A stretch of DNA of 64,000 nt, from IMG/VR virus record IMGVR_UViG_3300027770_000003, one strand, 5' to 3'. Below the pieces are notes generated by a model, which worked only from the letters and a program-made list of their open reading frames with translations, searched no databases and had not been told where the DNA came from. Both the position numbers and the translations under genes were made by a program. Shown here in pieces: positions 1 to 64,000 of this stretch (its first letter is position 1; the number at the start of each line of letters is the position of its first letter). Source of the DNA: an uncultured virus (IMG/VR IMGVR_UViG_3300027770_000003). Its lineage: Duplodnaviria; Heunggongvirae; Uroviricota; Caudoviricetes.

Positions 1-710
1 AAGAGCATCTGTGCAGACTTCCAGTCATCGTGATTGAAATCGCCCACAGTGGTGATCACACGCTTGGCTTCAGTGAGTGACATGACAGGTGAGTTGCCAG
101 TGAGGTCACTGTCGCTCAATGAACCACCAACTACTCGCTTGAGTACCCACACTGCCCCACCCTTACGATGTGATTTGACGAGACCGTAGAAGTCAAGATC
201 ATTGTTGCCAGTATGTGATGCGAGTGCGAAGTAATACTCACTGCTCTCATCAATCACTGACCACTCAGCAACAGCATCATTCACGAACGCTTCCATGTGT
301 CGGTGCAGTTGTGATCCATCTTTGACTTCATCACTGCACATTCCATCTTGATGAATTGTGACCCACTTTGAGTTGCTGAGTTGGCAAGCCAAGCCAGTTG
401 CTGAAGCGACATCGTGTCCACAAACTTGACATGGCTTTGCGAAACGATTTGGAATCACTCGCAATGGATTTACGATGCCAGCAGTGTTGAGAGCCGATTC
501 AGTTTTCGGATCGGCTTGCTTGGTGACTTTGACTGCAAGCAACATATTGATCAACTGTGATGCATCAGCCGATGAGTAGTTGGCTTGCTTCGCAAAGATG
601 AACTCGCTTGCCGATGTCGGTGTTGGATCAATGCCCAACAAACCTGCTCGCTCAATTACAAGATTCACTGCAAAGTTCAACTGCTTTTCTGACATTGGAT
701 TTTCTGACAT
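1..710 (-). CDS. Hypothetical early protein, DUF6011-like; 3' end lies outside the window
   Basis: Manually translated ORF MSENPMSEKQLNF..., open to the window edge; CxxC (CQVC) and NNDLDFY segment; AAAGGA RBS upstream. Confidence 0.6.
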   Translation of the reverse strand, partial: MSENPMSEKQLNFAVNLVIERAGLLGIDPTPTSASEFIFAKQANYSSADASQLINMLLAVKVTKQADPKTESALNTAGIVNPLRVIPNRFAKPCQVCGHDVASATGLACQLSNSKWVTIHQDGMCSDEVKDGSQLHRHMEAFVNDAVAEWSVIDESSEYYFALASHTGNNDLDFYGLVKSHRKGGAVWVLKRVVGGSLSDSDLTGNSPVMSLTEAKRVITTVGDFNHDDWKSAQML

Positions 711-742
711 GACTACCGTCCTTTGGTTTGGTTGATGGCTCA

Positions 743-772
743 AGTGTATGTCCGATGACAATGGAAATACAA
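743..772 (-). promoter_or_regulatory. SigA-like promoter TTGTAT-N18-TACACT
   Basis: Consensus-like boxes between a terminator and the RBS of the gene starting at 710. Confidence 0.55.
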
Positions 773-790
773 CTACTCAATTTGGGGCGT

Positions 791-834
791 AAATAACAAT
801 AATCCCCCAACCCCCGATCATGGGGCTGAGGGAT
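791..834 (-). terminator. Intrinsic terminator
   Basis: ATCCCTCAGCCCC...GGGGTTGGGGGAT stem followed by a U-rich tail, downstream of the stop at 859. Confidence 0.65.
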
Positions 835-858
835 CATTGAGACCATTACAGACTTTTA

Positions 859-1473
859 CTAACTGTGAGCATCCTCTGACTGGTGCAAGGCACTCAATTC
901 AGCACCACGAGTGTCACCATCATCACCATCTTCGGTTGCGATTTTGACTGCCATCTCCATGATTGCACTTCCCATTTCAGCAGTGAAGAAAAACTGACCA
1001 AATCGCACACCATCACGCCATGCCAAGCGAACCTGTCCATCTGCAATCGCTGTCCACTTCACTCCATTCACAATGTCACGGCGTGACAAGCGTGTGAAGA
1101 TTCCATCTTTGGCAACACGATCAACTGTTGAAAGACTCATGTCGTACTGTTCCACTTCCATGAAACATTCTGTGAAACCAATCGGATGACAGATCGCTGA
1201 GTAATCGTTGTCAATGCCGACATTCTTCCAGCCACCTTCACCAGCGAACTCGGAGAGCAGAACACCTTTGACAAGTTCGTCAGTGAATTGTGATGTTTCT
1301 GTCCATGTGTATCGCTGTGGTGTGTTGTTAAGATCTTCCATCGCTTCCATCACTCCACACTCGGAGCAGATCTCGGTCTTATTGTCTCGGCGTGAAAGTG
1401 CTCCACAATATTCTCCAGCATGAAGCCGATTTGGAATTGGCTCGGAGCAAAGAGGACACATTTTGATTTTCAT
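859..1473 (-). CDS. Hypothetical protein with N-terminal Zn-ribbon
   Basis: CPLC...ALSRRDNKTEICSECG; start moved to the ATG at 1473 behind an AAAGGA RBS. Confidence 0.7.
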   Translation of the reverse strand: MKIKMCPLCSEPIPNRLHAGEYCGALSRRDNKTEICSECGVMEAMEDLNNTPQRYTWTETSQFTDELVKGVLLSEFAGEGGWKNVGIDNDYSAICHPIGFTECFMEVEQYDMSLSTVDRVAKDGIFTRLSRRDIVNGVKWTAIADGQVRLAWRDGVRFGQFFFTAEMGSAIMEMAVKIATEDGDDGDTRGAELSALHQSEDAHS

Positions 1474-1504
1474 TTCAGTTCCTTTCGGTTGGTTTACAAA
1501 CTCA

Positions 1505-1532
1505 AAGTTATCACTTCGGAATGGCTTTGCAA
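1505..1532 (-). promoter_or_regulatory. SigA-like promoter TTGCAA-N16-TAACTT with extended TG, abutting a motif copy
   Basis: Intergenic position; motif copy ends immediately 5' of the -35 box. Confidence 0.5.
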
Positions 1533-1554
1533 GGACATTACAAACATTTGAGAT

Positions 1555-1585
1555 ACAGAAAAGCCCCAGCCTTTCGGCTGAGGCT
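1555..1585 (-). terminator. Intrinsic terminator
   Basis: AGCCTCAGCC-GAAA-GGCTGGGGCT-TTTC after the stop at 1611. Confidence 0.8.
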
Positions 1586-1610
1586 CTTCTACTTGCTTCT
1601 GATGGGGGAA

Positions 1611-2669
1611 TCAGGCGCAAACTTCGGTGAGCCTTTCCAACACCATCTTGTCGTAATCGGCTTGCTGATTGCTCAAGAGCCTTGAGTAGTTCCTGTTGTA
1701 GCGATTCTTATCGCCACCACTGAAGTGTTGGTGGAAGGTGGTTGTGGCTTGGACAACACCAAGTGCTGTGTTCTTCCAAGGGGTCACTCGTGCATCATCA
1801 CGCCACAAGTTCTCCAGCAAGTCACGCTTCGGATTCTGCTTGCCAGCAGAGCGAGTGTCAGGTGTTGATGTCTTCACTGTGATCATCTTGCCAGCCTCAT
1901 CAGTCGTGATGATTTCTGCCAAGTTGATTGGGAAGAGATCTTCCACCAATGCTGTGAACTGGTTGTCAGTGACTGCCCATGCACTCAACTTCTCAAGTGC
2001 GAGCAACATATCGTCCGATGTCTTGAACACGATGTCCAAAGCATTGCGAACCGATGTGAGATCTCCCATTGAGTTTCCACTGTGACGGAACTTGATCTGC
2101 TGACCTTGCTCGCCAAGTGCCATTGCAAGTGTGTTGTCGCAAACCACTGCCTGCATCACACGCTTGATGATGGTTTGATTCTTTCCATCATGCGATGTTG
2201 TTGCGAGAAGTGTTGGGCGAAACTCAAACCCTGCTGATGATGTCACTGAATCAGGAACTGAGATCTGAACCCAACCACGAGCCGACTTTGTGAGAAGTCC
2301 TGCTGAGTCAATTCCGAGTTCTGATGAGTCAATGATTTGATTCAAGTTGTCCAACAACACTTCGCCGTACTGGTGGATCTGATAACGATCCGACACCACG
2401 CCGAACACATTGCCATCTTTTCCGTGAACGATTGCTTGTGTGTTTTCAATCTGACGGTAGTAGCCCTCTTCGGTCTGCTGGAACACTGGACGAGACACTG
2501 CCTCAAAGTTGAACAGTCTGCGCCGAACATCTTCCACTGGAATGAATCCATCGTAAGAGTTTGGCTCATCGCCCTGATCTTCTGCTCGCCAATGCCATGC
2601 CTTGCCACGCTTCAACACATTGCCGATTAAGGTCATTGTGTTGAGCCACTTGCTGGTCTCTGCACTCAT
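1611..2669 (-). CDS. DUF932 / TIGR03299 phage-plasmid-like protein
   Basis: LLATTSHDGK, VVCDNTL and FRHS motifs typical of DUF932. Confidence 0.8.
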   Translation of the reverse strand: MSAETSKWLNTMTLIGNVLKRGKAWHWRAEDQGDEPNSYDGFIPVEDVRRRLFNFEAVSRPVFQQTEEGYYRQIENTQAIVHGKDGNVFGVVSDRYQIHQYGEVLLDNLNQIIDSSELGIDSAGLLTKSARGWVQISVPDSVTSSAGFEFRPTLLATTSHDGKNQTIIKRVMQAVVCDNTLAMALGEQGQQIKFRHSGNSMGDLTSVRNALDIVFKTSDDMLLALEKLSAWAVTDNQFTALVEDLFPINLAEIITTDEAGKMITVKTSTPDTRSAGKQNPKRDLLENLWRDDARVTPWKNTALGVVQATTTFHQHFSGGDKNRYNRNYSRLLSNQQADYDKMVLERLTEVCA

Positions 2670-2721
2670 GATTGTTACCTTTATTCTTTCCGACCCGTAG
2701 GTCTTTTGGTTGTAGAAGAAC

Positions 2722-2751
2722 ATCATAACCATGCCCACGCTGTTATTGCAA
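2722..2751 (-). promoter_or_regulatory. SigA-like promoter TTGCAA-N18-TATGAT
   Basis: Lies between a terminator and the DUF932 gene; shares upstream TTGAGTA(A)G with the promoter at 743-772. Confidence 0.55.
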
Positions 2752-2780
2752 CTTACTCAAACAATAAAGATTTGAGCCAT

Positions 2781-2817
2781 ATAACACAAGATCCCCAGCC
2801 ACTTGGACTGGGGATCT
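2781..2817 (-). terminator. Intrinsic terminator
   Basis: AGATCCCCAG...CTGGGGATCT stem followed by TGTGTTAT. Confidence 0.7.
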
Positions 2818-2858
2818 CATGCTTGTCTTTTGATGAACTCAGGACATTACAGACTTTT

Positions 2859-3275
2859 CTAAGCGAACAACGACCTGATCGCATCATTGAGAAAACCTAC
2901 TGCTTCGCCTTCATCATAAACTGGATTCTCCCAGTCATCAGAGAAGCGAACAGCACTTGCTGTTTCTGTTGCGTTGGCACAAATAACTACCAACACTCGC
3001 CTGCGCTCAGGGTGCATTGATGGTGGAATCATTTGCTCACCAACATTGTTTGGAGAAGCCCAGCCACAAGTCGTGACGATGACACTGTCTGATGCGATTG
3101 CCACTGCTGATGTAAGTGGATTTTCCAACATCTCGTAGATGTCACCATGTTCCATGATGAGTGTCGTTGATTCTCCACTCACGCTGTAGAAACTTGACTT
3201 CTTTGCTTCTGCCTTTTCTCTTCCGAACATACTTGAATTGCTCAAGTATTTCAGAGTTTCCATTGCTGTGCTCAT
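2859..3275 (-). CDS. Hypothetical protein
   Basis: 138-aa ORF with AAAGGAG RBS; PPSMHPERRRV segment. Confidence 0.75.
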   Translation of the reverse strand: MSTAMETLKYLSNSSMFGREKAEAKKSSFYSVSGESTTLIMEHGDIYEMLENPLTSAVAIASDSVIVTTCGWASPNNVGEQMIPPSMHPERRRVLVVICANATETASAVRFSDDWENPVYDEGEAVGFLNDAIRSLFA

Positions 3276-3344
3276 TCATTGCTCCTTTGGTTTGGTTATT
3301 TCGGATCTAACTTTGGAATCGCTTTGACAATACATTACAGAGTT

Positions 3345-3500
3345 TTATTTCATTTCGTAATAGTTACCGTTTTTAGTTTGTGCGAGTCCAGTGTAAATAA
3401 TTACTTGACCATCGTTGTCCTCATCAAGGCTGGCAGTTGGAATAAGTTCTTCCAACTTGGTACGCAATTCTTCACCGTTAATAATCACTGTGGTTTTCAT
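3345..3500 (-). CDS. Small hypothetical protein (51 aa)
   Basis: MKTTVIINGEEL...; TAATG-coupled to the upstream gene; not in the ORF track. Confidence 0.65.
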   Translation of the reverse strand: MKTTVIINGEELRTKLEELIPTASLDEDNDGQVIIYTGLAQTKNGNYYEMK

Positions 3501-3814
3501 TAGTCCTCACACTCACAATCCTCAAGCGACTCTTCGCACATTGAGCAATCACCTTCGTAGTCATCGTCCTCTTCATCATCTGTGTCCATTGCATCAATGT
3601 CCATTGCATCAACTGAGAACCATGACATCACTGTCATGAGAACATTGTCGTAGTCACCTGATGTTGCTTCGGAGCGAAATGCTTGAACCTGATCACTCAG
3701 TCCGTTTCGCTTGAGTGCCTGAGTGCATCGTGCCATGATTGCAAATGCATTTCCATCTTCACCCACCAAATCAATGGTGATGTTTGGATACTTTGGCTCA
3801 TCTGTCTTTAACAT
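3500..3814 (-). CDS. Hypothetical phage protein with acidic Cys-rich tail
   Basis: LVGEDGNAFAI...SGDYDNVL conserved small phage-protein motif. Confidence 0.75.
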   Translation of the reverse strand: MLKTDEPKYPNITIDLVGEDGNAFAIMARCTQALKRNGLSDQVQAFRSEATSGDYDNVLMTVMSWFSVDAMDIDAMDTDDEEDDDYEGDCSMCEESLEDCECED

Positions 3815-3843
3815 TTTGTTCTTACCTTTCGTTGGTTGGTTTG

Positions 3844-4281
3844 TTACTTACTTGCTTCATTCAACACTCTAGCAACATTTACTCGCATCTCATCAACGAA
3901 CCGATCCCACATCCAGTCGCTGTTTACGGAGTCGGCAAATGATTGAAGTTTCTCGGTGCTGAGATTGAGCAGGATTTTCTGAGTCTCATATGAGTCTGCG
4001 TACATCTCAATGTTGGAGTGGATTTCATCCCTGATTGCGTTGGGGCTAAATGCGATGCAGTTGAGATAGTTCAGATCGCCGTAACCACATCCTTTGAGAA
4101 TGGACATTACAGAGTTTCCTTCATCATCAGCAATTTCTGCAATCGCATCATCGTCACCTTCACGGAATGACTCTTGTTGCTCCTCAGTCAATTCATTGAG
4201 ATCAACAAGAACTAATTGTTCAATGTGCATGAATGTTCCGTTGTCTACATCAACAATTACTTTGTCTGTTTGCGTAGCCAT
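3844..4281 (-). CDS. Hypothetical acidic protein
   Basis: 145-aa ORF, TAATG coupling. Confidence 0.7.
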   Translation of the reverse strand: MATQTDKVIVDVDNGTFMHIEQLVLVDLNELTEEQQESFREGDDDAIAEIADDEGNSVMSILKGCGYGDLNYLNCIAFSPNAIRDEIHSNIEMYADSYETQKILLNLSTEKLQSFADSVNSDWMWDRFVDEMRVNVARVLNEASK

Positions 4282-4643
4282 TACTTGCCCCCTCTGCGTG
4301 TGTAATCGTCTACTGCATCAATGATGTTGTCTGAGTAATCGCCAGTGCTAGCAGAGAAATCTTTCTCTCCTGCAACAACTGCCCACACTGCATACGGATC
4401 ACGATCATTTGCATCTTTCATGCAGATTGTAATCCACGATGCGAGTGTGTCACCAACAACACGATTTGTCTTTTTGGTGCAAGCAATCACTACTGCGCCG
4501 TTGTGAAGAATCGTGCCGATTTCCAATTCGTTATTTCTTGGATCTGATTTCACAATAAGATCTGTTCTTCCACTGCTCAACACTTCGTCCACAAACTGCT
4601 TGAACACTTTGTTGTATTTCTCGGAATAGTCTTCGGATGTCAT
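4281..4643 (-). CDS. Hypothetical protein
   Basis: 120-aa ORF with AAAGGAG RBS. Confidence 0.7.
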   Translation of the reverse strand: MTSEDYSEKYNKVFKQFVDEVLSSGRTDLIVKSDPRNNELEIGTILHNGAVVIACTKKTNRVVGDTLASWITICMKDANDRDPYAVWAVVAGEKDFSASTGDYSDNIIDAVDDYTRRGGK

Positions 4644-4697
4644 TACTTGCTCCTTTTGTTGGTTTGGAATAAATACATTACAGACTTATTTGGACAA

Positions 4698-4763
4698 TTA
4701 CTCCCACATGAGCCAAAAAAAGAAAATGGTCAGAATGAGTGAGGTAATTAGCATTGTTGTCAT
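4698..4763 (-). CDS. Hydrophobic micropeptide (21 aa)
   Basis: MTTMLITSLILTIFFFWLMWE; ATGA overlap with the upstream stop. Confidence 0.45.
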   Translation of the reverse strand: MTTMLITSLILTIFFFWLMWE

Positions 4764-5050
4764 ACTGCGCCAGCCAGTCCGAGTAAGCATTTGAGAGTGT
4801 AGAAGCGTGGCAATGATGTATCAAAGCACTCGTCACAAGTAACCCCATCGGGGAACAGATCAGTGTCCATCTCAAATGTAAAATCTTTATCAAATGACTC
4901 AAGTGTGTGGGCGCAGTCAAGACATACCCATCTGTCTTCTAATGCTCCTGAATCAGAATCGGTGTAATAACCAAGCACCTCGCACTGCATCAACCAATCA
5001 ATCAATCTCTTTGGAATGATCCGTAAGGGAAATCCGTAGTTACCTCGCAT
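4760..5050 (-). CDS. Hypothetical Zn-binding protein
   Basis: CLDC...CDEC pairs; GGAG RBS. Confidence 0.65.
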   Translation of the reverse strand: MRGNYGFPLRIIPKRLIDWLMQCEVLGYYTDSDSGALEDRWVCLDCAHTLESFDKDFTFEMDTDLFPDGVTCDECFDTSLPRFYTLKCLLGLAGAV

Positions 5051-5267
5051 TTGTAGTCTCCTGTTCGTGCTTGTATTTTGTGATCCAGTCTTGTGCATCA
5101 CTGTCAGACATTACTTCTGCATCCCATGCAACATCAAAACCTGCATCATCACTAAATGTTGGTTGCCCTTGATTGCCCCAACTGATCATTGCGAGATCTT
5201 CTGATTCTGCTTCAACCAAGAATGAGTGCTCAATATTTTGGGAGACTCTTACGATGTAGTAAGTCAT
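5040..5267 (-). CDS. Hypothetical protein
   Basis: 75-aa ORF with GAGG RBS. Confidence 0.65.
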   Translation of the reverse strand: MTYYIVRVSQNIEHSFLVEAESEDLAMISWGNQGQPTFSDDAGFDVAWDAEVMSDSDAQDWITKYKHEQETTNAR

Positions 5268-5443
5268 GATGCCACCTCTTCAATGGACATTACAGCCTTA
5301 TTGCGTGTGATGAATGATGACAGAGCCAATTTCCCAGCCAGTTTTGCTCCGTCAGTATCTTCGGACTCAACCAAGACATGGCGAGACATTTGAGTGTTGG
5401 CTCGCTTTACTTTCCAAGTTGCTGTAGCAATGTACGTTTTCAT
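5264..5443 (-). CDS. Small hypothetical protein (59 aa)
   Basis: MKTYIATATWKV...; AGGAG RBS; ATGA coupling. Confidence 0.6.
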   Translation of the reverse strand: MKTYIATATWKVKRANTQMSRHVLVESEDTDGAKLAGKLALSSFITRNKAVMSIEEVAS

Positions 5444-5451
5444 AAGTTCTC

Positions 5452-5730
5452 CTAAAGATAAGTGATTTGTTCAATGTTCTTGAATGGAATAGTGACACCT
5501 TCAAGATGCTCATCCATCTCGTAGTCGGTGGTCACTGTAATCATGTCATCATCTGAGTCAGTAGCAGACTGGGTAACTGCTTCAACATAACACGAGTAGA
5601 AATCATTTGTGTATGTATGAATGTCTACAAGTGAACCAATCAAGGCTTTGATGTGTGGTGAATCTGCTGGCTGGCAGTCAGAAGACATCCGAACAATGAG
5701 TTGATGAGTACCACCACGATGATTGATCAT
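5452..5730 (-). CDS. Hypothetical protein
   Basis: ORF coupled by an ATGA overlap. Confidence 0.6.
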   Translation of the reverse strand: MINHRGGTHQLIVRMSSDCQPADSPHIKALIGSLVDIHTYTNDFYSCYVEAVTQSATDSDDDMITVTTDYEMDEHLEGVTIPFKNIEQITYL

Positions 5731-6278
5731 TTTGTACCCCATTTGATAATCGTTTCATATGTGTGTTCCAATCCATATGATTTGACAACAAAGTCTTCAG
5801 TAGGTGGCATACCTGTCATCATTCTTTTCAGTTGCTCTTCACCATCTTCGCAGTAGAAGAAGATCTTGTCATCTCGTTGTCCAAACGAATCAAAGTCTTC
5901 ACTGATCTCAGAGTCGTATTCTCCAAATGAAATGTATTGCTCTTCCATAATTCCTGAGTCGTACCACTGAATGATGCAGTGCGCTCCAAGTGCTGTTTTG
6001 TGTTCAGACATTACAGGTTTTTCCTTTGCTGTTGGTTGTTGATGGTTGAACTCTGCTTCATCATAGTCCTTTGCAGGATTATAAAAGTCATCATATGTGC
6101 GAACAATGTGGGGTGAGCGCAATGGAATGAATTGAACAGCAACATTGTTTGGTTGCTCGTCAAACCACGCTTGTGCCTCAGCACCATTCGCAAATGCTCC
6201 AAAGTACCGATCATGTCTACCTGATTGCACAAGAGCGATCAACGGAGTATTTGGAAACTCGTCTTTAAGAGATCCCAT
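5727..6278 (-). CDS. Hypothetical protein, possibly with a second in-frame start at 6011
   Basis: Start reassigned to MGSLKDEF; internal AAAGGA RBS followed by ATG. Confidence 0.6.
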   Translation of the reverse strand: MGSLKDEFPNTPLIALVQSGRHDRYFGAFANGAEAQAWFDEQPNNVAVQFIPLRSPHIVRTYDDFYNPAKDYDEAEFNHQQPTAKEKPVMSEHKTALGAHCIIQWYDSGIMEEQYISFGEYDSEISEDFDSFGQRDDKIFFYCEDGEEQLKRMMTGMPPTEDFVVKSYGLEHTYETIIKWGTK

Positions 6279-6381
6279 TGGCTTCTTCCCAGTCAAGTAA
6301 TGCGTAAGCCCATGTGTTGCAGTCAGTGCATGGGCATTTTGATTCATGCCCTTCAGGCTGTTGTGGTGGTTCGTTTGTCAT
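6265..6381 (-). CDS. Small His/Cys-rich protein (38 aa)
   Basis: MTNEPPQQPEGHESKCPCTDCNTW... Confidence 0.45.
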   Translation of the reverse strand: MTNEPPQQPEGHESKCPCTDCNTWAYALLDWEEANGIS

Positions 6382-6440
6382 AATCTCATTTAATCAGATC
6401 GGAATGGACATTGCAACCTTTTTCCAAACTTTATTTAGGA

Positions 6441-6542
6441 ACACAAAAGCCCCACACCCTGAAAGGATAAATAGGTGTGGGGCTATACCTACCAACCAAA
6501 GTAGGTTTGTGCTTTGCATCCACAACATCTAGTGATGTGGAT
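6441..6542 (-). ncRNA. Candidate ~100-nt three-hairpin small RNA ending in an intrinsic terminator
   Basis: -10-like TAAAGT at 6546-6551; stems at 6518-6542, 6487-6506 and 6448-6484 followed by TTTT; no ORF. Confidence 0.5.
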
Positions 6543-6555
6543 CAAACTTTAAGAA

Positions 6556-6774
6556 CTACCAGCGAACACTAATAAAGTTATGTGTGTCTTGACTGATGAC
6601 TTCTTTGTGGAACGGATCGTGGAGCGAGCCACGCAACATCTCTGCAATATCGGGTCTGTGTGCTGACATTGTGTTAAAGAATGTCTGCCCATATCTCCAT
6701 TCATTCCCTAACTTTTCATGGTTCGCTAACACCTTCGCAAGAAACTCTTCGTAGGTCATTTCATTTGTAGTCAT
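6556..6774 (-). CDS. Hypothetical protein
   Basis: WRYGQTFFN...DPFH small phage-protein motif. Confidence 0.7.
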   Translation of the reverse strand: MTTNEMTYEEFLAKVLANHEKLGNEWRYGQTFFNTMSAHRPDIAEMLRGSLHDPFHKEVISQDTHNFISVRW

Positions 6775-7208
6775 TATCTCGCCTCGCATAAGAGTGTAAT
6801 TGCAGTTTGCACAGCAGTGAATATGTTATGTGATGCACCCATTACAAAGTTTTGGTTCATCGGATCAACTATCTCAAAGTATGGATTTTCAAGATACTTA
6901 AACTTCTTCTTTTCTAATACCAACTCATCTAACTGAGCGTCAGTAGTAATACCCCACTGCCATAGTTGAGTCTCATTGACCAACTCACTACGAGCAGGGT
7001 ACTTTCCAAGAACCTCAATTCTGAGATTTCCTGCTACTCGGACTACACAACTATGAAGCATTGTGTATGCATAAGCAACAGTTTTGTTTTCCAAGCCGAC
7101 ATACCACTCTGCTCCCTTCTGATCAAGGTTCGGAGCGACATTCCAAGTGACCATTGGCAAGGACATTACAGAGTTATTTGTGAAGTTAATGTCTCCAGTA
7201 GTTTTCAT
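6774..7208 (-). CDS. Hypothetical protein
   Basis: 144-aa ORF with GAGG RBS. Confidence 0.65.
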   Translation of the reverse strand: MKTTGDINFTNNSVMSLPMVTWNVAPNLDQKGAEWYVGLENKTVAYAYTMLHSCVVRVAGNLRIEVLGKYPARSELVNETQLWQWGITTDAQLDELVLEKKKFKYLENPYFEIVDPMNQNFVMGASHNIFTAVQTAITLLCEAR

Positions 7209-7214
7209 CGTCTG

Positions 7215-7511
7215 TTATTCCTCATCTCTGTAAAGTTTTACTCTGACCTTGCCCAACTCAAATCCCTTGTCAGTGAGAATGTCGTTGGTGTCAGAATCAA
7301 CTGGGTAAGCAAAGGCTGTCAAGTATTTCGTGCCATAGATGTAGAAGTTGAGTGCGTATTTCCTAAACTCTTTGTCAGGGTAATACCACTCATCATGATC
7401 CGAATAAAAGCGTTCATTGTTATTAGTTAATGCTGACAAATAACCTTGAGCAAATAACCACAATGCAGTCATGTCTGCCCCGATTGCCTCATTAAGTTTC
7501 TTACGAGCCAT
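7215..7511 (-). CDS. Hypothetical protein
   Basis: 98-aa ORF with AAGGAG RBS. Confidence 0.7.
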   Translation of the reverse strand: MARKKLNEAIGADMTALWLFAQGYLSALTNNNERFYSDHDEWYYPDKEFRKYALNFYIYGTKYLTAFAYPVDSDTNDILTDKGFELGKVRVKLYRDEE

Positions 7512-7522
7512 TACTTTCTCCT

Positions 7523-7888
7523 TTAGATAGAACGGTAAACCGAGTCCACATAGTTTTCTTCTTGCCAGTCACTGAAATCTTCGTACTTGTCCACTTCAAT
7601 TTCCACATAGGGATCATATGCAGGATCATTCTCAAATGGCAACTCTGTAATGAAATATCCGATCCGATTTACCATTTGGTATCCATTGACAATGTATGTT
7701 CCATCATCACCATCAACCCATGTCCAGACTTTGTCTGGCTCAGAGTTAGCCATCTGAACAACATAAACAATGTCAGGAGCATATGTCTCAAACAGAGTTC
7801 CATTCCAACTTGCGTCTTTGGTGATGTGGTTTGTTACTGGCTTGTATTTCTCTGACCACTCATCAACTGGATCAAGTTTCGTGCTCAT
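7523..7888 (-). CDS. Hypothetical protein
   Basis: FETY...VWTWVDGD...NRIGYFITE conserved phage-family motif. Confidence 0.75.
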   Translation of the reverse strand: MSTKLDPVDEWSEKYKPVTNHITKDASWNGTLFETYAPDIVYVVQMANSEPDKVWTWVDGDDGTYIVNGYQMVNRIGYFITELPFENDPAYDPYVEIEVDKYEDFSDWQEENYVDSVYRSI

Positions 7889-8001
7889 TTGTTGTTCTGC
7901 ATTTCGCTCCATGAAATCATGCTTTCATCATCCTTTGGGTCTTTCTTTAACAGTTTGCACCACTCTAAATAAGTGATGTCATCATCAAATACTTTAATCA
8001 T
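7885..8001 (-). CDS. Small hypothetical protein (38 aa)
   Basis: MIKVFDDDITYLEWCK...; AAGGAG RBS. Confidence 0.5.
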   Translation of the reverse strand: MIKVFDDDITYLEWCKLLKKDPKDDESMISWSEMQNNK

Positions 8002-8194
8002 TGTCTGTCTCCTTAAGTTTTTGCATCAACTTTACTCGGCTATGCAGGTTGTTAATTAGGGCTTTCATTTGTTTTTCCGTGATAACGCTCTGTAGCGCAC
8101 CTGCTAGAAACTCTGTGGAATTGTCGCCCCATAAAGATCGTGAAAGTTCCACGAGTGTGTTCGCTGTGTAATGAAGTTCTACTTCTTTAATCAT
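7994..8194 (-). CDS. Hypothetical protein
   Basis: 66-aa ORF in a coupled gene string. Confidence 0.6.
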   Translation of the reverse strand: MIKEVELHYTANTLVELSRSLWGDNSTEFLAGALQSVITEKQMKALINNLHSRVKLMQKLKETDND

Positions 8195-8394
8195 TTAGGA
8201 GTCTCAAACTCGTCTACGACTACTGAGCGCAACTTGGAAGCATCGTAATCCCAAACACTTCCTTCCCATCCTTGCCGTTCTACAAACTCGGTGATTGCAA
8301 GTTGGTTTACTGCGTCCTCACTAAGTTCAATGACGCTCTCAATGAGGATTCTGAATGTCGCTGGAACGGTGACATTACAATAATATGTGATCAT
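8191..8394 (-). CDS. Hypothetical protein
   Basis: 67-aa ORF in a coupled gene string. Confidence 0.6.
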   Translation of the reverse strand: MITYYCNVTVPATFRILIESVIELSEDAVNQLAITEFVERQGWEGSVWDYDASKLRSVVVDEFETPK

Positions 8395-8630
8395 GCTGAT
8401 GTTCCTGACTCAATGCCAAGAATGGAATCGTGGAGCAATTCCCACACATTGCTGTTGATGTGCTGGTATCCCTCTTCATTGTCAAACTCTCCGACAGCGT
8501 TTTCCCATGCTTCATCTGAAATTGGATTGTCTTCACCATCATTGAATAAGTCTTTGCACCACCATGAGATGCAAATCTCTTCGTCAGGTTTGTATGTTTG
8601 CAACATTTCAATCGCTTCTGATACTTTCAT
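8391..8630 (-). CDS. Hypothetical protein
   Basis: MKVSEAIEMLQ...; AAGGAG RBS. Confidence 0.65.
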   Translation of the reverse strand: MKVSEAIEMLQTYKPDEEICISWWCKDLFNDGEDNPISDEAWENAVGEFDNEEGYQHINSNVWELLHDSILGIESGTSA

Positions 8631-8788
8631 GCTTTCTCCTTTACTGGGCAATCTAAGTATGGATTCTCATTACCTTCATTGTCTTCGCATGAACACCAGT
8701 TAAATATCGCTACTTGTGTTTCATGTGTTAAGTCTGCCATTTCTCCCCAACTGTAAGAGCGTTGGCTCAAGTCTGTGTTGTCAGTCAT
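8627..8788 (-). CDS. Small Cys-containing protein (53 aa)
   Basis: MTDNTDLSQRSYSW...WCSCED...CP; fills the gap with ATGA coupling. Confidence 0.55.
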   Translation of the reverse strand: MTDNTDLSQRSYSWGEMADLTHETQVAIFNWCSCEDNEGNENPYLDCPVKEKA

Positions 8789-8797
8789 AATTAGTTT

Positions 8798-9259
8798 CTA
8801 CCAAGATGACTGGTAGTAGAAATCCCAGCGATCTTCCATTGCAAGACAAGTCTCCAAAATATCAACAGTGTCGGCAAGGTCTTGGAAGTACCACTCGTCA
8901 TAATCTGTTGAGCCAAAGAAGAAACCTTCTTGGCAGGGAAGCAACTCATCTGCTTTTGAGTGATCAGCAATAACTTGCTTGCACAAATGAAGCAGTTCTC
9001 CAAGTTTGTCTCTGTCCACAAAACTCTCACGGCAGTCATCTTCGCCACCCTGACAGTTGTCTACAAAGTATTGGTGAATGTGGTTTGACTTGCGCCATTG
9101 CCCAACTAACATTTCAACTGAAATGCTTGGATGGTTCTTGTAAAGAAACTTGGAAGCATCACCAAGTGCATCTTTAAGTTGGCTGAACTCTTCTTCGGTG
9201 TTGTAAAGACCACTTTCCGATGTGTATTTCTTTGCTCTCAGGTACTGATCTAATCCCAT
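8798..9259 (-). CDS. Conserved phage hypothetical protein
   Basis: MGLDQYL...WRKSNHIH...GFFFGSTDYDEWY...YQSSW family signature. Confidence 0.85.
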   Translation of the reverse strand: MGLDQYLRAKKYTSESGLYNTEEEFSQLKDALGDASKFLYKNHPSISVEMLVGQWRKSNHIHQYFVDNCQGGEDDCRESFVDRDKLGELLHLCKQVIADHSKADELLPCQEGFFFGSTDYDEWYFQDLADTVDILETCLAMEDRWDFYYQSSW

Positions 9260-9290
9260 GACTTGCTCCTTTGTTTGGTTTGTGTTTGGA

Positions 9291-9319
9291 ATGGTACTGG
9301 CAAGCAGTGACCATTACAA
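9291..9319 (-). promoter_or_regulatory. SigA-like promoter TTGTAA-N17-TACCAT whose -35 box is the motif core
   Basis: The motif copy at 9312 supplies the -35 box. Confidence 0.5.
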
Positions 9320-9324
9320 CCTTT

Positions 9325-9774
9325 TTATTTTAATTTTTCTCCAGCCTTACCACGAACGGCTTTATTCAAGAATCCATGCTCTCTTGCACTCATCACCCTC
9401 TTGGCTGATGTGCTCTTAGAGATGTTGAACGCTTTAGCAATACTTGGTATCGGTGGGATTCCGTAGTTGCAGGACTCTTTGTAGATTCGGGCAACTTCTC
9501 GCAACACATCTTCTGACAGTGCAGAACCACGATGTGCTCCTGAGTGCTCAGTAGTAAGCGTTGGCTTTTCTAACACTCTTTCTCGTGCCACTTGCACAAA
9601 CTGCACGATAGGAACTCTGCGATAAGTTTCTACAGTAATCGGTGTGCCGTCCAATGATTCAATGAGAACAGAACTAAACACAAGATGATCTGCCATCTTC
9701 TTTAATCCAATAGTGATGTCATATTTAGTTTTAGTTACTGGATCTTCCCAACCCAATGTATGAACGATGGTCAT
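9325..9774 (-). CDS. HTH DNA-binding protein, DUF6214-like
   Basis: LREVARIY...IAKAFNISKSTSAKRVMSAREHGFL. Confidence 0.7.
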   Translation of the reverse strand: MTIVHTLGWEDPVTKTKYDITIGLKKMADHLVFSSVLIESLDGTPITVETYRRVPIVQFVQVARERVLEKPTLTTEHSGAHRGSALSEDVLREVARIYKESCNYGIPPIPSIAKAFNISKSTSAKRVMSAREHGFLNKAVRGKAGEKLK

Positions 9775-10052
9775 TTGCGTTGTTCTCTCCGAATCTTTTG
9801 TCGTGCACGATCTGTAGTGCCACCCCAAATGCCCGACACATAATTATCAAGGGCATAATTCAGGCAACTGGTCTTTACAACGCAGACATTACAGAAGTTT
9901 GCAATCACTCCACGATACTCACCACTGTCACCACGCTCAATAAAAAAGTTATTGACGCTAGTTCCGTAGCAAGCACCACGCTTCATCCATTTGGGATCTT
10001 CACGCAAGACTTCCTTGAAATTGTTTGTACCTTCTACGAGCGTTTCACTCAT
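9771..10052 (-). CDS. whiB: WhiB-family transcriptional regulator
   Basis: WMKRGAC...CNVCVVKTSC...GIWGG: four Cys plus the G(I/V)WGG turn. Confidence 0.9.
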   Translation of the reverse strand: MSETLVEGTNNFKEVLREDPKWMKRGACYGTSVNNFFIERGDSGEYRGVIANFCNVCVVKTSCLNYALDNYVSGIWGGTTDRARQKIRREQRK

Positions 10053-10387
10053 GCAGTCACCATGCTCAATACATCCAATAACTGGACAAATGAGTCTTCT
10101 GCCTCAAACGACTCAGGGTAGGTCTTTTGTGCGTCTTGGACAAACTTTGCGTACAGTGCATCGTCACTTGGTGAGTAGTGATTGCAACCACCAGTACCTG
10201 AGTTCTCTACCGTACAAACGACTACTTTTGTTTTTGCTTTAGCGATCTTTCCAACCCAACTTACGCCACGACTGTGCTCCATCTCAGAGACAATCTTGAA
10301 TGTGTATTTTCCTACTGCACTTTGATCAGCAGGAACTTCTACAAAGTCTTGGTGTTCTTCAGGAATACTTTTGTAATAGTCAATCAT
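10049..10387 (-). CDS. Hypothetical protein
   Basis: MIDYYKS... with GAGG RBS; VENSGTGGC motif. Confidence 0.65.
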   Translation of the reverse strand: MIDYYKSIPEEHQDFVEVPADQSAVGKYTFKIVSEMEHSRGVSWVGKIAKAKTKVVVCTVENSGTGGCNHYSPSDDALYAKFVQDAQKTYPESFEAEDSFVQLLDVLSMVTA

Positions 10388-10716
10388 TGTGCTTCCTCTA
10401 CTTGCCAAAATCCAAATGATGCTCCGTCTGAATCTGATGCTCCGAAACTGCATCCTTCGGGAGCGATTGCATCCATCACATTGAACAGGTGCTCAAGAAG
10501 AAATGACTCTTGCTCATAATCCCGATCCGATTTTGGATTGATGATGTTAAACAACACATCTTCCCATTCGTCCAAAATCGCATCTTTAATTTTGTGATCG
10601 TGCTCCCCGATTACTGAAAGAAAGGCTTTTGCCAAATCCTCATTACGGAGTGTTCCTTCGCTAACAACTTGGTTTACCCAAGTGTCTGCGAGAGGTCTGA
10701 TGTTCTCATATGACAT
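10384..10716 (-). CDS. Hypothetical protein
   Basis: SEGTLRNEDL...APEGCSFGA...GASFGFW conserved phage-family motif. Confidence 0.75.
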   Translation of the reverse strand: MSYENIRPLADTWVNQVVSEGTLRNEDLAKAFLSVIGEHDHKIKDAILDEWEDVLFNIINPKSDRDYEQESFLLEHLFNVMDAIAPEGCSFGASDSDGASFGFWQVEEAQ

Positions 10717-10741
10717 ATGTTGCTCCTTTGGTAGAAGCAAC

Positions 10742-10770
10742 ACATTAGTGGGTCAGAACAGTTTTGACAA
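10742..10770 (-). promoter_or_regulatory. SigA-like promoter TTGTCA-N17-TAATGT
   Basis: Near-consensus boxes upstream of an RBS. Confidence 0.7.
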
Positions 10771-10772
10771 CC

Positions 10773-10925
10773 CTATTCTTGAAGATTCTTTATTTCCGAG
10801 TCCGTGTATAACGGGAGCGTTTTATTCTTTGTGGCGCAGTGATGCGTAGGGCTATCAGACAGCCTCAAAAAGACTGTTAGTTGCTCTGAGCAATGTGGGC
10901 AGGAGTAATCGGTTTTGGGAGACAT
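10773..10925 (-). CDS. Small Zn-finger-like protein (50 aa)
   Basis: CPHC...HHC; AAGGA RBS. Confidence 0.5.
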   Translation of the reverse strand: MSPKTDYSCPHCSEQLTVFLRLSDSPTHHCATKNKTLPLYTDSEIKNLQE

Positions 10926-10935
10926 TATCTAATCC

Positions 10936-11460
10936 TTAATTTTGTGGAGTCCAAGGATCCCATCCTGCCACATCAAAGAGTGCTTTACCAGCACGGAGAT
11001 TATTTTGAGCAATCAGTAGAGGTTCTTGGGTGCAAATACCTAAGACAGTACAAACAACTGCCCACTTGTTGCGAGACAAGTCGTAGTTCACTCCATTAAT
11101 TTGGAGAAGCCCACTATCGGAACGGTGCGTGTAATCAATTACTCCTGTGACATTACAGGCTTTATCTACAATGTCACCACCTCTTCTGTTCGGACATCCA
11201 CCTGATTCTCGGAGAATAATCTGACCCAGTTTCTTCCACGTTTTTGGAGGCCATCCTGCTTCGGCAGCAAGTTGTGGGAGCCAACTAATATCCCCATGAC
11301 GGAACACAACGGGAGCGACTTTATCCCTTTGATCCACAATCGGGGTGCTTACTTTTACTTCGGGTTTTTCGTTTGAGGAAACTGCTGGTGCTACTGATAG
11401 TACGGTTGCTATTCCAAGATTTGCGAGTAGGGCACTAAGTATCGCCGTAAGTTTGATCAT
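10936..11460 (-). CDS. Secreted lytic transglycosylase (SLT-like)
   Basis: Hydrophobic signal peptide; ILRESGG catalytic Glu, DSGLLQIN and GWDPW motifs. Confidence 0.8.
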   Translation of the reverse strand: MIKLTAILSALLANLGIATVLSVAPAVSSNEKPEVKVSTPIVDQRDKVAPVVFRHGDISWLPQLAAEAGWPPKTWKKLGQIILRESGGCPNRRGGDIVDKACNVTGVIDYTHRSDSGLLQINGVNYDLSRNKWAVVCTVLGICTQEPLLIAQNNLRAGKALFDVAGWDPWTPQN

Positions 11461-11483
11461 TCATCATCCTTTGTTCGGGTAAT

Positions 11484-11505
11484 AAAAAAGCCCCATTACT
11501 GGGGC
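11484..11505 (-). terminator. Intrinsic terminator directly upstream of the SLT RBS
   Basis: GCCCCA-GTAA-TGGGGC-TTTTTT. Confidence 0.75.
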
Positions 11506-11543
11506 GGCTGCTCCTATTGGGAACACCTCTAGTTTACCCTAAA

Positions 11544-11954
11544 TTACTCTTCTAGCAACCTTTGGAGCAGAGTTTTTAGATCGCCAAGATCGTTACTGCT
11601 ATTGGGTATTACGCTAATATCAATATCTTTTTTTCTTTCTAAGTTTGCATCAACACACAGAGTGCAAGTGCAACCTTGTCTGTATCTCACTACTGTGCCA
11701 TGCACTGCAAGATTAGATACACGAGCAGATTTCTGAAGTGGTGTTCTGTCTTGTGGAGAAAGCCCACCCCACACTCCATAAACTTCTTTGATGCCTATGT
11801 CTAAACATTCTTGCCAAACTGGGCATACATTACAGATAGTTTTAGCGATGGCGTAATACTGTTCGGGATGTGGGGAATCAAAAGGTGGGAACCATATGTC
11901 TCCTGCTAGTTTGTTGCACAACGAATCCTGCATCCATTCGGGAGTAGTCTTCAT
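11544..11954 (-). CDS. whiB: WhiB-family regulator with an extra C-terminal HGT...CxCxxC domain
   Basis: WMQDSLC...CNVCPVWQEC...GVWGG, then HGTVVRYRQGCTCTLC. Confidence 0.9.
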   Translation of the reverse strand: MKTTPEWMQDSLCNKLAGDIWFPPFDSPHPEQYYAIAKTICNVCPVWQECLDIGIKEVYGVWGGLSPQDRTPLQKSARVSNLAVHGTVVRYRQGCTCTLCVDANLERKKDIDISVIPNSSNDLGDLKTLLQRLLEE

Positions 11955-12250
11955 GCGTTAGTCTCACGGTATAACGCAAGAGCAATAATTGCGTATGACG
12001 CAAGATCTATTAAAGAGTCCTCTATACCTTCGTTTACTAGTTTGCTACCTTTAGCAGCGCTTTGCAATCGGATTACTTTATCGTTTGCTCTAATAAGAGT
12101 CCCAATCCAACTAGGGACACCCCAATCAGCAGATGCACGAACATTTGCGAGAGGATCTTCAGCAGTGCCGTAATCTTTTCCTTTTTTGCTATGTAGTTCT
12201 CGCAACTCATCTAGGATTTGGAAGAACATTGGATTTCCGTATTGGTTCAT
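11951..12250 (-). CDS. Nucleotide modification associated domain 1 (DUF1599-like) protein
   Basis: KKGKDYG...DKVIRL...EGIEDSLIDLASYAII. Confidence 0.75.
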   Translation of the reverse strand: MNQYGNPMFFQILDELRELHSKKGKDYGTAEDPLANVRASADWGVPSWIGTLIRANDKVIRLQSAAKGSKLVNEGIEDSLIDLASYAIIALALYRETNA

Positions 12251-12678
12251 TCTTCATCTCCTGTTTCTACCCAAGCACTAAGATCGTCCATCATGTAAAA
12301 GACTGGGATGCCCAATCTTTCTGCTTCAAGTACCTCATCAATAGTTCCAAGCGAACTTTCGGAATCATGAACTAGAACAGCATCACAACGCTTTAGTATC
12401 TGAAAGCAGTATTCATTCCAATGACCAACACTGTGCTGATGTCTCTTTTGCCAGTGGTATGTAAGATTAGGAATAATCGGGAGACAAATACCCGATGTGT
12501 ACAATTCTTCTGCTATGTCTATAGCATCATTACAGTTATCCTCAAAGTCTTCGTGTACATATGGCCCTGCTATGTAAACGTGGGGCAAAACCAGGTGAGC
12601 AAGAGTCCTTAAAAACTCCTTGTTTGCACCCTCTTCTAATATGTCTTCCGAGTAGTTACGCAAATGAAATCCTCTCAC
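12247..12678 (-). CDS. Nucleoside 2-deoxyribosyltransferase-like protein (DUF4406/DUF1937-like)
   Basis: VYIAGPY...LKRCDAV...SLGTIDE...LGIPVF. Confidence 0.7.
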   Translation of the reverse strand: MRGFHLRNYSEDILEEGANKEFLRTLAHLVLPHVYIAGPYVHEDFEDNCNDAIDIAEELYTSGICLPIIPNLTYHWQKRHQHSVGHWNEYCFQILKRCDAVLVHDSESSLGTIDEVLEAERLGIPVFYMMDDLSAWVETGDEE

Positions 12679-12680
12679 TA

Positions 12681-12752
12681 TTAGTATCTGTTCATACTAG
12701 ATCGTGAGAGGAAGTAAAAGCAAGCAAGGGCAAATAGCACTATAAATCTCAT
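12681..12752 (-). CDS. Hydrophobic micropeptide (23 aa)
   Basis: MRFIVLFALACFYFLSRSSMNRY with AGGAG RBS. Confidence 0.45.
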   Translation of the reverse strand: MRFIVLFALACFYFLSRSSMNRY

Positions 12753-12796
12753 GTTGTACTCCTGATGTTGGACTAATTTATCCAACCCTACTACAA

Positions 12797-13039
12797 CTAT
12801 TTAGTTGTGGTATTCCAGTGGTACACGGCTTGGTGAAGAACCCCTAAAACATCGTCAGGATTCTCGTCATCATTCTCTAAGGCTTGGCAATAACTATTTG
12901 CTGCTTTGATAATGCTTTCAGCATTAGCCAGTTTCTTAGCAAATGAATCAACCAGTTGGCGTAGTGCCTGCTTATCGTCATACGCCCTAGCGAGAGAGAC
13001 TTGAAGATCTTGAATTACTGCAAACTCAAATGATTCCAT
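12797..13039 (-). CDS. Hypothetical coiled-coil protein
   Basis: 80-aa ORF with GAGG RBS. Confidence 0.65.
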   Translation of the reverse strand: MESFEFAVIQDLQVSLARAYDDKQALRQLVDSFAKKLANAESIIKAANSYCQALENDDENPDDVLGVLHQAVYHWNTTTK

Positions 13040-13066
13040 AAAACCTCATTTCATAGGTTATATACC

Positions 13067-13095
13067 AGCGTACATCCTATGAATGGTCTTGTCAA
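13067..13095 (-). promoter_or_regulatory. SigA promoter TTGACA-N17-TACGCT
   Basis: Perfect -35 box, TANNNT -10 box. Confidence 0.75.
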
Positions 13096-14528
13096 GCATC
13101 ATCCGAAAGATCTAGGACATCTTGGTACATGGTATTGGCTTGATGGGCGTTTAATCCCCCACTTGACAACTGCCTAGTGACATCCCCAGCACTCTGCCCA
13201 AACAAGCGACTCAACACTCCACTGCTTCCACGAGCCTCTACTTCTAAGCGAACCATATCCCGTGTATCACTTATGTTCCTAAACTTCTCAACAAGGTTAA
13301 AGAGCCTGTCTACTTCTCCTGAAAGTGCTGGGTCAAGACCTTGACCTTCTAGTTCTTCAGCGAAGCGAGCGAACAAAACACGACTCACTTGCATCTCCAA
13401 CATTGCCCTCAATGCGGCTTGTAACTGATCCTTAGTTTTAATCTCTACAGGCAACTTAAAGCCACACTCAGAATCTTGTCGGAAAGCAGGGCAACGAGCG
13501 CTGAGATAGCAACTATTGCATTGACGTAAAAGGTTGCCTTTATACGAAATTACTGGTATCTTTTCAACGCCTAATTCTTCAGATTCTTCATCACCAGCAA
13601 GGGTTTGAGCGAGTTGTGGAGTGAATTGCTCAATACCAATGACAGGTAGTAATACTTTGTCATCCTCGTGCCGCATCTCAGCACCTCGGATACTAATACT
13701 TGACCCCCTAGGAGCCACATTTGGAACGGAAGGCACATTGCTGGGATAGTTACTATCCGTGACACTTTCTGATAGACCAATTTCTTGCTCATCATCAAGT
13801 TCTTGAGGCTCATAGACCCCAAAAGTTGTCTTTTCCCATGCTTGCCAAGACACGATTGCAAGCCTTGCTACCTCAGAGTTATCATCTTGAACAATGGCAT
13901 CGTAGTCAATACCTAGTTTAATGATGTCGTTTCGGTGCTTCTTTCGGGCGGAATCTTTCTGTTGTGCTGGGTATCGGCGTAGCCCATGACCATCCCAAAC
14001 CTGAGTCTCGCCATAACGAACGGCAGATGTCCAAGAACCCACAATTACTGAATCCCAAGGCAGTGAAGCAATAACATCGGGCTTGGACGACAACCCAATC
14101 AATTTGGCATCCCACCTTTGGACTAGGTTTCTAATGCGGGATATTGTTTTGCCATTAACTGCTTTGTCGCTGATTGCTGCTCTGCCATTCTTCTGGCATA
14201 ACCACGCAAGTCGTTCCATATCGTCTGGGTCATTCCATACAGGAATATAGCGTTCACCTAGCCAAGTACCGTCATAATCGGGTCTTCCTATGACCATTGC
14301 AATGTTTTCGTAGTGCTGTCTGACAAAATCGTCATAGCGACTGACATCCTCATCAGTCTCCGAGGTGTACAGAACGATGTCCCCAGCAGGGAACATTACA
14401 GACAAATCAAGTTCTTTTTTCTTAGGAATTGGCAAATGGGTGAGATTCACTGCGTATTGCGTGACACCTGATGCCTGAAGCAATGACCTGTGGGATGCCT
14501 TTTCAGCATTGGCAAAGTAAACTTTCAT
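13092..14528 (-). CDS. TGT/DpdA-like TIM-barrel protein (degenerate active site) fused to a Cys-rich C-terminal domain
   Basis: IPVW, LIGL...LPWDSVIVGSWTSAVRYG pattern; C-terminal CNSCYLSARCPAF...C. Confidence 0.6.
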   Translation of the reverse strand: MKVYFANAEKASHRSLLQASGVTQYAVNLTHLPIPKKKELDLSVMFPAGDIVLYTSETDEDVSRYDDFVRQHYENIAMVIGRPDYDGTWLGERYIPVWNDPDDMERLAWLCQKNGRAAISDKAVNGKTISRIRNLVQRWDAKLIGLSSKPDVIASLPWDSVIVGSWTSAVRYGETQVWDGHGLRRYPAQQKDSARKKHRNDIIKLGIDYDAIVQDDNSEVARLAIVSWQAWEKTTFGVYEPQELDDEQEIGLSESVTDSNYPSNVPSVPNVAPRGSSISIRGAEMRHEDDKVLLPVIGIEQFTPQLAQTLAGDEESEELGVEKIPVISYKGNLLRQCNSCYLSARCPAFRQDSECGFKLPVEIKTKDQLQAALRAMLEMQVSRVLFARFAEELEGQGLDPALSGEVDRLFNLVEKFRNISDTRDMVRLEVEARGSSGVLSRLFGQSAGDVTRQLSSGGLNAHQANTMYQDVLDLSDDA

Positions 14529-15010
14529 TCAGAGGCTCCTACGTCTTTGTAGAGAGACTGTACATCAATTTCATGTGCTAGATCACTCCATATCTGGCGC
14601 TCTTTGGGCTTATTATCTCGCCATTCTGGGCGAACAAAGTTAGGCAAACAAACTAAAATGCTGGGAATAGCATCCTGCATTACAAGCGTGACAGTCTCAG
14701 GATTGGTATCCACAAACCAATCAATCTTTCCGTAGACTGCGTTCAAGTCACGAACACGGTCACGGAAGGCTGTTGGTCCTTTTCCTTTCACCGTATCTGC
14801 AAGTGCAAACTTATAGCCTTCTCGTTTAGCCCAAGCGTTTAACATTTCAGGATCAATGTCATTACCACCAAGAATAATCATTCTTCCGTGATACCTTGCG
14901 TACAAGGCTTCGTACAATTTTTGACCATCAGGTATTGGTTGTCTTGCGCCTGGAACCATTGCCTTATCAGTTGGTGCGTAGGCTAAAACGTCAAAGGTGA
15001 CTACGAGCAC
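14525..15010 (-). CDS. HAD-fold-like protein (degenerate motif I)
   Basis: MLVVTFDVLA start and FVDTNP resemble HAD motifs I and IV. Confidence 0.5.
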   Translation of the reverse strand: MLVVTFDVLAYAPTDKAMVPGARQPIPDGQKLYEALYARYHGRMIILGGNDIDPEMLNAWAKREGYKFALADTVKGKGPTAFRDRVRDLNAVYGKIDWFVDTNPETVTLVMQDAIPSILVCLPNFVRPEWRDNKPKERQIWSDLAHEIDVQSLYKDVGASE

Positions 15011-15468
15011 TAGTCGTACATACCCATTTGTGTGCGCTCTTTATGAGCAACATACCCTGAACCTACTGGGCAATAATGGCAAAGGTACTGACGATTGGCT
15101 TTTGGAACACCAACTTTACGACCAATGGTCTTAGACTCATCTTCCCAGTCAATGCAACTACCTTTAGGTGCACCATGTCGTTGGAAACACTTAAGTGCTT
15201 CTACTTTAAGATCGTCACGAACTTCACGAACTTCAATCTCATTCTTCATCAATTCTTTTTTAATGCCTGTTTCACCATCTAATGCATCATAGGTTGCTTG
15301 ATCGCATCGGTATATCTGAGACATATGCGATTCAGGTGAAGGATCTTGAGCACGACCTAGGTGCATCTTGATAATCTCTTGTAACTCCATGTCATTATCT
15401 GCGTTACCGTCATAGTCCCGCATTTTGTGCATTGTCCCGCATGAATTACAAACTAATAGTCTTGGCAT
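15010..15468 (-). CDS. Zn-binding hypothetical protein
   Basis: CNSC, CFQRH...C, YLCHYCPV. Confidence 0.7.
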   Translation of the reverse strand: MPRLLVCNSCGTMHKMRDYDGNADNDMELQEIIKMHLGRAQDPSPESHMSQIYRCDQATYDALDGETGIKKELMKNEIEVREVRDDLKVEALKCFQRHGAPKGSCIDWEDESKTIGRKVGVPKANRQYLCHYCPVGSGYVAHKERTQMGMYD

Positions 15469-15506
15469 GTTGTACTACTTTCTTGTGAACTTACTACCTT
15501 GGTAGT

Positions 15507-15686
15507 CTACTCTTTTTCGTCATCCCAAGTATCATCATGAATACCCAATGCGTCTAGAAACTCTCTTGCTTGGTCCATGATATTAGCACTGCTAGGGTGG
15601 AATTGCTGGCGCTCGCCACGCATCGCCATGCGCTTGTTTCTTGCTTTTTGCGCCTTCTCAAAACTATAGATTTTTGCGTCAGGCAT
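15507..15686 (-). CDS. Small hypothetical protein (59 aa) containing RGERQQFHP
   Basis: TAATG-coupled ORF not in the ORF track. Confidence 0.55.
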   Translation of the reverse strand: MPDAKIYSFEKAQKARNKRMAMRGERQQFHPSSANIMDQAREFLDALGIHDDTWDDEKE

Positions 15687-15889
15687 TACAGACTTATTGT
15701 TGGGTCAGAAACCTCAGCCATAGGGCTTTTTGGGGAAACACCGTACTGGGATTGAAGCACCATTTGACGCTTCATAGAAGGTCCAGACTCCACTACACCA
15801 CCACGATCTGGGGTGAGATTCTTAAATGCGCCATCGGTAATACCTAGGCGAAGGTCATTGTTTTGGGAACGAGATGAGTTTACAGCCAT
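15686..15889 (-). CDS. Hypothetical, putative virion protein
   Basis: MAVNSSRSQNNDLRLGITDG... Confidence 0.65.
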   Translation of the reverse strand: MAVNSSRSQNNDLRLGITDGAFKNLTPDRGGVVESGPSMKRQMVLQSQYGVSPKSPMAEVSDPTISL

Positions 15890-15905
15890 GATCTATTTTA
15901 CCACC

Positions 15906-16199
15906 TTAATCGCCCATATGGGAATAGTGTTCATCGCCAGTAAGTCGGCGGTACCACGAACCTTGATGCTGCACATCATCATAAATATGCTTACCACCAG
16001 AATCAACCATGTTGTCTGGGAGTGCTCTACGGGCTTTTCCGTGCATATCATTCGCCATGCGCCATGCGTCTGTGTGGGCAGTCTCTCCACGGAAAGTATG
16101 AAAATGCTTGCCTTCTTTAGTTACAACCCCTGTCATACCATCGTCAGTATGACCATGACCAATACCTAGACCTAAATATGTATGATTCCAATTTTCCAT
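15906..16199 (-). CDS. His-rich hypothetical protein
   Basis: 97-aa ORF in the operon. Confidence 0.6.
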   Translation of the reverse strand: MENWNHTYLGLGIGHGHTDDGMTGVVTKEGKHFHTFRGETAHTDAWRMANDMHGKARRALPDNMVDSGGKHIYDDVQHQGSWYRRLTGDEHYSHMGD

Positions 16200-16202
16200 A
16201 AT

Positions 16203-17033
16203 TTAATTCTTTCCAACCTTAGTTGAACCAATTTTAGCAGGCTTGCCAAGAGATGCTCCAGTAACTGAACCAAATGAAATCGCTGGTGCACCTGGCTGAC
16301 CTGGGCCTTGCTGTGTTGCTGGTGGTGTACTTGCTCCAGCGTTAATGGTCTGTGATGATGAGCGAGCATCTGTATTATTTGCTTGAATGGTAGGGGCGCT
16401 AGTATTGCCACTATAAGTTGCAGCACCTGCTACAGCAGGCTTTTGTCTTGGTCCACGAGCAACTGGAGTTCGTGCACCTGATCTAGTTTGCTGGTCTCTA
16501 GCCGTTCTTTGTGCTCTTTGCTCATCAGTGCGTGGTGTTTTAGGTTTTGCACCTTGTTGACCTTGCGTTGCAGGTTCATTACCGCTGGGGTTGTAAGCAT
16601 TAAGGTTTTGTCCACCCATACCTTGTTGGTTTACCTTCATGCCAGAGTCAGCACCGAACCCCGTAAAATCTCCAATGTGAATACTGTTGTCAATATTTCC
16701 ACCACCGCCACTATCAGCAGGGCCTGCTGCATTACCAGAAACTCCACCTTTAGAACCTCTACCTTTTAACCAGCCTCCACGACCACGAGGGCGCATTCCT
16801 CTTGCTGATACCTGCCAGCCATTCTGCCAACCAATTTGGTTCATCATGTTTGCGCCCAAACCAGTACCTGACCCCTGTGCGTTGTTTGGCATATCAGAAG
16901 CCCCAAAGTTCTTGCTCACACCTGCTGATGGTGCTTGAAATTGTGGTGCTTGGGGCGCTTCTCCACGATTAAGTCTTCCCGTAGCGTTATACAACGGCTG
17001 TTGGCTGACTCCACCAAATCTATTTTCAGGCAT
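16203..17033 (-). CDS. Gly/Gln/Asn-rich low-complexity protein
   Basis: 276 aa, disordered composition. Confidence 0.75.
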   Translation of the reverse strand: MPENRFGGVSQQPLYNATGRLNRGEAPQAPQFQAPSAGVSKNFGASDMPNNAQGSGTGLGANMMNQIGWQNGWQVSARGMRPRGRGGWLKGRGSKGGVSGNAAGPADSGGGGNIDNSIHIGDFTGFGADSGMKVNQQGMGGQNLNAYNPSGNEPATQGQQGAKPKTPRTDEQRAQRTARDQQTRSGARTPVARGPRQKPAVAGAATYSGNTSAPTIQANNTDARSSSQTINAGASTPPATQQGPGQPGAPAISFGSVTGASLGKPAKIGSTKVGKN

Positions 17034-17039
17034 AACCTA

Positions 17040-17360
17040 TTATACCCAAAGACTTTGCATAGAATATCGCCCTGATCCACTGAACTGATCATCTGTCATT
17101 TGTGCTCGTTGCATCATGACTGGAGCACCTGATACCCATGAACGATAATTAGGGCTAAAACGATCAATTGACAGCACATCTGCCACACCAAGTTCTTGCT
17201 TAACAAACCCTCTACGCTCAGGCATTAGTTGCTGAGGAACTGTGGGGCGAATTGCACGAATAGTTGCAGGATCAGAAATAGCAGAATCTAGGGCAATGTC
17301 AACCAGCATCTCTTCACGAGATTGCCAAGGTCTACGAGTGCGAAAGTTGTCTACGGGCAC
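17040..17360 (-). CDS. Hypothetical, putative virion protein
   Basis: 106-aa coupled ORF. Confidence 0.7.
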   Translation of the reverse strand: MPVDNFRTRRPWQSREEMLVDIALDSAISDPATIRAIRPTVPQQLMPERRGFVKQELGVADVLSIDRFSPNYRSWVSGAPVMMQRAQMTDDQFSGSGRYSMQSLWV

Positions 17361-17581
17361 TATTTATCCCAATTAAGTTCTGTTCTCGCCATTGGGTTCA
17401 TGCGCCCTGCTCCAGTAGTTTTACCACTAGGAGTCAAAAAGCCCTCTGATTTAAGATGAGCCTCGTAATCAGATGAGTCACCTTGCATGTGTTTACCCAA
17501 CGCTGCGTCAAACTTATCTTTATAGGCATACATATCTACCCTGCGATTAGGGTGAAACTCTGTACGTTCTCCGTTAGCCAT
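17360..17581 (-). CDS. Small protein with shared N-terminal motif (NGERTEFHPNRRV)
   Basis: TAATG coupling. Confidence 0.7.
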   Translation of the reverse strand: MANGERTEFHPNRRVDMYAYKDKFDAALGKHMQGDSSDYEAHLKSEGFLTPSGKTTGAGRMNPMARTELNWDK

Positions 17582-18072
17582 TAGTACTCTGAACGGTTAC
17601 GATATGCGTCTTTAATATCTCCACGAGAAAACGGTTGATCTTGTCCCTTATCCCGTTGTTTGCGGTAATGGTTAAGCATATCTTGCGCTTCATATTCTGA
17701 AACACGTTCAAGATCAAAACCATTTTGACGCAAAGGTGATGCAATAGAGTAACTATCACGAAAGTCTTGTTCCGCTTGGTGCTCAGGTTCTGTTGTTCCG
17801 TATTCATCGTAATGTACGCCCTCTTCATACTCATCTAAAGCAGAATTAAGATGCCCTGCAAGTACTCCTGACAAACGTGGAAGATCCGAACGGCCTTTTG
17901 GAGGTGTGTAGTCAGATGAGCCTTTTGGTTTAGCAGTTATTCTTGGTTTTGCAACCTTTTGAACACGAGGGTCATCACCAAAGCCAACACCGATTTCAGC
18001 GTACCTGCTACCTAATGCTTCTTTAGTAACCTTACGGTTTGAATGATGTCGGGTATCGTCACCTCTAGGCAT
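17581..18072 (-). CDS. Protein with shared N-terminal motif (RGDDTRHHSNRKV)
   Basis: TAATG coupling. Confidence 0.75.
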   Translation of the reverse strand: MPRGDDTRHHSNRKVTKEALGSRYAEIGVGFGDDPRVQKVAKPRITAKPKGSSDYTPPKGRSDLPRLSGVLAGHLNSALDEYEEGVHYDEYGTTEPEHQAEQDFRDSYSIASPLRQNGFDLERVSEYEAQDMLNHYRKQRDKGQDQPFSRGDIKDAYRNRSEY

Positions 18073-18323
18073 TAGTAACCCTTTTCTGTTTCGCTAAATC
18101 CTGAATCCATACCTTGTACGCCTTCAGCATCAGATGTTTTGTCATTGCCCCAATGTTCTGGTGCTTCTGGATTTTGATCATGTGCTTCGTTTGCTCCACA
18201 CATTGGGCAATAATCCTCTTTACCGTAGTTAGGGCTAGTCATTGCAGCCATTTTTGCAATGTCAAGCGCATAACGACTTACTCCACGCTTTGGATGATTA
18301 CGAGTGTCTTCACCTTTAGGCAT
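18072..18323 (-). CDS. Small protein with shared N-terminal motif (KGEDTRNHPKRGV)
   Basis: TAATG coupling; CPMC. Confidence 0.75.
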   Translation of the reverse strand: MPKGEDTRNHPKRGVSRYALDIAKMAAMTSPNYGKEDYCPMCGANEAHDQNPEAPEHWGNDKTSDAEGVQGMDSGFSETEKGY

Positions 18324-19705
18324 TATGGCTTCTCCGTTCGTGGATTCTTTGGCTTAGATGTTGTTGGGCGACCAGAACTTTTAGCGTTTTGCGCTTTTGC
18401 GCTTGTCTGTGTTGCTGGACCGCCTGTTGAAAGAACATTTGCATTCTTATTTGCAGATGTAGCCCTACCTGCTGTACTGGCTACTGTTGGACCACTGTTA
18501 ATAGTTGCGCCTTTAACATTGCCATAGGTGTTGCCATCACCAGTGTTTGCTTGAATAGTGGCATAGTTGTTATTGATTGAACCACTGCCACCACCTGCTG
18601 GAGGTGCACCACCGCCACCATTGTCATTGAAAGCATTAAAGTTTTGCCCACCCATACCTTGTTGATTTACAGTATGACCACCTTGAAAGTGTTGTGACCG
18701 TGAAGAAGTAGGTGCCATCGGAGATGATGTTGATGTAGAAGGAGTTGGTCCTGCTGAAGGAGTTGGAGTTGGTCCTGCTGAAGGAGTTGGAGTTGGTAGA
18801 GGTGACCCTTTAGCCGAATCATGTCCACCAAAGAAGCCACGAAGACGAGCACCCATTCCACCTTTAGCAGACTTATCTGCTGTTGCGGGTGGCATTGACT
18901 TGGTAATACCAGCGTCTTCATCAGACCAGTCATGGAATTCAGGTCCAGGTGTACCACGACCTTCAGGTGCTGTTGTTGGATCAAACCCACGCAAGCCACT
19001 GTCACGGTCTCTACGAATACGATTCATAGCGGCTGTACCTTTTGCTTGGCTCTTTGTACCAGTTACTGGTTCTGACTTACCTGTCTTGTCCGTATTTAGG
19101 ATGTATGCTCCACCAGACTTCTTATCAGCAATAGGGGCAGAAACTTCTGGATCCTTTGCTTCTTCAGAAGATGTCGGAACATCGGGGGAGTTCCACAATG
19201 CTTTTGCTTCAGCAGAGTCTGCTTTAACTTGTTTGCCTTCATCAGAATTCAAATAGTCTTGGTTTTCTTTTTCGGCTGCATCAGTAATAGCATCCATCTT
19301 CTTTGTGCCCTTAAACCTACCCAAGTCAACAACTTGCTTTGAACTATCTTTACGAGGAACTTGTGCAGTAGCAGGGGCAGTAGGCTTCTCTTCTACTTTA
19401 GGCTTCATTTCCGTTTTAGGCATTGCTTCTGCTTTAGGCTTCTTACCTGCTTTAGGCTTCTTGCCAGTTTCTTTTAGCACAGTCCCTAGTTCTTTGGGGG
19501 TTGGTGGCTTATTATCACTTTCTTTTGCTGCTACTTCTTCGTCAGACAGTTCCTTGTAACTTCCACCAGCAGCCGTTACATCTGTCATTAACTTGGCTCT
19601 ATCCTTATCGTTCATTTTGGCAGAATACCTTTTTTTGGCATCTTTATATGTCTTAGCCGTAGCCTCTGGTTTCCACTTGAATTCGTTTGGATCTTTCTTA
19701 GCCAC
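18323..19705 (-). CDS. Lys/Pro/Gly-rich low-complexity protein
   Basis: 460 aa, disordered composition; GTG start with GAGGAG RBS. Confidence 0.8.
   Translation of the reverse strand: MAKKDPNEFKWKPEATAKTYKDAKKRYSAKMNDKDRAKLMTDVTAAGGSYKELSDEEVAAKESDNKPPTPKELGTVLKETGKKPKAGKKPKAEAMPKTEMKPKVEEKPTAPATAQVPRKDSSKQVVDLGRFKGTKKMDAITDAAEKENQDYLNSDEGKQVKADSAEAKALWNSPDVPTSSEEAKDPEVSAPIADKKSGGAYILNTDKTGKSEPVTGTKSQAKGTAAMNRIRRDRDSGLRGFDPTTAPEGRGTPGPEFHDWSDEDAGITKSMPPATADKSAKGGMGARLRGFFGGHDSAKGSPLPTPTPSAGPTPTPSAGPTPSTSTSSPMAPTSSRSQHFQGGHTVNQQGMGGQNFNAFNDNGGGGAPPAGGGSGSINNNYATIQANTGDGNTYGNVKGATINSGPTVASTAGRATSANKNANVLSTGGPATQTSAKAQNAKSSGRPTTSKPKNPRTEKP
18741..18797. repeat. 24-bp in-frame tandem repeat encoding PTPTPSAG
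   Basis: GGAGTTGGTCCTGCTGAAGGAGTT repeated about 2.4 times. Confidence 0.85.
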
Positions 19706-19750
19706 AGTATTCTCCTCTAAGGATTGAGATGTATATACTTTACCAGTTAA

Positions 19751-20251
19751 TCAACGCCAAGAAGGGCGAAGAGAACTGAGTTTGGCACGGCGTTCAGCGT
19801 CAATGTATTCAGCATTCTGACGCTCGTCTACACGGGGAATACCTTTAGGTCCTACTTTGCCATCATTAGTCAAAACAACTGGGGCTGCTCCAGGAGGGGC
19901 AAACTTCTGACCCCTTGACTCATAGGCAATGCCTGTCCAGAGATTGAACTCATCGGGCCAAATGTAGTCACCTGCGTTAATGCGCTCACCCTTGTGCACA
20001 CCACGAGAATACTGACGGGCATTTAAACGGCTCAGTGTTCCTGTAATTTTGTCTTGCCTACGATTGGAAGACATTGTCCCAAGGTATCCGTCTGGATACG
20101 TTGTGTCTGGCATAGAACGATACCCAGCCAGTTGGTAATCCTTGTTATTACGGAATACTGGGGCAGGACCAAACTGGGGCTGTGATCCAGCGCCAGGTGG
20201 CTCTGAAGGCGAACTCCAGTTATTAAAGGAGGTTTGTGAAGAGCCAGCCAC
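19751..20251 (-). CDS. Hypothetical, putative virion protein
   Basis: YPDGYLGT...RRQDK...YSRGVHKGERI; C-terminal PSWR. Confidence 0.7.
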   Translation of the reverse strand: MAGSSQTSFNNWSSPSEPPGAGSQPQFGPAPVFRNNKDYQLAGYRSMPDTTYPDGYLGTMSSNRRQDKITGTLSRLNARQYSRGVHKGERINAGDYIWPDEFNLWTGIAYESRGQKFAPPGAAPVVLTNDGKVGPKGIPRVDERQNAEYIDAERRAKLSSLRPSWR

Positions 20252-20385
20252 TAGACGTTTCCAGCCATACCCTGATTAGCAGTAGTAACAAACCCACCAG
20301 CAGAACCAGCCACTGCGGTGATAGGGCGTGGCTTTTCCTTCTTAACAACTTTTTCTTTCTTTACTTTCTTCTTTATAACGACCAT
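20251..20385 (-). CDS. Small basic protein (44 aa)
   Basis: MVVIKKKVKKEK...NQGMAGNV; coupled on both sides. Confidence 0.55.
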   Translation of the reverse strand: MVVIKKKVKKEKVVKKEKPRPITAVAGSAGGFVTTANQGMAGNV

Positions 20386-20606
20386 TACTTCCACCTCATC
20401 TTGTTATTTGGATCCATTGGATCTATTGGTTCAGCATCACTATTCCAGTCAAATGGTTTATCTGGAAGACCACCTGTTTTAGTTGGTGGTTTCTTTGGCG
20501 GTTGTTTCCCACCACCACCTGTAGACGTGCGAGCACCACCTTTTTTCCACTCTTTAGTATTGAGGTAAGGACCGTCAATCTCGTCTAATCGGTGAGTTAG
20601 TGGCAT
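20385..20606 (-). CDS. Small hypothetical protein (DKPFDW motif)
   Basis: 73-aa ORF. Confidence 0.6.
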   Translation of the reverse strand: MPLTHRLDEIDGPYLNTKEWKKGGARTSTGGGGKQPPKKPPTKTGGLPDKPFDWNSDAEPIDPMDPNNKMRWK

Positions 20607-20627
20607 ACGTAATCAGTATTCATTTCT

Positions 20628-20927
20628 CTAGTATGCATTGCCTTTGATCCCACGTAAACTCATTGGACCAAGAATATTGCCTTGATCGTCATACTCAGAC
20701 TCTTCTTTACCCCAATTTGCCAATTGTTGCTTTTGCTTGTACTTATACATTTCTTTTTCTGTTTTCTTTGCAGCAACTTCTTTTTTCTTTGACATAGCAG
20801 CATTACTCTTAAGTTCTTTGGCCTTGCGGTCTTCAAAGAATGTAGATTGTTTGTCGTAATACGGTTTGTGTGCAGGGGTGTTTGCAAATGGGTCTGGAAG
20901 TATATTCCCTCTATGGTCTGTTGACAT
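20628..20927 (-). CDS. Lys-rich hypothetical protein
   Basis: MSTDHRGNILP... Confidence 0.6.
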   Translation of the reverse strand: MSTDHRGNILPDPFANTPAHKPYYDKQSTFFEDRKAKELKSNAAMSKKKEVAAKKTEKEMYKYKQKQQLANWGKEESEYDDQGNILGPMSLRGIKGNAY

Positions 20928-20934
20928 ACTGCTT

Positions 20935-21240
20935 TTAGTACCCGTTGCGAAGAGTATCTTCAATAGTACTTGCGCCGTTAGCACCAATATCGTGTTGCAC
21001 GTTTACAACAATTTTACCTCTACCTGTGGGGCGAGATGGGCGCATAATGCCATGTGGAGGTGTTGGGTCGGCTTCTGTTGGGGCAAGTTCTGGTGCATCT
21101 TGTTCCCAATCAAATGGACGATCTGAATGAGCGCCACCTGCGGGATGAGCCTTATATGCAGCATCACGAGAAGCGAACTTACTACGACCAAGGTACGGAG
21201 TAATGTCTATAATGGTTGCGTGTTTACGGATGCGTCCCAC
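20935..21240 (-). CDS. Hypothetical protein (DRPFDW motif)
   Basis: GTG start with GAGG RBS. Confidence 0.6.
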   Translation of the reverse strand: MGRIRKHATIIDITPYLGRSKFASRDAAYKAHPAGGAHSDRPFDWEQDAPELAPTEADPTPPHGIMRPSRPTGRGKIVVNVQHDIGANGASTIEDTLRNGY

Positions 21241-21243
21241 TGT

Positions 21244-21534
21244 CTACCTCACAACTGGTTTAAAGGAAATAGCGGAAATGCTCTCTCCGTTCTCACCTAT
21301 AATATCATCAAATCCCACAATAAAACAAAGGTCTATACCACGAGGGGCGACAAAACCACGAGCAATAGCGCATGCTTTAGCGCCTTGGTTTACAGCACTT
21401 GCGCCGATGGCACGAATCTTAGGCAAGTGACCTGCAACTACCGATCTAGCGAGGATAGAACCCACACTTTGAGGGTTGCTTGATCCTGATACTTTTAGAA
21501 CGTCTTCAACTTTAGCATTCAGTTCCTGGGACAT
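21244..21534 (-). CDS. spoVS: SpoVS-family (Alba-like nucleic-acid-binding) protein
   Basis: VLKVSGSSNPQSV...AIGASAVNQGAKACAIARGFVAPRGIDL. Confidence 0.9.
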   Translation of the reverse strand: MSQELNAKVEDVLKVSGSSNPQSVGSILARSVVAGHLPKIRAIGASAVNQGAKACAIARGFVAPRGIDLCFIVGFDDIIGENGESISAISFKPVVR

Positions 21535-21580
21535 ATTGACTCCTTGTTGTTTGGTATACCTATGTCCCTATAATACCATG

Positions 21581-21946
21581 CTACTTGAAATGGGCTTCTT
21601 TCAACAGTAAGAGCATATCCTCTAAGCGCATTACAGCATAAGAGTCACCAACGGCTGCTGCTCCTTTGCCTGGGCGCTTTACAACAAGCAAAGGTACGCC
21701 CATATGAAGTTTACTGGCTTGCTTTACTGTGTCATTGAGCCACTCACTCAGTTTAAAAGCCTTTTGGTTCTTGGCTTGAATAGCCACTTCTGCCAAAGTA
21801 ATGCGTTGGACTACCCCATGAATATCTCCAGCATCATTCTCTCCAGCAAGGGCAGTTCTTCGTGCGTGAGGGAACCCTTGCTCCTTGAGATAGTTGACTA
21901 AAAGTGTCTCAAAAGAAGTACCTTTGGCTTTATGTTTATTTCCCAT
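21581..21946 (-). CDS. Holliday junction resolvase-like PD-(D/E)XK nuclease
   Basis: KAKGTSFE...DAGDI...IQAKNQK. Confidence 0.75.
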   Translation of the reverse strand: MGNKHKAKGTSFETLLVNYLKEQGFPHARRTALAGENDAGDIHGVVQRITLAEVAIQAKNQKAFKLSEWLNDTVKQASKLHMGVPLLVVKRPGKGAAAVGDSYAVMRLEDMLLLLKEAHFK

Positions 21947-22343
21947 AGCCTAATTCCTCTAATGCATCCTTACCTTTAAAACTAATCTTGTAAACACTTT
22001 GTGAACCACCAGCACGGCTTAATCGTTTTTTAAAAAGATCAGTAAGGTATCCTTCATCTTTGAGGTGTGATACAAGCACCCACCAACCGTGTGTGGTTTG
22101 ATCTAACCCCGTGTACTCTCCCATTTCATCTGTGGTCATATCCGCATGTTCGGCAAAAGCACTAAGGATTGTGTAATACTTATTACCTTCCATAAGTGTT
22201 ACTTTTTGTTTATCATCTTTTTTCTTAATAGACACTTTGGCATCTTTAAGTAACTGCATAAGTCTTTCAAGTTCGTTAGCAGCCTCTACACAGTCTGCTT
22301 TCTTAGGGAAATCTGAACGAAGTCTTTCTAGTAGCGGACGCAT
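21936..22343 (-). CDS. Hypothetical protein with possible winged-helix C-terminus
   Basis: MTTDEMGEYTGL...LKDEGYL...VYKISFKG. Confidence 0.55.
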   Translation of the reverse strand: MRPLLERLRSDFPKKADCVEAANELERLMQLLKDAKVSIKKKDDKQKVTLMEGNKYYTILSAFAEHADMTTDEMGEYTGLDQTTHGWWVLVSHLKDEGYLTDLFKKRLSRAGGSQSVYKISFKGKDALEELGYGK

Positions 22344-22345
22344 CC

Positions 22346-23131
22346 TTACTCCTTGTACTCAGTAATAATTAAGTACCCTGATGTTGTGCAATGCTTATGG
22401 GGAACATCCCTCATATTTTTACGCACAAGCACACGCTGTAGCCAACGGTCTGTGCCATCATAGCGGGCTTGGAAAGGCTTACGACCATGCACGGTTGTAG
22501 CGTTATCAATGATGAGAAGATCACCTGTTTGAAGAATAACTTCTTTGGTGTGCTTCTCAATGGCTTTGTTTAACTCTTCCAAAGCCACCACAGCATCTTG
22601 CCCAAGGCCTACCATAACGGCTTTGTCATACTTCAGTTGGTAAGTCCCATCCCCAAGTGCGTATAGGACAGCAAGGTCTCTTGGCTGATCAGGTTCTCCG
22701 TTAGTTCTAAAACTTTCATCAACAGAAGTACGAAACCAAGGTTGCTTAAGTACATGTATGCACTTGTCGCTTAAATCAGGAAGGATGTCTTCAAGGTCGG
22801 CGTAAGTGGTTGCAGCAGCAGGGTCTCCTCGTAGGCACAACAACAAAACATAGTCGGGTAAATAAGGGTGAAAGCATGACTCAGTGTGTAAGTCTAAGTT
22901 GACTTTAGACGATGTAGATATTTGTGAATACTCTGTCTTTGGGTTTGGCAAAATGTTCTGAACGATACTTCCTTGTTGTTCTTGCAAATATCCAACGGGT
23001 TGACCAAGAGAACGTGCAATACCAAAAAGTAATTTATGCGTTGTAGGGGCTACCTCAGCAGATAACACGGGAACCAAGGGTGTTGCAGGGATGTGCCCAA
23101 TATCTTGATGTTGAAGAAGTGAGATGGTCAT
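22346..23131 (-). CDS. TauD/clavaminate synthase-like Fe(II)/2-oxoglutarate dioxygenase (AsnO-like)
   Basis: LHTE (HxE), PDYVLLLCLR, IIDN..TVHGR, DGTDRWLQR. Confidence 0.85.
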   Translation of the reverse strand: MTISLLQHQDIGHIPATPLVPVLSAEVAPTTHKLLFGIARSLGQPVGYLQEQQGSIVQNILPNPKTEYSQISTSSKVNLDLHTESCFHPYLPDYVLLLCLRGDPAAATTYADLEDILPDLSDKCIHVLKQPWFRTSVDESFRTNGEPDQPRDLAVLYALGDGTYQLKYDKAVMVGLGQDAVVALEELNKAIEKHTKEVILQTGDLLIIDNATTVHGRKPFQARYDGTDRWLQRVLVRKNMRDVPHKHCTTSGYLIITEYKE

Positions 23132-23613
23132 GGCGTAAACCTATGTTGACGAACTTCTTTGCCTGACATCCCAATACGGCGTGACAACTCACGAGAAACA
23201 ACCTGAGCACCACGCTCACAGCGATCAAACACTGTATCTACCAACTTACGGTAGGCACGTTTCTGCATGTGAATCTCAATCTGATCAACAATCTTTGGGT
23301 CAACATCACGCTTGGCCTTAGCCACAGTCACCAAATCACCTTTGGCTTTGTCACCCCACTGCTCAATCAATACGCTGGATTGTAGATATTCCAAAATGTT
23401 ACGCTCACGTTCTTCTGTAATCTCAGCCTGTACCAATTGTGCTTTGGCGAATACTAACCATGCCATGAAGTCTGTATACAACTCCATTAAATCAAAGTCA
23501 CCAATGTCCCCAATGTTTCTAGGTAACTCAGGTAGCAGACCGCTTGGTTTTTTTGGTAACGGAAAGTTTTGTAGGAACAAATCCATCTCTGGTGTTTGGG
23601 TCATCATTGTCAT
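23128..23613 (-). CDS. Helical hypothetical protein, possible UvsY-like recombination mediator
   Basis: Coiled-coil character; position in the recA cluster. Confidence 0.5.
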   Translation of the reverse strand: MTMMTQTPEMDLFLQNFPLPKKPSGLLPELPRNIGDIGDFDLMELYTDFMAWLVFAKAQLVQAEITEERERNILEYLQSSVLIEQWGDKAKGDLVTVAKAKRDVDPKIVDQIEIHMQKRAYRKLVDTVFDRCERGAQVVSRELSRRIGMSGKEVRQHRFTP

Positions 23614-24481
23614 CTTCACTCCTCCAACATGTCTTTTTGTATGAACAGAACTTGCAACCAGTTGAGGATGAGGACTCTGCCCACATTGGTCTCATTGGCG
23701 GTATATCTTTTTGTAATGCTGTCATCAAACGCTTGCAATTGTCAAGCATCGGTTGAACTAGTTCGGGAGTAAATCCTACAACAAACTCTTTAACTTCTTG
23801 CGTAGGCTTCCATTCGTACAGGTACACCATCTCATGAATACCTGTGCAGTACATGTATAGCAACCCTTGTTTGATATGGCTAGGAAATGGTTGGCGAATC
23901 TTCTTCCACAACCCATCTAGGGTAATGTCTCCTTTTTGGTATGAGTTAAACAAGTCTGGTGCTTCAAACCTAACTGTTCCTAAACCAACTGACTTAATCT
24001 CAATCAGCGCACGACCATTAGCATCATTGATAATGCCATCAGCATGCCCAAGAATCATGTGCTCTTCATTGCTTAGTGGCACTTCCCGATATAGCGGATA
24101 AGGGATACCACAACTTGGGCAAGATTTAGGGCTAATTGCTTCCCATTTGTGATTACATATCGTGTTAGAACACTGCCACCAACCTTCTAAAACTCCAGCA
24201 TGGTTTAACCAATCTTGCCATTTAGCATGAATGTAGTGTCCTTCAGCAAATATGTTAAGGCGTTGAAACGAAAAGGTTTCAGGGTCTTTAGGTTGTTCTC
24301 TAATGGTGTACCAGTTGGCACGAGGACACCAATCACGCTTGGCTAGATCACTTGGGTGAATGTGGGCAGTGTCTCTAGTGCTCTCACGATCATCTCTATC
24401 TTTAAGGATCTGTATAGCAACTGTGGGCAAAACACGACCATTCATAGTCAACAACTTTAGATAGTCATTACGCTCACTCAT
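23528..24481 (-). CDS. Cas4-like PD-(D/E)XK exonuclease
   Basis: HPSDL...CPR, GHADG...IEIKS, QGLLYM, CKFCSYKKTC. Confidence 0.85.
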   Translation of the reverse strand: MSERNDYLKLLTMNGRVLPTVAIQILKDRDDRESTRDTAHIHPSDLAKRDWCPRANWYTIREQPKDPETFSFQRLNIFAEGHYIHAKWQDWLNHAGVLEGWWQCSNTICNHKWEAISPKSCPSCGIPYPLYREVPLSNEEHMILGHADGIINDANGRALIEIKSVGLGTVRFEAPDLFNSYQKGDITLDGLWKKIRQPFPSHIKQGLLYMYCTGIHEMVYLYEWKPTQEVKEFVVGFTPELVQPMLDNCKRLMTALQKDIPPMRPMWAESSSSTGCKFCSYKKTCWRSEDDNDDPNTRDGFVPTKLSVTKKTKRSAT

Positions 24482-24701
24482 CGTGGAAGAAACCCGCACG
24501 TTGTAGTACTTGCATACTTTTTGCTATCTTTGTACTTTTTGTTCTGTCACTTGGTTGTTTGGCGAACGCAGAGCGCTTACCAGTTAATAATTCTTTCATG
24601 GCTTCATGATAATGAAACCGAGCACGTTTTAAATCAATTAATCTATTCTTGTGGTAATTATTAGCAAGGCGCTCCGCCTCTTTATATTGCATTGGTGTCA
24701 T
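24474..24701 (-). CDS. Hypothetical basic protein
   Basis: 75-aa ORF with GGAG RBS. Confidence 0.55.
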   Translation of the reverse strand: MTPMQYKEAERLANNYHKNRLIDLKRARFHYHEAMKELLTGKRSAFAKQPSDRTKSTKIAKSMQVLQRAGFFHDE

Positions 24702-25029
24702 TGATCATCTCCAAAAAGTCATCTTCAATAAGCACTACATAGTTTTTACCAGCAAGATCAAACTGCAACACTGGAACCCGTTCTTCAGCAATGGCCCTTA
24801 GCCGTAGTTCTCGCAAGTCCACTTCCTTGAGTGTAATCGTCTTCATGTTCTCTGTCAACTTATTTTCAATAAGAAAGTCATGACTTCTTACATCATTCTT
24901 CCTAAGCCACCCAGCACCTGACCGAGCGTTGCGAGAACCGTTGTATGTTTTTGCTGTGCGTTTCTCTTGCCTTACAGACTTCTTTAGAATTTTCTTATGG
25001 CGATCAGGGTCTTGACCAATTGGTGTCAC
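24682..25029 (-). CDS. Holliday junction resolvase-like nuclease
   Basis: QEKR...SGAGW.RKNDV...LIENK. Confidence 0.7.
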   Translation of the reverse strand: MTPIGQDPDRHKKILKKSVRQEKRTAKTYNGSRNARSGAGWLRKNDVRSHDFLIENKLTENMKTITLKEVDLRELRLRAIAEERVPVLQFDLAGKNYVVLIEDDFLEMINDTNAI

Positions 25030-26048
25030 CGTGCCACACCATAATGCTTCTCAACAGCAGCAACTAATTGATCCTTCATTCCCACATCTTGTCGGAACGC
25101 TTCAAGCATCTTTTCTTTACCTTGCCAACGACCTTCACCAAACGAGTAGTAAGCCCCAGCACGAGTAATAACCTCAATAGCGATACCAATATTGATCGTG
25201 TCTTTAAGTACATCAAAGTCTCCTATGTCAAATCCTTGTGTCTGAGCAAAATAGAAATCAATCACTGCTGATTGGTTTGGGCGGTATGTCTTATTCTTAA
25301 GTGTACGAGCCTTGATTGTCTGCCCAACTACTTCGTCTTTATCCTTTAACCATTCATCTCGGCGTACCTCAACACGGCAAAAGTATGCAAAGTTCTTGGC
25401 TAAACCACCTGGTGTTGTGCGATTGTCTCCCCACATCACACCAATCTTTTGTCTCCACTGGTTAATCATCAACCCTGTGCAGGTTCGTTCATCCTCAATC
25501 AAAGACCGCTTCTGTGCCTCAGAGGACTTACGGAAGAACTTAGATGTAAGGCGAGCACCTAAACCTACGGTGTATTCGTCCATTGTCTTCTCCGACTCAT
25601 CCCCAGGAACAAGCGCTGGCAAGGAGTCAATAACAATCATGTCTGCTGCTCGTTGTGCCATCAAGTTGATAACTAAGTTGTAAGCATGCTCCATGATGTT
25701 TGTTTCAACAACATACAAACGATCCAAGTCAACACCAATGGACTCTGCGTACTCAGGGACAAACTCCTCAGCAGCAACCCACACAGCAATAAAGTCAGGA
25801 TTTAACTTTTGATTCTCTGCAATGGTCTTAAATGCAAGAGCAGTTTTCCCTGATGATTCATCACCAATGATTTCAGACCACTGGTTTACAGGCCATCCCC
25901 CGCCCAGCATCAAGTCATATGACAAGACACCTGTAGTGATACGACCAAGTTTGCCTCTGGTATCACTTCCTTTGACGATTGTACCTAAACCATGTTGTTT
26001 GTTTACAGCGTTAACGATTGAAGAAAGGCTGTCCCAATTTTTGTCCAT
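25026..26048 (-). CDS. recA: RecA recombinase
   Basis: Walker A GDESSGKT, IVIDSL, INQWR, TTPGG. Confidence 0.95.
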   Translation of the reverse strand: MDKNWDSLSSIVNAVNKQHGLGTIVKGSDTRGKLGRITTGVLSYDLMLGGGWPVNQWSEIIGDESSGKTALAFKTIAENQKLNPDFIAVWVAAEEFVPEYAESIGVDLDRLYVVETNIMEHAYNLVINLMAQRAADMIVIDSLPALVPGDESEKTMDEYTVGLGARLTSKFFRKSSEAQKRSLIEDERTCTGLMINQWRQKIGVMWGDNRTTPGGLAKNFAYFCRVEVRRDEWLKDKDEVVGQTIKARTLKNKTYRPNQSAVIDFYFAQTQGFDIGDFDVLKDTINIGIAIEVITRAGAYYSFGEGRWQGKEKMLEAFRQDVGMKDQLVAAVEKHYGVAR

Positions 26049-26061
26049 GTGATGCTCCTAG

Positions 26062-26430
26062 TTAGACTGTCCACGATACCTGATCCGCTTGTTCATACAC
26101 GCCATTCCAGCCGCATTCAAAGCATCTCGGTGCAGGTACTTTACCACCTGCTGATGCATTTGCACGACTAAATACGTTCTTTCCTCCACATCTTGGACAA
26201 GTTAAATCCCCATCCAAGCGTTGTGCTTCTCCACCCTTCCATGAGCGCAGTGCAGTACCCATATCAATCTTTCCGTCAGCATCAGGAACAGGTCTTGCTT
26301 GCTCTGATGCTTGAACTACTGCACGAGCCTGTTGTTGTAGCGCTGGCAAAATATGATTGGTTGTAACAGGAGCAGATGGTCTACTCACTGTTGCCTTGTT
26401 GTTTAACTTGTTATCCCACCAACTACTCAT
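26062..26430 (-). CDS. Zn-ribbon hypothetical protein
   Basis: CPRCGG...CFECGW. Confidence 0.7.
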   Translation of the reverse strand: MSSWWDNKLNNKATVSRPSAPVTTNHILPALQQQARAVVQASEQARPVPDADGKIDMGTALRSWKGGEAQRLDGDLTCPRCGGKNVFSRANASAGGKVPAPRCFECGWNGVYEQADQVSWTV

Positions 26431-26785
26431 AGTTATATTCTCCCTCCGCAATTAAAGCAATAACATTACTCTCTAATAACTTTTGAACTAATGCCATACC
26501 GTAGGACAACAGGACAGTCTTAGAACCATCAATCATCTTAGATGTGGGCTTTTCTTCAGTATCCATAGTTACTTCTAACACTTCGGTAAACCAATCTACC
26601 GCTTCTTCTATCTCATCGTACACACCAAACTCATGAAGCATGTCCCATTGTGAGTTAATTAGATCAGTTTCCATAGCCTGTACTTCAATGGATGGAGGTG
26701 TCAATCCCATGTGTTGAGCCAACTCTTGACCCGATGGTAATGACAGCATTAAACAAAAGTTTCGCTTCTCTGCAACTGTATTCAT
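26423..26785 (-). CDS. Hypothetical protein
   Basis: ATGA-coupled to the polymerase gene. Confidence 0.65.
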   Translation of the reverse strand: MNTVAEKRNFCLMLSLPSGQELAQHMGLTPPSIEVQAMETDLINSQWDMLHEFGVYDEIEEAVDWFTEVLEVTMDTEEKPTSKMIDGSKTVLLSYGMALVQKLLESNVIALIAEGEYNYE

Positions 26786-28833
26786 TTTCCTTTTGCCTCC
26801 GCCCAACTAGTTGCCGCATGGCAAGACACTTTTAGTGTCACCCCCATAATACTCCTGTCGTGACCCATTGCCGAAATCAGAGTATTCATTGCAGTTTCTT
26901 CTTGATCTTTAGGGGTAATTACAATAAGTTCGTCATGCACTTGTACGAGCATTTTAGTATCTGTACCTCTAAATGCAGTATCTACGTCAATCATGGCTTG
27001 CTTGCAGATGTCTGCGGCACTTCCTTGAATGATTGCATTGATGGCTTGCCTTTGTGCACGAGACACCTCAAACTGCCTACTAAGTGTCAAACCAGGAAGT
27101 CTTCTACGCCTACCACTCAATGTAGATACATAACCTGATTTTGTAGCCACAGCAATAGCAACCTGTTTCCACTTGGTCAACCCAGAGAAACTCTTATAAT
27201 AGGAGTTAAGAATCTCCTCAGCATGCTCATCAGCAATACCAGTAGTTCTAGCAAGTTTTCCAGAACCACCACCGTAGGCAGTAAGAAAGTTCACTCCCTT
27301 ACCAATCTGTCGTTCTTCTGAGGTTACTTCTGACAAATCTTTCTTAAACACTGCTGCTGCTGTTGCAGCGTGAATGTCTTCATTATTTCTAAAGATGCGA
27401 AGAAGTTGTGGGTCTTGGCTAAACATAGCCATAACTCGGAGTTCAATCTGATCATAGTCAGCCACCAACATCGTGTACCCAGGAGGCGGTACAAACAAAC
27501 TCCTAATGCTGGAGTCTCGTGGAATGTTCTGCAAGTTAGGGTCATTAGAAGATAGACGACCAGTTGCAGTCCTATGCAAGTTGTATGAAGGGTGCAACTT
27601 ACCGTTGTTTAACTTGGGGATCAAGCCATCAACATATGTTGACTTCAACTTCTGCAATTCAGAGTAACTAATCAAGAGTGGAATGAGTGGGTGAGCATCT
27701 CGCAACTTCTCTAAGGCTTCCATATCTACAGATGGAGCGCCTTTAGGAGTTGTTTTATAGGGCTTTAGACCTAAACCACCCTCACGCTTTTTGTTAAACA
27801 AGTAGTTTTGTTTATCTTTATTGGAGTCAGGGTTGAAGCCAGCGTAGGACATATCAACAATTTCAAGAAGACAGTCACGTTGTTTAATCTCTAACTCTTT
27901 ACGCAAGTCCTTAAGGGCACTGGTCTTGACAGTAATACCCTCATCTTCCATAGTCATAATCACTCGTAGCACTTCCATGTCTTGCTTAAGGGCAGGTGCA
28001 AGGGATTCTGTAAGGCGCAATTTAGCCATAAGTTTGCTATACAACAACCACGTCCAGCGAGCATCTAGGTGCACATACCTTGCAGCAGTACTAAAGGGCA
28101 CAGTGTCAATAACAGCACCCAACTTTCCTTCTTTGGCGTAAGCATCATGACCACCAAAGTTCTGAGCAACTAAGTTGGTAAGGGAAAACGATATTGAATT
28201 CTCATCTTCCAAGTGCTGAAGAATCATGGTATCCATGTACGGACCTGGTGGTAACTCTCCGTAATACTTTTGAATGGAGCGAGCATCAAACTTTACGTTG
28301 TGACCAACTTTAACAAGGTCACTAAAAAATAAAGGGCGTAGTTCCTCAAACACCACTGAGCGAGACAGTTGCTCAGGTGGAGCAGAATACTCACCTGGAA
28401 TTACATACTTAGCCTTAGCCATTGACTCCCCACCACTTGCTAAGAACTTACGGTATCCCGATGGTGGGACAGTTGTACCATCACCACGTTCCTCTGGAAC
28501 AATTACTTCTCCAAGTTTGTGCCCCATAGGAATAGCCCACGAGTGACCAAGTGTGGCAATGCTAATCCAAAACACTTCATTACGAAGTGGATCCAAGGCT
28601 AATTGTTTCATGTACCTAGAACGAATTGTTTCCGTGGAACTAGCAACAATGGATTCCCCTGGATTCTTGAGAGTTGCAATGTGCTCCTTACACTCTTTTA
28701 AAAAAAGTTTATGAAGATCATCATGTCTCTCAAGAACCCCACGGGATTCCACGTCAAAAGCAAACTCTCCTGCTTTTGTAACTACCTCAACAAGGTTTCG
28801 CAATTCCTCTACGGTATGTACCGTATGGAGCAT
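26782..28833 (-). CDS. polA: DNA polymerase, family A (3'-5' exonuclease + polymerase)
   Basis: FDVES, HNVKFD, TGRLSS, DYDQIELR, KGVNF...YG, QVHDEL. Confidence 0.95.
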   Translation of the reverse strand: MLHTVHTVEELRNLVEVVTKAGEFAFDVESRGVLERHDDLHKLFLKECKEHIATLKNPGESIVASSTETIRSRYMKQLALDPLRNEVFWISIATLGHSWAIPMGHKLGEVIVPEERGDGTTVPPSGYRKFLASGGESMAKAKYVIPGEYSAPPEQLSRSVVFEELRPLFFSDLVKVGHNVKFDARSIQKYYGELPPGPYMDTMILQHLEDENSISFSLTNLVAQNFGGHDAYAKEGKLGAVIDTVPFSTAARYVHLDARWTWLLYSKLMAKLRLTESLAPALKQDMEVLRVIMTMEDEGITVKTSALKDLRKELEIKQRDCLLEIVDMSYAGFNPDSNKDKQNYLFNKKREGGLGLKPYKTTPKGAPSVDMEALEKLRDAHPLIPLLISYSELQKLKSTYVDGLIPKLNNGKLHPSYNLHRTATGRLSSNDPNLQNIPRDSSIRSLFVPPPGYTMLVADYDQIELRVMAMFSQDPQLLRIFRNNEDIHAATAAAVFKKDLSEVTSEERQIGKGVNFLTAYGGGSGKLARTTGIADEHAEEILNSYYKSFSGLTKWKQVAIAVATKSGYVSTLSGRRRRLPGLTLSRQFEVSRAQRQAINAIIQGSAADICKQAMIDVDTAFRGTDTKMLVQVHDELIVITPKDQEETAMNTLISAMGHDRSIMGVTLKVSCHAATSWAEAKGK

Positions 28834-28838
28834 GCGAA

Positions 28839-29564
28839 CTACCGAGCGTCAAGTAATTCGGTAGCAACTTCCAACAACTCTGAGCGTGTTGGAATTTGAA
28901 TAATGCTTGGGTCGTATGCGTTGTTCAACAAGACCTTCATGGTGTCTTCAGTAAACGCAGTCAAGTTCCACTCTTCAAGGTCACGCTCACGAACCATCTG
29001 CAAGATAGTTTGTGTTTGTGCTCCCTTGCCAGTCTTGGATACTGCCCAGTAATTCTTGGACAGTGGTCCTTGACGTGGGTCAAGATGGAAGTTCTTCAGT
29101 TGGTCAATCAAACGAACGCCAACTTCAAACGACTTAACTACTGGTTCTTCACCGTTAGCAAGAAGTGCAATGTTAAATGCAAACTTTGTGCTTGGGCGAT
29201 TACCTGAGTCACACAATGGGCAACCATTTGGGTCATCGTGCAAACATACAAATGACTTTTGGCCTTGGCGACCATCAATCCAGTGTGTACGGAACGATGC
29301 ATATGGCTCGTCTTCCAAGAACTTGATGACTTGTGTGTCCTCAGTTACCTTGAAACGCTGTGCGTATGGTGATGCTGCTTCTTGAACACGGTCTGCTGCA
29401 CCCCAACCACGTTTAATGGTCCGAGTAACTTGTGCAACTTCTGTGCGCTCTACTTCTGATTCAACTACTGGCTTTGCCACTACTTGAGTTTTTCCCTTTG
29501 AGGGTGCAGGAGTTGGAAACTCCTGTTCGTCATCTTCAAAGTCATCGTATCTGTTAGTTGTCAT
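28839..29564 (-). CDS. Single-stranded DNA-binding protein, T4 gp32-like
   Basis: IKFLED, HW...FVC...CPLC, KTGKGAQT; adjacent to polA. Confidence 0.7.
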   Translation of the reverse strand: MTTNRYDDFEDDEQEFPTPAPSKGKTQVVAKPVVESEVERTEVAQVTRTIKRGWGAADRVQEAASPYAQRFKVTEDTQVIKFLEDEPYASFRTHWIDGRQGQKSFVCLHDDPNGCPLCDSGNRPSTKFAFNIALLANGEEPVVKSFEVGVRLIDQLKNFHLDPRQGPLSKNYWAVSKTGKGAQTQTILQMVRERDLEEWNLTAFTEDTMKVLLNNAYDPSIIQIPTRSELLEVATELLDAR

Positions 29565-29595
29565 TTGTGCTTTCTCTGCTTTCTGTTTGGGGTTT

Positions 29596-30015
29596 TTACT
29601 TAATCCAGTTTTCCTTGATGTGCTTTTTAAAACCTAGCCAGTTCGCTTTATTGGGTTGGGGATTATCCAAACCAAAATGCTGTACTGAGTAGATGAGTAA
29701 CTCTACCTGACTTCTGCTGTAAAGTCTACGACCTTTAGTAACTTTTCCAGGAATTTGTTGTCCTTCGGGTGGTGGTGTTCTAAATGTCGCAGTTGGGATA
29801 AACCCAAGTGTTTCCCACTTACGAATAGTTCCTGGTTTTCTATTTAAGGCTTTGGCAACTTCTCCAACAGTATAAAAACTTACTTCCTCACCTCTAATAG
29901 TAAACGTGACTGTATGCAAGACAGCAAAAGGATCTTCAATCCGTGCTGGCTTTTTCTTGCCTCTGTTTCTAGGGGCTGTCTTACCAGGGTAATCGTTTAA
30001 ACTTTCAGCGCCCAT
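29596..30015 (-). CDS. MerR-like HTH DNA-binding protein
   Basis: YTVGEVAKALNRKPGTIRKWE...GRRLYS. Confidence 0.8.
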   Translation of the reverse strand: MGAESLNDYPGKTAPRNRGKKKPARIEDPFAVLHTVTFTIRGEEVSFYTVGEVAKALNRKPGTIRKWETLGFIPTATFRTPPPEGQQIPGKVTKGRRLYSRSQVELLIYSVQHFGLDNPQPNKANWLGFKKHIKENWIK

Positions 30016-30419
30016 GTTTCTTTCTCTACGTAAAACGATTTAATCAACTCTTGAATGGCATCATCATTCCAAGCAAGGCCCAGCAACTTATCTTCGCTAA
30101 GAACTTCAATTACTTCTTTGACAGTATCCCAATGACCATTTTGTTTAGCCCATGCTTCTGCCGCAGACGAGTTAAACGATTTGGAAATCCTGCGCTCACG
30201 CTTTAACTCAACATCACCAAGTTCAATCCAAAGGTTTCCCTTTTCGTCAGGCTTGCCAAAAGATGTGAGGTAGGTAGTAAGTGATTCCTTAAAACCATCA
30301 ACACGCTTTTGTGTGGACTCTATAAGTGCCTTGTGGTTTTTGTATTCGTCAATCAACTTTCGCAATGTTGCTGAGTCGTACTCTTGCCCTGCTGGTGTCT
30401 CTCTTACAATCTGTGCCAT
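29997..30419 (-). CDS. Hypothetical coiled-coil protein
   Basis: MAQIVRE...; GAGG RBS. Confidence 0.65.
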   Translation of the reverse strand: MAQIVRETPAGQEYDSATLRKLIDEYKNHKALIESTQKRVDGFKESLTTYLTSFGKPDEKGNLWIELGDVELKRERRISKSFNSSAAEAWAKQNGHWDTVKEVIEVLSEDKLLGLAWNDDAIQELIKSFYVEKETWALKV

Positions 30420-30420
30420 G

Positions 30421-31965
30421 TCATACCTCGTTGTGTCGTAGGAACTCTGAAAGAGCACCTAGGTTTAATTGGAAACTTCCCTTATTATCATAACCACCAT
30501 CAATAAATGCTTTATTGATTCCCCGTTTTTCTTGCAGCATCTCGTATTGTCTTTCCTCAATACTGCCCTTCATAACGAATGACACGATGTTAACGTGTGG
30601 GAACTCAGATGACAACCTAATGATTCTGGCTTCTCTTTGATCCAGTTTCCCAGCGCTCCACGGAAGGTCATAGGAAATAAGGTAGTTGGCAATAGGTAGG
30701 TCTACACCATAACCACCAGCATCCGATGATAAAAACAAACGAGTGTTTGGGTCGGTGGAGAATTGCTGTTTGGACTTATCCCTATCCAGCATGTCCATCC
30801 CACCCATAAACAAAACACTCCGTGTAACGTCCTTGGTTGCTTGCTGAAGTAACCGTAGGTTGTTTTTAAAAAATGAGAACAACACTACTTTGTTCTTTGG
30901 ATCTTCTTCCAAGACATCTGTAATGTATTGAATTACTGCATCAAGTTTTGGTGTGTTGAAGTTATCTTGAATTAATCCTTGAGTTACAACTTGAGAAGCA
31001 TGCTTACTACCTTGATCATTCTTGGCATCCAAATACATCTCTGCTGACATCTTTACTAAGGCGGGGTTATCACAGAACATGCGAAGAGTAGTAAGCCTGG
31101 ACATAATGTCACCTTGGGCTTCCATGCCTTTATTGTTTCCGTAGTAGTGCGCCCACAAGTCAAAACCTCTTCCATGCTCTGTCATTGCTTTCTGAATAGC
31201 ATTAAGCAAGTCATCAGAGAGTTTTCTGTAGGTTGAAGCGCCAAAAGGGTCAAATGGTACGGGAACTACTTGTTGGATTACTACAGGTAACTGGTCAGCA
31301 ATGTCCTCACGGGTCTTGCGAATCATTACAGTTTCCATACTTGTGTGTAATGACTTTAAGTTCCGATACCTTTTTGGTTTACCAAAGTGATCTCGTTCAA
31401 TAAAAGTTCTATCAAACACTTCAAACTTACCTAGTATCGCTGGGTCAACAAACTCCATAATGGAGAACAGTTCTTCTGGGCGATTTTCAATAGGTTGTCC
31501 TGTAAGCGCAAACCTGTAATGATACTTTTTACCAAGTCGCTTTATCAAGCGGGAACGCTTTGCTCGTGGTGTTTTAATCATTGTGGCTTCATCTACAACA
31601 ATCGCATCAAACTTATGTTTTTCAAAATGAGCAAGGTCATTAGCAAGTGACTCTGGATTCACAATGACGTATTGAGCACTGATCGCAGTTCTCCACAACT
31701 TCTTTCTTGCTGCTGCACCACCGTCAATAACAATGCAAGATGAATCAGTAAACCTTTTGATTTCACGATCCCATTGATACTTCAATGAAGATGGAACAAC
31801 AACAAGAGTCTTGGAAACTTCTCCTGATTCTTGAAGGCTTTCAATAGCCGCAATTGTGGTAATAGTTTTACCAGCACCCATCACAAGGGCCAAGAGCATC
31901 TGACCACGATCAACCATCTGTTCCGTGGCTTCTTCTTGAAAAGGATACAGAGTTCCTTTAAACAT
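30421..31965 (-). CDS. SNF2-family helicase
   Basis: MGAGKT, VDEA, LTGQPIEN, AGGYGVDL, QREARIIR. Confidence 0.9.
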   Translation of the reverse strand: MFKGTLYPFQEEATEQMVDRGQMLLALVMGAGKTITTIAAIESLQESGEVSKTLVVVPSSLKYQWDREIKRFTDSSCIVIDGGAAARKKLWRTAISAQYVIVNPESLANDLAHFEKHKFDAIVVDEATMIKTPRAKRSRLIKRLGKKYHYRFALTGQPIENRPEELFSIMEFVDPAILGKFEVFDRTFIERDHFGKPKRYRNLKSLHTSMETVMIRKTREDIADQLPVVIQQVVPVPFDPFGASTYRKLSDDLLNAIQKAMTEHGRGFDLWAHYYGNNKGMEAQGDIMSRLTTLRMFCDNPALVKMSAEMYLDAKNDQGSKHASQVVTQGLIQDNFNTPKLDAVIQYITDVLEEDPKNKVVLFSFFKNNLRLLQQATKDVTRSVLFMGGMDMLDRDKSKQQFSTDPNTRLFLSSDAGGYGVDLPIANYLISYDLPWSAGKLDQREARIIRLSSEFPHVNIVSFVMKGSIEERQYEMLQEKRGINKAFIDGGYDNKGSFQLNLGALSEFLRHNEV

Positions 31966-32875
31966 TGAGCCACCAAGGGAATACCGATGCTTGAGTAACT
32001 GCCGTAATGATTTGTTCGTGTGTCATGTCACCGATGTCTTTTGCGTCCGTGTGTGCGTAGTGCAACCAGTTTACACCATGCCTAAAGGCTGGAAGTAACT
32101 TCTTTAAGCGTTTAGCAGAATTAATCCCTGCATCATCATTATCCAAGGCAACAATTAACCCATCAAAATGCTCAACCAACAATGAAATCTGTTGCTTGCT
32201 GATGTGCGCCCCAAAAGAAGCCACACCACTTACCCCAGTCATCACTGTAGCGATACGTGCTACATCCAATGGGGACTCCACAAGGATCCCAATATTACTG
32301 TCTGCCTTGTCAAGACCAAAGAGTGTTTCTGACTTCTTAACACCAATTGGGTAGTTACGCACCCGTGATGCTTCTTTTTCTTGCCATCCGTCCAACTCCC
32401 CCATTGGGGAAACAATAGGAAGAATCCAAGTCTGCTTGTCCTCTACAAACCTAATCCCATACTTCTTTGCGGATTCACGATCAATTCCACGAGTCTTAAT
32501 CCACCTATCCGATGGCGCAGGAAAAGCGCTAAACACCTTCCAGTCAACTACTGGACGCTTTTCAATAGCCTGAGTCGTATGCATGCGATCTAAACCACTA
32601 GACACAAGGAACGTGTGCACTGCAATGATTGAGTCACTCTCGCCAGTCAGTTCAGACACAAGCGAAGAAAGAGTTCCTTTGGCACCACAGGAATAGCAAA
32701 GCCATAGCCCTGTGTTGGCATTCATTGACCACGAAGGAGAGCCATCTGCTTTCCCTGTTCGCTTGTAGTGCACTGGGCAGCAAGCAGAAATCTCTTGCTC
32801 TCCGATACGCCGAACGTCCACACCAAGTTGGCGTAGCACATCTGCTACATCAGTAATACCAGTTGTCCCTGTCAT
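31958..32875 (-). CDS. DNA primase (Zn finger + TOPRIM)
   Basis: CPVH...CYSC, LVESPLD, LDNDDAG, KDIGDM. Confidence 0.9.
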   Translation of the reverse strand: MTGTTGITDVADVLRQLGVDVRRIGEQEISACCPVHYKRTGKADGSPSWSMNANTGLWLCYSCGAKGTLSSLVSELTGESDSIIAVHTFLVSSGLDRMHTTQAIEKRPVVDWKVFSAFPAPSDRWIKTRGIDRESAKKYGIRFVEDKQTWILPIVSPMGELDGWQEKEASRVRNYPIGVKKSETLFGLDKADSNIGILVESPLDVARIATVMTGVSGVASFGAHISKQQISLLVEHFDGLIVALDNDDAGINSAKRLKKLLPAFRHGVNWLHYAHTDAKDIGDMTHEQIITAVTQASVFPWWLNV

Positions 32876-34115
32876 CGTCCTTATCATCGCCTTCTTCTCC
32901 TACTTCTGTAAAGTCCATGTTATTCCAATCCCAGTTAATTCTGATTTCACCTAGTGGTGCAGAACGAGCCAAGACAACACGAATGATTCCCTGGTTTTCA
33001 ATATCAGGGTCTGACTCCACTGCTAGTACCAAGTCAGAGTCCTGAGCAAAAGAAGAAGTGTAACCAATGGAGTCAGCCGTTACACGGCGTGATTTCTTGT
33101 TACCCAACTTCCATGACAAAACCTGAGTAGTTCCAACGACTGGAATGTCTTGGTTTTGTGCAAGCCTTTTTAATGCACGAGTAATATTTGTTAATGCTTG
33201 TGGGCTTCCCTTTGGCTCACCCTGTTCATCATCCATCAAGTACACACCGTCAATAAACAAAATGTCAGGTTGGTACTCCTTGACCTTTGCGGTTAGTGCG
33301 CTAACAGTTGTTACAGATGCTGTGTCTTCTGTAATCACAAATGGATGCATGTTCTTACGCATACGCAGAGTCTCACGAACACGCTCAAACTCTTGGTCAG
33401 ATAGTGATGCACGAAGAATGTTGCTGTACGGAACTTTGGCAACGATTGCGTCATACCGTGCTGCTTGCTCCTCTGCTGACATTTCAAAAGATACAAAGAG
33501 TGGACGCTTACCGTGAATGTGAGCCGCATTAGCCATCATCAAGGTCATCAAGGACTTACCCTTCTTGGCTTCACCCACAAAGGTAATCAACTGCTGTGGG
33601 CGCAACCCTGATGTAATCCTGTCAAGGCCCTGAATACCTGTAGGAATACCACGAATGGCATTAGGCATCTTACGAAGTTCGTCATACTTGTTTACTCGTT
33701 CTTCCCAAGTGTCAATAAGGTTGACATCTCGTAGGCGAGCAACATCTGCACCTGCTTTTTGAACACCAGCGGCAAGTAGTTTAAATGCCTCAGTAGTATC
33801 CCCACTTTGAATTGCAGGCATTGCAGCAGACATCGCCTCAACCAAGTTGCGGTGGCGATACGAAACATAAACTTCATTTACAAGAGCACTAAATGGTTCA
33901 CCCTTTGCATCAACAAACTTGATGTCACCAAACTCTTGTTTAATCGCACGAGTAGTTGGTACTTCTCCGTGCTCTCTCCAAAAGGAAACTAACCACTCCC
34001 AAACGATTTCCCACTCGGAAGTAAAGTACTGTGACTTAACGCCATGCTTCAAAGAGTATGAAAGGTCTTGCTCCTGAACTACCTTGCTAATTAAGAGTTG
34101 TTCTGCGCTAGCCAT
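32850..34115 (-). CDS. dnaB: DnaB-like replicative helicase
   Basis: GIPTG, GEAKKGKS, SFEMS, IDGVYLM, QDSD. Confidence 0.9.
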   Translation of the reverse strand: MASAEQLLISKVVQEQDLSYSLKHGVKSQYFTSEWEIVWEWLVSFWREHGEVPTTRAIKQEFGDIKFVDAKGEPFSALVNEVYVSYRHRNLVEAMSAAMPAIQSGDTTEAFKLLAAGVQKAGADVARLRDVNLIDTWEERVNKYDELRKMPNAIRGIPTGIQGLDRITSGLRPQQLITFVGEAKKGKSLMTLMMANAAHIHGKRPLFVSFEMSAEEQAARYDAIVAKVPYSNILRASLSDQEFERVRETLRMRKNMHPFVITEDTASVTTVSALTAKVKEYQPDILFIDGVYLMDDEQGEPKGSPQALTNITRALKRLAQNQDIPVVGTTQVLSWKLGNKKSRRVTADSIGYTSSFAQDSDLVLAVESDPDIENQGIIRVVLARSAPLGEIRINWDWNNMDFTEVGEEGDDKDDDRDNWYY

Positions 34116-34558
34116 CAGAGAGACCACGAGGTAGTCGTAGACACAACTGTTGCTCGCATGCCGATTACCTTTGCCTGTTCTTGATCTGCGGTGTAGATTT
34201 TTGCAATGCCTCTGTTGAACTGCAACTCAAAAGCAAGGTCTTCAATGTTGTCAAATGAAACCACGTTTGTTGATATCCCCTTCTTCAATAGCCACCTGTC
34301 AATTGCTTCAGCAAAACCAGGAGGAAACAATGTATACACCTCTGTACCAACTCCCAACCTATGGATTGAATCACTTAGATGTTTTACTGGAAGTGGGTTT
34401 GTAGTCCACAACTTTAAGTAAGCATCCCACTTCTCGTTCCTTAAAAAGAAAGCGGCTTTAACTCTTTCAACTGTCCTTGTCGGCTCTGACGCAAGTATGC
34501 CTTCAAACATAGTTGCTTGCACATGTGGTGCAAAAGAGGCGAGATCATTACCCTGCAT
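34115..34558 (-). CDS. Hypothetical protein (possible degenerate HAD fold)
   Basis: MQGNDL...MFEGIL. Confidence 0.6.
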   Translation of the reverse strand: MQGNDLASFAPHVQATMFEGILASEPTRTVERVKAAFFLRNEKWDAYLKLWTTNPLPVKHLSDSIHRLGVGTEVYTLFPPGFAEAIDRWLLKKGISTNVVSFDNIEDLAFELQFNRGIAKIYTADQEQAKVIGMRATVVSTTTSWSL

Positions 34559-35189
34559 GTTGTGTAACTCGGTAGTCCTTTCCTTCAAAGGGAATCTGAA
34601 GTGTAGCATCTTGCAAAATAGATGCAAGCCTCGGTCCATAATTATTTCCAATAGAAGCAATACTGAACTCGGAAGTAACGATGGTAATCAGTTTCTGCTC
34701 ATAGCGACTATTCAACAAAGTAGCAATTGCATTCTTTGTAAACTCTGTCTTCTTCTCGCTTCCCAAACTGTCTAGTACAACAACATCAAAAACTGAGTTG
34801 ATGTACTTCAAAAGGTATGGATCACCGTACTCATCTGGAAGTTCACCATCAGATCGCAATTCGTCATAGGTTGCAGCAATAAACTTTTCTGCTGTAATAA
34901 AGAAGCCACCAAGTTGTTTAGTAAAAAGAATCTCTGACAAGAGTGCAGCAGCGAGATGGGTCTTACCTGTTCCTGTAGCGCCACAAAAGTACAGACCTTC
35001 ACCACTCTCAAGGTTCTCATCAATGTTGGCTGCCCAGCCACGAATTGCTTTAGTTACACCCCAACTACCAACGTCTTCGTTGTAACTATCCAATGTCTTA
35101 TCCATGTACCGTTTCGGGATGTGTGCGTTACTTACTCGCTCTGCTGGCTTACGATTTCTCCAGTAGCGAGGACCATGCCATTCAGTCAT
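34548..35189 (-). CDS. DnaC/IstB-like AAA+ helicase loader
   Basis: IPKRY, GATGTGKTHLA, VVLDSLG, GKDYR. Confidence 0.85.
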   Translation of the reverse strand: MTEWHGPRYWRNRKPAERVSNAHIPKRYMDKTLDSYNEDVGSWGVTKAIRGWAANIDENLESGEGLYFCGATGTGKTHLAAALLSEILFTKQLGGFFITAEKFIAATYDELRSDGELPDEYGDPYLLKYINSVFDVVVLDSLGSEKKTEFTKNAIATLLNSRYEQKLITIVTSEFSIASIGNNYGPRLASILQDATLQIPFEGKDYRVTQHAG

Positions 35190-35610
35190 GTAGGTACTTC
35201 TCCAATCGTGGATCAAACTTAACTTCTTGTGGAACTGTTGGAAGAGTATCGGATGCGATGCGTTTAAGCAACCCACCTCTGCGACCAGCAAATGCTATCC
35301 AAGGAACTTCTTGGTTTCCTAATGGAGTGCGCTTAATATCATCTGCAAAAATATCAATCATCCGATAAATCTGAATAGGTGTTACCGACTTAGATAACAT
35401 GTCTTTAAATATCTTCATCAAGGCTGGGCCGTTTACAGGAGCGTTTAAAGTCATGGATGTGCTGGTGGTGACATCCCGAAAGTATCTAACCATGTGTGTA
35501 AGCCCTTGCTTTTTTTCCAGAACTTTTGGTTGCTCAGGCTCAGGCTCGTCTGCCCCAATAACTTTTACATCCCAGTCATCACCCTTCTTGTTTTGGCGTG
35601 TAATGAGCAA
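35182..35610 (-). CDS. Hypothetical replication-associated protein
   Basis: Lies between the initiator and the loader; start uncertain. Confidence 0.6.
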   Translation of the reverse strand: MLITRQNKKGDDWDVKVIGADEPEPEQPKVLEKKQGLTHMVRYFRDVTTSTSMTLNAPVNGPALMKIFKDMLSKSVTPIQIYRMIDIFADDIKRTPLGNQEVPWIAFAGRRGGLLKRIASDTLPTVPQEVKFDPRLEKYLHD

Positions 35611-35731
35611 CCCTCACTCTCTTGCTACCTTCCACTGGCTCTAAGGACAAAGCAGTACCTTTTACAATTTTGCCTTTTTCATCCGTGACCTGGGTTTCGT
35701 AATCCCACATCCATCGCATAGTTCTTTTCAT
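35579..35731 (-). CDS. Small hypothetical protein (50 aa)
   Basis: MKRTMRWMWDY...; ATGA-coupled to the initiator. Confidence 0.45.
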   Translation of the reverse strand: MKRTMRWMWDYETQVTDEKGKIVKGTALSLEPVEGSKRVRVAHYTPKQEG

Positions 35732-36249
35732 TTCTGCTCGCTTTCTTTGACAGTTTTAAGTTGACGCTGCCACCTAGGGTCCGATAAGAATAGGGCATCT
35801 TTCTTTCTCTTTTTGGATTTCCCCTCTAGATAAAGATTAGTCTCTCTAGATTGGGTGTCAGCAGTGACACCCTCCGAGGGTGTCTCCAGTGACACCCCGC
35901 TAGTGTCACCAGTGACACCCCTAGGGGTGTCTACAGTGTCACCCCTACGAGAATTTGGATTGTTGAAATCAACCCGATAGAGGTTCGTCATGCTTCTGCC
36001 AGTCTTACCTTTTCGCACTGTCTTGATAACAGCACCAGACGACTCAATACGGTTCATAGCCCGAATGACTGTTCTACGGTCATACCCAGTAAGTTCGGCT
36101 AGGTGGTCGTAGGACGTTGTTATGTCTTGCCTATCGCCGTTCATGTAAGTCAGAGCATGTATAAGCACACAGAGTGCCACTGCATCTTGACCTAGGTATT
36201 CCAAGACCCATCGTGGTACTGGTATGAACTGCCCATTTAATTTCGCCAT
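35728..36249 (-). CDS. Winged-helix replication initiator-like protein
   Basis: FIPVPRW, TSYDHLAELTGYDRRTVIRAM, TNLYR; internal iterons; upstream of the DnaC-like gene. Confidence 0.75.
   Translation of the reverse strand: MAKLNGQFIPVPRWVLEYLGQDAVALCVLIHALTYMNGDRQDITTSYDHLAELTGYDRRTVIRAMNRIESSGAVIKTVRKGKTGRSMTNLYRVDFNNPNSRRGDTVDTPRGVTGDTSGVSLETPSEGVTADTQSRETNLYLEGKSKKRKKDALFLSDPRWQRQLKTVKESEQK
35853..35944. repeat. Four 20-bp imperfect palindromes GGGTGTC(A/T)NCAGTGACACCC, putative origin iterons
   Basis: Copies start at 35853, 35878, 35901 and 35925, inside the initiator gene. Confidence 0.8.
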
Positions 36250-36251
36250 GT

Positions 36252-36280
36252 TTGCTTCCTTCTTCTTGTCGTGTTATAGT
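36252..36280 (+). promoter_or_regulatory. Antisense SigA-like promoter TTGCTT-N17-TATAGT with extended TG
   Basis: Overlaps the initiator RBS and points away from the gene. Confidence 0.55.
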
Positions 36281-36286
36281 TCCTAT

Positions 36287-36392
36287 ATGGGGTTCCCCTT
36301 CACCCCTAGCCTCATCTGGTTATTCAGATATTGGCGCTTGTGGTAAGGGTGCTGGTGATTTCCCCTTCTTTGATCCAGCACCCACCACGAGT
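36287..36392 (+). ncRNA. Candidate antisense (countertranscript) RNA with two hairpins
   Basis: Stems ATCTGG/TCAGAT and CTTGTGGT..GGGTGCTGG/CCAGCACCC-ACCACGAG; G-U pairs favour the + strand. Confidence 0.45.
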
Positions 36393-37024
36393 TATCCTAA
36401 AAGTCTTTGTAATGTAGGGATGTTGATCGCTCTTGCTTCCATAGAGCCATCTATAAAGGTCACAATCAACTGAACCATTGAGATCAATCCTAAGTCTTCT
36501 TCCGTGAAGAGTGGTGTTGGGATACCTAGATCTCTTTTCAACGCATCCTGGGGCTTCCTAGAGGCCTCTGAGGGGGCGCTAATAAGTGGATCATCTTGAG
36601 GCAGGTCATCATGGGATACCCACAAAGGAATTAACCCATTGGTCAATTCTAAAGACATCATGTTTAGAGCGTCTGCCTCAAAGACAAGGCGCTGGGTCAT
36701 CTCAGTAGCCTGACCAGTTTCGTCTGTATCAAACAAGACAAGCAACTGAGCATCACTGTTCTTCTTAAGGGTATCCATGACCACATCATCAACTGCAATA
36801 ACATTCTTTGCAGCCTGCATTACGGCTGGGTGTACCTTGCCTGAATCAAAGTAGACAATGAAGTCTGCGCTGTAATCTACCAACCAGTCAAGAACTCGTG
36901 CTTGACCAGCAGTAGGTTTACCAGTCCACATGTAGTGGAAAACTGCGCCTTCTTTGACATCTCCTAGTCCTACCTCAATTACATTGGCTGGAGCATTTCC
37001 CATTCCACCGATAACGTATTCCAT
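36392..37024 (-). CDS. Hypothetical protein (Rossmann-like N-terminus)
   Basis: 210-aa ORF with AGGA RBS. Confidence 0.7.
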   Translation of the reverse strand: MEYVIGGMGNAPANVIEVGLGDVKEGAVFHYMWTGKPTAGQARVLDWLVDYSADFIVYFDSGKVHPAVMQAAKNVIAVDDVVMDTLKKNSDAQLLVLFDTDETGQATEMTQRLVFEADALNMMSLELTNGLIPLWVSHDDLPQDDPLISAPSEASRKPQDALKRDLGIPTPLFTEEDLGLISMVQLIVTFIDGSMEARAINIPTLQRLLG

Positions 37025-37048
37025 GTTGGTTCCTATTCTGCATGTTGT

Positions 37049-37306
37049 TTACTTTAATGAACGCTTATTTGCCATATCGCCTAAGAAGGTGAGCAATCGT
37101 AGCAGAGAGTGTACCGTTCCTGCAAGGGTAGCAACTGCTAATCCTGCAAGCCAATGATCCGTAAAGGGGATTACAAAGGTTGCCCCATAAGATGCAACTA
37201 TCCCGACTACGACCTTCACCCAAGGCATTGCTTCACGAGGTGAAAGAGCATCAGCAACTTGTATCAGTTTGTATACGGCTAGTGCACAGATTATGTAATT
37301 CATCAC
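37049..37306 (-). CDS. Small membrane protein
   Basis: Two to three hydrophobic segments. Confidence 0.65.
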   Translation of the reverse strand: MMNYIICALAVYKLIQVADALSPREAMPWVKVVVGIVASYGATFVIPFTDHWLAGLAVATLAGTVHSLLRLLTFLGDMANKRSLK

Positions 37307-38946
37307 GTCTTTCCAGGAATCCAATCAAACACTAAAGCATAATCAATACTGGTGTCAAGCAGCATAGTTACTGGCAACATTTGTGGAAGCAATCTTGTAA
37401 TTGTGTTGTTTACTTTTTTCTTGTTTGTTGAGTATAGGGAATATGAAGCGTATTCACTTCCCGACCAAGCATGGTCAGAAAAGTTGTCTTGATAAACAAA
37501 CCCACCAAAGTCGGAAGAGCCATTAAAGAATTCTCCATACTTTCCTGGTTCAACCATCCATTGAGACACCGTAGTACTTTGTCCTGCCGCTAAAGAAAAA
37601 AGCATTACAGGATACCTAGAAACAGTTGTTGATTGAATTGGCATTTTAATGACTTTGCGATCCACTGGAGAAAGCGTTGAAGAAACACCTGCTGTACTTA
37701 ACTGTGATGCTGTGTTCCAAGTTGTCCATGATGCTGATGCTGACCATTGAGAACCATGCACAACACCATTACCCAATACTTTTGCTGATGACCAGTACTC
37801 TACTGTAGACGCTACAGGAACTGCAACTAATGATGTAAGCGCAAATTGTGCAGATGCAGAACTTGTGTTGGTTATAAGTAAGTTTTCTCCAGATTTTGTA
37901 TACGTGCAAGAAGCGCTTGAGGAACTAAATGCCCATTTCTTAGATCCAGAAGTAATTACAAACAAAGAATCGGCAACAAGGTTTACTTTTTCTGCGTATA
38001 CACGAAATGTATATTTTGGTGACACTGGTGCTTCAACTACATCTACCTGGCAACCACTAACGGCTGTAATGTATTGCTTAATTGAATTGACTGTTCCTTT
38101 TTGTTGTCGGTAGTACCCAATGTCTTGGAGTAATTGCCGAACACGAGAAGTACCAATGTCTGCTGAAGTTACTTCTAAAGCAAACATATCTGCTAGTGCG
38201 TCAATAGATTGTGATTCATTATGTTCTGGATCATATTGTGTCATTACTGAATCAATTAATGACCTTGTTTTATCTAATTCAAAACTAAAGATGCTAAGGA
38301 ATCTAGAGAGTTGCCCACGCCCCAAACCAGACGGGTCTAGTGCCGCCCCAGAGGTATCCCCCGTTCGGTATTGTGCTGGGATTCTATTCCAAAGTTGTTC
38401 ATAAGAACCGTAGTCATTTGGAACAAGTTCTTGTAATGTTGCCATTCGCTCGTACCAACTTACTCCAGTGTTACCACTTCCATTTTGGTTCCAGTGGATG
38501 AACAAAGAATAGTACGCCCACACACCTTGAGAATACTCATAAGATTTGACGTGCTCTACTGAGTAGTTATCATCAAAATGCTTTTGTGTTTTGATGATGA
38601 TGCCATCGGCAACAGTTTCAGGAAATCCAGTTGGAGAGTAAACAATAACTACTTCAAATGGTTTTGTTTCCCCTACTGCGATCAGTGCTTTGTCAGTAAT
38701 TGTAAATGAAGACCATGTCAATAGCACTGTGTCATAGTCAGTTGCAGTTGCTGTAAACTCAACAGTAGTGACAAGGGCAGTGCTTGCCTGTATAAAACTA
38801 TCAGCACGTAGTGCAGAGTCAGAATCTAAGCGTGTTTGTCCAACTGGAGTAGTTGTTTCATCTCCACGGACGTAAGAACCAAACGGGTTAGCATCGGGGC
38901 TACCACCAAGATCAGCACGGCGAAGTCTAAAGGAGGTATATGCCAT
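37303..38946 (-). CDS. Baseplate wedge / tail protein (gpI/gp7-like)
   Basis: LSRFLSIFSFELD...YRQQKGT; follows the baseplate J-like gene. Confidence 0.75.
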   Translation of the reverse strand: MAYTSFRLRRADLGGSPDANPFGSYVRGDETTTPVGQTRLDSDSALRADSFIQASTALVTTVEFTATATDYDTVLLTWSSFTITDKALIAVGETKPFEVVIVYSPTGFPETVADGIIIKTQKHFDDNYSVEHVKSYEYSQGVWAYYSLFIHWNQNGSGNTGVSWYERMATLQELVPNDYGSYEQLWNRIPAQYRTGDTSGAALDPSGLGRGQLSRFLSIFSFELDKTRSLIDSVMTQYDPEHNESQSIDALADMFALEVTSADIGTSRVRQLLQDIGYYRQQKGTVNSIKQYITAVSGCQVDVVEAPVSPKYTFRVYAEKVNLVADSLFVITSGSKKWAFSSSSASCTYTKSGENLLITNTSSASAQFALTSLVAVPVASTVEYWSSAKVLGNGVVHGSQWSASASWTTWNTASQLSTAGVSSTLSPVDRKVIKMPIQSTTVSRYPVMLFSLAAGQSTTVSQWMVEPGKYGEFFNGSSDFGGFVYQDNFSDHAWSGSEYASYSLYSTNKKKVNNTITRLLPQMLPVTMLLDTSIDYALVFDWIPGKT

Positions 38947-38948
38947 CT

Positions 38949-40748
38949 TTAGACAACCCCACCGCTGGCATTAATAACTAATTCTGAAAGCAATAACAGA
39001 TTGTTAGTTGCCGCTTGCACACCCTTAACCACAGGAGTCAATCCGATGGTGTCAATCACTGCGGAAGATCCTGTAGTGAACCTATCTACCGTAACGTAAT
39101 CCACACCATCAATATCAATAATTGCTCGGTACAATGTGCCCAGCGATATGGTTTGACCAAAAGTTACATTGTCAAAAGATAGTAATGATTTAATGGCAGT
39201 TGTTACTAAGTCAATCACACTTGCCTGAACATAAGTATTTAGGATATTTAAAGTAATAGTTACCTTTGCAGAAGTTAGCGCCACACTTGGCATTACTACT
39301 GTGTTTACCCCTACCATTTGACGGGGTTCAATATAACTATAAATTGAATCACGATACTCATTGTCCAGCAACAATGGACTTGTTGTTGGACTAGTTACTA
39401 AAGTACCATCGTAAACCGCTTGATCGGATAGTGCATAGATTTTAATTTGTGCATTTCGGTAAGATGCAACAGAAGATACTGATGCTGATGCAACACTTGC
39501 AGAAACTAAATCATACAATAAACTAGTTCCACTAGATCCAGTTTTGACTGTATATGTTCCATCAAATGTGTCATCTACATTAAATACCGCAATAGTTTCC
39601 CCCACAGTTAAACCATGTGCAGCACCTGTTGTCAATGTTGCAACATTGGCAGTAAGTGCTTTGTTTGTAATGTACCCAGTTTTAGCGGTAGCGCCAGTTA
39701 CAACATTTGCAGTTGATTTGGAAACTCCAGGAACTCGCAAAGTTAAATCACGGTAATCTTGAATAGATACTGCTCTATCTTGTGAACGGAACGATGCAGG
39801 AATGTTTAGTTGTAAAGAACTAATACTTTCGCTGTTAGTTCCACCAGATGCTTTGATGGTGTTTGGGGTAATAACAATTCCATCATATGGGGGTCCAAGT
39901 GTATTAGTTAAAGACTCAAATTCGGTAATTGTATTAGCATCTACGTTTCCAGCACTACCACGGGAGCGACGATAGTAAACAGAAACAGTTGCGTTAACTG
40001 TAGGTATTTTTCCATAAACACCATTACCAAAAACTACTGTTGAAGAATCATCAGAGTTAAGAACAAGGGAAAAAACATTGTCTGTGTTTGTTGCGTCAAT
40101 AAACCTATCTACTAAAGAGTAATCAACGGTTGTGCCACCTGCTCCTTCACTGACAGTTACAGAAACAGATTGTGTGACTACTCCAGTTTTGTTTAGTGTA
40201 AACCTTTGGCCTGCTAACCCATCACTAGTAAACGATTGAGTAAAGATTTCTCCCTCAGTAAGGGTTACTAATGCATTTGCAGACTTAGCATAAGTAGTGT
40301 AATTTTCAATTGCAGTTCCAGATTGATTAAAGGCAATAGGGCGATTGCTTGTAAATACAACATCATCAGCACCACTAATAAGTGGGTTTGCTATAAACCT
40401 GGTGTATCTTGGAATAAGTATTGGGGAAGCATCTGTTGCCGCTGAGTTTGTAGCATTTAGTGTAATAGACGCAGTAGCAGGAGTTCTTCCTGTAGGTGTG
40501 TAGTCAAGCAAACTAGCAATTGCTAAGATACTAGAGCGTTGAGTTGCTGTTGACAAAAACGCTTCTTGAGCAGCACGGTCAATGTAGTAGTGAAGCACAT
40601 CACCCATATACGCCCAAAGGTCAACAAGAAGCATTCCAAAGTCGGAAGCATCACGGGATGTCCACTCTGGCAGTACGGCAGATGCTCGGGCTAAAAGATC
40701 TTCTTTGATTGAGAAATAATCCCTACTAGTGTAATCAAATGTGGTCAT
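38949..40748 (-). CDS. Baseplate J/gp6-like wedge protein
   Basis: DYTSRDY, PEWT..DFG...AYMGDVL, FGNG..GKIP, RAVSIQDY. Confidence 0.9.
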   Translation of the reverse strand: MTTFDYTSRDYFSIKEDLLARASAVLPEWTSRDASDFGMLLVDLWAYMGDVLHYYIDRAAQEAFLSTATQRSSILAIASLLDYTPTGRTPATASITLNATNSAATDASPILIPRYTRFIANPLISGADDVVFTSNRPIAFNQSGTAIENYTTYAKSANALVTLTEGEIFTQSFTSDGLAGQRFTLNKTGVVTQSVSVTVSEGAGGTTVDYSLVDRFIDATNTDNVFSLVLNSDDSSTVVFGNGVYGKIPTVNATVSVYYRRSRGSAGNVDANTITEFESLTNTLGPPYDGIVITPNTIKASGGTNSESISSLQLNIPASFRSQDRAVSIQDYRDLTLRVPGVSKSTANVVTGATAKTGYITNKALTANVATLTTGAAHGLTVGETIAVFNVDDTFDGTYTVKTGSSGTSLLYDLVSASVASASVSSVASYRNAQIKIYALSDQAVYDGTLVTSPTTSPLLLDNEYRDSIYSYIEPRQMVGVNTVVMPSVALTSAKVTITLNILNTYVQASVIDLVTTAIKSLLSFDNVTFGQTISLGTLYRAIIDIDGVDYVTVDRFTTGSSAVIDTIGLTPVVKGVQAATNNLLLLSELVINASGGVV

Positions 40749-41155
40749 AGTGTTGTTTCCTCGGTAAGGGATAGTGGGGATACTAGATTAAACCGTGTAC
40801 TGGTAACAGTGTTTGTAGGGGGAACTGAGAACAATACCTCAACCATCATAGCGTTATTTGAAATGTTGCTGCCTATTGCTGGTTCTATTAGTCGGATATC
40901 TACAATCCTAACTCCAGAAACATTGGCAATCAAACCATTATTTACTTCTAATTTGTATTCTGAGAATACTAAAGAGTCGTAATCTTCAAATACCAATGTT
41001 TGACTATTGCCTCCATACGCATAATTCATAGGTCGTTCAAACTGCTGGGTTAATACATAGTCTTGTATCTTTTGCCCAATTGATTTCTCTAAGTCAGTTT
41101 CGTTAGATACTTTTCCAGAAGAAGCAATAGAGAATGGGGTTTTAATAGTTGTCAT
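40745..41155 (-). CDS. gp25/gpW-like baseplate protein
   Basis: LTQQFERPMNYAYG. Confidence 0.75.
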   Translation of the reverse strand: MTTIKTPFSIASSGKVSNETDLEKSIGQKIQDYVLTQQFERPMNYAYGGNSQTLVFEDYDSLVFSEYKLEVNNGLIANVSGVRIVDIRLIEPAIGSNISNNAMMVEVLFSVPPTNTVTSTRFNLVSPLSLTEETTL

Positions 41156-41391
41156 ACTGCTCCTGGTTGTGTTTGAAGCCAAAACACATTGGTATAGGTG
41201 TCATCATCACTTGCTATTACAATCTGTGAATTGACAGTAGGTACAGGCCATACTCCACCAATTGCTGATCGTGCAATGGGAGATATATCTAGAGTTGTAT
41301 TGGAATCAAACTTGGCTGGTATGCGAACTTTAATTTCGCCAGTACTAGCATTTGAGTACGAAACAATTGCTCTGTGAATGTTAGTAGACAT
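41152..41391 (-). CDS. Short baseplate spike protein (OB-fold only)
   Basis: HRAIV...GEIKVRIP...VPTVNSQIVI...VFW; lies between hub and gp25. Confidence 0.6.
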   Translation of the reverse strand: MSTNIHRAIVSYSNASTGEIKVRIPAKFDSNTTLDISPIARSAIGGVWPVPTVNSQIVIASDDDTYTNVFWLQTQPGAV

Positions 41392-42544
41392 AGGCAACTT
41401 CTTGTGCAGTAACCCATGTCTTATCCCGAAGTGCTGCTTTTGGCGGGGCAACAAAAGAGTTACCTGACTTTGTGGATAAAGGTGAAGCATTTGTAGAATC
41501 AGTTTTGATGTGAAGATACGTCATGTAACTTTCTACGTTGATGGAATGTCGTGCATCCTGTACTACCCAGTAACCATCAAACTCAGAGTTGTACTTTTCT
41601 ATCTTAACAATGCTTCCAGGTCGTAGTGTGGAAATTCCTGAAACTACAAGATCAGCATGAAAGGGTATGGAGTTCTTGATATACCCTTGGGTGAATTGTT
41701 TTAGTGCGTTTATTGACGTTGCTTGAAGTGTGACTTCCTGAGTAAACCTACCTGCAACGGGTTTACCTAAACCACTTGTTTCTGCGGTAGTAGATGAATT
41801 TTGTATTGTCTTACCATTTGCTGTAAGTGTTTTTAGTAGATAGTTATAACTATCGCCATCAGGAGTTATATCTCCAAAGGTTCCTTTGAATTCCATGATT
41901 ACACCAGGAACCCTTTTCTTACCTTCTTCTGCAATAGTAGATTGCAAGGTAAACGGAACAGTTGATCGGTAGTAGTTAGAGAATGGGTCATAAATATTCA
42001 AGTGTGCATTAGAAGCAGTTACGTAATACCCCATTTTGTTTGCTGTACTTACTAAGACTTCCCAATCAGATTTGTTACTTTGATCTATTACTGGGAATAC
42101 ATAATTGTTGTTTGGAACAGAATACGAAAAATTATACTTACTTGCCAGTTTCTTTACAAGACTAGGCAGGGAGATGTTTTTGTACACAGCACTTCGTGGA
42201 GGTTTCATCTCATAACTTGTGCCAAAACAAACAACTTTTGCTTCTTGAATAAGAGACTCATTAACAGATCCCATTCTTGAGTATGATCCAATTTCAATGT
42301 AGGCAATGTACCCATTGAACTCCACAGTGTTTGCGGTGTTGTTTCCAAAAGTAATAGTGACTGGAAGCCCACGGTAAGCAGTTACAGCAGATGGTGGAAA
42401 CCCTGAATAAGTAATTGTTGCAATGTCATGTTTATTCTCTGAGTATGAGATGTCAACAGCAACAACTTGCTTATCGGGGATAGTACCTCCAATAATATTA
42501 GTTGTAATTATTGGCGCATCACCAAATGGAAATCTGGTAATCAT
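41381..42544 (-). CDS. Baseplate hub (gpD/gp27-like)
   Basis: QSNKSDWEVL..A..MGY, LRPG...DGYWVV...H. Confidence 0.8.
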   Translation of the reverse strand: MITRFPFGDAPIITTNIIGGTIPDKQVVAVDISYSENKHDIATITYSGFPPSAVTAYRGLPVTITFGNNTANTVEFNGYIAYIEIGSYSRMGSVNESLIQEAKVVCFGTSYEMKPPRSAVYKNISLPSLVKKLASKYNFSYSVPNNNYVFPVIDQSNKSDWEVLVSTANKMGYYVTASNAHLNIYDPFSNYYRSTVPFTLQSTIAEEGKKRVPGVIMEFKGTFGDITPDGDSYNYLLKTLTANGKTIQNSSTTAETSGLGKPVAGRFTQEVTLQATSINALKQFTQGYIKNSIPFHADLVVSGISTLRPGSIVKIEKYNSEFDGYWVVQDARHSINVESYMTYLHIKTDSTNASPLSTKSGNSFVAPPKAALRDKTWVTAQEVAYVY

Positions 42545-42792
42545 TGTGGTACACGAATTTCCGTACCTGGGTACATGTCTAAAGGAAATGTAACGTGTGG
42601 ATTAACATCGGCTAATCTCCACCATTGCCCTGGATCCCCATAGAGTTTTGCCGCAAGTGATTCTAGGGTGTCACCATACTTAAGAGTATAAAGAAACACA
42701 GGCACATCAGATACAGTTTTGCGAGATGCAGTTACTGCACCGTCATCTAATACAACTGGGTTGTACTCATATCTAGACAATGCAGTAATCAT
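42541..42792 (-). CDS. LysM-domain baseplate protein (gpX-like)
   Basis: YTLKYGDTLESLAAKLYGDPGQWWRLADVNP. Confidence 0.85.
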   Translation of the reverse strand: MITALSRYEYNPVVLDDGAVTASRKTVSDVPVFLYTLKYGDTLESLAAKLYGDPGQWWRLADVNPHVTFPLDMYPGTEIRVPQ

Positions 42793-44672
42793 GAAGCAAC
42801 CACAGTAAAAGGAACACCACCAAGCATTGGGTTATTTCCGATAGCAATCCCACGTTTTCCACTTGCCTCTACTCCTGAAAATTTATGAACAATCTTCTGT
42901 GGAACATCTACAACCACACCACCACGGGTGCATTGCACAGTCAATTCAATCTCTCCATAGAAGCGATCTTGTTTAAAAGGTAGTTGTGCTATTGGTTGAG
43001 CAAGTTCCCACTCCCACATGGCATCTTCTCCAGACTCGTATAAGTATTGTGAAAATTTACCAAGCACTAACATGGCCCTTGTTTCACCAATTGCTCCAAC
43101 AATGCTTACTAGGAATTTACAAGGATGGTTATTTATGGACATTACAAATGGATTTTCTTTAGTTCCAAAACGTGTCCAAGCACTGGTGGTCTCTGGAGGA
43201 CCAAGTGCATAAGTTAACCCTGAACCCGTAGCATTTTTTACTGTTGTATCCCGAGTATTGCTTGCATTAGAAACATGTTCTGCCCACCAAAAAGACATCT
43301 TTCCAGAGAACGTAAAGTCAATGCCACCTGCATTTGTTGCTGTATCACCAACAGATTTCCAAAAGGCCATTCCTTCGTTAGATATCCCCGTGTAAAAGTT
43401 AAACTTGTTACTTTGTGCAGTCTTAGCAAATATGTCTTGCAATAGAAAGTGTGAGTCACTCTTACCTTGATCCCAATTACACTTGTCTAAGAAGTTGGTG
43501 AGTCCAGCCGTTGTTTGATCATAGATAATTCGTTCTTGAGTACCTGCCGCTGGTGGATCAGGAATGCCATCTGTTCCATCAATTTCACTTTTTGGAAGGA
43601 CAGGCATGTCTGTTAGGAATGTTTTTTGCTGGACAAACCCAATATACAGGGCTTGCATTTGCACAGCAACTGAGCATTGCGTAGGAATAAAGCCACGAGT
43701 GAATTTATTAAAAGTAACTTGACTACTAGTAACAAATCCTTCAATCATCATCCAATCACTAAACACCACACGAATAGGTTGCGGAACAAGAAATGCTTTG
43801 TTTCCTAAATTAGAAGTAAAGTTATTCATTCTGGTTGAGTCGTATACAGTTTCCTTTACTGTGCTGGTCGCATCGTTTGGATCAACTTTTTCTTGTTCTT
43901 CTGCGGCTAACGAAAGAGCATTGTTAGTAATAGCCTTAACAACATCTTTAGCAAGACCAACTCCCAAGATATCGTCTAGCACCATGATGTCTGCAAGTAC
44001 ACCAATTTCAGTTACCCAAGAAGGATCATATTTTGCGTCATCTTGAAGGAATCTAGAAGTTACTTGCTCAAAACTACTATTGTCTGTACCTACTGCTGCT
44101 CGGTTACCTTTTAGTAATTTTCCACCCATAAGGTATTTTCCACTATTTACCTCGGCTTCTCTGTTAAACAAAAGATCAAATGCATAGCCTGCTTTACCAG
44201 GAACTGGTTGGGTAAGTTGAGCAGGGTCTTGATTAAAGAAAAACTGCATACTAGTATCAGACTGGATTGCACGAGTAATGCTGTCTGGGTTAAACTGAAA
44301 GTTACACTTTAAGTTACTTAGTACTGATGGAGTGTCTGATCCAGAGGACTGTCTGGCATAAAATTCAGTTAATCTTCGCACATATCCACGATTGATGGTT
44401 GTTCCACCTACCGTATTTCTGGCTCTAACAGTGTCTCTTGTGCCAGGGTAAATGAATTTTGGGTTTTGTTCATACTGCGTAAACCCAGTTGAAGCAAGTC
44501 TTGCTTGTGCTTCTTGATTTTGAGTTTGAGTAAATGTTGAAAGTGCTTTTGATGTAACAGTACGAGTGTCCTTTGCATCAACAAACTTTTTCTTAATCGT
44601 AGTACTTGAAGTTTTGACAGCAGGAACCACTACCTTTTTATTATATTGTGCGTCTTCTCCGCCGTATGCCAT
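42789..44672 (-). CDS. Tail-tube initiator / baseplate protein
   Basis: FQFNPDSI, FDLLFNR, IEGFVTS...F...FIP; follows the tape measure gene. Confidence 0.65.
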   Translation of the reverse strand: MAYGGEDAQYNKKVVVPAVKTSSTTIKKKFVDAKDTRTVTSKALSTFTQTQNQEAQARLASTGFTQYEQNPKFIYPGTRDTVRARNTVGGTTINRGYVRRLTEFYARQSSGSDTPSVLSNLKCNFQFNPDSITRAIQSDTSMQFFFNQDPAQLTQPVPGKAGYAFDLLFNREAEVNSGKYLMGGKLLKGNRAAVGTDNSSFEQVTSRFLQDDAKYDPSWVTEIGVLADIMVLDDILGVGLAKDVVKAITNNALSLAAEEQEKVDPNDATSTVKETVYDSTRMNNFTSNLGNKAFLVPQPIRVVFSDWMMIEGFVTSSQVTFNKFTRGFIPTQCSVAVQMQALYIGFVQQKTFLTDMPVLPKSEIDGTDGIPDPPAAGTQERIIYDQTTAGLTNFLDKCNWDQGKSDSHFLLQDIFAKTAQSNKFNFYTGISNEGMAFWKSVGDTATNAGGIDFTFSGKMSFWWAEHVSNASNTRDTTVKNATGSGLTYALGPPETTSAWTRFGTKENPFVMSINNHPCKFLVSIVGAIGETRAMLVLGKFSQYLYESGEDAMWEWELAQPIAQLPFKQDRFYGEIELTVQCTRGGVVVDVPQKIVHKFSGVEASGKRGIAIGNNPMLGGVPFTVVAS

Positions 44673-47389
44673 TAGCCATTCCTCAACAGTTCTTTTCTAA
44701 GTTCTCGTTCCATAATTTGGGCAATTTCTTGCGCCATCTTTCTTGCGTCTTGTTGTGTACTACCAGAGGAAGTTACATAGATATTAGGAGCAATTGTAAC
44801 ATTAGTTCCACCTTGTACTTGTACGTTTGGTGCTCCACGAGATGGTCCACTAGGCATAGGGTCACCACGATCAACACCAGCAGTGTGGGCAGCAACTTTT
44901 GCTTTCTGCATCCAACTTTCTGTCTTAGCCATTGGACCACCTTCGTGTTTCCAAGGGACATAATTCTCACTCTTTCCACCGCCTAATATCCAAGCACCTT
45001 TAATATTGTTGATTGGATCATAAAGGTCTTCGTTAGTTTGGATACCGATTTTCTTCAAGCGATCTGGTCCAAGGCTGCCTTTCATATTGATTTGGAATAA
45101 ACCATATGAACGATCTACTCCAACTCCGTTATATGCTCCAGGTGTCCACGCAGATTCTCTACCTGCAATTGCCATCATGTTCAACAGGTGCTGTCCACGA
45201 AACCCTCGCTTGTACATCAAAGTTGCAAGTGTTACAGGATCAATTGTTCCTGCTGGAGGAGTTCCTGCGGATTGTGGAGTTGAACTAGAAGTCTTTCCAG
45301 TGCTTTGTGCTTGCACACTGCTACTACCACTTCCAGAAGCACCACCCATTGCTTGGTGGTTTTCAGAAGATATTGCACTTATTTGTTGACTTAGGGACAT
45401 TCCTTGAAATGTACTGTACGTCCCTGCTCCACCACTACCACTTTTGCCTACGTACTTATCTCCAATAATGTAAGCACCAGTATCTGATCCACTGCTTCCT
45501 TTAGATGTTCCTGGAGGAGCGCCCCATTTAGAACCATTCTTTTCATATTCCCATCGGGAGTTAGGAAGTTCTGCTGGTTGAATGTGCCAAGGCTCACCGT
45601 TGACATCTCCAAAAGTCTTAAGTCCAAATCGGGCAGCATTCTTCTGTACCCAGTCAAGGTCTCCAACAAGGTCGGCAGCAAGTCCAATTTCGTGCATAGA
45701 CTTTCCTGGAGGTGCCGCAGGAGCACCGCTTGTGTGTTTGTACTGTTCCCCATTCCATTCAGCATCGCCCTCTGATCCATCCGTTACTTTTGAATAGCGA
45801 GAAAGGAATAGTTGCTTTTGTGTACCCTCTGAACGGATACCTTCACCAATACCTACGTTGGGGTTCTCCGCAAACATCTGTAGCAGGCGGTTCTTAAATG
45901 TTGTGTTCATTGGCGCAAATGTAGATGCAGTTGCTACTTGAGAAAGTGGAACACGGTTAGCAGGCTTAGAGTAGCCCATAGGTACAGACACACCAGATCG
46001 TTGTTTTTTATCTGCTGGCATAGGGTCACCACTAGCCATTACACCGCCAGCACCAATCATACCCATAGCAAGCGGTGTTAACGTACCTCCAGACATTACA
46101 CCTGAGAGGACACCCAGCCCCATCAGTCCCATTCCACCAAGTTTTCTTGCCATTCCACCTTTAGTAGATACCCCTGCCCCAACAATTCCAGAAAGTTTAT
46201 CTTCAAATGCGCCTAAAGCCTTAGTTACTTTCTGAATTCCTTCTTCCATGCGGGCGTAGTTATCTGCTTGACGCTTATAGAAGTTCTCATCTCTTCCTTC
46301 TTTTACACGGGCAGTCTCTTCTGCTTGTGTTGCAAAGTTCTTTTCAATTCCCATCATCTTTCGTTGTTCTTTATTGGAAGGGTCGTACATTCCCTTCCCA
46401 CCCTTCTTCTGATACGCAACATTAGAATCGGCATAGTCAAGAACCATGTCAATCATGTCTGGTGGAACACCCATTGATTCCAACCGTGTTCTTGTTACCG
46501 ACCCAGATTGACGTGCTCCCTTAAGCACTCCAGCATTAGTTAAACCAGAATTCTTTGTAATGTCTTTAATAACTTGGTCAATGCCACGTTGTTGTCCACC
46601 TACTCCATAGATACCTGTTCCAAGCATCATGGTCATACGGTTGTTTACTTGGGCAGATCCCAAAGTATTAACCATGTTTGCCATGTCCCCAGTTGAATAG
46701 GAATACCCAGACACGGCACGAAGCCCAGCAATACCACCTGCTTGTTTAGATGCTTCAATCCCTGTACTTGCTTGAAGCGAAAGCAACGTATCAATTCCAC
46801 CATAACCAAGTCGTTGATTTTGAAGTGGTTCTCGCAGTTGGTGGTAATACTGATTGTTTGTAATTCCTTTGTTTTGCTGGTAGTAAACACCAAGTTTGTC
46901 AGCACCAAGAGATCTTTGGTAATTGCTATTTATACGATTGTCTAGTGCCTGAAGACTAGATTGAAATACTTGCATTGCAGTACCAGCAAGCATTCCTCCC
47001 GTTCTTCCAACACCCCCTCCTCCTCCTCCTCCTCCTCCACCGCCCCCACCACCAGCGGCTTGGTTAATAGTGATGTTTTGAATTGCTTGCTTAGCGTCTG
47101 TTGAGTTGGCTTGGATTGTTGGGTTACTAGTATTGTTATTGGCTGAACCTAGTGGTAACTCAATACCACCAGCACTTTTATTTGCTTGTGTTCCTGGAAG
47201 ACCACCAGCCTTTTGGATACCCTGTAAGGCTTTAAGAGTTTTATCTAATTTGGTATTAATTTGCGTTAGGTTTTTACTAAGCCATTCAAAGTCACCACGA
47301 ACGCCTTTAACGCTTTTAGCCAACTTATCAATAGATTCCGTATCAAGTTTGAACTTGGTACGAAGATCTCCTAGGTTTTTCTCTGCCAT
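44672..47389 (-). CDS. Tape measure protein with M15 peptidase and SLT domains
   Basis: Position; APPGKSMHEIGLAAD...EPWH; AGRES...SYGLFQIN. Confidence 0.85.
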   Translation of the reverse strand: MAEKNLGDLRTKFKLDTESIDKLAKSVKGVRGDFEWLSKNLTQINTKLDKTLKALQGIQKAGGLPGTQANKSAGGIELPLGSANNNTSNPTIQANSTDAKQAIQNITINQAAGGGGGGGGGGGGGGVGRTGGMLAGTAMQVFQSSLQALDNRINSNYQRSLGADKLGVYYQQNKGITNNQYYHQLREPLQNQRLGYGGIDTLLSLQASTGIEASKQAGGIAGLRAVSGYSYSTGDMANMVNTLGSAQVNNRMTMMLGTGIYGVGGQQRGIDQVIKDITKNSGLTNAGVLKGARQSGSVTRTRLESMGVPPDMIDMVLDYADSNVAYQKKGGKGMYDPSNKEQRKMMGIEKNFATQAEETARVKEGRDENFYKRQADNYARMEEGIQKVTKALGAFEDKLSGIVGAGVSTKGGMARKLGGMGLMGLGVLSGVMSGGTLTPLAMGMIGAGGVMASGDPMPADKKQRSGVSVPMGYSKPANRVPLSQVATASTFAPMNTTFKNRLLQMFAENPNVGIGEGIRSEGTQKQLFLSRYSKVTDGSEGDAEWNGEQYKHTSGAPAAPPGKSMHEIGLAADLVGDLDWVQKNAARFGLKTFGDVNGEPWHIQPAELPNSRWEYEKNGSKWGAPPGTSKGSSGSDTGAYIIGDKYVGKSGSGGAGTYSTFQGMSLSQQISAISSENHQAMGGASGSGSSSVQAQSTGKTSSSTPQSAGTPPAGTIDPVTLATLMYKRGFRGQHLLNMMAIAGRESAWTPGAYNGVGVDRSYGLFQINMKGSLGPDRLKKIGIQTNEDLYDPINNIKGAWILGGGKSENYVPWKHEGGPMAKTESWMQKAKVAAHTAGVDRGDPMPSGPSRGAPNVQVQGGTNVTIAPNIYVTSSGSTQQDARKMAQEIAQIMERELRKELLRNG

Positions 47390-47545
47390 TATGACTCCTG
47401 TTTACGCCATTTGCTCATTGCTGACCAGTAGGATCTTTGCCGTACAGTCATCGTTTTAATATCTTTGAGCGAAAAGCCCTTGTAAACAGTTGCTATGGAA
47501 TCGTAGTCCCAATATGTTACTACTAAATTAGCCGAATAAAAGTGA
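47389..47545 (-). CDS. Frameshift extension of the tail assembly chaperone
   Basis: Start-less ORF in the +1 frame overlapping the chaperone end at CTT TTA TTC GGC TAA. Confidence 0.55.
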
Positions 47546-48322
47546 GGCCCAGTTAAGCATGATTGGGAAAGGCTTTTCGCAATGGGCACAGTGGGCATCC
47601 ACCTCCTTGATTTCTGGGCCAGGTTGTGCTTCCAATAATCTGTCAATGATTTTTGCTCGGTCTTTCATACCCAATTTCTTAGCCCAAACCAATGGATCAT
47701 TGGGCTTAGTGCCCTCTGCCCAAACAGCACACCTAGCAATAAGGATGGTGTTTTGCTCTGGAATAGTTGTTGCTGTCTTGCTGACATACTGACTATCAGA
47801 GCCAGTAACCAAGTCAAACTTCTGTACTGTCCCGTTTTTAAGTACAACCTCAATGGGTTCTTTTGGATCTATTTCACTGTCACGGTTAGGGAAGTCATCT
47901 AAGTTAATAGACACGTCATTGCTTAAACGACAATGAGGGCAGTTAATTAAGTATTCTCGTTTGTTGCCATACGTTGCTCTGACCGTAGCCAGGAACAAAG
48001 CATCCCTATCACCGATAATAAGAGAATCAATAACCGATGGCTTATCTTTAATACTGGTGTTTCCAATAGAGACAACACTTCTTTTAAGAAGGGCTGCCAT
48101 ATATTGTGCGTACAATAAATCATCATCGGAATCAAGAGCCGCAAGCGCCTCCTCATCTTCTCCAGTGAGTTCAGATACTACGGCAGTGGTTTCCCACTCG
48201 CCAGTAGTAATATTTTTAACTCCTCGGAAGAGTTCAATAGTTACATCTGGTGATTCTTGAATACGGGGTACTGGATCAGACATGGCCTGGTTAAGGGCCA
48301 TAGCATCAGATTGTGTTGCCAT
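47528..48322 (-). CDS. Tail assembly chaperone (T4 gp26-like)
   Basis: ELTGEDEEAL, GDRD...R.ATYG, CPHC, CAHC. Confidence 0.8.
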   Translation of the reverse strand: MATQSDAMALNQAMSDPVPRIQESPDVTIELFRGVKNITTGEWETTAVVSELTGEDEEALAALDSDDDLLYAQYMAALLKRSVVSIGNTSIKDKPSVIDSLIIGDRDALFLATVRATYGNKREYLINCPHCRLSNDVSINLDDFPNRDSEIDPKEPIEVVLKNGTVQKFDLVTGSDSQYVSKTATTIPEQNTILIARCAVWAEGTKPNDPLVWAKKLGMKDRAKIIDRLLEAQPGPEIKEVDAHCAHCEKPFPIMLNWASLLFG

Positions 48323-48367
48323 TACTACTCCTAATTGTTTGGTAAACGAATACTATCTTAAAACGAA

Positions 48368-48988
48368 TTATCGTGCGGCTAGTGCATCAACCTGTGCTGG
48401 ATCCCATTCAACGTAGAAACCCTCATGGTGGATATTCATCTGTTGTACCATGATTCCGTTATCACCAGCATTAAGATCACTAAGACCATAAGCGCCAGGC
48501 CAGCAATTAAACATCTTAAATGCTAATTTAACATTACCTGGCTTTACTGATGTACCAGCAGTGTTGTCCATTTGATATTGAGCATCTCCAGCCATGTATG
48601 GGTGGTCGTACACTTTAACAAGGATGTCACAACGGTAGTTAATAGCATCTCCTGCGGAGCCACCATTAAAACCATTAACACCACCGTTGATCCAAGCATG
48701 CATGAATTTCTGCCACTTCCACAATTGATCTTGACCAGAGAAAGCACCACGAGCAAAAGAAACTGCTGGGAAATCTGATTGACCAATCATCTTGTGTGGG
48801 TGTGTGTTCATGCCACCTTCACGGTAAGCAATTAACTCATTTTGTACTGATAGCCCACCAACTTGGGCAAAGCCCAGATCGCCTACACCATCAAGTAGGC
48901 CTTTAAGTGAGTCATCAATAGGGACAAATCGTACCGTAAATTTAAAGTTACGTAGAGGATCTGTACGCTGGGTTTGTGCATTTGGCAT
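48368..48988 (-). CDS. Tail tube protein (T4 gp19-like)
   Basis: DPLRNFKF, YREGG, NCWP...DLNAG, HEG. Confidence 0.9.
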   Translation of the reverse strand: MPNAQTQRTDPLRNFKFTVRFVPIDDSLKGLLDGVGDLGFAQVGGLSVQNELIAYREGGMNTHPHKMIGQSDFPAVSFARGAFSGQDQLWKWQKFMHAWINGGVNGFNGGSAGDAINYRCDILVKVYDHPYMAGDAQYQMDNTAGTSVKPGNVKLAFKMFNCWPGAYGLSDLNAGDNGIMVQQMNIHHEGFYVEWDPAQVDALAAR

Positions 48989-48997
48989 TAGTGTCTC

Positions 48998-50542
48998 CTA
49001 GATATTAGTGGTTACTGTGCTTCCACCAGTCCATTGACTGATGGTGATTACGATAAATTCAGCAGGTGATTGCAAGGCAACGCCTACTTCAATGTTTACA
49101 ACTCCATTTTCAATATCTGTTGACGTGTTGTTTCCTGCTCCACAATTTACAAAGAATGCTTCTTGTGCTGTGCGTCCTTTGAGTCCACCAGTTGCCCAGA
49201 ATGTATTTAGCAGGGCAGTAATGCGAACAGTAAGGTCTGTCCAAAGTCGGTCATCGTTTGGCTCAAAAAGTGCTGATGCCGTAGTTGTCTTCAGCGTATC
49301 TTTAAGGAAGTTAAGTGAGCGGCGAACCGACACAAACTTATCTGAAGTGTTACGAGCCTGTGTGCGAGAGCCATTAATGATGACTCCTACTCCAGGAACT
49401 AAGGTAAACAAGTTCAATTGATTTTCTTTGTACAAGGTACCCTGCTCTGCTTCAGTAAGGTTTGCAAGCAAGCCGTACACATTACGGAGATCAAGTCCGT
49501 AACCAGCAGGCGACTTTGCAATACCTCGTGATACTTCTGAACGAACAAACGCACCAGCAACTGCTCCACCTGGGTAAGTGTCACGAACAGCGGCAGCACC
49601 AGTCTTTGTTGGGTCAAACATCTTAAGTGCTGGTCCGTACACTGCTGCGTAACTTGACTTAGTGTATGGCTCAACAGCGTCTGCCAAAGTTTGTTTTGTA
49701 GTTGCTGTGAGTGGGCTATCAATGATTAAGAATGAGTTTCCACGAGCAGCCATGACAGAAATAGCGTTGTTAATAATTGTTGAGGAAGTTTGTCCAACTA
49801 AGTTAAACAACAAACCTGGAGCAATTGTGTCGTAGCGGTTAATGGTATTTGACCAGTCAGTTGAGTCAATGGATGAGCCGTTAGATCCACCCGAGAAAGC
49901 AGTGTTTGCTACATAATCGGCTACACCAACACCAGTCACTGTAATAGCAACTCCACTAGCAACTGTTGCTACGCTTGCTGAAGTTACATACGAAGAGTAG
50001 TTATTTAGAACTGTAGCAACATAACGATTGCTTTCTGGATTCAAAGATAGTCCAGACCAACTCTCTACTGTTGTTCCTTCAAGGTTTATTGTAATAGTAA
50101 ACAATGAATCAATATTTGCTTTTGGCGCAGTTGTGATAGCAGTAAGTGTTTCTGATTGGAATGTGTAATCAGCAGTGAGGTTGTTACCCCATGATCCAAC
50201 CGACTTTGCATTTAGGAGAACCAAGTTGGTGAGTGATCCACCTGCTGGAGTTCCAGTGAGGGCACCAGCAGAAACTACTGCTGCGGCATCGGCAACACGA
50301 GCAACATATGCAGCCTGTCCACCATTAGCAAAGTAATGATAAACGGCATAGCCAAGATCGTAAGCAATCTCTAGATCACCAAAGAGCGCTTTGTACATAG
50401 CCCAAGTTGTAATCAGCGTTGGGGTAATTGGTCCTCGTGCTGCTGTTCCTAAGAATGCAGCAGCCGTTGATCCAGTGTTCTGTTGAATGTTTGTCGCAAA
50501 CGTACCTTCTTGTACGTATACTCCTGGGCGTTCGTAAGCCAT
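48998..50542 (-). CDS. Tail sheath protein
   Basis: RPGVYVQE, YFANGG, KSPAG, FEPND..LW, PAEF. Confidence 0.95.
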   Translation of the reverse strand: MAYERPGVYVQEGTFATNIQQNTGSTAAAFLGTAARGPITPTLITTWAMYKALFGDLEIAYDLGYAVYHYFANGGQAAYVARVADAAAVVSAGALTGTPAGGSLTNLVLLNAKSVGSWGNNLTADYTFQSETLTAITTAPKANIDSLFTITINLEGTTVESWSGLSLNPESNRYVATVLNNYSSYVTSASVATVASGVAITVTGVGVADYVANTAFSGGSNGSSIDSTDWSNTINRYDTIAPGLLFNLVGQTSSTIINNAISVMAARGNSFLIIDSPLTATTKQTLADAVEPYTKSSYAAVYGPALKMFDPTKTGAAAVRDTYPGGAVAGAFVRSEVSRGIAKSPAGYGLDLRNVYGLLANLTEAEQGTLYKENQLNLFTLVPGVGVIINGSRTQARNTSDKFVSVRRSLNFLKDTLKTTTASALFEPNDDRLWTDLTVRITALLNTFWATGGLKGRTAQEAFFVNCGAGNNTSTDIENGVVNIEVGVALQSPAEFIVITISQWTGGSTVTTNI

Positions 50543-50582
50543 TATTTACTCCTCTAACTTAGTGGGGGTTTTGATAGGAAAA

Positions 50583-51269
50583 TCACGAGTTAAAAACATA
50601 GGTTTGATGGCTAATTGTACTACTGATTGACGTGACAGGTTTTGTCTGCGCCAACTGCACTAACTCTTGTCCTGTAATTTCTGCTGACATTTTTAATGTT
50701 AACACCTTACGGAATATGCGTTTTCTGTACCCTGATTCAGTATCCAGTAGATCCGCATTGGTCCAATCCAGCATGTCAAACCTTCGTACCGTATTGTCTG
50801 CGGGGATACGAATGGAGTTATACCTGAAGGGAACAACCTTTGAAAGTAGGGTAGAAGTTAATTGTCTGTCATGTAGTGCAGATCGGCAGTAGACAGAAAC
50901 TTGATAAAGAAGATCCACAGGGATAAATGGGTCGGCAGTCATAAAATGAGCGCTAGCAGAATAGGAGTTACTAGCGCTTACTACAGACGCTTCACTAGGC
51001 CAGTAGGTAGCAAAGGCTGGGTGGTCATCAAACCGAGCATTATGAGTCGTGTCAAAGTACACAGGGTTATCGGAGTATTGACGGTCTGTGGCATGCAACA
51101 CATCTATAAGTTCAATAGTAACAAATGGGTATTCCCGCTCAGTTTCTCCCTCTGGATAGCGAAAGAATACTTTGACAGGACGATGGGCGTTACGATCATC
51201 AATCACATACAGAGAACTAAACCTTGCTTTAATTGCTTCGTCTTCTGCAAGGATAAAGCCAGTTTTCAT
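50583..51269 (-). CDS. Tail completion / neck protein
   Basis: YPFVTI, LLYQVSVY; immediately upstream of the sheath gene. Confidence 0.7.
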   Translation of the reverse strand: MKTGFILAEDEAIKARFSSLYVIDDRNAHRPVKVFFRYPEGETEREYPFVTIELIDVLHATDRQYSDNPVYFDTTHNARFDDHPAFATYWPSEASVVSASNSYSASAHFMTADPFIPVDLLYQVSVYCRSALHDRQLTSTLLSKVVPFRYNSIRIPADNTVRRFDMLDWTNADLLDTESGYRKRIFRKVLTLKMSAEITGQELVQLAQTKPVTSISSTISHQTYVFNS

Positions 51270-51685
51270 TTGCTACGCCCAGTATCGGCTAACTTCTTTA
51301 GTTTACGCTCAATGGACTTACCAAACTTGGAGTTAGCAGTGATAACTTCATGGCGAAGTATTGACTTTGCTCCCGTACTTGGAGAACCATACTCAATTTC
51401 CATTGCTTTTTTACTAGACTTTGCAGTAGTTCCATATACAAATGAACCATCTTTATTGTCCCATTGGATCCTAAAGTCTTCTGCAATATCTTCCCAACCT
51501 TTGTCCTTCTGTGGGAGTACGCCTTGAATACGGGATACTTCTTCTTTCCTGCATTCTTCAATGATGTCATTAAGGTACGTTTCCAGGTTAATCATTAAGT
51601 CACCGTAGTAAGCAAGTGGTGCTGGACAACCTTCAATGAGTTTCTTAGAACTGGAGTTATGGGCAATAGCAGGTGTAGCAACCAT
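51266..51685 (-). CDS. Neck protein, putative
   Basis: IEYGSP motif; position. Confidence 0.55.
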   Translation of the reverse strand: MVATPAIAHNSSSKKLIEGCPAPLAYYGDLMINLETYLNDIIEECRKEEVSRIQGVLPQKDKGWEDIAEDFRIQWDNKDGSFVYGTTAKSSKKAMEIEYGSPSTGAKSILRHEVITANSKFGKSIERKLKKLADTGRSK

Positions 51686-51744
51686 GATGACTCCTCAGTT
51701 CTAGGCGTTGTATCGCTTGACGCTCATCAAGCAATATAAGTTTA

Positions 51745-52275
51745 TCAGGTAGACGCTGGGAGGTTTACAGGCCAAGGATAGTCTTGAGTATTCATCGCTG
51801 CTGGACCTGGATCATTTACCATTTCCTCATCAACATAAATTTCTAAACCTTCAACTACTACAAGAACATCGTCTTTTGCTCTACCTCGTACCCGATACAT
51901 AGAGACACCGTAGTAACGGGCATCATAAAAGAACATATCGTTTAAGTGGCGCTGGTATTCAAATGGTTGGTTGACCCCACCAGTACGCATATCTTCAATA
52001 GAAAAAACTACGTTAACTACTTGTACTGGCTGACGACCTTCAGGAATAGCCCGTTTGGTATCTTCAGTTTCAGTAATCATCAGAGTTGGGAGCACTATTC
52101 CATCTTTATACTTCTTACCACCAGTGGAGGTATTGCCCTCGTCATAGACATCATCTAGGGAACTACCCCCAGCACCAAAGGGAATAAACTCAAACCACGT
52201 AATGAACTCGCCAGCATTGCGCTGGTATTGATGGTACTTGTTACGGATTAGGTTAAGTTCACGCCTTGTGTCCAT
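51745..52275 (-). CDS. Head closure protein, putative
   Basis: Position; beta-rich, DDVYDEG. Confidence 0.55.
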   Translation of the reverse strand: MDTRRELNLIRNKYHQYQRNAGEFITWFEFIPFGAGGSSLDDVYDEGNTSTGGKKYKDGIVLPTLMITETEDTKRAIPEGRQPVQVVNVVFSIEDMRTGGVNQPFEYQRHLNDMFFYDARYYGVSMYRVRGRAKDDVLVVVEGLEIYVDEEMVNDPGPAAMNTQDYPWPVNLPAST

Positions 52276-52278
52276 GAG

Positions 52279-53115
52279 TTAGTACCCTATTACTGAAGAA
52301 CCTGAGTACCCCTGTTCGGGAGCAAAATCAACAATGACATCTTTTCGGAGTGGCTCACTATTGTCGCCATCAACTGGAATGACTCCTGGACTAATTTCTG
52401 GGAAGATTCTTTCAAGTGGTCCATAATACCCAAGTTCACGATCTTTATACAGTGGAACAAGAAGTCCAGTAGTACGAGAAACACGACGAAGATTCATTAT
52501 TTCAATTCTTTCAAAGCCAATATTAAGTGCCCGAGCCTGTCGGTTATAACTATTCTGCCAAAACTCTAAAAGGCTTTGAACCATTCTAAACCTCTGACTG
52601 GCAGGGATATGCACAGACTCAGATGTGGTTACGTCTATGTCTCGGCTATATTCGGTCATTAAGCCCCAAAGACATTCAACTACACAAGACATTCCAATAG
52701 TATCTATAACAATAGAACTCATGCTTTCTATTGGGATATCCAAGTTGTACACATGCTGTTCAATGGCATGTCCAGCATAGAATGCTAAGTCTGTGGGCAA
52801 AACCCAGTCATAGTAATAACCTTCTACAAGTATCTTAGTATTCGCTGCTTGAGTTCCACTTAACCGAATGATTCCATTGCGAGCATCTAATGAGTAGTGG
52901 GCGGAAGCACTAGTATTTGCGCTAAGTTCTGTTGGGGTATTGGATGTGTATGTAGCCACCCATAGAAGATCTGGGTCAATGTTAGGAGTACCTAGTTCGT
53001 ATGTCCTACCAACAGCGTCAAAAGAAACTTGGAAAAACTTAGGATAGTCACGAAGGTACCCTCGGGCTATGTCCGTAACTGTGTCAACAATTGTAGGGGA
53101 GTACTCAACATGCAT
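52279..53115 (-). CDS. Head-tail adaptor protein, putative
   Basis: Position; HIPASQRF, LRRVSRTTG. Confidence 0.6.
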   Translation of the reverse strand: MHVEYSPTIVDTVTDIARGYLRDYPKFFQVSFDAVGRTYELGTPNIDPDLLWVATYTSNTPTELSANTSASAHYSLDARNGIIRLSGTQAANTKILVEGYYYDWVLPTDLAFYAGHAIEQHVYNLDIPIESMSSIVIDTIGMSCVVECLWGLMTEYSRDIDVTTSESVHIPASQRFRMVQSLLEFWQNSYNRQARALNIGFERIEIMNLRRVSRTTGLLVPLYKDRELGYYGPLERIFPEISPGVIPVDGDNSEPLRKDVIVDFAPEQGYSGSSVIGY

Positions 53116-53132
53116 GCTTATAGTTTACTTTA

Positions 53133-53285
53133 CTATTGGTCACCAGAACCAGAACCAGGGACGGTGTCTTGAAGTTGCTGACCCACTGCTGGCTGTGATT
53201 CTCTAAACCTACCTAGGTTGAAACGTCGTACTCTGACAATGTCTGTAATGCTGCCTTCGGGAGTTGGAAGAGTTTCTTCGTTCAC
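53133..53285 (-). CDS. Small hypothetical protein (50 aa)
   Basis: GTGA-coupled ORF MNEETLPTPEG... Confidence 0.5.
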   Translation of the reverse strand: MNEETLPTPEGSITDIVRVRRFNLGRFRESQPAVGQQLQDTVPGSGSGDQ

Positions 53286-53923
53286 AGCCCACCCAATAAG
53301 AATTGGTTTAGACCCACATCTGTTGGCCCCTCATACTTAGCAAGGTTTTGCCAACCAATCTCAGTTGAGTAAACATACAGAGATGATTGTTCTGTTGCTG
53401 GGGTTCCTGTCTTGAAGTACAAATCACCAGGTTCTGCTGCTACCGTGGGTGTAACACTGCCAGAACGAATTACTGTTTCAACAAACTTACGTTTGTCTAC
53501 AACACTTAGACTATTAAAAGTTGTACCTGATTTGCGGTAAAGAGCATACAAAGGAACTTGGTTTGATGCAATTGTTGGAAAAACTGGATTAGTTGCACTA
53601 GCAGTTCCTACAACTGTTATATATGTTGCTATACCCGAAGTAACAGATGCAACAATAATGTCAAAGCGTGGATCTGTGTTTGCGGCGGTAAACGTAAGAG
53701 TTGCAGTAGATACGGGGTAATACAGGCTGTCAACAAAAACTTCACTAGCGGTCAATGTAGCGCTACCTGTTGCAGCAGAAAATACTGTAATGTCTCCGCC
53801 AGTAATTACACCATAGTTACCGTTACCAAGAATCCGAAAATCAAGAGAATCTGGTTCTGCTTGATCAATGCTCTGGAATGTTACACCGTAATCACTTGCA
53901 TTAGGTACTGTAAATCCAGCCAT
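53282..53923 (-). CDS. Virion structural protein (head fibre/decoration-like)
   Basis: PRFDIIV, NPVFP, GDLYF motifs. Confidence 0.6.
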   Translation of the reverse strand: MAGFTVPNASDYGVTFQSIDQAEPDSLDFRILGNGNYGVITGGDITVFSAATGSATLTASEVFVDSLYYPVSTATLTFTAANTDPRFDIIVASVTSGIATYITVVGTASATNPVFPTIASNQVPLYALYRKSGTTFNSLSVVDKRKFVETVIRSGSVTPTVAAEPGDLYFKTGTPATEQSSLYVYSTEIGWQNLAKYEGPTDVGLNQFLLGGL

Positions 53924-53930
53924 TTAAACC

Positions 53931-54179
53931 TCAGAGAGTGTCGTAGATATTTCCTGAGTTCTTCAAGTAATTGAAGAGATCACGGGGTAGTTTATAACGC
54001 TGCCCATCAACAAAAGAAAACTGTTCTGTTCCCCAATATTGGGTCCAAGTACCTTTTACTTTTGCATTAATAGTTTGCGTGAGTGTCTTAGCATCCAAGA
54101 CTTCTGCTTCAGTAAGATCTGAAACAAATAGTTCTTCTTCAACTTCAACGAATTCTTTAATTGCTTTTTTTGTTGCCAT
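53931..54179 (-). CDS. Small head-associated protein
   Basis: Follows the capsid gene; FVDGQRYKLP. Confidence 0.6.
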   Translation of the reverse strand: MATKKAIKEFVEVEEELFVSDLTEAEVLDAKTLTQTINAKVKGTWTQYWGTEQFSFVDGQRYKLPRDLFNYLKNSGNIYDTL

Positions 54180-54206
54180 GTCTTGCTCCTTGTTTTTGAG
54201 TTTTCA

Positions 54207-54235
54207 GGGGGATTGGGTTTCTGCCCAACCCCCCC
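54207..54235 (-). terminator. Hairpin after the capsid gene (terminator or mRNA stabiliser)
   Basis: GGGGGTTGGG/CCCAATCCCCC stem; lacks a U tract. Confidence 0.45.
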
Positions 54236-54253
54236 AAATCCTATTACGAATTA

Positions 54254-55339
54254 TTATGAGGAAGCGATTGCTCCACCCTTGGTATTGATAACAACACGGG
54301 ATTCTCCAGTGATCATACCGAAGCCCCAAATTGCGTACCAAGCGAGACCATGCTCACGACCAAAGTCAATGACACCACCGTCACGGAGTTCCACTGGCAA
54401 AGCAATGGCATGTCCGAAGGCGTTGTCACCAATCATCAAGGCGCTGTATGACGCTGCGGCTGGTGCTTGTACACCTGTTGCTGCTGAGTCAATATCTGCT
54501 GGGCCACCACCCTGTTTAACTTGGGTGGTCTCAATGAACACTACGTCATAGAGGCGACCAATTTCACCAAGCATGAAGTTACCAGGAGCGGCATACTTCG
54601 TTACTTCAATGAATTCAGGCCAGTCACGGAGCGCACGGCTCTGCGATGGGTGAACGAAGCACACGTATGTGTCGCCAAGGCGTGGAATGTTCTGACCAGC
54701 CAAAATCTCAACAGCGTCCTTAATGGATGCTGGCGAGAGGTAGCCTGGGTTTGTTGCATCACCCAAGGTGCCTGCATCGTATGGTGCAATTGAACCACGA
54801 GTAGAGCCAAGAGTCTTGCGACCAAAGACTACTGCTGGAGGAACTGCTGAACCACCTGCGAAAGGAACTGCGTTTGTGTAAAGGGTGTTGCGAGCCTGAA
54901 TGTCCATAGACTGTGCCATGTGACGACCAAGCAAACGACTTGACGATGCCATGACATCATCAAACGATGCGTTGAGCAACAGTTCGGTGACAGCAAGAGC
55001 CTTGCCTTGTTCGCCAACCGTGATTTGAATCTGTGATGCTGACAAGGAGGTTGGCTCCATGCGAACACCTTCAGTCAAGGTTGCGCCTGTGGATTCATCC
55101 GTTGCAATATTGCTGTAACGCATGAAGTTGATTGTCAAACCTGGTTGAACACCGAGTTCCGTTTTCTTAACAGCGAACTGCTCAAAACGAAGTACTGGCA
55201 TTGCTTGGAACAAAATCTCTTTTGACCAAATTTGCTGAATTGCTGGTGAAAGTGTTGCATCACTTGAGTAGCCTGTCGTCGTGATTGACGCAAGATTTGC
55301 TCCTGTAATCGCTCCACCTTGTGGGCCTGGAAGTGCCAT
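54254..55339 (-). CDS. Major capsid protein (N4-gp56-like family)
   Basis: LTEGV, FVHPSQ..LR, GEIGRLYDVVFIET, DFGREHGLAWY. Confidence 0.9.
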   Translation of the reverse strand: MALPGPQGGAITGANLASITTTGYSSDATLSPAIQQIWSKEILFQAMPVLRFEQFAVKKTELGVQPGLTINFMRYSNIATDESTGATLTEGVRMEPTSLSASQIQITVGEQGKALAVTELLLNASFDDVMASSSRLLGRHMAQSMDIQARNTLYTNAVPFAGGSAVPPAVVFGRKTLGSTRGSIAPYDAGTLGDATNPGYLSPASIKDAVEILAGQNIPRLGDTYVCFVHPSQSRALRDWPEFIEVTKYAAPGNFMLGEIGRLYDVVFIETTQVKQGGGPADIDSAATGVQAPAAASYSALMIGDNAFGHAIALPVELRDGGVIDFGREHGLAWYAIWGFGMITGESRVVINTKGGAIASS

Positions 55340-55375
55340 AATTTCTCCTTAGTAACTAATGGATATAAACTTTAT

Positions 55376-56164
55376 TTAGAATCGCCCCTTAGGACGAGAA
55401 TTGAGTAACCTGTCACGCATTTTAACATACTGATCCATTGTCATATTTCGGATGTCATCCGCATTCAACGATTGGTATTCCGTTTGAGTTTCCATAGGCC
55501 CAACAGATGGTGACGTTACCGCCGCACCTTTAACACGACTCGGCTGAGTCGCTTGCTGGATACTACTGATTATAGCAGCACTCCGCTGACGAAGGATTTC
55601 CACAGATGCTTCAATCTCTTCTGGGGTATTGCCTGCTACTAAGTCAATCAACTCTGGGATGATTTCCTCTTGTGCTTCATGGATTCGTCGTTGACGATAA
55701 GTCTCAAGTTCACGCAATTGGCGCTCTTTATCAAGGAGTGCTTCTTGTGCATGACGCTCTTGCTCAATAGCCTGAAAGCGTGTTTGCCATTCCTGATCAA
55801 TGTTCTTGATCTTGACATTGAACTCATCTTCAGTGCGCTTGAGGAGTTCTTTTGCACTCAACTCATCAAACTCTCGTGCACGACGGATTTCCTCTTCCTT
55901 ACGGGAAATCTCAGTTGCTTCTCTAATTGCCTTTTCACGCTCGGTAGCAAGTGTTGAGATTTGTTCTTCCATGCCTTTGTAGCGACTTTCAGCCTCTTCC
56001 AAACGCTTGTAGAGTTTATCTTTTTCTTGCTTGCGGATGCTTTCAACTTCATCTTCAGTGAAAGTCTTTCCTTTTTGCTGCGGTGCAACTTGTTCAACCG
56101 CTTCATTAAAGGCTTCAACAGCCTCTACGGGAATAAGGATTTCATCATTACTGTGCTTTGCCAT
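55376..56164 (-). CDS. Scaffolding protein
   Basis: Long coiled coil between the portal and capsid genes. Confidence 0.8.
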   Translation of the reverse strand: MAKHSNDEILIPVEAVEAFNEAVEQVAPQQKGKTFTEDEVESIRKQEKDKLYKRLEEAESRYKGMEEQISTLATEREKAIREATEISRKEEEIRRAREFDELSAKELLKRTEDEFNVKIKNIDQEWQTRFQAIEQERHAQEALLDKERQLRELETYRQRRIHEAQEEIIPELIDLVAGNTPEEIEASVEILRQRSAAIISSIQQATQPSRVKGAAVTSPSVGPMETQTEYQSLNADDIRNMTMDQYVKMRDRLLNSRPKGRF

Positions 56165-56222
56165 AATTTTCTCCTATGTGTTGTTTAGCAAATACTGAAT
56201 TAACTTGAATTATATAAACGTA

Positions 56223-57914
56223 TTATTTATCTTCATCAGGGATTCGGCGTTGAGCGAATCTTGCGCCGTATGCCCTGCTAGTCATTTGGTTCATCAGTTC
56301 CATTTCTACTGGTGGGACACCAGCACCTGGAAGCACTCCGCCCCCTTGAGGACTTCCTGCACTACTAACATTAGCACCTCCAGCGGACACGTTTTCTAAG
56401 CCTCCGCCTTGAGGCAATAATCCTGTAGCCATCATTACTGCTTGACCAATTTGGGCACGAAGCATATCTAGTGCACCTTGGTCAAGAGCATCATCTCGTA
56501 GTTCTTCAAAGATTTCAACCATCTTCTCGTTTGGAAACTCTTCTCCAAGGAGAGCCAACGCTCCACGCTTGGACTCAATGCCGAGAGCCATCTTTGCTTG
56601 CACTTCATTAAGTTTGATAAGAGCATCAACTGGCAATGGTTCAGGCCAGTGAATGGTTGTCTTATAAGTGTTTGGGTCATTAGGGTCAAGAACTAGAAGC
56701 ATGTCTGGTTCAGGTTGAGCCGCTTGAGAAGGATCAAACGAAAGCATCTGTGGTTCAAAAATAGAGGCAGTCCTAATGATAATTTCATTAAGTTTTTCAA
56801 GACCATGAGTGAAGTGAATCTTCTTCATTTGGTAACGGTTCATGAGAGGCTGGTATTGGATAGCCAAAGCAACACCTGAAGTATTAGATACTGGTTGGAA
56901 TTGACCAAGGGCAGTTTCAGGAACACCTGTGATTTCGTGCATTGCTCGCTTGATCATTTGAACGTATTCAATTGCTCCAGCCATTTCACCACGAGATTCA
57001 AGGTTGAACACGTTAGCGTCTTTAGGAAGACCTGCCCAAACTTTCTTAGGACCACGCTCTAGTTGTGAAGCCTTTGCACCAGTAATAATCGTTACAGGAG
57101 CAGCGTGGTAGTTAATAATGTCTGAGATTTCAGTCATCTTCTCATTGAGTTCACGGTTTAATTGAATAACATCCCAGATGTCTGATTGACCCCAAGGCGA
57201 AGAAGTTATTGTAATGTTTGGGATGTGGACAACAGGAACCATACCAATTGGGTTTTCATATTGGTCAATCAATTCATCGTTGATAAACTGTTGTACTGAT
57301 TCATCAGTCAAGATCTCAGTAAAGGTATATACCTGACGAGTACCTTCTGGTGATGTTCCCCAAAAGCGATACTTAAGTTTGAACCTAAGAAGTCGTTCTT
57401 TATCGTGTGGGTGATACTCAGGAAAACAATGCGCTGGGTTTAGCGGAAGAATACGAATACGACCTGGCTTTGTCAGACCAGTTGGATCAGTGTACGGCTC
57501 ATCGTATGCAATCTTTACAAAGCAGTCTCCTGTAACAGAGGCAAGTTGTCCCATTTGCCAAAGAAGGTAATGTTTGTTGTTATGGTTATCCCATACTTCA
57601 TGAAGCAGGTGGGGAATAACCGCTTGGTTTTGTTCAGGGACTTTAAACTGGATACCCTTACCAAAACAAAAGTTAGTAATAAAATCAGACATAGTCTTGA
57701 TGTAATTCATCGTGACATTGCTGTCACCCATCTCACGGCGGTGAGACCAGTGGTGACCTAGATACCAAGCCCATGCTGATGAATACCTATTGAGTCTTGG
57801 TCCATGAACTTCAAATTCTTCATCAGCAAGTTCAACTAGTCCCAAAGGACTAATTGCAACAGTTAAATCGCTAGATGCCGCCCTATAAGACGGTGACCAA
57901 AAATCAATAGGCAT
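56223..57914 (-). CDS. Portal protein (SPP1 gp6-like)
   Basis: VTGDCF, PVVHIPN...WGQSD, SNTSGVAL. Confidence 0.9.
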   Translation of the reverse strand: MPIDFWSPSYRAASSDLTVAISPLGLVELADEEFEVHGPRLNRYSSAWAWYLGHHWSHRREMGDSNVTMNYIKTMSDFITNFCFGKGIQFKVPEQNQAVIPHLLHEVWDNHNNKHYLLWQMGQLASVTGDCFVKIAYDEPYTDPTGLTKPGRIRILPLNPAHCFPEYHPHDKERLLRFKLKYRFWGTSPEGTRQVYTFTEILTDESVQQFINDELIDQYENPIGMVPVVHIPNITITSSPWGQSDIWDVIQLNRELNEKMTEISDIINYHAAPVTIITGAKASQLERGPKKVWAGLPKDANVFNLESRGEMAGAIEYVQMIKRAMHEITGVPETALGQFQPVSNTSGVALAIQYQPLMNRYQMKKIHFTHGLEKLNEIIIRTASIFEPQMLSFDPSQAAQPEPDMLLVLDPNDPNTYKTTIHWPEPLPVDALIKLNEVQAKMALGIESKRGALALLGEEFPNEKMVEIFEELRDDALDQGALDMLRAQIGQAVMMATGLLPQGGGLENVSAGGANVSSAGSPQGGGVLPGAGVPPVEMELMNQMTSRAYGARFAQRRIPDEDK

Positions 57915-57952
57915 CAGTTAGACCTTTTCAGCAAAGAGGTAGTAGATCAATA

Positions 57953-58213
57953 CTACTTCTTTTTTGCAACAGTCTTTTTTACAGGTGCTTTTACAGGCGT
58001 GGCTGCAAGTGCTTTTTGTGCCAAGTTAAGCAACAAGGCTGTGTTCTTGTCACCAATCTTTGTAGAAACCAATGAAAGTGCAATAGTTGCTACAGGCATA
58101 ACCATTGCAATTGTCTCTACGGAGACATCGTACTTATTTGCTGCGTAAGTCAAAAGGCCCAAAATGGCTCCCTTTAACGCTGCATCTGCATGTGCTGTCT
58201 TTAAATTACTCAT
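57953..58213 (-). CDS. Small membrane protein (holin-like)
   Basis: Two hydrophobic segments and a basic tail. Confidence 0.5.
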   Translation of the reverse strand: MSNLKTAHADAALKGAILGLLTYAANKYDVSVETIAMVMPVATIALSLVSTKIGDKNTALLLNLAQKALAATPVKAPVKKTVAKKK

Positions 58214-58240
58214 GTTTTCTCCTAGTTTAGGTATACCCGA

Positions 58241-58876
58241 TTATACAGGCTTACGGGTTTTGGTGGTTACCTCATATTCCTGTACATATGAGTGATATGG
58301 TGGACCCGTATACGGATCAAATCTTGCTGAGATAGTAAGGGCTTTTATTGCATTTGTCTTGGCTTGTTGTACGGTTTGCTTTTTATTGTGCGTCAGAACC
58401 TGCATTGCTCCTAAAGCGTAAGAAGATCCTGAGCCAATAACGTAGACACTATTGGCATCTGATGCCCAAGAGTAGTCACCATCAACAATGTATATAACAC
58501 CATTAACAACTACAAGGATTGTTGATCCGTGTTCTGCAATGTGGTCTTTGTCGTCCCTATCTGGGATGGAGTAACCCTGTGTATCAAAGCACTCTCTGAG
58601 TGCAGGTATGAACTTCGCCGTAAAGAATTGGTCCAACTTCTTGCCCTTGAGATTCGCTGGCGGGGTTGGCGGTTGGAAGACATGATGAAGAATGTTGATG
58701 GCTCGTACATCGCCAGCAGCACCGAGTAAATACTTTCCATTAATTGCTACCTTACTTGAGCCTTCCCTGAGTGTTCCTATTTGCGTTGCAAACCCTGTAA
58801 TGTCCATTGCTGATATTCGTGAGTCTACGCAGATGACTGCAAAGCCATCCCCTTGTACCCCAACAATAGTTGTCAT
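58241..58876 (-). CDS. Proteasome-beta / HslV-like Ntn threonine protease
   Basis: N-terminal MTTIVG, DSR, SKV, IGSGS.YALGA, DPYTG. Confidence 0.85.
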   Translation of the reverse strand: MTTIVGVQGDGFAVICVDSRISAMDITGFATQIGTLREGSSKVAINGKYLLGAAGDVRAINILHHVFQPPTPPANLKGKKLDQFFTAKFIPALRECFDTQGYSIPDRDDKDHIAEHGSTILVVVNGVIYIVDGDYSWASDANSVYVIGSGSSYALGAMQVLTHNKKQTVQQAKTNAIKALTISARFDPYTGPPYHSYVQEYEVTTKTRKPV

Positions 58877-58878
58877 GC

Positions 58879-60051
58879 TTACTCCGAAGTGTATTCTTTA
58901 CCTTGATATAACGCCCAACCATCATAGATGGGTATTACATCATAACTAAACCGATGTGCGCCACTGTCTTCGTAGGAGACTACACCCATTCCTTGTTGCC
59001 AGTTTTCGTGACGAATAAGGGGTCGTCCGTCTAAATCCACCCCACCCCTAGTGCTAGGGATAGCCCCGTCAATCCGAGCCAAGCAACCAGGAGAAGCAGC
59101 CATGATAGTTCTCGGACCATCAAAATCTTCTCGTGTTTTAAACGCCGTTTCAATTCTGTGAATGTGCCCATAGATAACACTTGTCTTTTCTTGATTGAGG
59201 TAAACATGTGCTGTTGAGCCTGACGACTTCACACGATCACCATGAATAATTCGGAGTTTCTCATTGACCCAATAATCCGCTGCTGGATAACCTGGACGGT
59301 ATTCCACACCAAACTCATCCATGCGACAAAGGTATGGAACAGACAATACAGGCCAAGAGTCAGGGGTGTTTCCTTTTCGGAGTCCATACGCAGCAGCAGC
59401 ATTCATTACGAGATACTTAGGCATACGCTCTTCATGGTTTCCTGCCAGCCAAATGATTTTTGCATCAGGAGCCATTGCTCGCATTTGTGCACAGAAGAAA
59501 GTTGCACGATCAATTGCTGCTTGAGTAGTTTGTGCATACGAAGGATACACAACATACTTACCCATTTCAGGAAGATCTAAGTTATCCCCAACACAAGCAA
59601 TAACATCAGGCTTAAGTTCTTGAATCATCTTCAAACAAATCATGATTGCCTTTTCATCATGGGTTGGTTCTAGTTGCCCATCACGACCACGAAAGTAACC
59701 AATCTGAATGTCAGGAACAATTACACATGTCTTGAATGCTGAAGTTTTTTTACTTGTTGCTTTAGTAGGTGGTAGTTTGACAGCAGGACCTTGTTGTACA
59801 ACAGGCCATTCAGGACCAGTCTCCCACTTAGGTGAAAGTTGTACGGTGGTAGTAGTCCTAGTTTGAACATCTCCATTCTTGTCTGGAGATAGTGCATGGC
59901 GAATAGATACCTTTTCTACGTTACCTATCTCATCAAGATTAATGTCTTTGGCAACTAACATGTCTGCAATTGCTCCAAGCATTTTGTCCTTACGTTGTTT
60001 TAACTCTTGCTCAGTAGCAAGGGTTGATAGTTTTTCTTGTAGGTTACTCAT
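58879..60051 (-). CDS. Calcineurin-like metallophosphoesterase
   Basis: PDIQ, GDNLD, GNHE, IHG, GHIHR. Confidence 0.85.
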   Translation of the reverse strand: MSNLQEKLSTLATEQELKQRKDKMLGAIADMLVAKDINLDEIGNVEKVSIRHALSPDKNGDVQTRTTTTVQLSPKWETGPEWPVVQQGPAVKLPPTKATSKKTSAFKTCVIVPDIQIGYFRGRDGQLEPTHDEKAIMICLKMIQELKPDVIACVGDNLDLPEMGKYVVYPSYAQTTQAAIDRATFFCAQMRAMAPDAKIIWLAGNHEERMPKYLVMNAAAAYGLRKGNTPDSWPVLSVPYLCRMDEFGVEYRPGYPAADYWVNEKLRIIHGDRVKSSGSTAHVYLNQEKTSVIYGHIHRIETAFKTREDFDGPRTIMAASPGCLARIDGAIPSTRGGVDLDGRPLIRHENWQQGMGVVSYEDSGAHRFSYDVIPIYDGWALYQGKEYTSE

Positions 60052-60341
60052 TTAGTTACTCCCAAATTGTTTGGTAAACATAGGCACTTACTGTCAGTTC
60101 CCTCTCGGAAACACGCACGTTTTTGATTAATTGTTGCCCTAGCAATTGAGAAACCCTCATCAATTAAGGCTTGGTGTATTGCTGTATTGGATGCTGGACT
60201 CTGTAATGCATCAAGCAATGCTGAAGCGGTTACTGTGTCTAACATTTTATGCACTCGTCCTAATGGGCAAGGTGCGTCAACAACTTTGGAAAGTTGTACA
60301 AGACGATTAAGTAATGTCTCTTCTTCGTTACTTTTTGACAT
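60048..60341 (-). CDS. Hypothetical protein (possible HTH/Cys)
   Basis: 97 aa; GGAG RBS. Confidence 0.65.
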   Translation of the reverse strand: MSKSNEEETLLNRLVQLSKVVDAPCPLGRVHKMLDTVTASALLDALQSPASNTAIHQALIDEGFSIARATINQKRACFREGTDSKCLCLPNNLGVTK

Positions 60342-60471
60342 GCTTCTTCTCCAGTTTGTGTCGTTCGTGTTTTAGAACTTCAAGCAATCTAAACAACTCG
60401 TCAGCATCTTGTTGACCTCCAAAGACCTTACTCAGGTAATAGATAATGCTATCAATATCTTGTACACGCAT
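60328..60471 (-). CDS. Small hypothetical protein (47 aa)
   Basis: MRVQDIDSIIYYL...; GAAGG RBS after a promoter. Confidence 0.55.
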   Translation of the reverse strand: MRVQDIDSIIYYLSKVFGGQQDADELFRLLEVLKHERHKLEKKHVKK

Positions 60472-60501
60472 GCAACCACCTTCAGTTGGTCTAGGTCACA
60501 A

Positions 60502-60530
60502 AGCCTAGCCCACATTAAAATATATGTCAA
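60502..60530 (-). promoter_or_regulatory. SigA promoter TTGACA-N17-TAGGCT
   Basis: Perfect -35 box, TANNNT -10 box. Confidence 0.75.
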
Positions 60531-61078
60531 GCAGGTTTTTGTGCCAACACATATGCTACAACAGCAGGTGTTGGAAATGGACCAGTGACAAGTCGGATAT
60601 GCCAAGGCTCTTCTGGAACAACTTCCCAACTGAATCCAAAGTCTTTGATGTTGGCAATCAGCCAGTTCATGCGCTTTGGTTCTGAGGCATTAGCAATATC
60701 AATTGCCAAACCGAGGTTATGCATGGACTTGCCAGGTGTCGCCAGCATCGCCATACCCTTTTTCAGGTACCAGGTTTTTCCTTCAAACGTCTTCGTGCTT
60801 GCTCCTGCAATTGGTTCCAAAACGTAGCGCTGCTTGAAGCCTGCCAGTTGGCTCTCGTAAGTGCGATAGAGGTCGCCAGAGGAAGTGGGCTTGAGTTCAA
60901 TTCCGTCTTCTTTGGCTTTTGCAACCATTGCGTTCCATGCGTCTGCGGCTCGGGTGTGGAGTTTTCCACCTGTTGCGATTTTGACAAGCATTGATTCAGG
61001 CAATTTTCCAGGTTCAACTCCTTTAAGGTTTGGCGGCAATACTACAGGAACTACGTAATCCCAAGCGACTTTACTCAT
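60527..61078 (-). CDS. M15B (VanY-like) peptidase, putative endolysin
   Basis: YRTYESQ, ATPGKSMHNLGLAID, EPWH. Confidence 0.85.
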   Translation of the reverse strand: MSKVAWDYVVPVVLPPNLKGVEPGKLPESMLVKIATGGKLHTRAADAWNAMVAKAKEDGIELKPTSSGDLYRTYESQLAGFKQRYVLEPIAGASTKTFEGKTWYLKKGMAMLATPGKSMHNLGLAIDIANASEPKRMNWLIANIKDFGFSWEVVPEEPWHIRLVTGPFPTPAVVAYVLAQKPA

Positions 61079-61338
61079 TTTTTATCCTTAACTGTTGTTT
61101 CTTTTCCATCTACTTTATTAAAAACATCGTTAATTTCTGCAAGCGTAAGTTTACCATCATCTAAGAATGATCTAGACAATCCCTCAATCACAAAGGCAAC
61201 ACCAGCGATACCTGCCATAAAACAGGCTTTCCATAGAGGTACTCCAGCAATTGCTCCAGCACCAATTACACCTAATCCAGATGCAGCAAAGGTGGCAAGA
61301 ATACGAAGGACAACATTTAAGAGCATATTCTTATTCAT
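61075..61338 (-). CDS. Holin-like membrane protein
   Basis: Two TM segments, DDGKLT; adjacent to the endolysin. Confidence 0.65.
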   Translation of the reverse strand: MNKNMLLNVVLRILATFAASGLGVIGAGAIAGVPLWKACFMAGIAGVAFVIEGLSRSFLDDGKLTLAEINDVFNKVDGKETTVKDKK

Positions 61339-61544
61339 TTCTTGACATGCCAATCAATGTGCTCATTTAAACGATCACTTGTCTTTTCAACCACTTTAGT
61401 AACATGCTGTAGTTGGTTCATAACACCAGCATGATCTTGTTTATTTTCAACATGCATAATGTGAAATTGTCTCATCAGCCAAACAAATCCTGCTGCAAAG
61501 ATTGGAATGATTGCAGCGAAAATGGTTGCCCAGCCTGAATCCAT
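61335..61544 (-). CDS. Membrane-anchored coiled-coil protein (lysis-associated)
   Basis: N-terminal TM; ENKQDH...HIDWH. Confidence 0.6.
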   Translation of the reverse strand: MDSGWATIFAAIIPIFAAGFVWLMRQFHIMHVENKQDHAGVMNQLQHVTKVVEKTSDRLNEHIDWHVKK

Positions 61545-61547
61545 GAT

Positions 61548-62672
61548 TTATGCGCCGAACTGTTCTGAGTTAAGTTTACGACGAACTGGCAGCATCTTTA
61601 CTTCTGAGTATCCTGCATGTATACCTGTTGGGGAACCAACTGGGGCATCAGGATCAAGAGGATGCACAAACGAACTATTTGTTGCTGCCATCCCGTGATA
61701 ACCACCCTTAGTCTGCTTGTGTCGCAGAAGCCCAACTTTTCCACCATGACCAAAAGATTCATCATGCATGCGGGCATCGTATGTATCAGAGTCATACGCT
61801 GGAAATGTTCCTCTAGCACCCGAAGAATCTTCCATTGTCCAAGATGATGGCTTTGCTTGCTTAGTACCTGCCCACACAACTGCTTGAGATGTTCTTCCTG
61901 CTGCCGCCCTTTGCTGAACTCTTCCAACAGGCGTTTGCTCACTGATACTTCCAGTAAGCGTGTAATTAGATGGTGCACTATCTTCAGGCTCGCCTTCGCC
62001 TGGACGAAGCATTCTATTCATTGTTTCTTTTGTGTAATTGGTGTGCGTAAGTAAAGGATGTGTTTTTGCTAAACCAATTGCTCCCATATCTGCTGATCCT
62101 GGTTGATCAAAGTCAGCAACCCAAGGACCAGCAAGAGTTGTGCGGTGCCACGGAACATCTGACCACATGTTTGATCTAATTGCAGGAATTAATCCTAGTT
62201 CTCTAGAAGCCCGTGCACCAGAACGAGTTTGTTGCACAGCCAAAGCCCCAGCAAACTGTGGATTTTCAGCCCAGTACGCAGACCTCGTTTGCTTTGCTAA
62301 TTCCGCAGCACTGTTTGGGCGAGCCATGTGTCCACCAGTTGCATTACATAGTTTTGTACACTCTGGTGTTCGGCAACCAGCACAAGCGTCAAACGAACCG
62401 CTGCTGGTTGCTTGTGCCAAAGACATACCCATTTGATGAGTATGCGATACCAGTAACTCAGAGTGTGATGCGTTCTTAGCAATTTTTCTATTTGCGCTTG
62501 TTTTCCTAGGATCCATATCAGAGATCATGGTAAGACCTGCGCCAGACCCCCTAGACTTTTTAAAGTCATTCCAATCTTTTTCAACCTTAAGAGGGTTTTC
62601 CATTGCCGATCTGTATTCTGACTCGCTGACGGAGTTAACAATGTCAGTTAATGAAGGAAGTTTCTTTGCCAC
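61548..62672 (-). CDS. GP88-like protein
   Basis: C..CRTPECTKLC, IRSNMWSDVPW, NYTK, NYTLTGSISE. Confidence 0.65.
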   Translation of the reverse strand: MAKKLPSLTDIVNSVSESEYRSAMENPLKVEKDWNDFKKSRGSGAGLTMISDMDPRKTSANRKIAKNASHSELLVSHTHQMGMSLAQATSSGSFDACAGCRTPECTKLCNATGGHMARPNSAAELAKQTRSAYWAENPQFAGALAVQQTRSGARASRELGLIPAIRSNMWSDVPWHRTTLAGPWVADFDQPGSADMGAIGLAKTHPLLTHTNYTKETMNRMLRPGEGEPEDSAPSNYTLTGSISEQTPVGRVQQRAAAGRTSQAVVWAGTKQAKPSSWTMEDSSGARGTFPAYDSDTYDARMHDESFGHGGKVGLLRHKQTKGGYHGMAATNSSFVHPLDPDAPVGSPTGIHAGYSEVKMLPVRRKLNSEQFGA

Positions 62673-62675
62673 AAA

Positions 62676-63212
62676 TTACCCCTGATAGTCGTACTGGTCT
62701 TTGCGACCTTTGTTAACATGGATTGAACGCCTACGCATATCTACTGCCTTGAGGAGTCGCCCTTCCTCTTCAGGTTGCACAGTGTCTTTTGCCTTGCGGT
62801 CAAGTGCAGGTTCTTGACTTGAAAAAGCAGCATCAACAGGGTCACCTTCTTGAGCAGTTGGTGTGTAGGCAAATTGAGATTCTTGTAATGTCTCCATACC
62901 GACAAGGTTTTTAGGAACGGCATACCCTGTTGGCTGGAATGTATTTACAGCACCACTACTCTTTAAGTAACTACTGAGGATAAATGGGTGTCGCCGTTCA
63001 CGGATTGTTGGTGGGGGTGCGGCACGAAAAGATGCTTGGAATTCACCCAGACGACTTGGGAACATATATTGTCCCTGTGCTGACAGTCCATAATTTTGGG
63101 CAATGCCTACTGCTAGATCATCGGTTGATGTTAGGGCAGACGAAGTAGAAGTATCACTACCTACATCGCTATCTGATCCGTAATCAACAGAGGCATCACC
63201 ACTGTCGGACAT
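62676..63212 (-). CDS. Hypothetical, putative virion protein
   Basis: 178-aa ORF in the late operon. Confidence 0.65.
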   Translation of the reverse strand: MSDSGDASVDYGSDSDVGSDTSTSSALTSTDDLAVGIAQNYGLSAQGQYMFPSRLGEFQASFRAAPPPTIRERRHPFILSSYLKSSGAVNTFQPTGYAVPKNLVGMETLQESQFAYTPTAQEGDPVDAAFSSQEPALDRKAKDTVQPEEEGRLLKAVDMRRRSIHVNKGRKDQYDYQG

Positions 63213-63214
63213 GA

Positions 63215-63616
63215 TTAGTCGTTAACAACCGTCACGTTAGGGCGGTTCATATGACCACCCGAGTTGTAGGAGTATTCCCACTTAGGCATGTCATCGCCAG
63301 CCATTGCACCTTCAACAAACTCTGAAAGTACGGATGGGGCTTCAACCCATGATGCCGAGCCAACATGTGCTCGCTCACGCATGGTGTCTGCTGCATGCTT
63401 GTAAAACATTTCAGGGTTGTTATGGTTCATTCGCATTGGCGAAGGAGCGGTGTCCTCGTATGCGCCTTGACCAAAGTCGTTTGGAACGTCAGTGTCAGTT
63501 GCTACACCTTCTTCAAAACGCAAAGGTCCTTTATTGCCTGGAATGCTTGGAGCCATCGTGCGCTCAAACATTGATCCGTCCCGCTCTGGGAACATAGGTG
63601 ATGGTGCTACTGTCAT
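63215..63616 (-). CDS. Hypothetical, putative virion protein
   Basis: GPLRFEEGVATDTDVPNDF...ERAHVGSASW; GAGGAG RBS. Confidence 0.7.
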   Translation of the reverse strand: MTVAPSPMFPERDGSMFERTMAPSIPGNKGPLRFEEGVATDTDVPNDFGQGAYEDTAPSPMRMNHNNPEMFYKHAADTMRERAHVGSASWVEAPSVLSEFVEGAMAGDDMPKWEYSYNSGGHMNRPNVTVVND

Positions 63617-63657
63617 GAGTTACTCCTCATAGATAAGGGTTTCCTTAAAGAATATCA

Positions 63658-64000
63658 CTAATTGAAGAACGGATTCTCACCAACTTGAATAGTAGGCATA
63701 GTATCATGAACTGTCATAGCGCAGGCAAGGGCCAAGGAATCTGGGTAGTCATCAAAAGCGCCCTTTTCATTAGGGGCTTCTGCCAACATATAAGGACCCC
63801 GATACACCTTTTCAAGATCGTTCATTTGTTGATTAAATCTTTTCCAATTTCTTGTCCTACGGGCCTTGGAGTGACCAGGGATGACTAATTGTTCTCGCTG
63901 AATAAGTTCAGTTAAATGAATCCATCTTTCGTTCTGAGCCTTAGAGTCAGAACTCATTGCTATAACTTCCCTGTCGGGCATAAGTATCTTTAGGCGCTCT
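63658..64000 (-). CDS. terL: Terminase large subunit, C-terminal nuclease domain (5' part outside the window)
   Basis: Frame open to the window edge; AFDDYPDSLALAC motif; position upstream of the portal module. Confidence 0.75.
   Translation of the reverse strand, partial: ERLKILMPDREVIAMSSDSKAQNERWIHLTELIQREQLVIPGHSKARRTRNWKRFNQQMNDLEKVYRGPYMLAEAPNEKGAFDDYPDSLALACAMTVHDTMPTIQVGENPFFN

Follow-up and report, generated by a model that had tools for sequence, protein, structure and literature searches.

The window, a stretch of 64,000 nucleotides, belongs to a lake phage of putative actinobacterial hosts, and all of its genes lie on the minus strand. Between the replication module and a SNF2 helicase gene it carries a block of small, fast-changing genes in which a short motif recurs. 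The original prediction had described this motif as a plus-strand element, CATTACA, of an early region and had considered a role in first-injected DNA. As all genes are on the minus strand, the motif in gene sense is AAAAGTCTGTAATGTCC, and it is a sense-strand element of the genes. Neither of the two statements on its location is supported. The array is mid-map and, in gene sense, follows the replication genes; one complete relative was assembled as a circle with an overlap of 127 bp. The array extends past base 1 of the window with two further copies (L001 12953 and 14583). Its members and one candidate reader are listed below with strand and score; W denotes the genome of the window, and G2 and G3 are relatives.

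841..857 (-), motif copy, core 844-850, 21.3 bits; 8 nt past the stop of ORF 859-1620, a strong hairpin beginning 10 nt downstream; homologous copies in G2 (50030) and G3
1533..1549 (-), motif copy, core 1536-1542, 23.2 bits; 68 nt past the DUF932 stop and 18 nt past a hairpin that resembles a terminator and has a T run; next start 62 nt downstream; kept after DUF932 in G2 and G3
2842..2858 (-), motif copy with the exact consensus, core 2845-2851, 26.1 bits; 7 nt past the stop of 2859-3275, a hairpin beginning 27 nt and the DUF932 start lying 175 nt downstream
3330..3346 (-), motif copy, core 3333-3339, 21.3 bits; 5 nt past a stop, the start of 2859-3275 following 57 nt on, with a CA-rich leader and a Shine-Dalgarno site in between
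4102..4118 (-), motif copy in ORF 3844-4281, core 4105-4111, 21.5 bits; codon 57, read as S-V-M; motif at the same codon in G2
4673..4689 (-), intergenic motif copy, core 4676-4682, 23.4 bits; the start at 4643 is 32 nt on
5285..5301 (-), motif copy, core 5288-5294, 22.4 bits; in the last codons of ORF 5264-5443, an ATG at 5267 following after 20 nt
6006..6022 (-), motif copy, core 6009-6015, 22.2 bits; midway along open frame 5727-6347; a module junction, because the G2 and G3 orthologues match only downstream of the motif
6406..6422 (-), variant copy TGCAATG, core 6409-6415, 15.0 bits; strong hairpin (MFE -25.6) ahead of it; G2 (45632) and G3 (12985) have homologous copies
6837..6853 (-), motif copy, core 6840-6846, 17.7 bits; codon 121 of 144 of ORF 6774-7208
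7161..7177 (-), motif copy, core 7164-7170, 24.7 bits; codon 13 of ORF 6774-7208; motif at the same place in G2 and G3
8370..8386 (-), motif copy, core 8373-8379, 15.0 bits; the preceding stop lies 11 nt before
9309..9325 (-), motif copy, core 9312-9318, 17.7 bits; 6 nt past the stop of the helix-turn-helix (HTH) gene, a start at 9259 lying 52 nt on; arrangement common to G2 and G3
9325..9774 (-), gene for a 149-aa protein with a C-terminal helix-turn-helix, a candidate reader only
9884..9900 (-), motif copy in WhiB gene 9771-10052, core 9887-9893, 21.4 bits; encodes the C-N-V-C cysteine motif, for which a motif-less relative has C-N-S-C in different codons
11148..11164 (-), motif copy in ORF 10936-11460, core 11151-11157, 19.7 bits; codon 102 of 174; motif at the same codon in G2
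11825..11841 (-), motif copy in WhiB gene 11544-11954, core 11828-11834, 17.9 bits; C-N-V-C in W, G2 and G3, C-A-S-C in a motif-less relative
12525..12541 (-), core-only match and doubtful member, core 12528-12534, 8.1 bits, poor flanks
14391..14407 (-), motif copy in DpdA/TGT-like gene 13092-14528, core 14394-14400, 19.1 bits; codon 43 of 478, read as S-V-M, with codons identical in W, G2 and G3 amid neighbouring synonymous changes; E-E-M in a motif-less relative
14675..14691 (-), core-only match and doubtful member, core 14678-14684, 9.7 bits, poor flanks
15681..15697 (-), first array copy along transcription, core 15684-15690, 23.2 bits; the TAA of the core serves as stop codon for 15686-15889, and its ATG as start codon for 15507-15686; homologous copies in G2 (37723) and G3 (2769)

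On the coding strand the consensus is an asymmetric stretch of 17 bases, AAAAGTC-TGTAATG-TCC, with a core of seven contiguous invariant bases. The 19 plus-strand copies of CATTACA reported from 844 to 15684 are all present (844-15690), the variant at 6409 is additional to them, and flanks are poor at two of the 19 (12528 and 14678). The minus strand of the same stretch has two copies (7646 and 8167), where one near 8166 had been noticed. In window positions 1-16000 TGTAATG, in gene sense, is the top over-represented 7-mer with 19 copies versus 1.42 expected from base composition; its reverse complement occurs twice, and CTGTAATG (gene sense) is found in 14 copies versus 0.28 expected. The full window holds 44 motif matches versus 12.5 +/- 3.8 expected, a number attained by none of 100 dinucleotide shuffles, and none of 70 column-permuted control PWMs matched the excess. 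Enrichment also persisted under codon-preserving shuffling (n=1000), the check that had been proposed, with 19 copies observed versus a mean of 8.4 and a maximum of 13; because the five intergenic copies are unaffected by this shuffle, the comparison within genes is 14 versus about 3.4. Using the PWM at a score of at least 13 bits, the array of the window contains 18 copies versus 8.9, a level attained by none of 300 codon-preserving shuffles, and the relatives contain 15 versus 9.2 (G2) and 18 versus 5.8 (G3). Copy number is 18-20 in the window and 15-18 in the relatives.

The motif and its polarity are established. Sense and antisense matches in the arrays stand at 18:0 in W, 15:0 in G2 and 18:1 in G3, and the sense copies are limited to one block of 15-20 kb, in which spacing is more even than chance with a minimum gap of 324 nt (P = 0.0005). 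Equally established is the preference for gene boundaries, which accommodate 25 of 51 sites while only 10-13% of the array is intergenic (p = 3e-10); the other 26 are inside genes. Typically a boundary site has a stop 3-9 nt upstream and the next start 20-65 nt downstream, with a CA-rich leader and a Shine-Dalgarno site before that start. The four cores said to adjoin stop codons (844, 2845, 3333 and 9312) do so: read in gene sense, the stop precedes the core by 8, 7, 5 and 6 nt. Strong hairpins lie upstream of seven of the 51 sites, and at three of these a clear T run is present; three of the 51 have a strong hairpin, possibly a terminator, 8-27 nt downstream. One terminator within the array precedes a gene lacking the motif.

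Since every array copy has the motif on the transcribed sense strand, it might be a site in the transcripts of the block, targeted by a sequence-specific endoribonuclease or an RNA-binding repressor that processes or silences the messages. Seven contiguous invariant bases fit single-strand recognition, coding sequence and untranslated stretches tolerate the motif equally, and the AUG within it falls in some ribosome-loading regions. This AUG is, however, a called start in only about 8 of the 51 copies, neither a conserved RNA structure nor an Rfam family was found at the motif, and no RNA-binding or RNase gene was recognised. Recognition at the RNA level also predicts neither the boundary preference nor the cassette junctions described below, and copies antisense to late genes would put the complement, not the motif, into the messages. 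We regard it as quite improbable.

Inside genes the motif is translated in two reading frames, as xVM or CNV, and the conclusion drawn from this, that selection acts on the DNA and not on the protein, holds in comparisons with related phages. The motif is kept in relatives down to 57% protein identity. Codons within it are identical across relatives in 56 of 67 cases versus 259 of 503 in the flanks, which also answers the proposed question of synonymous-site conservation, and at equivalent positions the motif-less relative has different amino acids. Selection is on the nucleotide sequence, and the protein sequences of the phage are bent to retain the motif.

The conserved copy within the DpdA/TGT-like gene itself bears on one further reading. 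tRNA-guanine transglycosylases recognise UGU, and the two TGT triplets of the motif might be targeted by this phage DNA transglycosylase, the motif being a switchable mark: exchange of guanine for a 7-deazaguanine would switch promoter or operator sites in the block off or on once the enzyme is made. If true, this would be an epigenetic timer written through base exchange. Motif-less relatives, against this, retain the enzyme (67-68% identity), and we consider such a mark highly improbable.

The reading that we favour, at a probability of roughly 45%, is that the array is a class-specific, single-element, promoter-like transcription signal that is family-specific and read on the DNA. What follows on the promoter nature, on timing, on the reader and on the antisense role is inferred. 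Host RNA polymerase with a specificity factor would start, or be loaded for, transcription at the motif sites, and the genes of the 15-20 kb block would form one temporal class, each one or two of them served by one site. Where there is no intergenic room the site would be written into coding sequence. The short homology at the sites would allow gene cassettes to be swapped, and the sparser opposite-strand copies in late genes may drive early antisense RNAs.

Consistent with a promoter-like signal are the polarity (all genes on one strand, arrays nearly all sense), the boundary placement, the even spacing, the selection on the DNA and the enriched antisense arm. Other promoters for the units of the block are not in sight, because sigma-70-type sites are not enriched (27 versus 28.5 expected) and no further repeated word was seen in the small-gene block. 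The earlier proposal that the motif abuts or forms -35 boxes is not supported, those boxes being antisense to every gene. Of 72 ends of homology blocks, 11 fall no more than 30 nt from a site, versus 5.7% for random points (p = 0.0025). One gene follows a motif copy in both W and G2 but at a different place in each, and a leftward cassette of G2 has an opposite-strand copy 67 nt upstream of its first gene. Several observations speak against a promoter-like function: no copy precedes the leftward cassettes in L006 and L010, 26 of the sites are in genes, that at codon 43 of the 478-codon gene being 1354 nt away from the next start, possible terminator hairpins come after three sites, and the gene behind one terminator of the array has no motif. 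The sites also lack a conserved -35-like element, and the core is a poor fit to a TANNNT -10 box, the last position being T in 43 of 63 copies and the preceding G invariant. Genes for a sigma factor or RNA polymerase were not recognised with Pfam, PHROGs or NCBIfam in the window and the rest of G2.

The analogy with the stoperators of mycobacteriophage L5, already drawn in the original prediction, holds for the arrangement of the sites. As described in PMC9283540, those of cluster A phages, bound by gp71, are asymmetric short sites in more than 20 copies, their orientation is tied to transcription, and many lie in short intergenic gaps beside stops and starts. The present sites, 17 bases long where a stoperator has about 13 bp, resemble them in being asymmetric, about 20 in number, co-oriented with transcription and often only a few bases from stop codons. 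Unlike them, they fill a single block of 15-20 kb instead of being spread across a temperate genome, half are in genes, the motif sequence is unrelated, and the phage is apparently a lytic, 97-kb, myovirus-like one. As had been stated of the window, no integrase or gp71-like repressor was found by Pfam, here or in the rest of the 97-kb relative G2.

An operator array of this type, in which a phage DNA-binding protein binds the asymmetric sites as a monomer and an orientation-specific polymerase block shuts off the small-gene block at a set time, is unlikely. A roadblock tolerates sites in genes and directly before hairpins, and the copy behind DUF932 is part of an inverted pair in G3 and G014, an arrangement more fitting for a binding site than for a promoter. 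The reader might be the HTH protein (9325-9774), the best of the candidates put forward earlier. It is present in the motif-bearing W, G2, G3 and G014, was not found in the motif-less G006 and G012, and is nearly invariant in the region of its recognition helix. The tracking is imperfect, though, as the protein was not found in the motif-bearing G011, which is 73% complete. Its AF2 model (mean pLDDT 78) has a beta N-domain and a three-helix C-terminus. It has no likeness to solved repressors: by sequence no match among solved chains was obtained (best E = 0.0056, to an unrelated ligase), a fold search gave none at E <= 0.001, and it belongs to no Pfam family. The roadblock model would, moreover, leave the block without visible promoters and the antisense arm unexplained.

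The remaining genome holds a sparse set of copies on the opposite strand, 34 versus 10.5 expected, a number that none of 70 control PWMs attained. These lie antisense inside late genes. Their positions are not conserved between genomes, and they show no synonymous constraint (96/166 versus 1084/2085, p = 0.085). In the virulent myovirus PAK_P3, according to PMC4933390, early antisense RNAs lie mostly within structural genes. The motif copies antisense in late genes may have a comparable role, although neither their positions nor their synonymous sites are conserved.

The same copies would also suit a polar signal for replication, recombination or DNA ends, such as Chi, KOPS or a T5-type strand-specific nick site; an origin would then lie in the replication module, with the motif directed away from it along both arms. 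The direction of the motif in the array is opposite to that in the rest of the genome, though the genes all face one way. In four genomes the switch lies within the replication module or immediately behind it, and at the leftward cassette. The phage encodes RecA, a Cas4/RecB-like nuclease and two SNF2 helicases, and the antisense arm keeps density and not position, as Chi-like words would. Such conservation of density only is limited to that arm; the array sites are retained one at a time at equivalent codons, with strong synonymous constraint, and they prefer boundaries and move with cassettes, as expected of elements tied to genes rather than of words kept for their density. Motif density differs about eight-fold between the two arms, base skews do not turn at the switch points, and the switch point varies in position with respect to the O-like initiator gene. 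We consider a polar signal of this kind unlikely.

For a promoter-like signal some parallels exist in other phages. In T4-type phages the PeSLs (promoter-early stem-loop cassettes), as set out in PMC4122927, are a repeated regulatory word flanking small variable genes in a plastic region. Here too homology breaks and cassettes move at the word. A hairpin often precedes the word in PeSLs; of the 51 present sites, only the seven noted above have a strong one upstream. PeSLs, in contrast, contain a sigma-70-type early promoter, while the present motif has no -35/-10 pair. The late TATAAATA box of T4 is a single-element, class-specific phage promoter. Like it, the motif is a short, near-invariant word that has no -35 element, recurs tens of times in the orientation of the genes and lies in part within upstream genes, but the word differs and no gp55-like or other sigma factor was recognised in the window and the rest of G2. 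Start-associated sequences of cluster K mycobacteriophages are reportedly a repeated asymmetric word near gene starts, 3-8 bp upstream, that holds the ribosome-binding site. The present motif lacks a Shine-Dalgarno site and is directly at a start only in the few copies given above. A true start-associated sequence was seen in the distant DUF932 phages L167 and L172.

The repeated motif is real and biologically meaningful: it is a cis element on the sense strand, belonging to one gene class. All long open reading frames of the window lie on the minus strand, transcription running from base 64000 towards base 1. Using Pfam and PHROGs the following blocks were recognised:

64–37 kb, minus strand: structural genes (portal, capsid, sheath, tube, baseplate)
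36–23 kb, minus strand: O-like initiator, DnaC-like loader, DnaB, primase, SNF2 helicase, SSB-like protein, PolA, RecA and Cas4-like nuclease
Between the replication genes and the small-gene block, minus strand: proteins without assigned function
16–1 kb, minus strand: small-gene block with two WhiB genes, a DpdA/TGT-like gene, a deoxyribosyltransferase-like gene and DUF932

The DNA was matched in freshwater and lake metagenome runs. A search for close cultured phage relatives gave no near DNA match, and a distant search a single match of 157 nt; the best match of the sheath protein is in Streptomyces phage BRock (34% identity). Relatives in IMG/VR include two contigs carrying the motif, G2 (96,978 bp, approximately 78% nucleotide identity) and G3 (98,060 bp); the ends of G3 overlap by 127 bp, indicating a circular assembly. 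The 34 kb of G2 which are absent from the window specify DUF6011, another SNF2 helicase, the large terminase, sugar enzymes, and fibre-like and glycine-rich proteins, along with a short cassette transcribed leftward that carries GNAT genes. Neither an integrase nor a sigma factor or RNA polymerase was recognised, in the window or in the rest of G2. Among the replication and recombination genes is a SpoVS homolog (21244–21534, minus strand; 1.5e-19). The product of 58241–58876 (minus strand), encoded just ahead of the portal gene as transcription runs, shows a weak match to a proteasome subunit and may be the prohead protease. Contig searches for a host with WhiB and with the G2 sugar epimerase revealed no usable actinobacterial genome. 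Low-GC freshwater actinobacteria are among the most abundant bacteria of lakes, and to our knowledge almost nothing is known of the timing of gene expression in their phages. An isolation paper on such phages reports only whiB-like and sigma-70 genes (PMC10202952).

Since the genes are on the minus strand, the word CATTACA of the plus strand is to be read as TGTAATG, and what the original prediction had described as a plus-strand array on "first-injected" DNA is instead a sense-strand element of minus-strand genes. Its consensus is A-w-A-a-g-t-C/T TGTAATG T-c-c. All 19 predicted occurrences (window 844–15690) were confirmed, those at 12528 and 14678 matching in the core only; the reverse orientation, said to occur once in this stretch, was counted twice. 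An extra variant copy, TGCAATG, is found at 6409. The array extends past window base 1 with two further copies in L001, a locus of the same phage lineage, situated 37 nt before and 81 nt after the SNF2 helicase gene, beyond which lies a leftward cassette. This cassette (G2 sense 53433–56050, L020 929–3546; L001 15117–17090), which directly follows the array and the SNF2 helicase, is the only one of the genome transcribed leftward; it contains two small GNAT acetyltransferase-like genes and its content varies by lineage. No second repeated word was seen in the small-gene block.

No 7-mer of the region is more over-represented than TGTAATG (19 versus 1.4 expected), and CTGTAATG occurs 14 times versus 0.28. 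The enrichment withstood the codon-shuffled control proposed for it: with the five intergenic copies held fixed, 1000 codon-preserving shuffles gave 8.4 copies and a maximum of 13. At a threshold of at least 13 bits a weight matrix identified 18 copies in the window (8.9 in shuffled sequence), 15 in G2 (9.2) and 18 in G3 (5.8), counts reached by 0 of 300 shuffles in each genome; none of 70 column-permuted control matrices showed a comparable excess. An exact 16-mer scan of IMG/VR returned mostly chance matches, with at least three co-oriented copies in just 9 of 118 loci. The loci checked (L024, L029, L038, L048, L056, L060, L075, L079 and L093) belong to contigs of this family of phages or contain its DUF932 gene. 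Published literature on TGTAATG with phage and promoter gave chance matches only.

The array was found in every low-GC (41–46%) lineage sharing the DUF932 gene, to 57% identity, the core often being TGCAATG in one of them; it is absent from three lineages of 51–52% GC. The motif marks one gene class across a family of uncultured 97-kb phages and offers a concrete, testable handle on gene timing. Intragenic copies occupy the same codon in the window, G2 and G3 in the DpdA-like gene (codon 43), the CxxC of both WhiB genes and a 144-amino acid ORF (codon 13); two more are common to the window and G2. Where the amino acid is shared, codons are identical at 56 of 67 motif positions versus 259 of 503 in the flanks (Fisher p = 2e-7; pairs not independent), and the synonymous conservation anticipated in relatives is therefore present. 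In the motif-less relative G6 the DpdA-like ortholog reads L-E-E-M in place of L-S-V-M, and the WhiB orthologs have C-A-S-C and C-N-S-C, respectively, in place of C-N-V-C. Since these orthologs differ exactly where the motif would lie, the proteins have either adapted to carry the word or been freed from it. Selection on the nucleotides, as had been proposed, is accordingly supported at the DNA or RNA level, and is strong enough to dictate which residues stand in a DNA-modification enzyme and within the cysteine motifs of the two WhiB proteins. For the motif-less lineage a replacement word was considered and rejected: GGTGCTCGA-like words are frequent, with inconsistent flanks and on both strands, which is a codon effect.

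Copies at gene boundaries account for 25 of 51 (at least 13 bits, three arrays), the intergenic share of the arrays by gene calls being 10–13% (p = 3e-10), and most of the best-scoring copies belong here. The usual order is a stop codon, 3–9 nt, the core, 20–65 nt with a CA-rich leader and Shine-Dalgarno sequence, and the next start. A role as a ribosome-loading or start-associated word was rejected on the placement of copies relative to genes; nor is the ATG of the motif in frame above expectation, just two frames being open inside genes and both being used. Neighbouring copies in the window are never less than 324 nt apart (P = 0.0005 for random placement; CV of the spacing 0.60, P = 0.02). 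Of 72 ends of homology blocks shared between genomes, 11 lie no more than 30 nt from a copy, versus 5.7% for random points. A 153-amino acid gene (8798–9259) occupies different map positions in the window and G2, in each case behind a copy, and the G2 and G3 orthologs of ORF 5727–6347 match only downstream of its internal copy. The motif sites appear to be points of gene-cassette exchange.

These features lead us to favour, tentatively and with a probability of roughly 0.45, a class-specific, single-element promoter-like signal. Such a signal would explain why the copies are polar and confined to one gene block, why a leader and ribosome site follow at boundaries, and why the spacing is even at roughly one copy per gene. 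It would also account for the absence of any other promoter candidate (sigma-70-type matches number 27 versus 28.5 expected and are not enriched) and for a copy that lies 67 nt ahead of the leftward cassette in G2. The early promoters of phiC31 provide an analogy. Cassettes moving with the word would likewise be accounted for, as in T4-type PeSLs (PMC4122927). The promoter-like reading is weakened by the many deep intragenic copies, the lack of a -35 element, a poor TANNNT fit, one terminator followed by a gene without a copy, and the leftward cassettes of two other lineages, which have no word upstream. The three copies with a strong hairpin 8–27 nt behind them also count against it. A strong hairpin precedes seven copies (three with a clear T run). 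Were the motif a promoter, it would imply a polymerase specificity outside the sigma-70 pattern and unlike that of any known phage factor.

The intragenic copies would suit a stoperator-like roadblock array, as would the inverted pair of copies that follows DUF932 in G3 and in G014, a further motif-bearing relative. This explanation is doubtful, as it comes without a repressor, a temperate life style or genome-wide spread; if correct, it would extend stoperator-type control to a lytic programme. Under either reading, the motif can serve as a marker of early or host-takeover genes when metagenomic actinophages are annotated. It resembles stoperators in form, and PeSLs and class-specific promoters in context, but does not fully share the defining features of any of the three. 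In the inverted pair (L010 approximately 11080–11140, equivalent to G3 sense 15730–15800; L152 11090–11150) the post-DUF932 copy and an imperfect second one are separated by a CCCCC spacer and enclosed in a larger GC-rich hairpin; the window copy at 1536 is single.

Outside the array, matrix matches are predominantly antisense (antisense:sense 8:1 in the window, 10:0 in G2, 16:3 in G3, and 14:4 and 4:0 in further genomes). The antisense total for the window, G2 and G3 is 34 versus 10.5 from codon shuffles, a count approached by 0 of 70 column-permuted matrices; a cruder test with the bare 7-mer was less clear (rank 10 to 839 of 16,384). These copies are inside late genes and mostly read x-I-T. 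The eight of the window are kept at five places in G2, at two in G3 and at none exactly in G014, and in G011, also motif-bearing, 0 of 7 are kept. They show no synonymous constraint (96/166 versus 1084/2085, p = 0.085), and their standing as individually conserved elements is unsupported; site-by-site conservation is confined to the dense arm. The excess on the opposite strand is thus genuine in number, but single copies turn over. A polar word linked to replication or recombination would suit this two-armed pattern; it misfits the codon-level conservation and the boundary preference, which makes it improbable. By analogy with PAK_P3, which makes early antisense RNAs (PMC4933390), the promoter-like reading also accommodates the antisense arm.

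That the motif acts as an RNA-level site agrees with the sense-strand rule and with little else, and is considered quite improbable. A search of window 1–17000 against Rfam gave no family at E ≤ 0.1. Four metatranscriptome runs contained the region as contigs only (90–99% likeness), with no pile-ups of starts or ends in the covered parts, and the ends of RNA contig pieces bear no consistent relation to motif sites.

The likely DNA-modification genes (window 11951–14528 and 22346–23131) are:

Minus strand: DpdA/queuine-tRNA-ribosyltransferase-like protein, 478 amino acids (phrog_887, 1.6e-35)
Minus strand: nucleoside 2-deoxyribosyltransferase-like protein (DUF7768)
Minus strand: DUF1599 ("nucleotide modification associated domain 1")
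Minus strand: TauD/arginine-hydroxylase-like dioxygenase

No preQ0 synthesis genes were found by Pfam in the window or the rest of G2. That the motif is a base-exchange switch operated by the DpdA-like enzyme of the phage is highly improbable. TATA-rich boxes (TTTATATAA, GGTATATAA) are located in several gaps ahead of structural genes (late-gene sense coordinates e.g. 7778–7836, 8625–8661, 12256–12315 and 42420–42466) and in the conserved gap after the DpdA-like gene (window approximately 13040–13092); they may represent a second, late class of promoter. Two distant DUF932 phages of 62% GC (L167 8233–20342; L172 5770–16809) carry 12–13 co-oriented copies of cACACAGAAAGgcGG lying 6–12 nt ahead of a start codon, a start-associated extended ribosome site unlike the present motif. 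A 70% GC DUF932 phage (L168 12171–12567) has an 18-base in-gene tandem repeat (GTGTACGGCAACGCGxGG-like) which is protein-coding and unrelated.

The main candidate for a protein recognising the motif is the 149-amino acid product of 9325–9774 (minus strand), predicted by AF2 (pLDDT 78) to combine an N-domain rich in beta structure with a C-terminus of three helices; its helix-turn-helix is nearly invariant across lineages. It matched nothing in Pfam, NCBIfam, PDB sequences or Foldseek. It is encoded by the window, G2, G3 and G014; searches of the motif-less G006 and G012 did not find it, nor did those of the motif-bearing G011 (73% complete). Three proteins track the motif (4/4 motif-bearing and 0/2 motif-less records), of 460 (18323–19705), 143 (12247–12678) and 129 (7523–7912) amino acids; the ESM Atlas held nothing for the first and last, and the deoxyribosyltransferase-like match of the second is the sole functional clue. 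A host factor is an equally possible reader, because the motif-less lineages differ in GC content too. Two proteins without family match (16203–17033 and 18323–19705, minus strand) show replaced stretches of 66–200 bases in RNA contigs and relatives (joints 16241/16433 and 19124/19191), and this looks like a hypervariable region directly upstream of the array.

Follow-up and report, generated by a model that had tools for sequence, protein, structure and literature searches.

A multi-hairpin element of lake phages with loops complementary to a shared early-gene leader: a candidate base-pairing regulatory RNA

Introduction

The small, stable CI RNA of phage P4 is processed from the early transcript, has repeated complementary sites and is involved in shutting down the early region, and the c4 RNA is excised from the same transcript that it controls. 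In bacteria, RNAIII and RsaE of Staphylococcus aureus and the actinobacterial 6C RNA act independently of Hfq and pair with several Shine-Dalgarno (SD) sequences through pyrimidine-rich loops, with the terminator as the last hairpin. In phage T4, early mRNAs are shut down via their ribosome-binding regions by the repressor RegA and the GGAG-specific nuclease RegB. Cluster K mycobacteriophages have start-associated sequences common to the translation-start regions of many genes, and we know of no complementary RNA tied to these sequences. Regulatory RNAs of lytic phages, above all those of actinobacterial phages, are to our knowledge almost unknown.

According to the excerpt consulted, the c4 antisense RNA of phages P1 and P7 has a length of 77 nt and pairs around the ribosome-binding site (RBS) of the phage's own mRNA, and its specificity differs between related phages via matched changes in RNA and target, which results in heteroimmunity (PMC12197685). 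The phage regulatory RNAs surveyed in the excerpts of this and other sources are mostly from temperate coliphages and have single targets (PMC12197685). Post-transcriptional control by RegA and RegB of T4 is treated in a review, likewise consulted in excerpt (PMC3014915). Among the titles and abstract openings covered by a literature search, no phage RNA directed against a leader common to early genes was found.

Here we describe an intergenic element of an uncultured lake phage, which a first-pass annotation had proposed to be a trans-acting small RNA (sRNA) silencing a class of early mRNAs, and compare it with its counterparts in related phages.

Results

Phage genome and structure of the element

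The window, meaning the whole stretch of 64,000 nt analyzed here, carries all of its long ORFs on the minus strand, which is referred to as the gene strand. It encodes portal, capsid, tail sheath and tube, baseplate, DnaB, and primase proteins, as well as a family A polymerase, RecA, a DpdA-like protein, SpoVS, and two WhiB proteins, in addition to other DNA-binding regulators (HTH and MerR-like). The two WhiB genes indicate an actinobacterial host; WhiB in actinobacteriophages is the subject of a previous study, consulted in excerpt (PMC8612146). A Pfam scan of 94 window ORFs (20 + 74) found no integrase family, and the phage is apparently a lytic, myovirus-like actinophage. Near-identical DNA is present in freshwater and lake metagenome runs. 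ARAGORN found no tRNA or tmRNA gene in the window, and the idea that the element might be an attP site or tRNA fragment was dropped on this result and on the lack of an integrase family among the 94 ORFs.

The element lies between a 77-aa gene, whose stop codon (TAG, 6558-6556) is located 10 nt ahead of hairpin 1, and a 38-aa gene starting at 6381 (Table 1). The upstream gene has no Pfam or PHROG family match, and the downstream gene no Pfam family match. The element proper spans 6546-6440 on the gene strand (107 nt). Folding of the minus-strand RNA of 6560-6430 gives three hairpins and an energy of -47.9 kcal/mol (z -4.26), while shuffled controls average -31.0 kcal/mol and none of the 200 folds as well, so that the three consecutive hairpins and U tail of the first-pass annotation were reproduced. 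The apical loop of hairpin 1 is CUAGA (6532-6528), the anti-leader loop of hairpin 2 (hereafter loop 2) lies at 6500-6493, and the loop of hairpin 3 has 13 nt (6472-6460, UAUUUAUCCUUUC). The plus strand folds as well because any set of palindromes must, but the G-U pairs of the element are compatible with the gene strand only.

Hairpin 3, a GC hairpin with a U tract and a co-oriented gene upstream, has the hallmarks of an intrinsic terminator and is located at least 70 nt past the stop codon at 6558-6556; it was missed by the terminator scan because its 13-nt loop exceeds the size permitted there. Similar tails are found on other terminators of the phage (e.g., at 2800 and 11505). The U tract is also able to pair with CACAAA at 6511-6506 (A2 columns 37-43 with 102-108), both parts being invariant, so that covariation is uninformative for this pairing. 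Rfam 15, which includes C4 and 6C, gave no match at the gathering score in the window, and the best low-score hits had 16.2 and 10.6 bits, where the cut-offs are 67 and 40. A search with model R1 found no second copy of the element within the window, and searches of phage genomes found nothing further.

Table 1. Features of the element, its neighborhood, and the early-leader sites in the window.
Feature	Position	Strand	Remarks
Upstream gene	6556..6789	-	77 aa as listed; conserved from MTTNEM..., HDPFHK motif
Hairpin 1	6513..6546	-	UUUGAUCCACAUCAC-UAGAU-GUUGUGGAUGCAAA; folds alone at -11.0 kcal/mol
Hairpin 2	6487..6506	-	ACCUAC-UUUGGUUG-GUAGGU; -8.2 kcal/mol
Hairpin 3	6449..6484	-	GC-rich 12-bp stem; -22.7 kcal/mol including tail
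Terminator U tract	6440..6448	-	UUUUGUGUU; directly 3' of hairpin 3
Open 44-aa frame	6394..6528	-	MLWMQSTNLLWLVGIAPHLFILSGCGAFVFLNKVWKKVAMSIPI; across hairpins 2-3; judged not to be a gene
Conserved block	6401..6419	-	AGGTTGCAATGTCCATTCC, variant of the CTGTAATGTCC motif; just past the terminator
Downstream small gene	6265..6381	-	38 aa, MTNEPPQQPEGHESKCPCTDCNTWAYALLDWEEANGIS; open frame, conserved in five lineages
Leader site	721..734	-	CAACCAAACCAAAG; upstream of gene starting near 709
Leader site	2705..2712	-	CAACCAAA; ~40 nt upstream of DUF932 gene start (2669)
Leader site	3285..3297	-	AACCAAACCAAAG; directly ahead of SD, gene start 3275
Leader site	3832..3839	-	CCAACCAA; before gene start 3814
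Leader site	9274..9280	-	AACCAAA; before gene start 9259
Leader site	10726..10732	-	ACCAAAG; before predicted start 10716
SpoVS gene	21244-21534		

Conservation in related phages

Relatives were sought among viral and metagenome contigs with protein- and pattern-based scans, and the element was found in three clades of related lake phages, designated types A, B, and C. The comparison with the nearest record is uninformative because it is 100% identical at the element (G001). Three exact-pattern scans with pieces of the element returned five real occurrences among 12 loci, five loci, and three real occurrences among eight, all from the same few lineages, and a scan of bacterial genomes found no element and thus no prophage or host copy. 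Further loci were found via the DUF932 gene, the conserved block past the terminator, and the 77-aa gene family; in two further clades, a multi-hairpin element lies between a homologue of the 77-aa gene and this block. Among 43 loci with a 77-aa gene homologue, 18 carry a type A, B, or C element, and inspection of sequence and fold found none at the remaining 25. Model R1 gave weak hits in distant relatives, one of which (L043; 10.9 bits, E 1.3) is the orthologous element on inspection. Hits of the same model upstream of DUF932 in L044-L048 (9.4-15 bits) resemble unrelated terminators and were set aside.

Type A comprises five distinct variants, namely the window, L033, L018 (= L003), L030, and L021 (= L004 type). 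The L004 type is without the 77-aa gene and the element follows a 144-aa gene instead, which indicates that the upstream neighbor is not fixed. RNAalifold predicts 38 pairs for type A, four of which changed on both sides yet remained paired; all four are in hairpin 1 and stem from the L004 type. The loop of hairpin 1 is unchanged in the five variants, while its 3' arm changes completely. One-sided changes in hairpin 3 preserve the pairs (C-G to U-G, U-G to U-A), the 3' portion of its loop (UUAUCCUUUCA) is identical in the five variants, and loop 2 has one change within type A. Between GAUGC and the last position of the U tract (A2 columns 29-109), the window and the L004 type differ at only six of 81 positions, compared to 56% identity (168/298) at four-fold degenerate sites of neighboring genes, a set in which some ORFs are alternative frames, and 40% (17/43) in the adjacent 144-aa gene (binomial P 1.4e-12 for the element against four-fold sites, with a hand count of 73/79). 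This pattern indicates that hairpin 1 is maintained as a shape and the remainder of the element as a sequence.

Type B comprises five distinct variants (L049, L050, L055 = L043, L056, and L058) together with the divergent L079/L080 and L081, and its element consists of four hairpins, the last one being a terminator. The loop core of hairpin 0 is UUUCCUCCUUUCG (CUCCUUUCG in L081), hairpin 1 has a variable loop, and the loop of hairpin 2 (UUUGGGUU), which sits on a stem unrelated to that of the window, is invariant over the five distinct variants. RNAalifold predicts 54 pairs, five with compensatory changes, three of these in hairpin 2. L079 and L081 have entirely different stems in hairpins 0 and 2 but retain the loops. 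Type C (L064, L065-68) has a small hairpin with loop ACUCCUUG and a long GC hairpin whose tip, UUUGGUUGG, is the window's loop 2 on an unrelated stem. Covariation in relatives, suggested at the outset as a check on the RNA, is thus present in types A (4/38) and B (5/54). The accompanying expectation of conserved loops was largely borne out, as two loops are fixed while the stems turn over, but failed for the altered loop 2 of the L004 type. The element is accordingly under selection as a structured RNA of the gene strand.

Transcription

No conserved promoter was found ahead of hairpin 1, and the lineages share neither a -35 element nor the phage promoter motif there; the upstream flank consists of the coding ends of different genes in different lineages. 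The words TAAAGT, TAGATT, and TAAAGA upstream of the element are -10-like only, and a promoter-like word within the L043 gene is not retained in the relatives of L043. The TAAAGT of the first-pass annotation is therefore present (6550-6545) but is not a promoter conserved across lineages. As the upstream flank has no conserved promoter, an origin from the 3'-UTR of the upstream transcript is likelier than a free-standing sRNA gene.

The conserved block past the terminator is probably the promoter of the next gene, judging by its position. A search with the pattern AGGTTGYAATGTCCRTTCC returned 13 viral loci, and a multi-hairpin element lies immediately upstream in all 13. Among assembled contigs, from which transcript ends and levels are not readable, one from an RNA library is identical to 6441-6487 and then runs into unrelated sequence, and an RNA-library contig continues through the U tract in a relative. 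Contigs of two metatranscriptome runs cover 5672-5984 and 6721-8000 piecewise, and none spans the element.

Complementarity of the loops to early leaders

The motif CTGTAATGTCC and its variants recur on the gene strand from ~800 to 14400, and downstream of several copies lie leaders of the form (C)AACCAAAC...AAAGGAGCAAGTnATG, which precede the starts at 9259, 4643, 3814, 3275, 2669, 1473, and 709. With leader sets taken from simple, crude gene calls made in this analysis, the loops of the element have a perfect complement of at least 7 nt in nine of 40 early leaders, while 6366 background windows of 101 nt on both strands match 0.72 leaders on average and 0.11% of them reach nine. The windows that are equal or better lie only on the untranscribed strand and are direct antisense of the leaders, which makes the element the top-scoring window of the gene strand.

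Loop 2 with its closing bases finds complements of at least 7 nt in six of 40 early leaders and one of 75 late leaders. Of 42,660 segments of equal length, 0.23% attain six, as do 1.5% of 5,000 loop shuffles. The claim that this loop is antisense to early leaders therefore holds above chance. The terminator loop had also been described as complementary to RBSs; in the window, its 7-nt matches to AAAGGA(U)/GAAAGGA (3/40 early and 3/75 late leaders) are not significant and are equalled by 11% of segments and 22% of shuffles, but an unmistakable anti-SD-like loop is found in relatives. The relatives expose the loop CCUCCUUUC, resembling the anti-SD tail of 16S rRNA; this loop core of type B includes CCUCCU, while the window's own loop retains only UCCUUUC. 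The 16S tail continues with UUUCU after CCUCCU. According to the excerpt consulted, CCUCCU is the anti-SD of mycobacterial 16S rRNA (PMC12274833).

Predicted duplexes of loop 2 with its best leaders comprise 7-9 bp at -8.9 to -11.7 kcal/mol, and the mean duplex energy over all starts is no better than that of random sequence (-6.04 vs. -5.97). Approximately 28 of 41 gene-strand 7-mer matches lie outside leaders, also in coding sequence. The exact 8-mer CAACCAAA is not enriched over the whole window (five found vs. 4.69 expected), and two of its four minus-strand copies are in leaders (727-734 and 2705-2712).

The excess of loop-leader matches recurs in relatives, with the anti-SD-like loops contributing much of it. 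The loops match 15 of 28 leaders in L043 (reached by 0 of 1248 random windows), 11 of 22 in L071 (0/309), 10 of 26 in L079 (0/309), 6 of 23 in L066 (0/319), and 4 of 48 in L041 (13/669).

Loop 2 and the leader word in different clades

Types A and C carry loop 2 as UUUGGUUG and have leaders with AACCAAA, and type B carries UUUGGGUU and has leaders with AACCCAAA. On the gene strand of the early 14.6 kb of the window, CAACCAAA occurs three times and AACCCAAA not at all; conversely, the 12.9 kb of L043 contain AACCCAAA four times and CAACCAAA not at all, with three of the four copies in leaders, including that of DUF932. In both, the sole opposite-strand copy of the own 8-mer is the loop itself. 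In the window, the DUF932 leader has the sequence CAACCAAAAG, in L043 it is AAACCCAAAC, and the L043 counterpart of the DUF932 leader site of the window is AAACCCAAA.

Loops were also exchanged in silico between types, counting predicted leaders with a complement of at least 7 nt. In type A phages, the A loop has 5-9 matches and the B loop 0-3, whereas in type B phages the B loop has 3-5 and the A loop 0-1. The loop 2 of type C matches one of 21-23 predicted leaders, or two leaders by eye, in 8 kb. In the L004 type, loop 2 is UGUGGUUG, yet the leaders still carry CAACCAA(A); its own loop matches five of 48 leaders, and a window-type loop would match nine. Loop 2 and the leader word thus change together between clades, with the L004 type as a counter-example, and with approximately three independent lineages the co-variation amounts to one contrast of A/C versus B.

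Discussion

A candidate regulatory RNA at the 3' end of an early transcript

We conclude that the element is a functional RNA and more than a terminator. With a probability that we put at roughly 0.5, it regulates by base pairing and is produced as the 3'-terminal part of an early transcript. This would most likely be the transcript of the upstream early gene, whose terminal segment is perhaps trimmed to a stable RNA of ~100 nt. Loop 2 (UUUGGUUG) may then pair in the cell with the A/C-rich (C)AACCAAA(G), which sits between the CTGTAATGTCC-type promoter motif and the SD of the early gene set, and the pyrimidine-rich terminator loop (AUCCUUUC) could add a short pairing with the adjacent AAAGGA. 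Such pairing, presumably in trans, at or near the RBS may alter translation of the gene set, probably downward, and the accumulating RNA would exert a delayed feedback on the early genes. Silencing as the effect on early genes is speculative. The same applies to the suggestion that SpoVS acts as a chaperone of the RNA: the gene is present in the window, but nothing ties SpoVS to the RNA.

A bolder version, which we hold to be doubtful, is an RNA "regulon switch" in which two loops clamp the leader that a class of early mRNAs has in common, one mimicking the anti-SD tail and the other reading a phage-specific word, and in which the pair of loop and word may set specificity between competing related phages. 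If true, it would represent an RNA-based code of heteroimmunity or cross-silencing (AACCAAA vs. AACCCAAA) in lytic freshwater actinophages.

Alternative readings

The best-surviving alternative, which is unlikely but deserves serious weight, is a terminator whose additional hairpins only stabilize or process the RNA and which closes the upstream early unit, insulating it from the following promoter, the loop matches being functionless. Such a role fits an element that has no promoter of its own, ends in a GC stem and U tract, with a tail similar to those of the terminators at 2800 and 11505, and lies between a stop codon and a promoter-like block in every lineage. The loops, however, would need no conservation, yet they are invariant while the stems turn over, loop 2 follows the leader motif, and the excess of loop-leader matches is repeated in six lineages.

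In another reading, AACC(C)AAA of leader and loop would be a double-stranded DNA site of a phage DNA-binding protein, present in inverted form in hairpin 2, and the co-variation would reflect protein specificity. The motif switch between types A/C and B would be explained equally well at the DNA level, and the phage has several candidate proteins among its DNA-binding regulators (two WhiB, HTH, and MerR-like). We nevertheless consider this reading improbable, as AACCAAA is strand-biased (8:1 in the early region and 16:4 in the window) and lies within the transcribed leader adjoining the SD, and the inverted copy is always in the loop of a hairpin with a co-varying stem, which is a feature at the RNA level.

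The position of the terminator, 60 nt ahead of the next start codon, raises the question whether the element acts in cis on the downstream gene (6381-6265), as a leader or attenuator with read-through regulated by alternative pairings; moreover, loop 2 of the L004 type has a perfect 9-nt complement in codons 5-7 of this gene. The 9-nt match is missing in the window and in the L003 and L033 types, and no conserved anti-terminator pairing was seen in an inspection by eye, the 3' arm of hairpin 1 changing completely. A promoter-like block also separates the terminator from the gene, and in type B the downstream gene differs although the element is retained. An attenuator is accordingly hard to credit. 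A put-like antiterminator was rejected because polymerases reaching the terminator have already made the hairpins.

It is very improbable that the loops CCUCCUUUC and AUCCUUUC mimic the 3' tail of 16S rRNA as a decoy for, e.g., a MazF-type RNase. The type B loop core CCUCCUUUC does contain the CCUCCU anti-SD and the two WhiB genes indicate an actinobacterial host, and mycobacterial MazF removes the last 11 nt of 16S rRNA, according to the excerpt consulted (PMC12274833). Such a decoy would, however, leave loop 2 and its co-variation with the leader unexplained, and of this sequence the window's own loop retains only UCCUUUC.

The possibility that the region encodes a small hydrophobic peptide of 41-44 aa (6528/6519-6394), as in a type I toxin mRNA, is negligible, because the frame, although open in the type A lineages, with three of ~8 nucleotide changes synonymous and its start codon buried in hairpin 1, crosses the terminator and U tract, has conserved synonymous sites, and is closed in all three frames across the type B element. 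The region, initially described as ORF-free, is thus nearly so: the 44-aa frame is formally open but absent as a conserved frame in relatives. This frame has a coding score of 0.0006, below 98.5% of true in-frame windows, and a HMMER search over 1.84 billion representatives returned only itself and three spurious long proteins.

Significance and comparison with known systems

As a base-pairing regulatory RNA, the element would be of interest in several respects. Comparative data by themselves suggest that a single RNA is matched to a leader shared by many early genes, its specificity taking the form of a code that can be read. It could serve as a model for the shut-off or tuning of early genes without a protein such as RegA or RegB, would explain why some actinophages keep a common word before many start codons, and may offer a compact, orthogonal RNA/leader pair for engineering.

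Among proteins with a comparable task, RegA and RegB of T4 differ from the effector proposed here, which is an RNA. The start-associated sequences of Cluster K resemble the leaders described here (AACCAAAC...AAAGGAGCAAGT) in being a short word before many starts; the difference is that here a complementary loop co-varies with the motif. In its proposed origin, the element may be compared to CisR, which acts on the cep mRNA of CTXphi and, as far as the excerpt consulted describes it, is derived from a 3'-UTR, shares the terminator of the upstream gene, and needs no promoter of its own. On the other hand, CisR is host-encoded and of the Hfq type, and processing of the element RNA is a proposal.

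The design of the element appears closest to the loop-seed sRNAs of Gram-positive bacteria. These are host RNAs with C-rich loops (UCCC/CCCC), however, and there is no Rfam match between them and the element, which possesses a second, phage-specific loop for the leader motif upstream of the SD.

The logic, in turn, seems closest to that of the c4 RNA of P1 and P7 and the CI RNA of P4. The latter acts by premature transcription termination, belongs to a satellite phage, and has folds unrelated to the element. With c4, as presented in the excerpt consulted, the element would share short exposed sequences, RBS-proximal sites on the phage's own mRNA, and specificity changes matched between RNA and target. 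Neither sequence nor Rfam models relate the two, and c4 acts on a single operon (ant), that of a temperate phage with a Gram-negative host, whereas the element, which has its own terminator, would address many separate early leaders of an apparently lytic actinophage. The element would thus represent a known kind of system in a new variant, one RNA set against many early leaders.

Early-region motif and associated hairpins

In the early region of the window, the motif (A/T)CTGTAATGTCC recurs as an array, with most copies on the minus (gene) strand. Some of the sites precede the leaders, the start regions of early genes, and others lie within coding sequence, where, in both WhiB genes, the letters of the motif encode C-N-V-C. 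The same placement is kept in the related lake phage loci L003, L004, and L043. The motif is probably an early promoter of the phage or another regulatory word. Within 10–35 nt downstream of two copies of the CTGTAATG motif there is a strong GC hairpin with a T-rich tail, and these sites are candidates for short terminated transcripts or attenuators.

Coordinates of the features (window positions except for hairpin 0)
Feature	Position	Strand	Remark
(A/T)CTGTAATGTCC array	about 800-14400	minus	examples at 9318, 7170, 6015, 5294, 4682, 4111, 3339, 2851, 1542, 850
Motif, hairpin GATCCCCAG...CTGGGGATC, tail TTGTGTT	2851-2770	minus	before DUF932 gene
Motif, hairpin CAATGATCCCTCAGCCCC...GGGGGATTATTG, tail TTATTT	850-790	minus	before gene starting near 709
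38-aa frame	6381-6265	minus	Cys-rich (…KCPCTDCNTWAYALLDWEE…)
206-aa ORF	6347-5727	minus	as listed
44-aa frame	6394-6528		across RNA element
Hairpin 0, type B	L043 6083-6130		equivalent position in L049-L059, L071-L081
~24-nt tandem units, three	35853-35925		palindrome GGGTGTC..CAGTGACACCC in each
18-nt head-to-tail repeats, four	19381-19470		TAGGCTTC...; in 460-aa ORF 18323-19705
WhiB regulators	9771-10052; 11544-11954
DpdA-like transglycosylase	13092-14528		PHROG 887
SpoVS	21244-21534
TauD-family dioxygenase	22346-23131

Reading frames and loops at the RNA element

The conserved 38-aa frame downstream of the three-hairpin RNA element shares DNA, in a different frame, with the listed 206-aa ORF, the true start of which is probably an internal Met at 6278; in the L004 type, this long gene is shorter by about 90 residues. 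The 44-aa frame is listed among the called proteins of a public protein collection (P0001), and that entry is probably a false gene call.

In the type B element of related phages, a loop of 17–19 nt in hairpin 0 displays CCUCCUUUC, which appears to be a copy of the 16S rRNA 3′ tail. A hairpin 0 of this kind is absent from the window's own RNA element.

Repeats and regulator genes

The ~24-nt units lie within or beside an HTH gene (35728-36249), ahead of the replication genes, and form a candidate operator or origin iterons. The 18-nt repeats are located inside an ORF, and accordingly, the encoded 460-aa protein has a repetitive segment. The phage copies of SpoVS and two WhiB regulators, together with the DpdA-like transglycosylase and TauD-family dioxygenase, suggest DNA modification and mimicry of host regulators in a freshwater actinophage.

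Follow-up and report, generated by a model that had tools for sequence, protein, structure and literature searches.

In amyloid signalling pairs, including the BASS motifs of Bell-domain/NLR gene pairs, Bab/Agp of E. coli and fungal HET-s/NWD2, a peptide of about 15-25 residues is carried by different proteins of one genome (10.1101/2020.01.06.895854; 10.1101/2024.11.07.622273). As described in the first of these sources, such motifs are rich in N, Q and G, contain few hydrophobic residues and are poor in K, P and L; the criterion given there is a length of about 25 aa with enrichment in N, Q, G, V and I and depletion of K, P and L, and pseudorepeats are separated by Gly/Pro-rich loops (10.1101/2020.01.06.895854). 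The motif lies at the C-terminus of a Bell/HeLo-like effector and at the N-terminus of an NLR (NB-ARC/NACHT plus repeats), and the two genes are adjacent. Two other described systems involve the tape measure protein (TMP) or the tube that holds it. Ltp of phages TP-J34 and TP-778L is a phage-encoded, non-structural exclusion protein that acts on the TMP by electrostatic interaction with its C-terminus (PMC11480721, citing Bebeacua et al. 2013), and in the eCIS particles PVC and Afp, disordered peptides direct unrelated proteins into the contractile tube lumen holding the TMP (PMC11495950, 10.1101/2023.11.13.566157). The locus reported here likewise carries matched short peptides, of similar composition to amyloid signalling motifs, in different proteins of one genome.

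The window, by which we mean the whole 64,000-nucleotide stretch of uncultured virus DNA that was analysed (IMGVR_UViG_3300027770_000003), encodes three proteins, the TMP, g16203 and, less clearly, g18323, with a matched short peptide that is rich in N, Q, G, S and T and has an aliphatic or aromatic residue at one or two positions; all three genes are on the minus strand. The TMP gene (44672..47389, 905 aa) has sheath, gp19-like tube and hub-like genes upstream and baseplate J-like and P2 I-like genes downstream. Its only Pfam domain matches are SLT, SLT_3 and VanY, and no curated TMP family in Pfam, PHROG or NCBIfam matches it, so its naming as a TMP follows from its position, its size and its muralytic domains of VanY-like and SLT type. 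The genes for g16203 (16203..17033; 276 aa, pI 11.1, net charge +16) and g18323 (18323..19705; 460 aa, pI 9.6, net charge +17) are located some 25 kb downstream of the tail module, flanked by replication and DNA-modification genes and among small genes of a kind often expressed early. They are 1.3 kb apart, and the TMP gene is 25-27 kb away. Between them stand four small genes (17040..18323, minus strand) that are syntenic in relatives: g17040, 78-85% identical in relatives, and the paralogues g17360, g17581 and g18072, which have the N-terminal pattern MPxGxDTRxHxxRxV in common. Directly upstream of g18323 is g19751 (19751..20251, minus strand, 166 aa), which is 83-93% identical in relatives.

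Both g16203 and g18323 are rich in G, A, S, T, P, N and Q, with only 14-15% hydrophobic residues, and the ESM Atlas model of g18323 has a mean pLDDT of 0.41, which supports the predicted disorder of both proteins. They are strongly basic in nine of nine genomes examined. Neither matches a known family, and both were found only within this phage group: g16203 has no Pfam, PHROG or NCBIfam family and no PDB relative, and Pfam analysis found no domain in g16203, g18323 or the 16 of 19 g18323 family representatives that were scanned. A g16203 search returned 26 proteins at E <= 0.001, query included, among 5.8 billion, and a g18323 profile search returned 19 representative clusters in 1.84 billion proteins. 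The N-terminal two thirds of g18323 is variable and rich in Lys, Pro and Ala, and is followed by a module that is C-terminal in 19/19 clusters and consists of motif 2, motif 1 and a conserved tail (18326..18487, minus strand; TVASTAGRATS..VLSTGGPA..RAQNA..GRPTT..NPRTEKP). In g16203, motif 2, motif 1 and a conserved C-terminal tail follow in the same order along the chain.

Motif 2, VNQQGMGGQN(L/F)NA(Y/F)N, is common to g16203 (residues 131-148, 16590..16643, GMKVNQQGMGGQNLNAYN) and g18323 (residues 343-360, 18626..18679, GHTVNQQGMGGQNFNAFN), where VNQQGMGGQNLNAYN (g16203 residues 134-148) and VNQQGMGGQNFNAFN (g18323 residues 346-360) are identical at 13/15 positions in the translations. Motif 1, PTIQAN(N/S)TDA(R/K), is common to g16203 (residues 210-233, 16335..16406, NTSAPTIQANNTDARSSSQTINAG) and the TMP (residues 86-110, 47060..47134, NTSNPTIQANSTDAKQAIQNITINQ); PTIQANNTDAR of g16203 agrees at 9/11 positions with PTIQANSTDAK of the TMP (residues 90-100, nt 47090-47122). 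The corresponding region of g18323 (residues 376-406, 18488..18580, SINNNYATIQANTGDGNTYGNVKGATINSGP), again on the minus strand, includes ATIQANTGD at residues 382-390, and its match to the TMP is gapped, weak in the window lineage and clear in lineage B. Pairwise BLASTP gave E 3e-6 over 18 aa for g16203/g18323 and 7e-5 over 21 aa for g16203/TMP; against all 86 minus-strand ORFs of the window the values were 1.2e-4 and 0.002, and both were among the best non-trivial pairs. In composition-preserving shuffles, the observed scores were reached by 0/2000 and 1/2000, respectively. The direct TMP-g18323 match was not significant in the window (BLASTP E 0.54; score reached by 276/2000 shuffles). The peptides of these three proteins that a preliminary description had picked out are real, including the TMP copy placed near 47094-47123, and the matches of g16203 with g18323 and with the TMP beat chance, but the link to the TMP that it proposed holds for g16203 and is weak for a direct match with g18323 in this lineage. 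A further claimed member, NQGMAGN in the ORF at 20251, has dropped out and is taken as a chance match, since it has no BLASTP match at E <= 1 among the minus-strand ORFs of the window and its G002 homologue reads NSSMAGN while motif 2 is kept there as NQQGLGGQN.

The motif cores are conserved islands, whereas the rest of both disordered proteins drifts fast. Across 21 aligned members of the g16203 family, G138 of motif 2 and Q217 of motif 1 are invariant, and conservation is 90% or more at G141, N143 and N148 in motif 2 and at N210, T211, A218, N219 and D222 in motif 1. Searched with a profile built from the g16203 family only, G002 yields both its TMP (E 0.006) and its g18323 homologue (E 6.3e-4). 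In the TMP, motif 1 lies near the N-terminus, flanked by a Gly-rich linker and by 14 consecutive glycines, and forms a hypervariable insert within a conserved N-terminal region. The TMP of one relative, L050, has no such segment at all, so the segment behaves as a displayed insert.

Co-conservation in homologous TMPs had been set beforehand as the check on the motif, and the relatives went beyond it: the motif is not merely co-conserved but co-replaced. Motif 1 exists in three versions that cannot be aligned with one another and have no residue at a fixed place in common, each of them common to the TMP and both disordered proteins of one genome. Version A (PTIQANxTDAR) is found in the window, G002, c809 and c260. 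Version B (AVVNDASSNNAFQ-type) is found in the complete relatives G003, G004, G005 and G008, with copies GSVINDASANNAIQ in the TMP, GAVVNDASSNNAFQ in the g16203 homologue and GAVVNDTSSNNAFQ in the g18323 homologue. Version C (NTSAN..APQIYAP-type) is found in G012, also complete (TMP NNTSANAISAPQIYAPRN, g16203 homologue NTNTSANVNNAPQIYAPKN, g18323 homologue NVNNSANINFAPQVIGES), where within-genome identity reaches 13/18 positions. These are the only versions linked across all three proteins of one genome, and amount to three independent lineages; two more, 'NQASANQ' and 'DARTIQANQSDASQ', are unlinked, having been found on different contigs. Co-variation extends inside version A, as c809 has ...DARVINNYFGG in the TMP and ...DARQVNNYAGA in the g16203 homologue, where the window has ...QAIQNITINQ and ...SSSQTINAG. 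Motif 2 is also replaced in both disordered proteins together, as NQQGMGGQN (A), T(F/Y)APQ(D/N)TSKNYG (B) and TFG(S/D)Q(E/T)NLGRGDFGGG (C), and the g16203 homologues of lineage B and of L099 have two copies of it. A third motif, within the g18323 tail, is carried in lineage B by the g16203 homologues too (MAISTAGNA / MAISTGGNA).

The cross-genome score matrices were block-diagonal, with TMP x g16203 scores of 53-110 within a version and 29-64 between versions, and g16203 x g18323 scores of 80-139 and 37-70. BLASTP inside each proteome gave 2.6e-4 and 5.6e-4 in G002, 7e-10 in G003 and 0.003 in G012. At E <= 0.05 the TMP/g16203 pair was absent in G003 and the g16203/g18323 pair in G012, and these two pairs were recovered solely by the shuffle test. 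In six genomes, the observed score was reached by 1, 0, 0, 0, 0 and 1 of 2000 shuffles for TMP/g16203 and by 0, 4, 2, 0, 0 and 5 for g16203/g18323, while the direct TMP-g18323 match in versions A and C was not significant (276, 77, 482 and 378 per 2000). All-versus-all comparison of minus-strand ORFs in G002, G003 and G012 limited the motifs to these three proteins. In G006, a g18323 homologue is present with no g16203 homologue at the syntenic place, and its resemblance to the TMP of that genome is ambiguous. Collectively, the copies evolve in concert at the protein level, unalignable between lineages and alike within a genome.

Codon comparison bears on whether this likeness reflects any contact between the proteins. 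In motif 1, 14/21 residues are identical between g16203 and the TMP, and the codons are identical in 5/14 of those, which by a rough estimate is close to independent codon choice; with synonymous sites differing in this way, recent gene conversion does not explain the match, and the amino-acid identity is held by selection. Between g16203 and g18323, 10/14 codons of motif 2 are identical, so gene conversion between the two neighbouring genes is a possible source of the likeness there. Occasional gene conversion or module exchange among low-complexity segments, acting as flexible spacers or serving the same task independently, could keep the copies alike in proteins that never interact. This would suit the close codon agreement of motif 2 in genes only 1.3 kb apart, the compositional simplicity of the segments and the TMP that lacks the segment. 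We consider it decidedly improbable, because composition-keeping shuffles rarely reach the observed scores, the motif 1 codons disagree, the cores are islands in otherwise fast-drifting proteins, and each lineage involves the same three proteins, spread over 25-27 kb.

In length and composition, motif 1 agrees with the amyloid signalling criterion: the versions are 14-34 aa long, and the motifs contain N 22%, G 12%, A 12%, T 10%, I 8%, Q 6%, V 5%, P 3%, K 2% and L 1%. Within-genome matching in a diverse family, a trait of amyloid signalling, is found here in three versions, and the within-genome co-replacement resembles the behaviour of amyloid signalling motif pairs; the doubled motif 2 of lineage B and L099 may be compared with their pseudorepeats. 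The paired matching would fit the amyloid-type likeness suggested at the outset. No RHIM, HET-s or curlin repeat family was matched in Pfam at E <= 0.001. Differences are that g16203 and g18323 are separated by four genes and the TMP lies 25-27 kb off, where amyloid signalling genes are adjacent, and that Pfam found no Bell, HeLo or pore-forming effector domain and no NLR here. Here the motifs are borne by phage proteins that include a virion tail protein, with three carriers in all and up to three motifs in series.

Our preferred reading, to which we assign a probability of about 0.35, is that like-with-like docking of beta-strands ties g16203 and g18323 to the head-proximal end of the TMP. 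The peptides would act as docking strands in in-register parallel beta pairing, of the steric-zipper or amyloid-signalling kind, with each residue stacked on its own kind. Such self-stacking would oblige the partners to keep the same sequence, and would need no fourth co-varying protein. In P7-1, a myovirus, the C-terminal end of the TMP is found at the tip of the tail, and toward the top of the lumen the density is no longer helical (PMC12697256). If the N-terminal end points toward the head here, as in solved myovirus tails, motif 1 would be held there between flexible glycine tracts, and parallel TMP copies in the tube would present their motifs side by side. g16203 would dock at this site through motif 1 and recruit g18323 through motifs 2 and 3, and both might exit with the TMP, ahead of or bound to DNA, and serve as pilot or DNA-tether proteins ejected together with it. 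Of the two halves of this proposal, docking has the better support; the role as virion cargo is a guess.

The co-replacement fits the homotypic signal of the preliminary description, or a signal for a common partner. The motif could be a short linear motif read by another protein that changes along between lineages, such as a phage tail-assembly chaperone, neck protein or modifying enzyme, or a host envelope or cytoplasmic factor, in which case the carriers need not touch. In every carrier the motif is displayed amid flexible sequence, either Gly-rich or disordered, a setting usual for short linear motifs. Hosts may differ among the lineages that have different versions (TMPs are only 51-56% identical from one version to another), and the highly conserved neighbours g17040 and g19751 are candidate partners. 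This seems rather unlikely, as 15-20-residue versions that cannot be aligned would require the partner's binding site to be rebuilt each time, the obvious neighbours, 78-93% identical across the same lineages, do not co-vary, and within-genome identity over most positions (13/18 in G012) exceeds the 3-6-residue core of a typical short linear motif. The cleavage signal that had also been suggested fits poorly, since whole 15-20-residue versions are exchanged where protease sites usually span 2-4 residues and stay put. TMPs of several phages are proteolytically processed, and an HslV-family peptidase gene, g58241, lies just upstream of the portal gene, so a phage protease of this kind, or a prohead protease, might cut all three proteins at the motif. 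With the HslV-like protein 80-90% identical across the lineages and no fixed residue common to A, B and C, we regard this as highly improbable.

The position of the two genes, outside the structural module and among small non-structural genes, would suit kin-specific superinfection exclusion. As a decoy, a role that the preliminary description had raised, putatively cytoplasmic g16203 and g18323 would catch the matching N-terminal motif when the TMP of a like phage arrives, or vie with that TMP for a host factor, so that genome entry stalls. An arms race among such relatives would diversify the motif, each phage's catcher being matched to its own kind. A hypervariable motif in a conserved TMP N-terminus is what a specificity determinant under diversifying selection would look like, matching within genomes holds across three versions, and a phage exclusion protein that targets the TMP is known in Ltp of TP-J34 (PMC11480721). 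The N-termini of g16203 and g18323 (MPENRFGG... and MAKKDPNEF...) have no signal peptide, hydrophobic leader or lipobox on reading of the sequence, so contact would occur only if the TMP N-terminus reached the cytoplasm. Ltp is a folded lipoprotein at the cell surface, whereas g16203 and g18323 are predicted to be disordered, have no signal peptide and reproduce a peptide from near the N-terminus of the TMP. A decoy would also seem to need less than two long proteins rich in further conserved islands, and the phage looks like a lytic myovirus, with no integrase or repressor in the 64-kb window, so that exclusion would need to act during the lytic cycle. We judge exclusion possible but unlikely.

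A distinctly unlikely reading is a self-recognition barcode based on amyloid-like templating, in which the TMP motif and the matching motifs of the two prion-like proteins would cross-seed only if their sequences agree. At the top of the tail they might build a protein plug or tether the DNA; alternatively, they might trap the incoming TMP of kin and thereby exclude it. Diversifying selection would make new versions that all three genes follow. In curli, N/Q/G/S-rich strand-turn-strand repeats let one protein template another (CsgB/CsgA) in a secreted bacterial fibre system; the composition, the repeats and the proposed templating are alike, but the curlin repeat family of Pfam has no match here. 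For a cargo role under like-with-like docking, the T4 capsid targeting sequence offers a parallel, as a short shared peptide that marks unrelated internal proteins for virion packaging and ejection. In T4 the tag sits at the N-terminus, directs proteins to the head scaffold and is removed by cleavage, whereas here it is internal or C-terminal and the tail TMP would be the shared partner. Payload signals of eCIS also sit at the N-terminus, depend on the AAA ATPase Pvc15 and do not copy any part of the TMP, whereas the motifs here are internal or in the C-terminal half, and Pfam found no Pvc15-like AAA ATPase among the tail genes of the window.

The motifs tie the tail TMP to two otherwise featureless disordered proteins, and give a handle on two unknowns of phage biology, the role of long disordered 'hypothetical' proteins and that of the head-proximal end of the TMP. 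With three or more natural versions, a specificity comparison between matched and swapped motifs is ready-made. Matched, co-changing peptide pairs are the signature by which amyloid signalling was discovered in fungi and bacteria, and the same signature in a phage would extend the principle to virion assembly or ejection, or to competition between phages.

Pairwise BLASTP in the window matched two short peptides between predicted proteins. Motif 1, a PTIQAN(N/S)TDA(R/K)-type peptide, links the inferred tape measure protein (TMP; 905 aa, 44672..47389, minus strand; named from its position, size and muralytic domains) to the predicted disordered protein g16203 (276 aa, 16203..17033, minus strand) over 21 residues (E 7e-5). 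Motif 2, an NQQGMGGQN-type peptide, links g16203 to a second predicted disordered protein, g18323 (460 aa, 18323..19705, minus strand), over 18 residues (E 3e-6). Both pairs were recovered in an all-against-all search of the 86 minus-strand ORFs of the window (g16203/g18323 1.2e-4; g16203/TMP 0.002). Of 2000 composition-preserving shuffles, none reached the observed local alignment score for g16203/g18323 and one did for TMP/g16203. The direct TMP/g18323 match in the window was not significant (BLASTP E 0.54; 276/2000 shuffles). All peptides quoted in the preliminary description are present in the translations, and its observation of shared peptides is real and stronger than it could tell from the sequence alone. 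Its seven-residue likeness in the ORF at 20251 found no support in the window all-against-all search or in the relative G002 and was discarded as a chance likeness.

The window is a portion of a myovirus-like phage genome with nearly all genes on the minus strand. From 64 kb downwards, the structural genes (portal, capsid, sheath, tube, a hub-like gene, TMP and baseplate genes) are followed by a replication block (DnaB, primase, SNF2 helicase, PolA and RecA), then a run of small genes, and then a queuine-tRNA-ribosyltransferase-like gene, nucleotide-modification domains and a WhiB-family gene, whose presence suggests an actinobacterial host. An identical g16203 protein is encoded on seven contigs, the longest of 98,582 bases, so the genome is near 98 kb. 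The g16203 and g18323 genes lie within the small-gene run, 25-28 kb downstream of the TMP gene. Between 13 and 23 kb of the window, neither promoter-like sites (9, against 15.6 expected) nor terminator-like sites (12, against 8.9 expected) exceeded shuffles. Elsewhere, genes for an HslV/proteasome-family peptidase and a metallophosphoesterase (58241-60051, minus strand), 75-90% identical in relatives, are the immediate upstream neighbours of the portal gene, and the queuine tRNA-ribosyltransferase-like gene (PHROG 887) adjoins DUF7768 and DUF1599 ('nucleotide modification associated') genes in a possible DNA base-modification module (11951-14528, minus strand). None of the three relatives fetched in full (G002, G003 and G012) has an equivalent of the window's TauD/TfdA-family dioxygenase gene (22346-23131, minus strand). 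A 39-residue segment is common to the DUF932 protein g1611 (1611-2738, minus strand) and g23528 (23528-24499, minus strand), at 36% identity (E 1.7e-4 in the window proteome).

Both disordered proteins are basic (g16203: pI 11.1, net charge +16; g18323: pI 9.6, net charge +17), with only 14-15% hydrophobic residues and abundant G, A, S, T, P, N and Q, and both are strongly basic in all nine genomes examined. The ESM Atlas model of g18323 has a mean pLDDT of 0.41, and structure rows in an ESM Atlas feature look-up for the disordered proteins were all below TM 0.5. Neither protein matched Pfam, PHROGs, NCBIfam or PDB sequences. Among 5.8 billion proteins, each search returned 26 at E <= 0.001, a count that for g16203 includes the query itself. 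Searching 1.84 billion proteins with a profile built on the C-terminal module of g18323 found 19 representative clusters; the module forms the very C-terminus in all 19, and the 16 representatives scanned contained no Pfam domains. Alignments of 21 of the 26 g16203 matches and of 18 g18323 matches, leaving out near-duplicates and fragments, revealed conserved islands amid drifting sequence, the motifs among them. In isolated phages, tblastn gave no match to g18323, and TMP was matched only in its SLT domain, by five Streptomyces phage records.

The surrounding small genes have short shared sequences of their own. The paralogues g17360, g17581 and g18072 (17360-18323, minus strand) begin alike with MP(K/R)G(E/D)DTRxHxxRxV, beyond which their sequences diverge entirely. 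Their upstream DNA is dissimilar and their synonymous sites differ, so this start is conserved at the protein level; it may serve at the N-terminus as a tag for targeting or recognition. In relatives, three to five genes of this kind separate the two disordered genes, and they also occur in the contigs L058, L059, L063, L074, L098 and L099. Within the same run, the small proteins at 20385-20606 and 20935-21240 (both minus strand) share a further short motif, D(K/R)PFDWxxDA, with Pro-rich sequence after it (BLASTP E 0.006, window proteome). Four other genes, g19751 (19751-20251), g17040 (17040-17360), the Cys-rich g15010 (15010-15468) and the SpoVS-like g21244 (21244-21534), all on the minus strand, are 78-94% identical in relatives in which TMP identity is only 51-56%, a conservation like that of portal and capsid. 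Despite this, AlphaFold2 mean pLDDT was just 43.7 for g19751 and 43.8 for g17040.

Codon usage was compared for both motifs. For motif 1, 14 of the 21 residues are identical between g16203 and TMP in the window, and only five of those 14 share the same codon, about the number expected from independent codon choice by a rough estimate. So many identical residues with so few identical codons argue that, in the window, the match has been kept by selection and not by recent DNA copying. For motif 2, 10 of 14 codons are identical between g16203 and g18323, and this likeness may have arisen by conversion between the two neighbouring genes.

The setting of motif 1 within TMP was examined in the N-termini of 40 of 44 IMG/VR homologues, four having been dropped whose match started after residue 18. 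In a 17-sequence alignment, 12 columns are invariant within residues 10-58 and alignment resumes in the helical part beyond the glycine tract, whereas between about residues 60 and 128 P79 alone reaches 90% conservation. This variable segment contains motif 1, and at least six versions substitute for one another there. In the TMP of the IMG/VR contig L050 (L050:1501-1818) the entire segment is missing and the two glycine tracts are fused; either a natural deletion or a collapse in the assembly could explain this. With conserved flanks around a segment that varies or is absent, motif 1 in TMP is a hypervariable insert displayed between glycine-rich linkers.

Complete or near-complete relatives were fetched and their TMP, g16203 and g18323 homologues all read. 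This showed that the motifs change in concert, in mutually unalignable, lineage-specific versions. Version A (the window, G002 and the contigs c809 and c260) reads PTIQANSTDAK in TMP, PTIQANNTDAR in g16203 and ATIQANTGD in g18323 of the window. The corresponding peptides are GSVINDASANNAIQ, GAVVNDASSNNAFQGNDNTFGGGG and GAVVNDTSSNNAFQGNNNTFGNN in version B (G003, G004, G005 and G008) and NNTSANAISAPQIYAPRN, NTNTSANVNNAPQIYAPKN and NVNNSANINFAPQVIGES in version C (G012). Motif 2 switches jointly in both disordered proteins, from NQQG(M/L)GGQN in A to T(F/Y)APQ(D/N)TSKNYG in B and TFG(S/D)Q(E/T)NLGRGDFGGG in C, and in lineage B the two also share a third element, MAISTAGNA / MAISTGGNA. Even within version A the motif 1 tail co-varies, being NNY(F/A)G in both the TMP and the g16203 homologue of c809 and (I)TIN in both proteins of the window. 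Two further versions, putatively linked as well, turn up in every expected family but on separate contigs: 'NQASANQ' in the TMP of L039, g16203-family member P0031 and g18323-family member P0065, and 'DARTIQANQSDASQ' in the TMP of L043 and the g16203 homologue of L099, whose g18323 homologue reads RTIQANQS. IMG/VR scans with P0065 and P0060 gave no additional linked genomes. L075 (G006:1-9000) encodes a 525-aa g18323 homologue but lacks a g16203 homologue in the syntenic position, and its motif region, NNVGAVQDIRIGGDNSGD, is only loosely like that of its own TMP, GTVTNVQQVFVGNTRAPGG.

Cross-genome alignment scores were block-diagonal by version: 53-110 within and 29-64 between versions for TMP and g16203, and 80-139 within and 37-70 between versions for g16203 and g18323. 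TMP and g18323 scores separated for version B only. Across six genomes, the shuffles (per 2000) reaching the observed score numbered 1, 0, 0, 0, 0 and 1 for TMP/g16203, 0, 4, 2, 0, 0 and 5 for g16203/g18323, and 276, 77, 482, 44, 3 and 378 for TMP/g18323. All-against-all BLASTP of minus-strand ORFs (145 of 164 in G002, 126 of 155 in G003 and 122 of 143 in G012, plus-strand ORFs being left out) recovered pairs among the TMP, g16203 and g18323 homologues but, at E <= 0.05, neither TMP/g16203 in G003 nor g16203/g18323 in G012; it revealed no fourth motif carrier. In G002, a g16203-family profile alone recovered both the TMP and the g18323 homologue. The proposal of a homotypic signal, made in the preliminary description, is plausible and passed the refuting check set there, as the motif in homologous TMPs is matched version by version.

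Direct like-with-like pairing of beta-strands, in which every residue would stack on its own kind, would be the simplest physical reason for such matched peptides. Amyloid signalling pairs follow the same logic with the same genomic signature (10.1101/2020.01.06.895854; 10.1101/2024.11.07.622273); the motif composition here is compatible, and pseudorepeats occur here too. The carriers lack the architecture that defines BASS/RHIM/HET-s, and membership of the curlin family, of Ltp (for g16203 and g18323), of eCIS signals and of the T4 targeting sequence fails on the same ground. Alternatively, a third, co-changing partner may read all the carriers. A cleavage site was placed last among the rival readings. 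Among the titles and abstract openings consulted, we found no report of a peptide common to TMP and other phage proteins.

A report on a solved myovirus (PMC12697256) places the TMP C-terminus at the tail tip, with non-helical density toward the top of the lumen; by this orientation, the TMP motif would be close to the neck and to the DNA end. Given that position and the strong basicity in nine genomes, we favour a role in which g16203 and g18323 would be tethered to TMP and accompany the leading DNA or bind to it. A kin-specific exclusion system fits equally well, as the g16203 and g18323 genes are situated among non-structural genes and the motif is hypervariable. These sequences show a set of short peptides that must match across the three proteins of any one phage while being free, or driven, to differ between phages.
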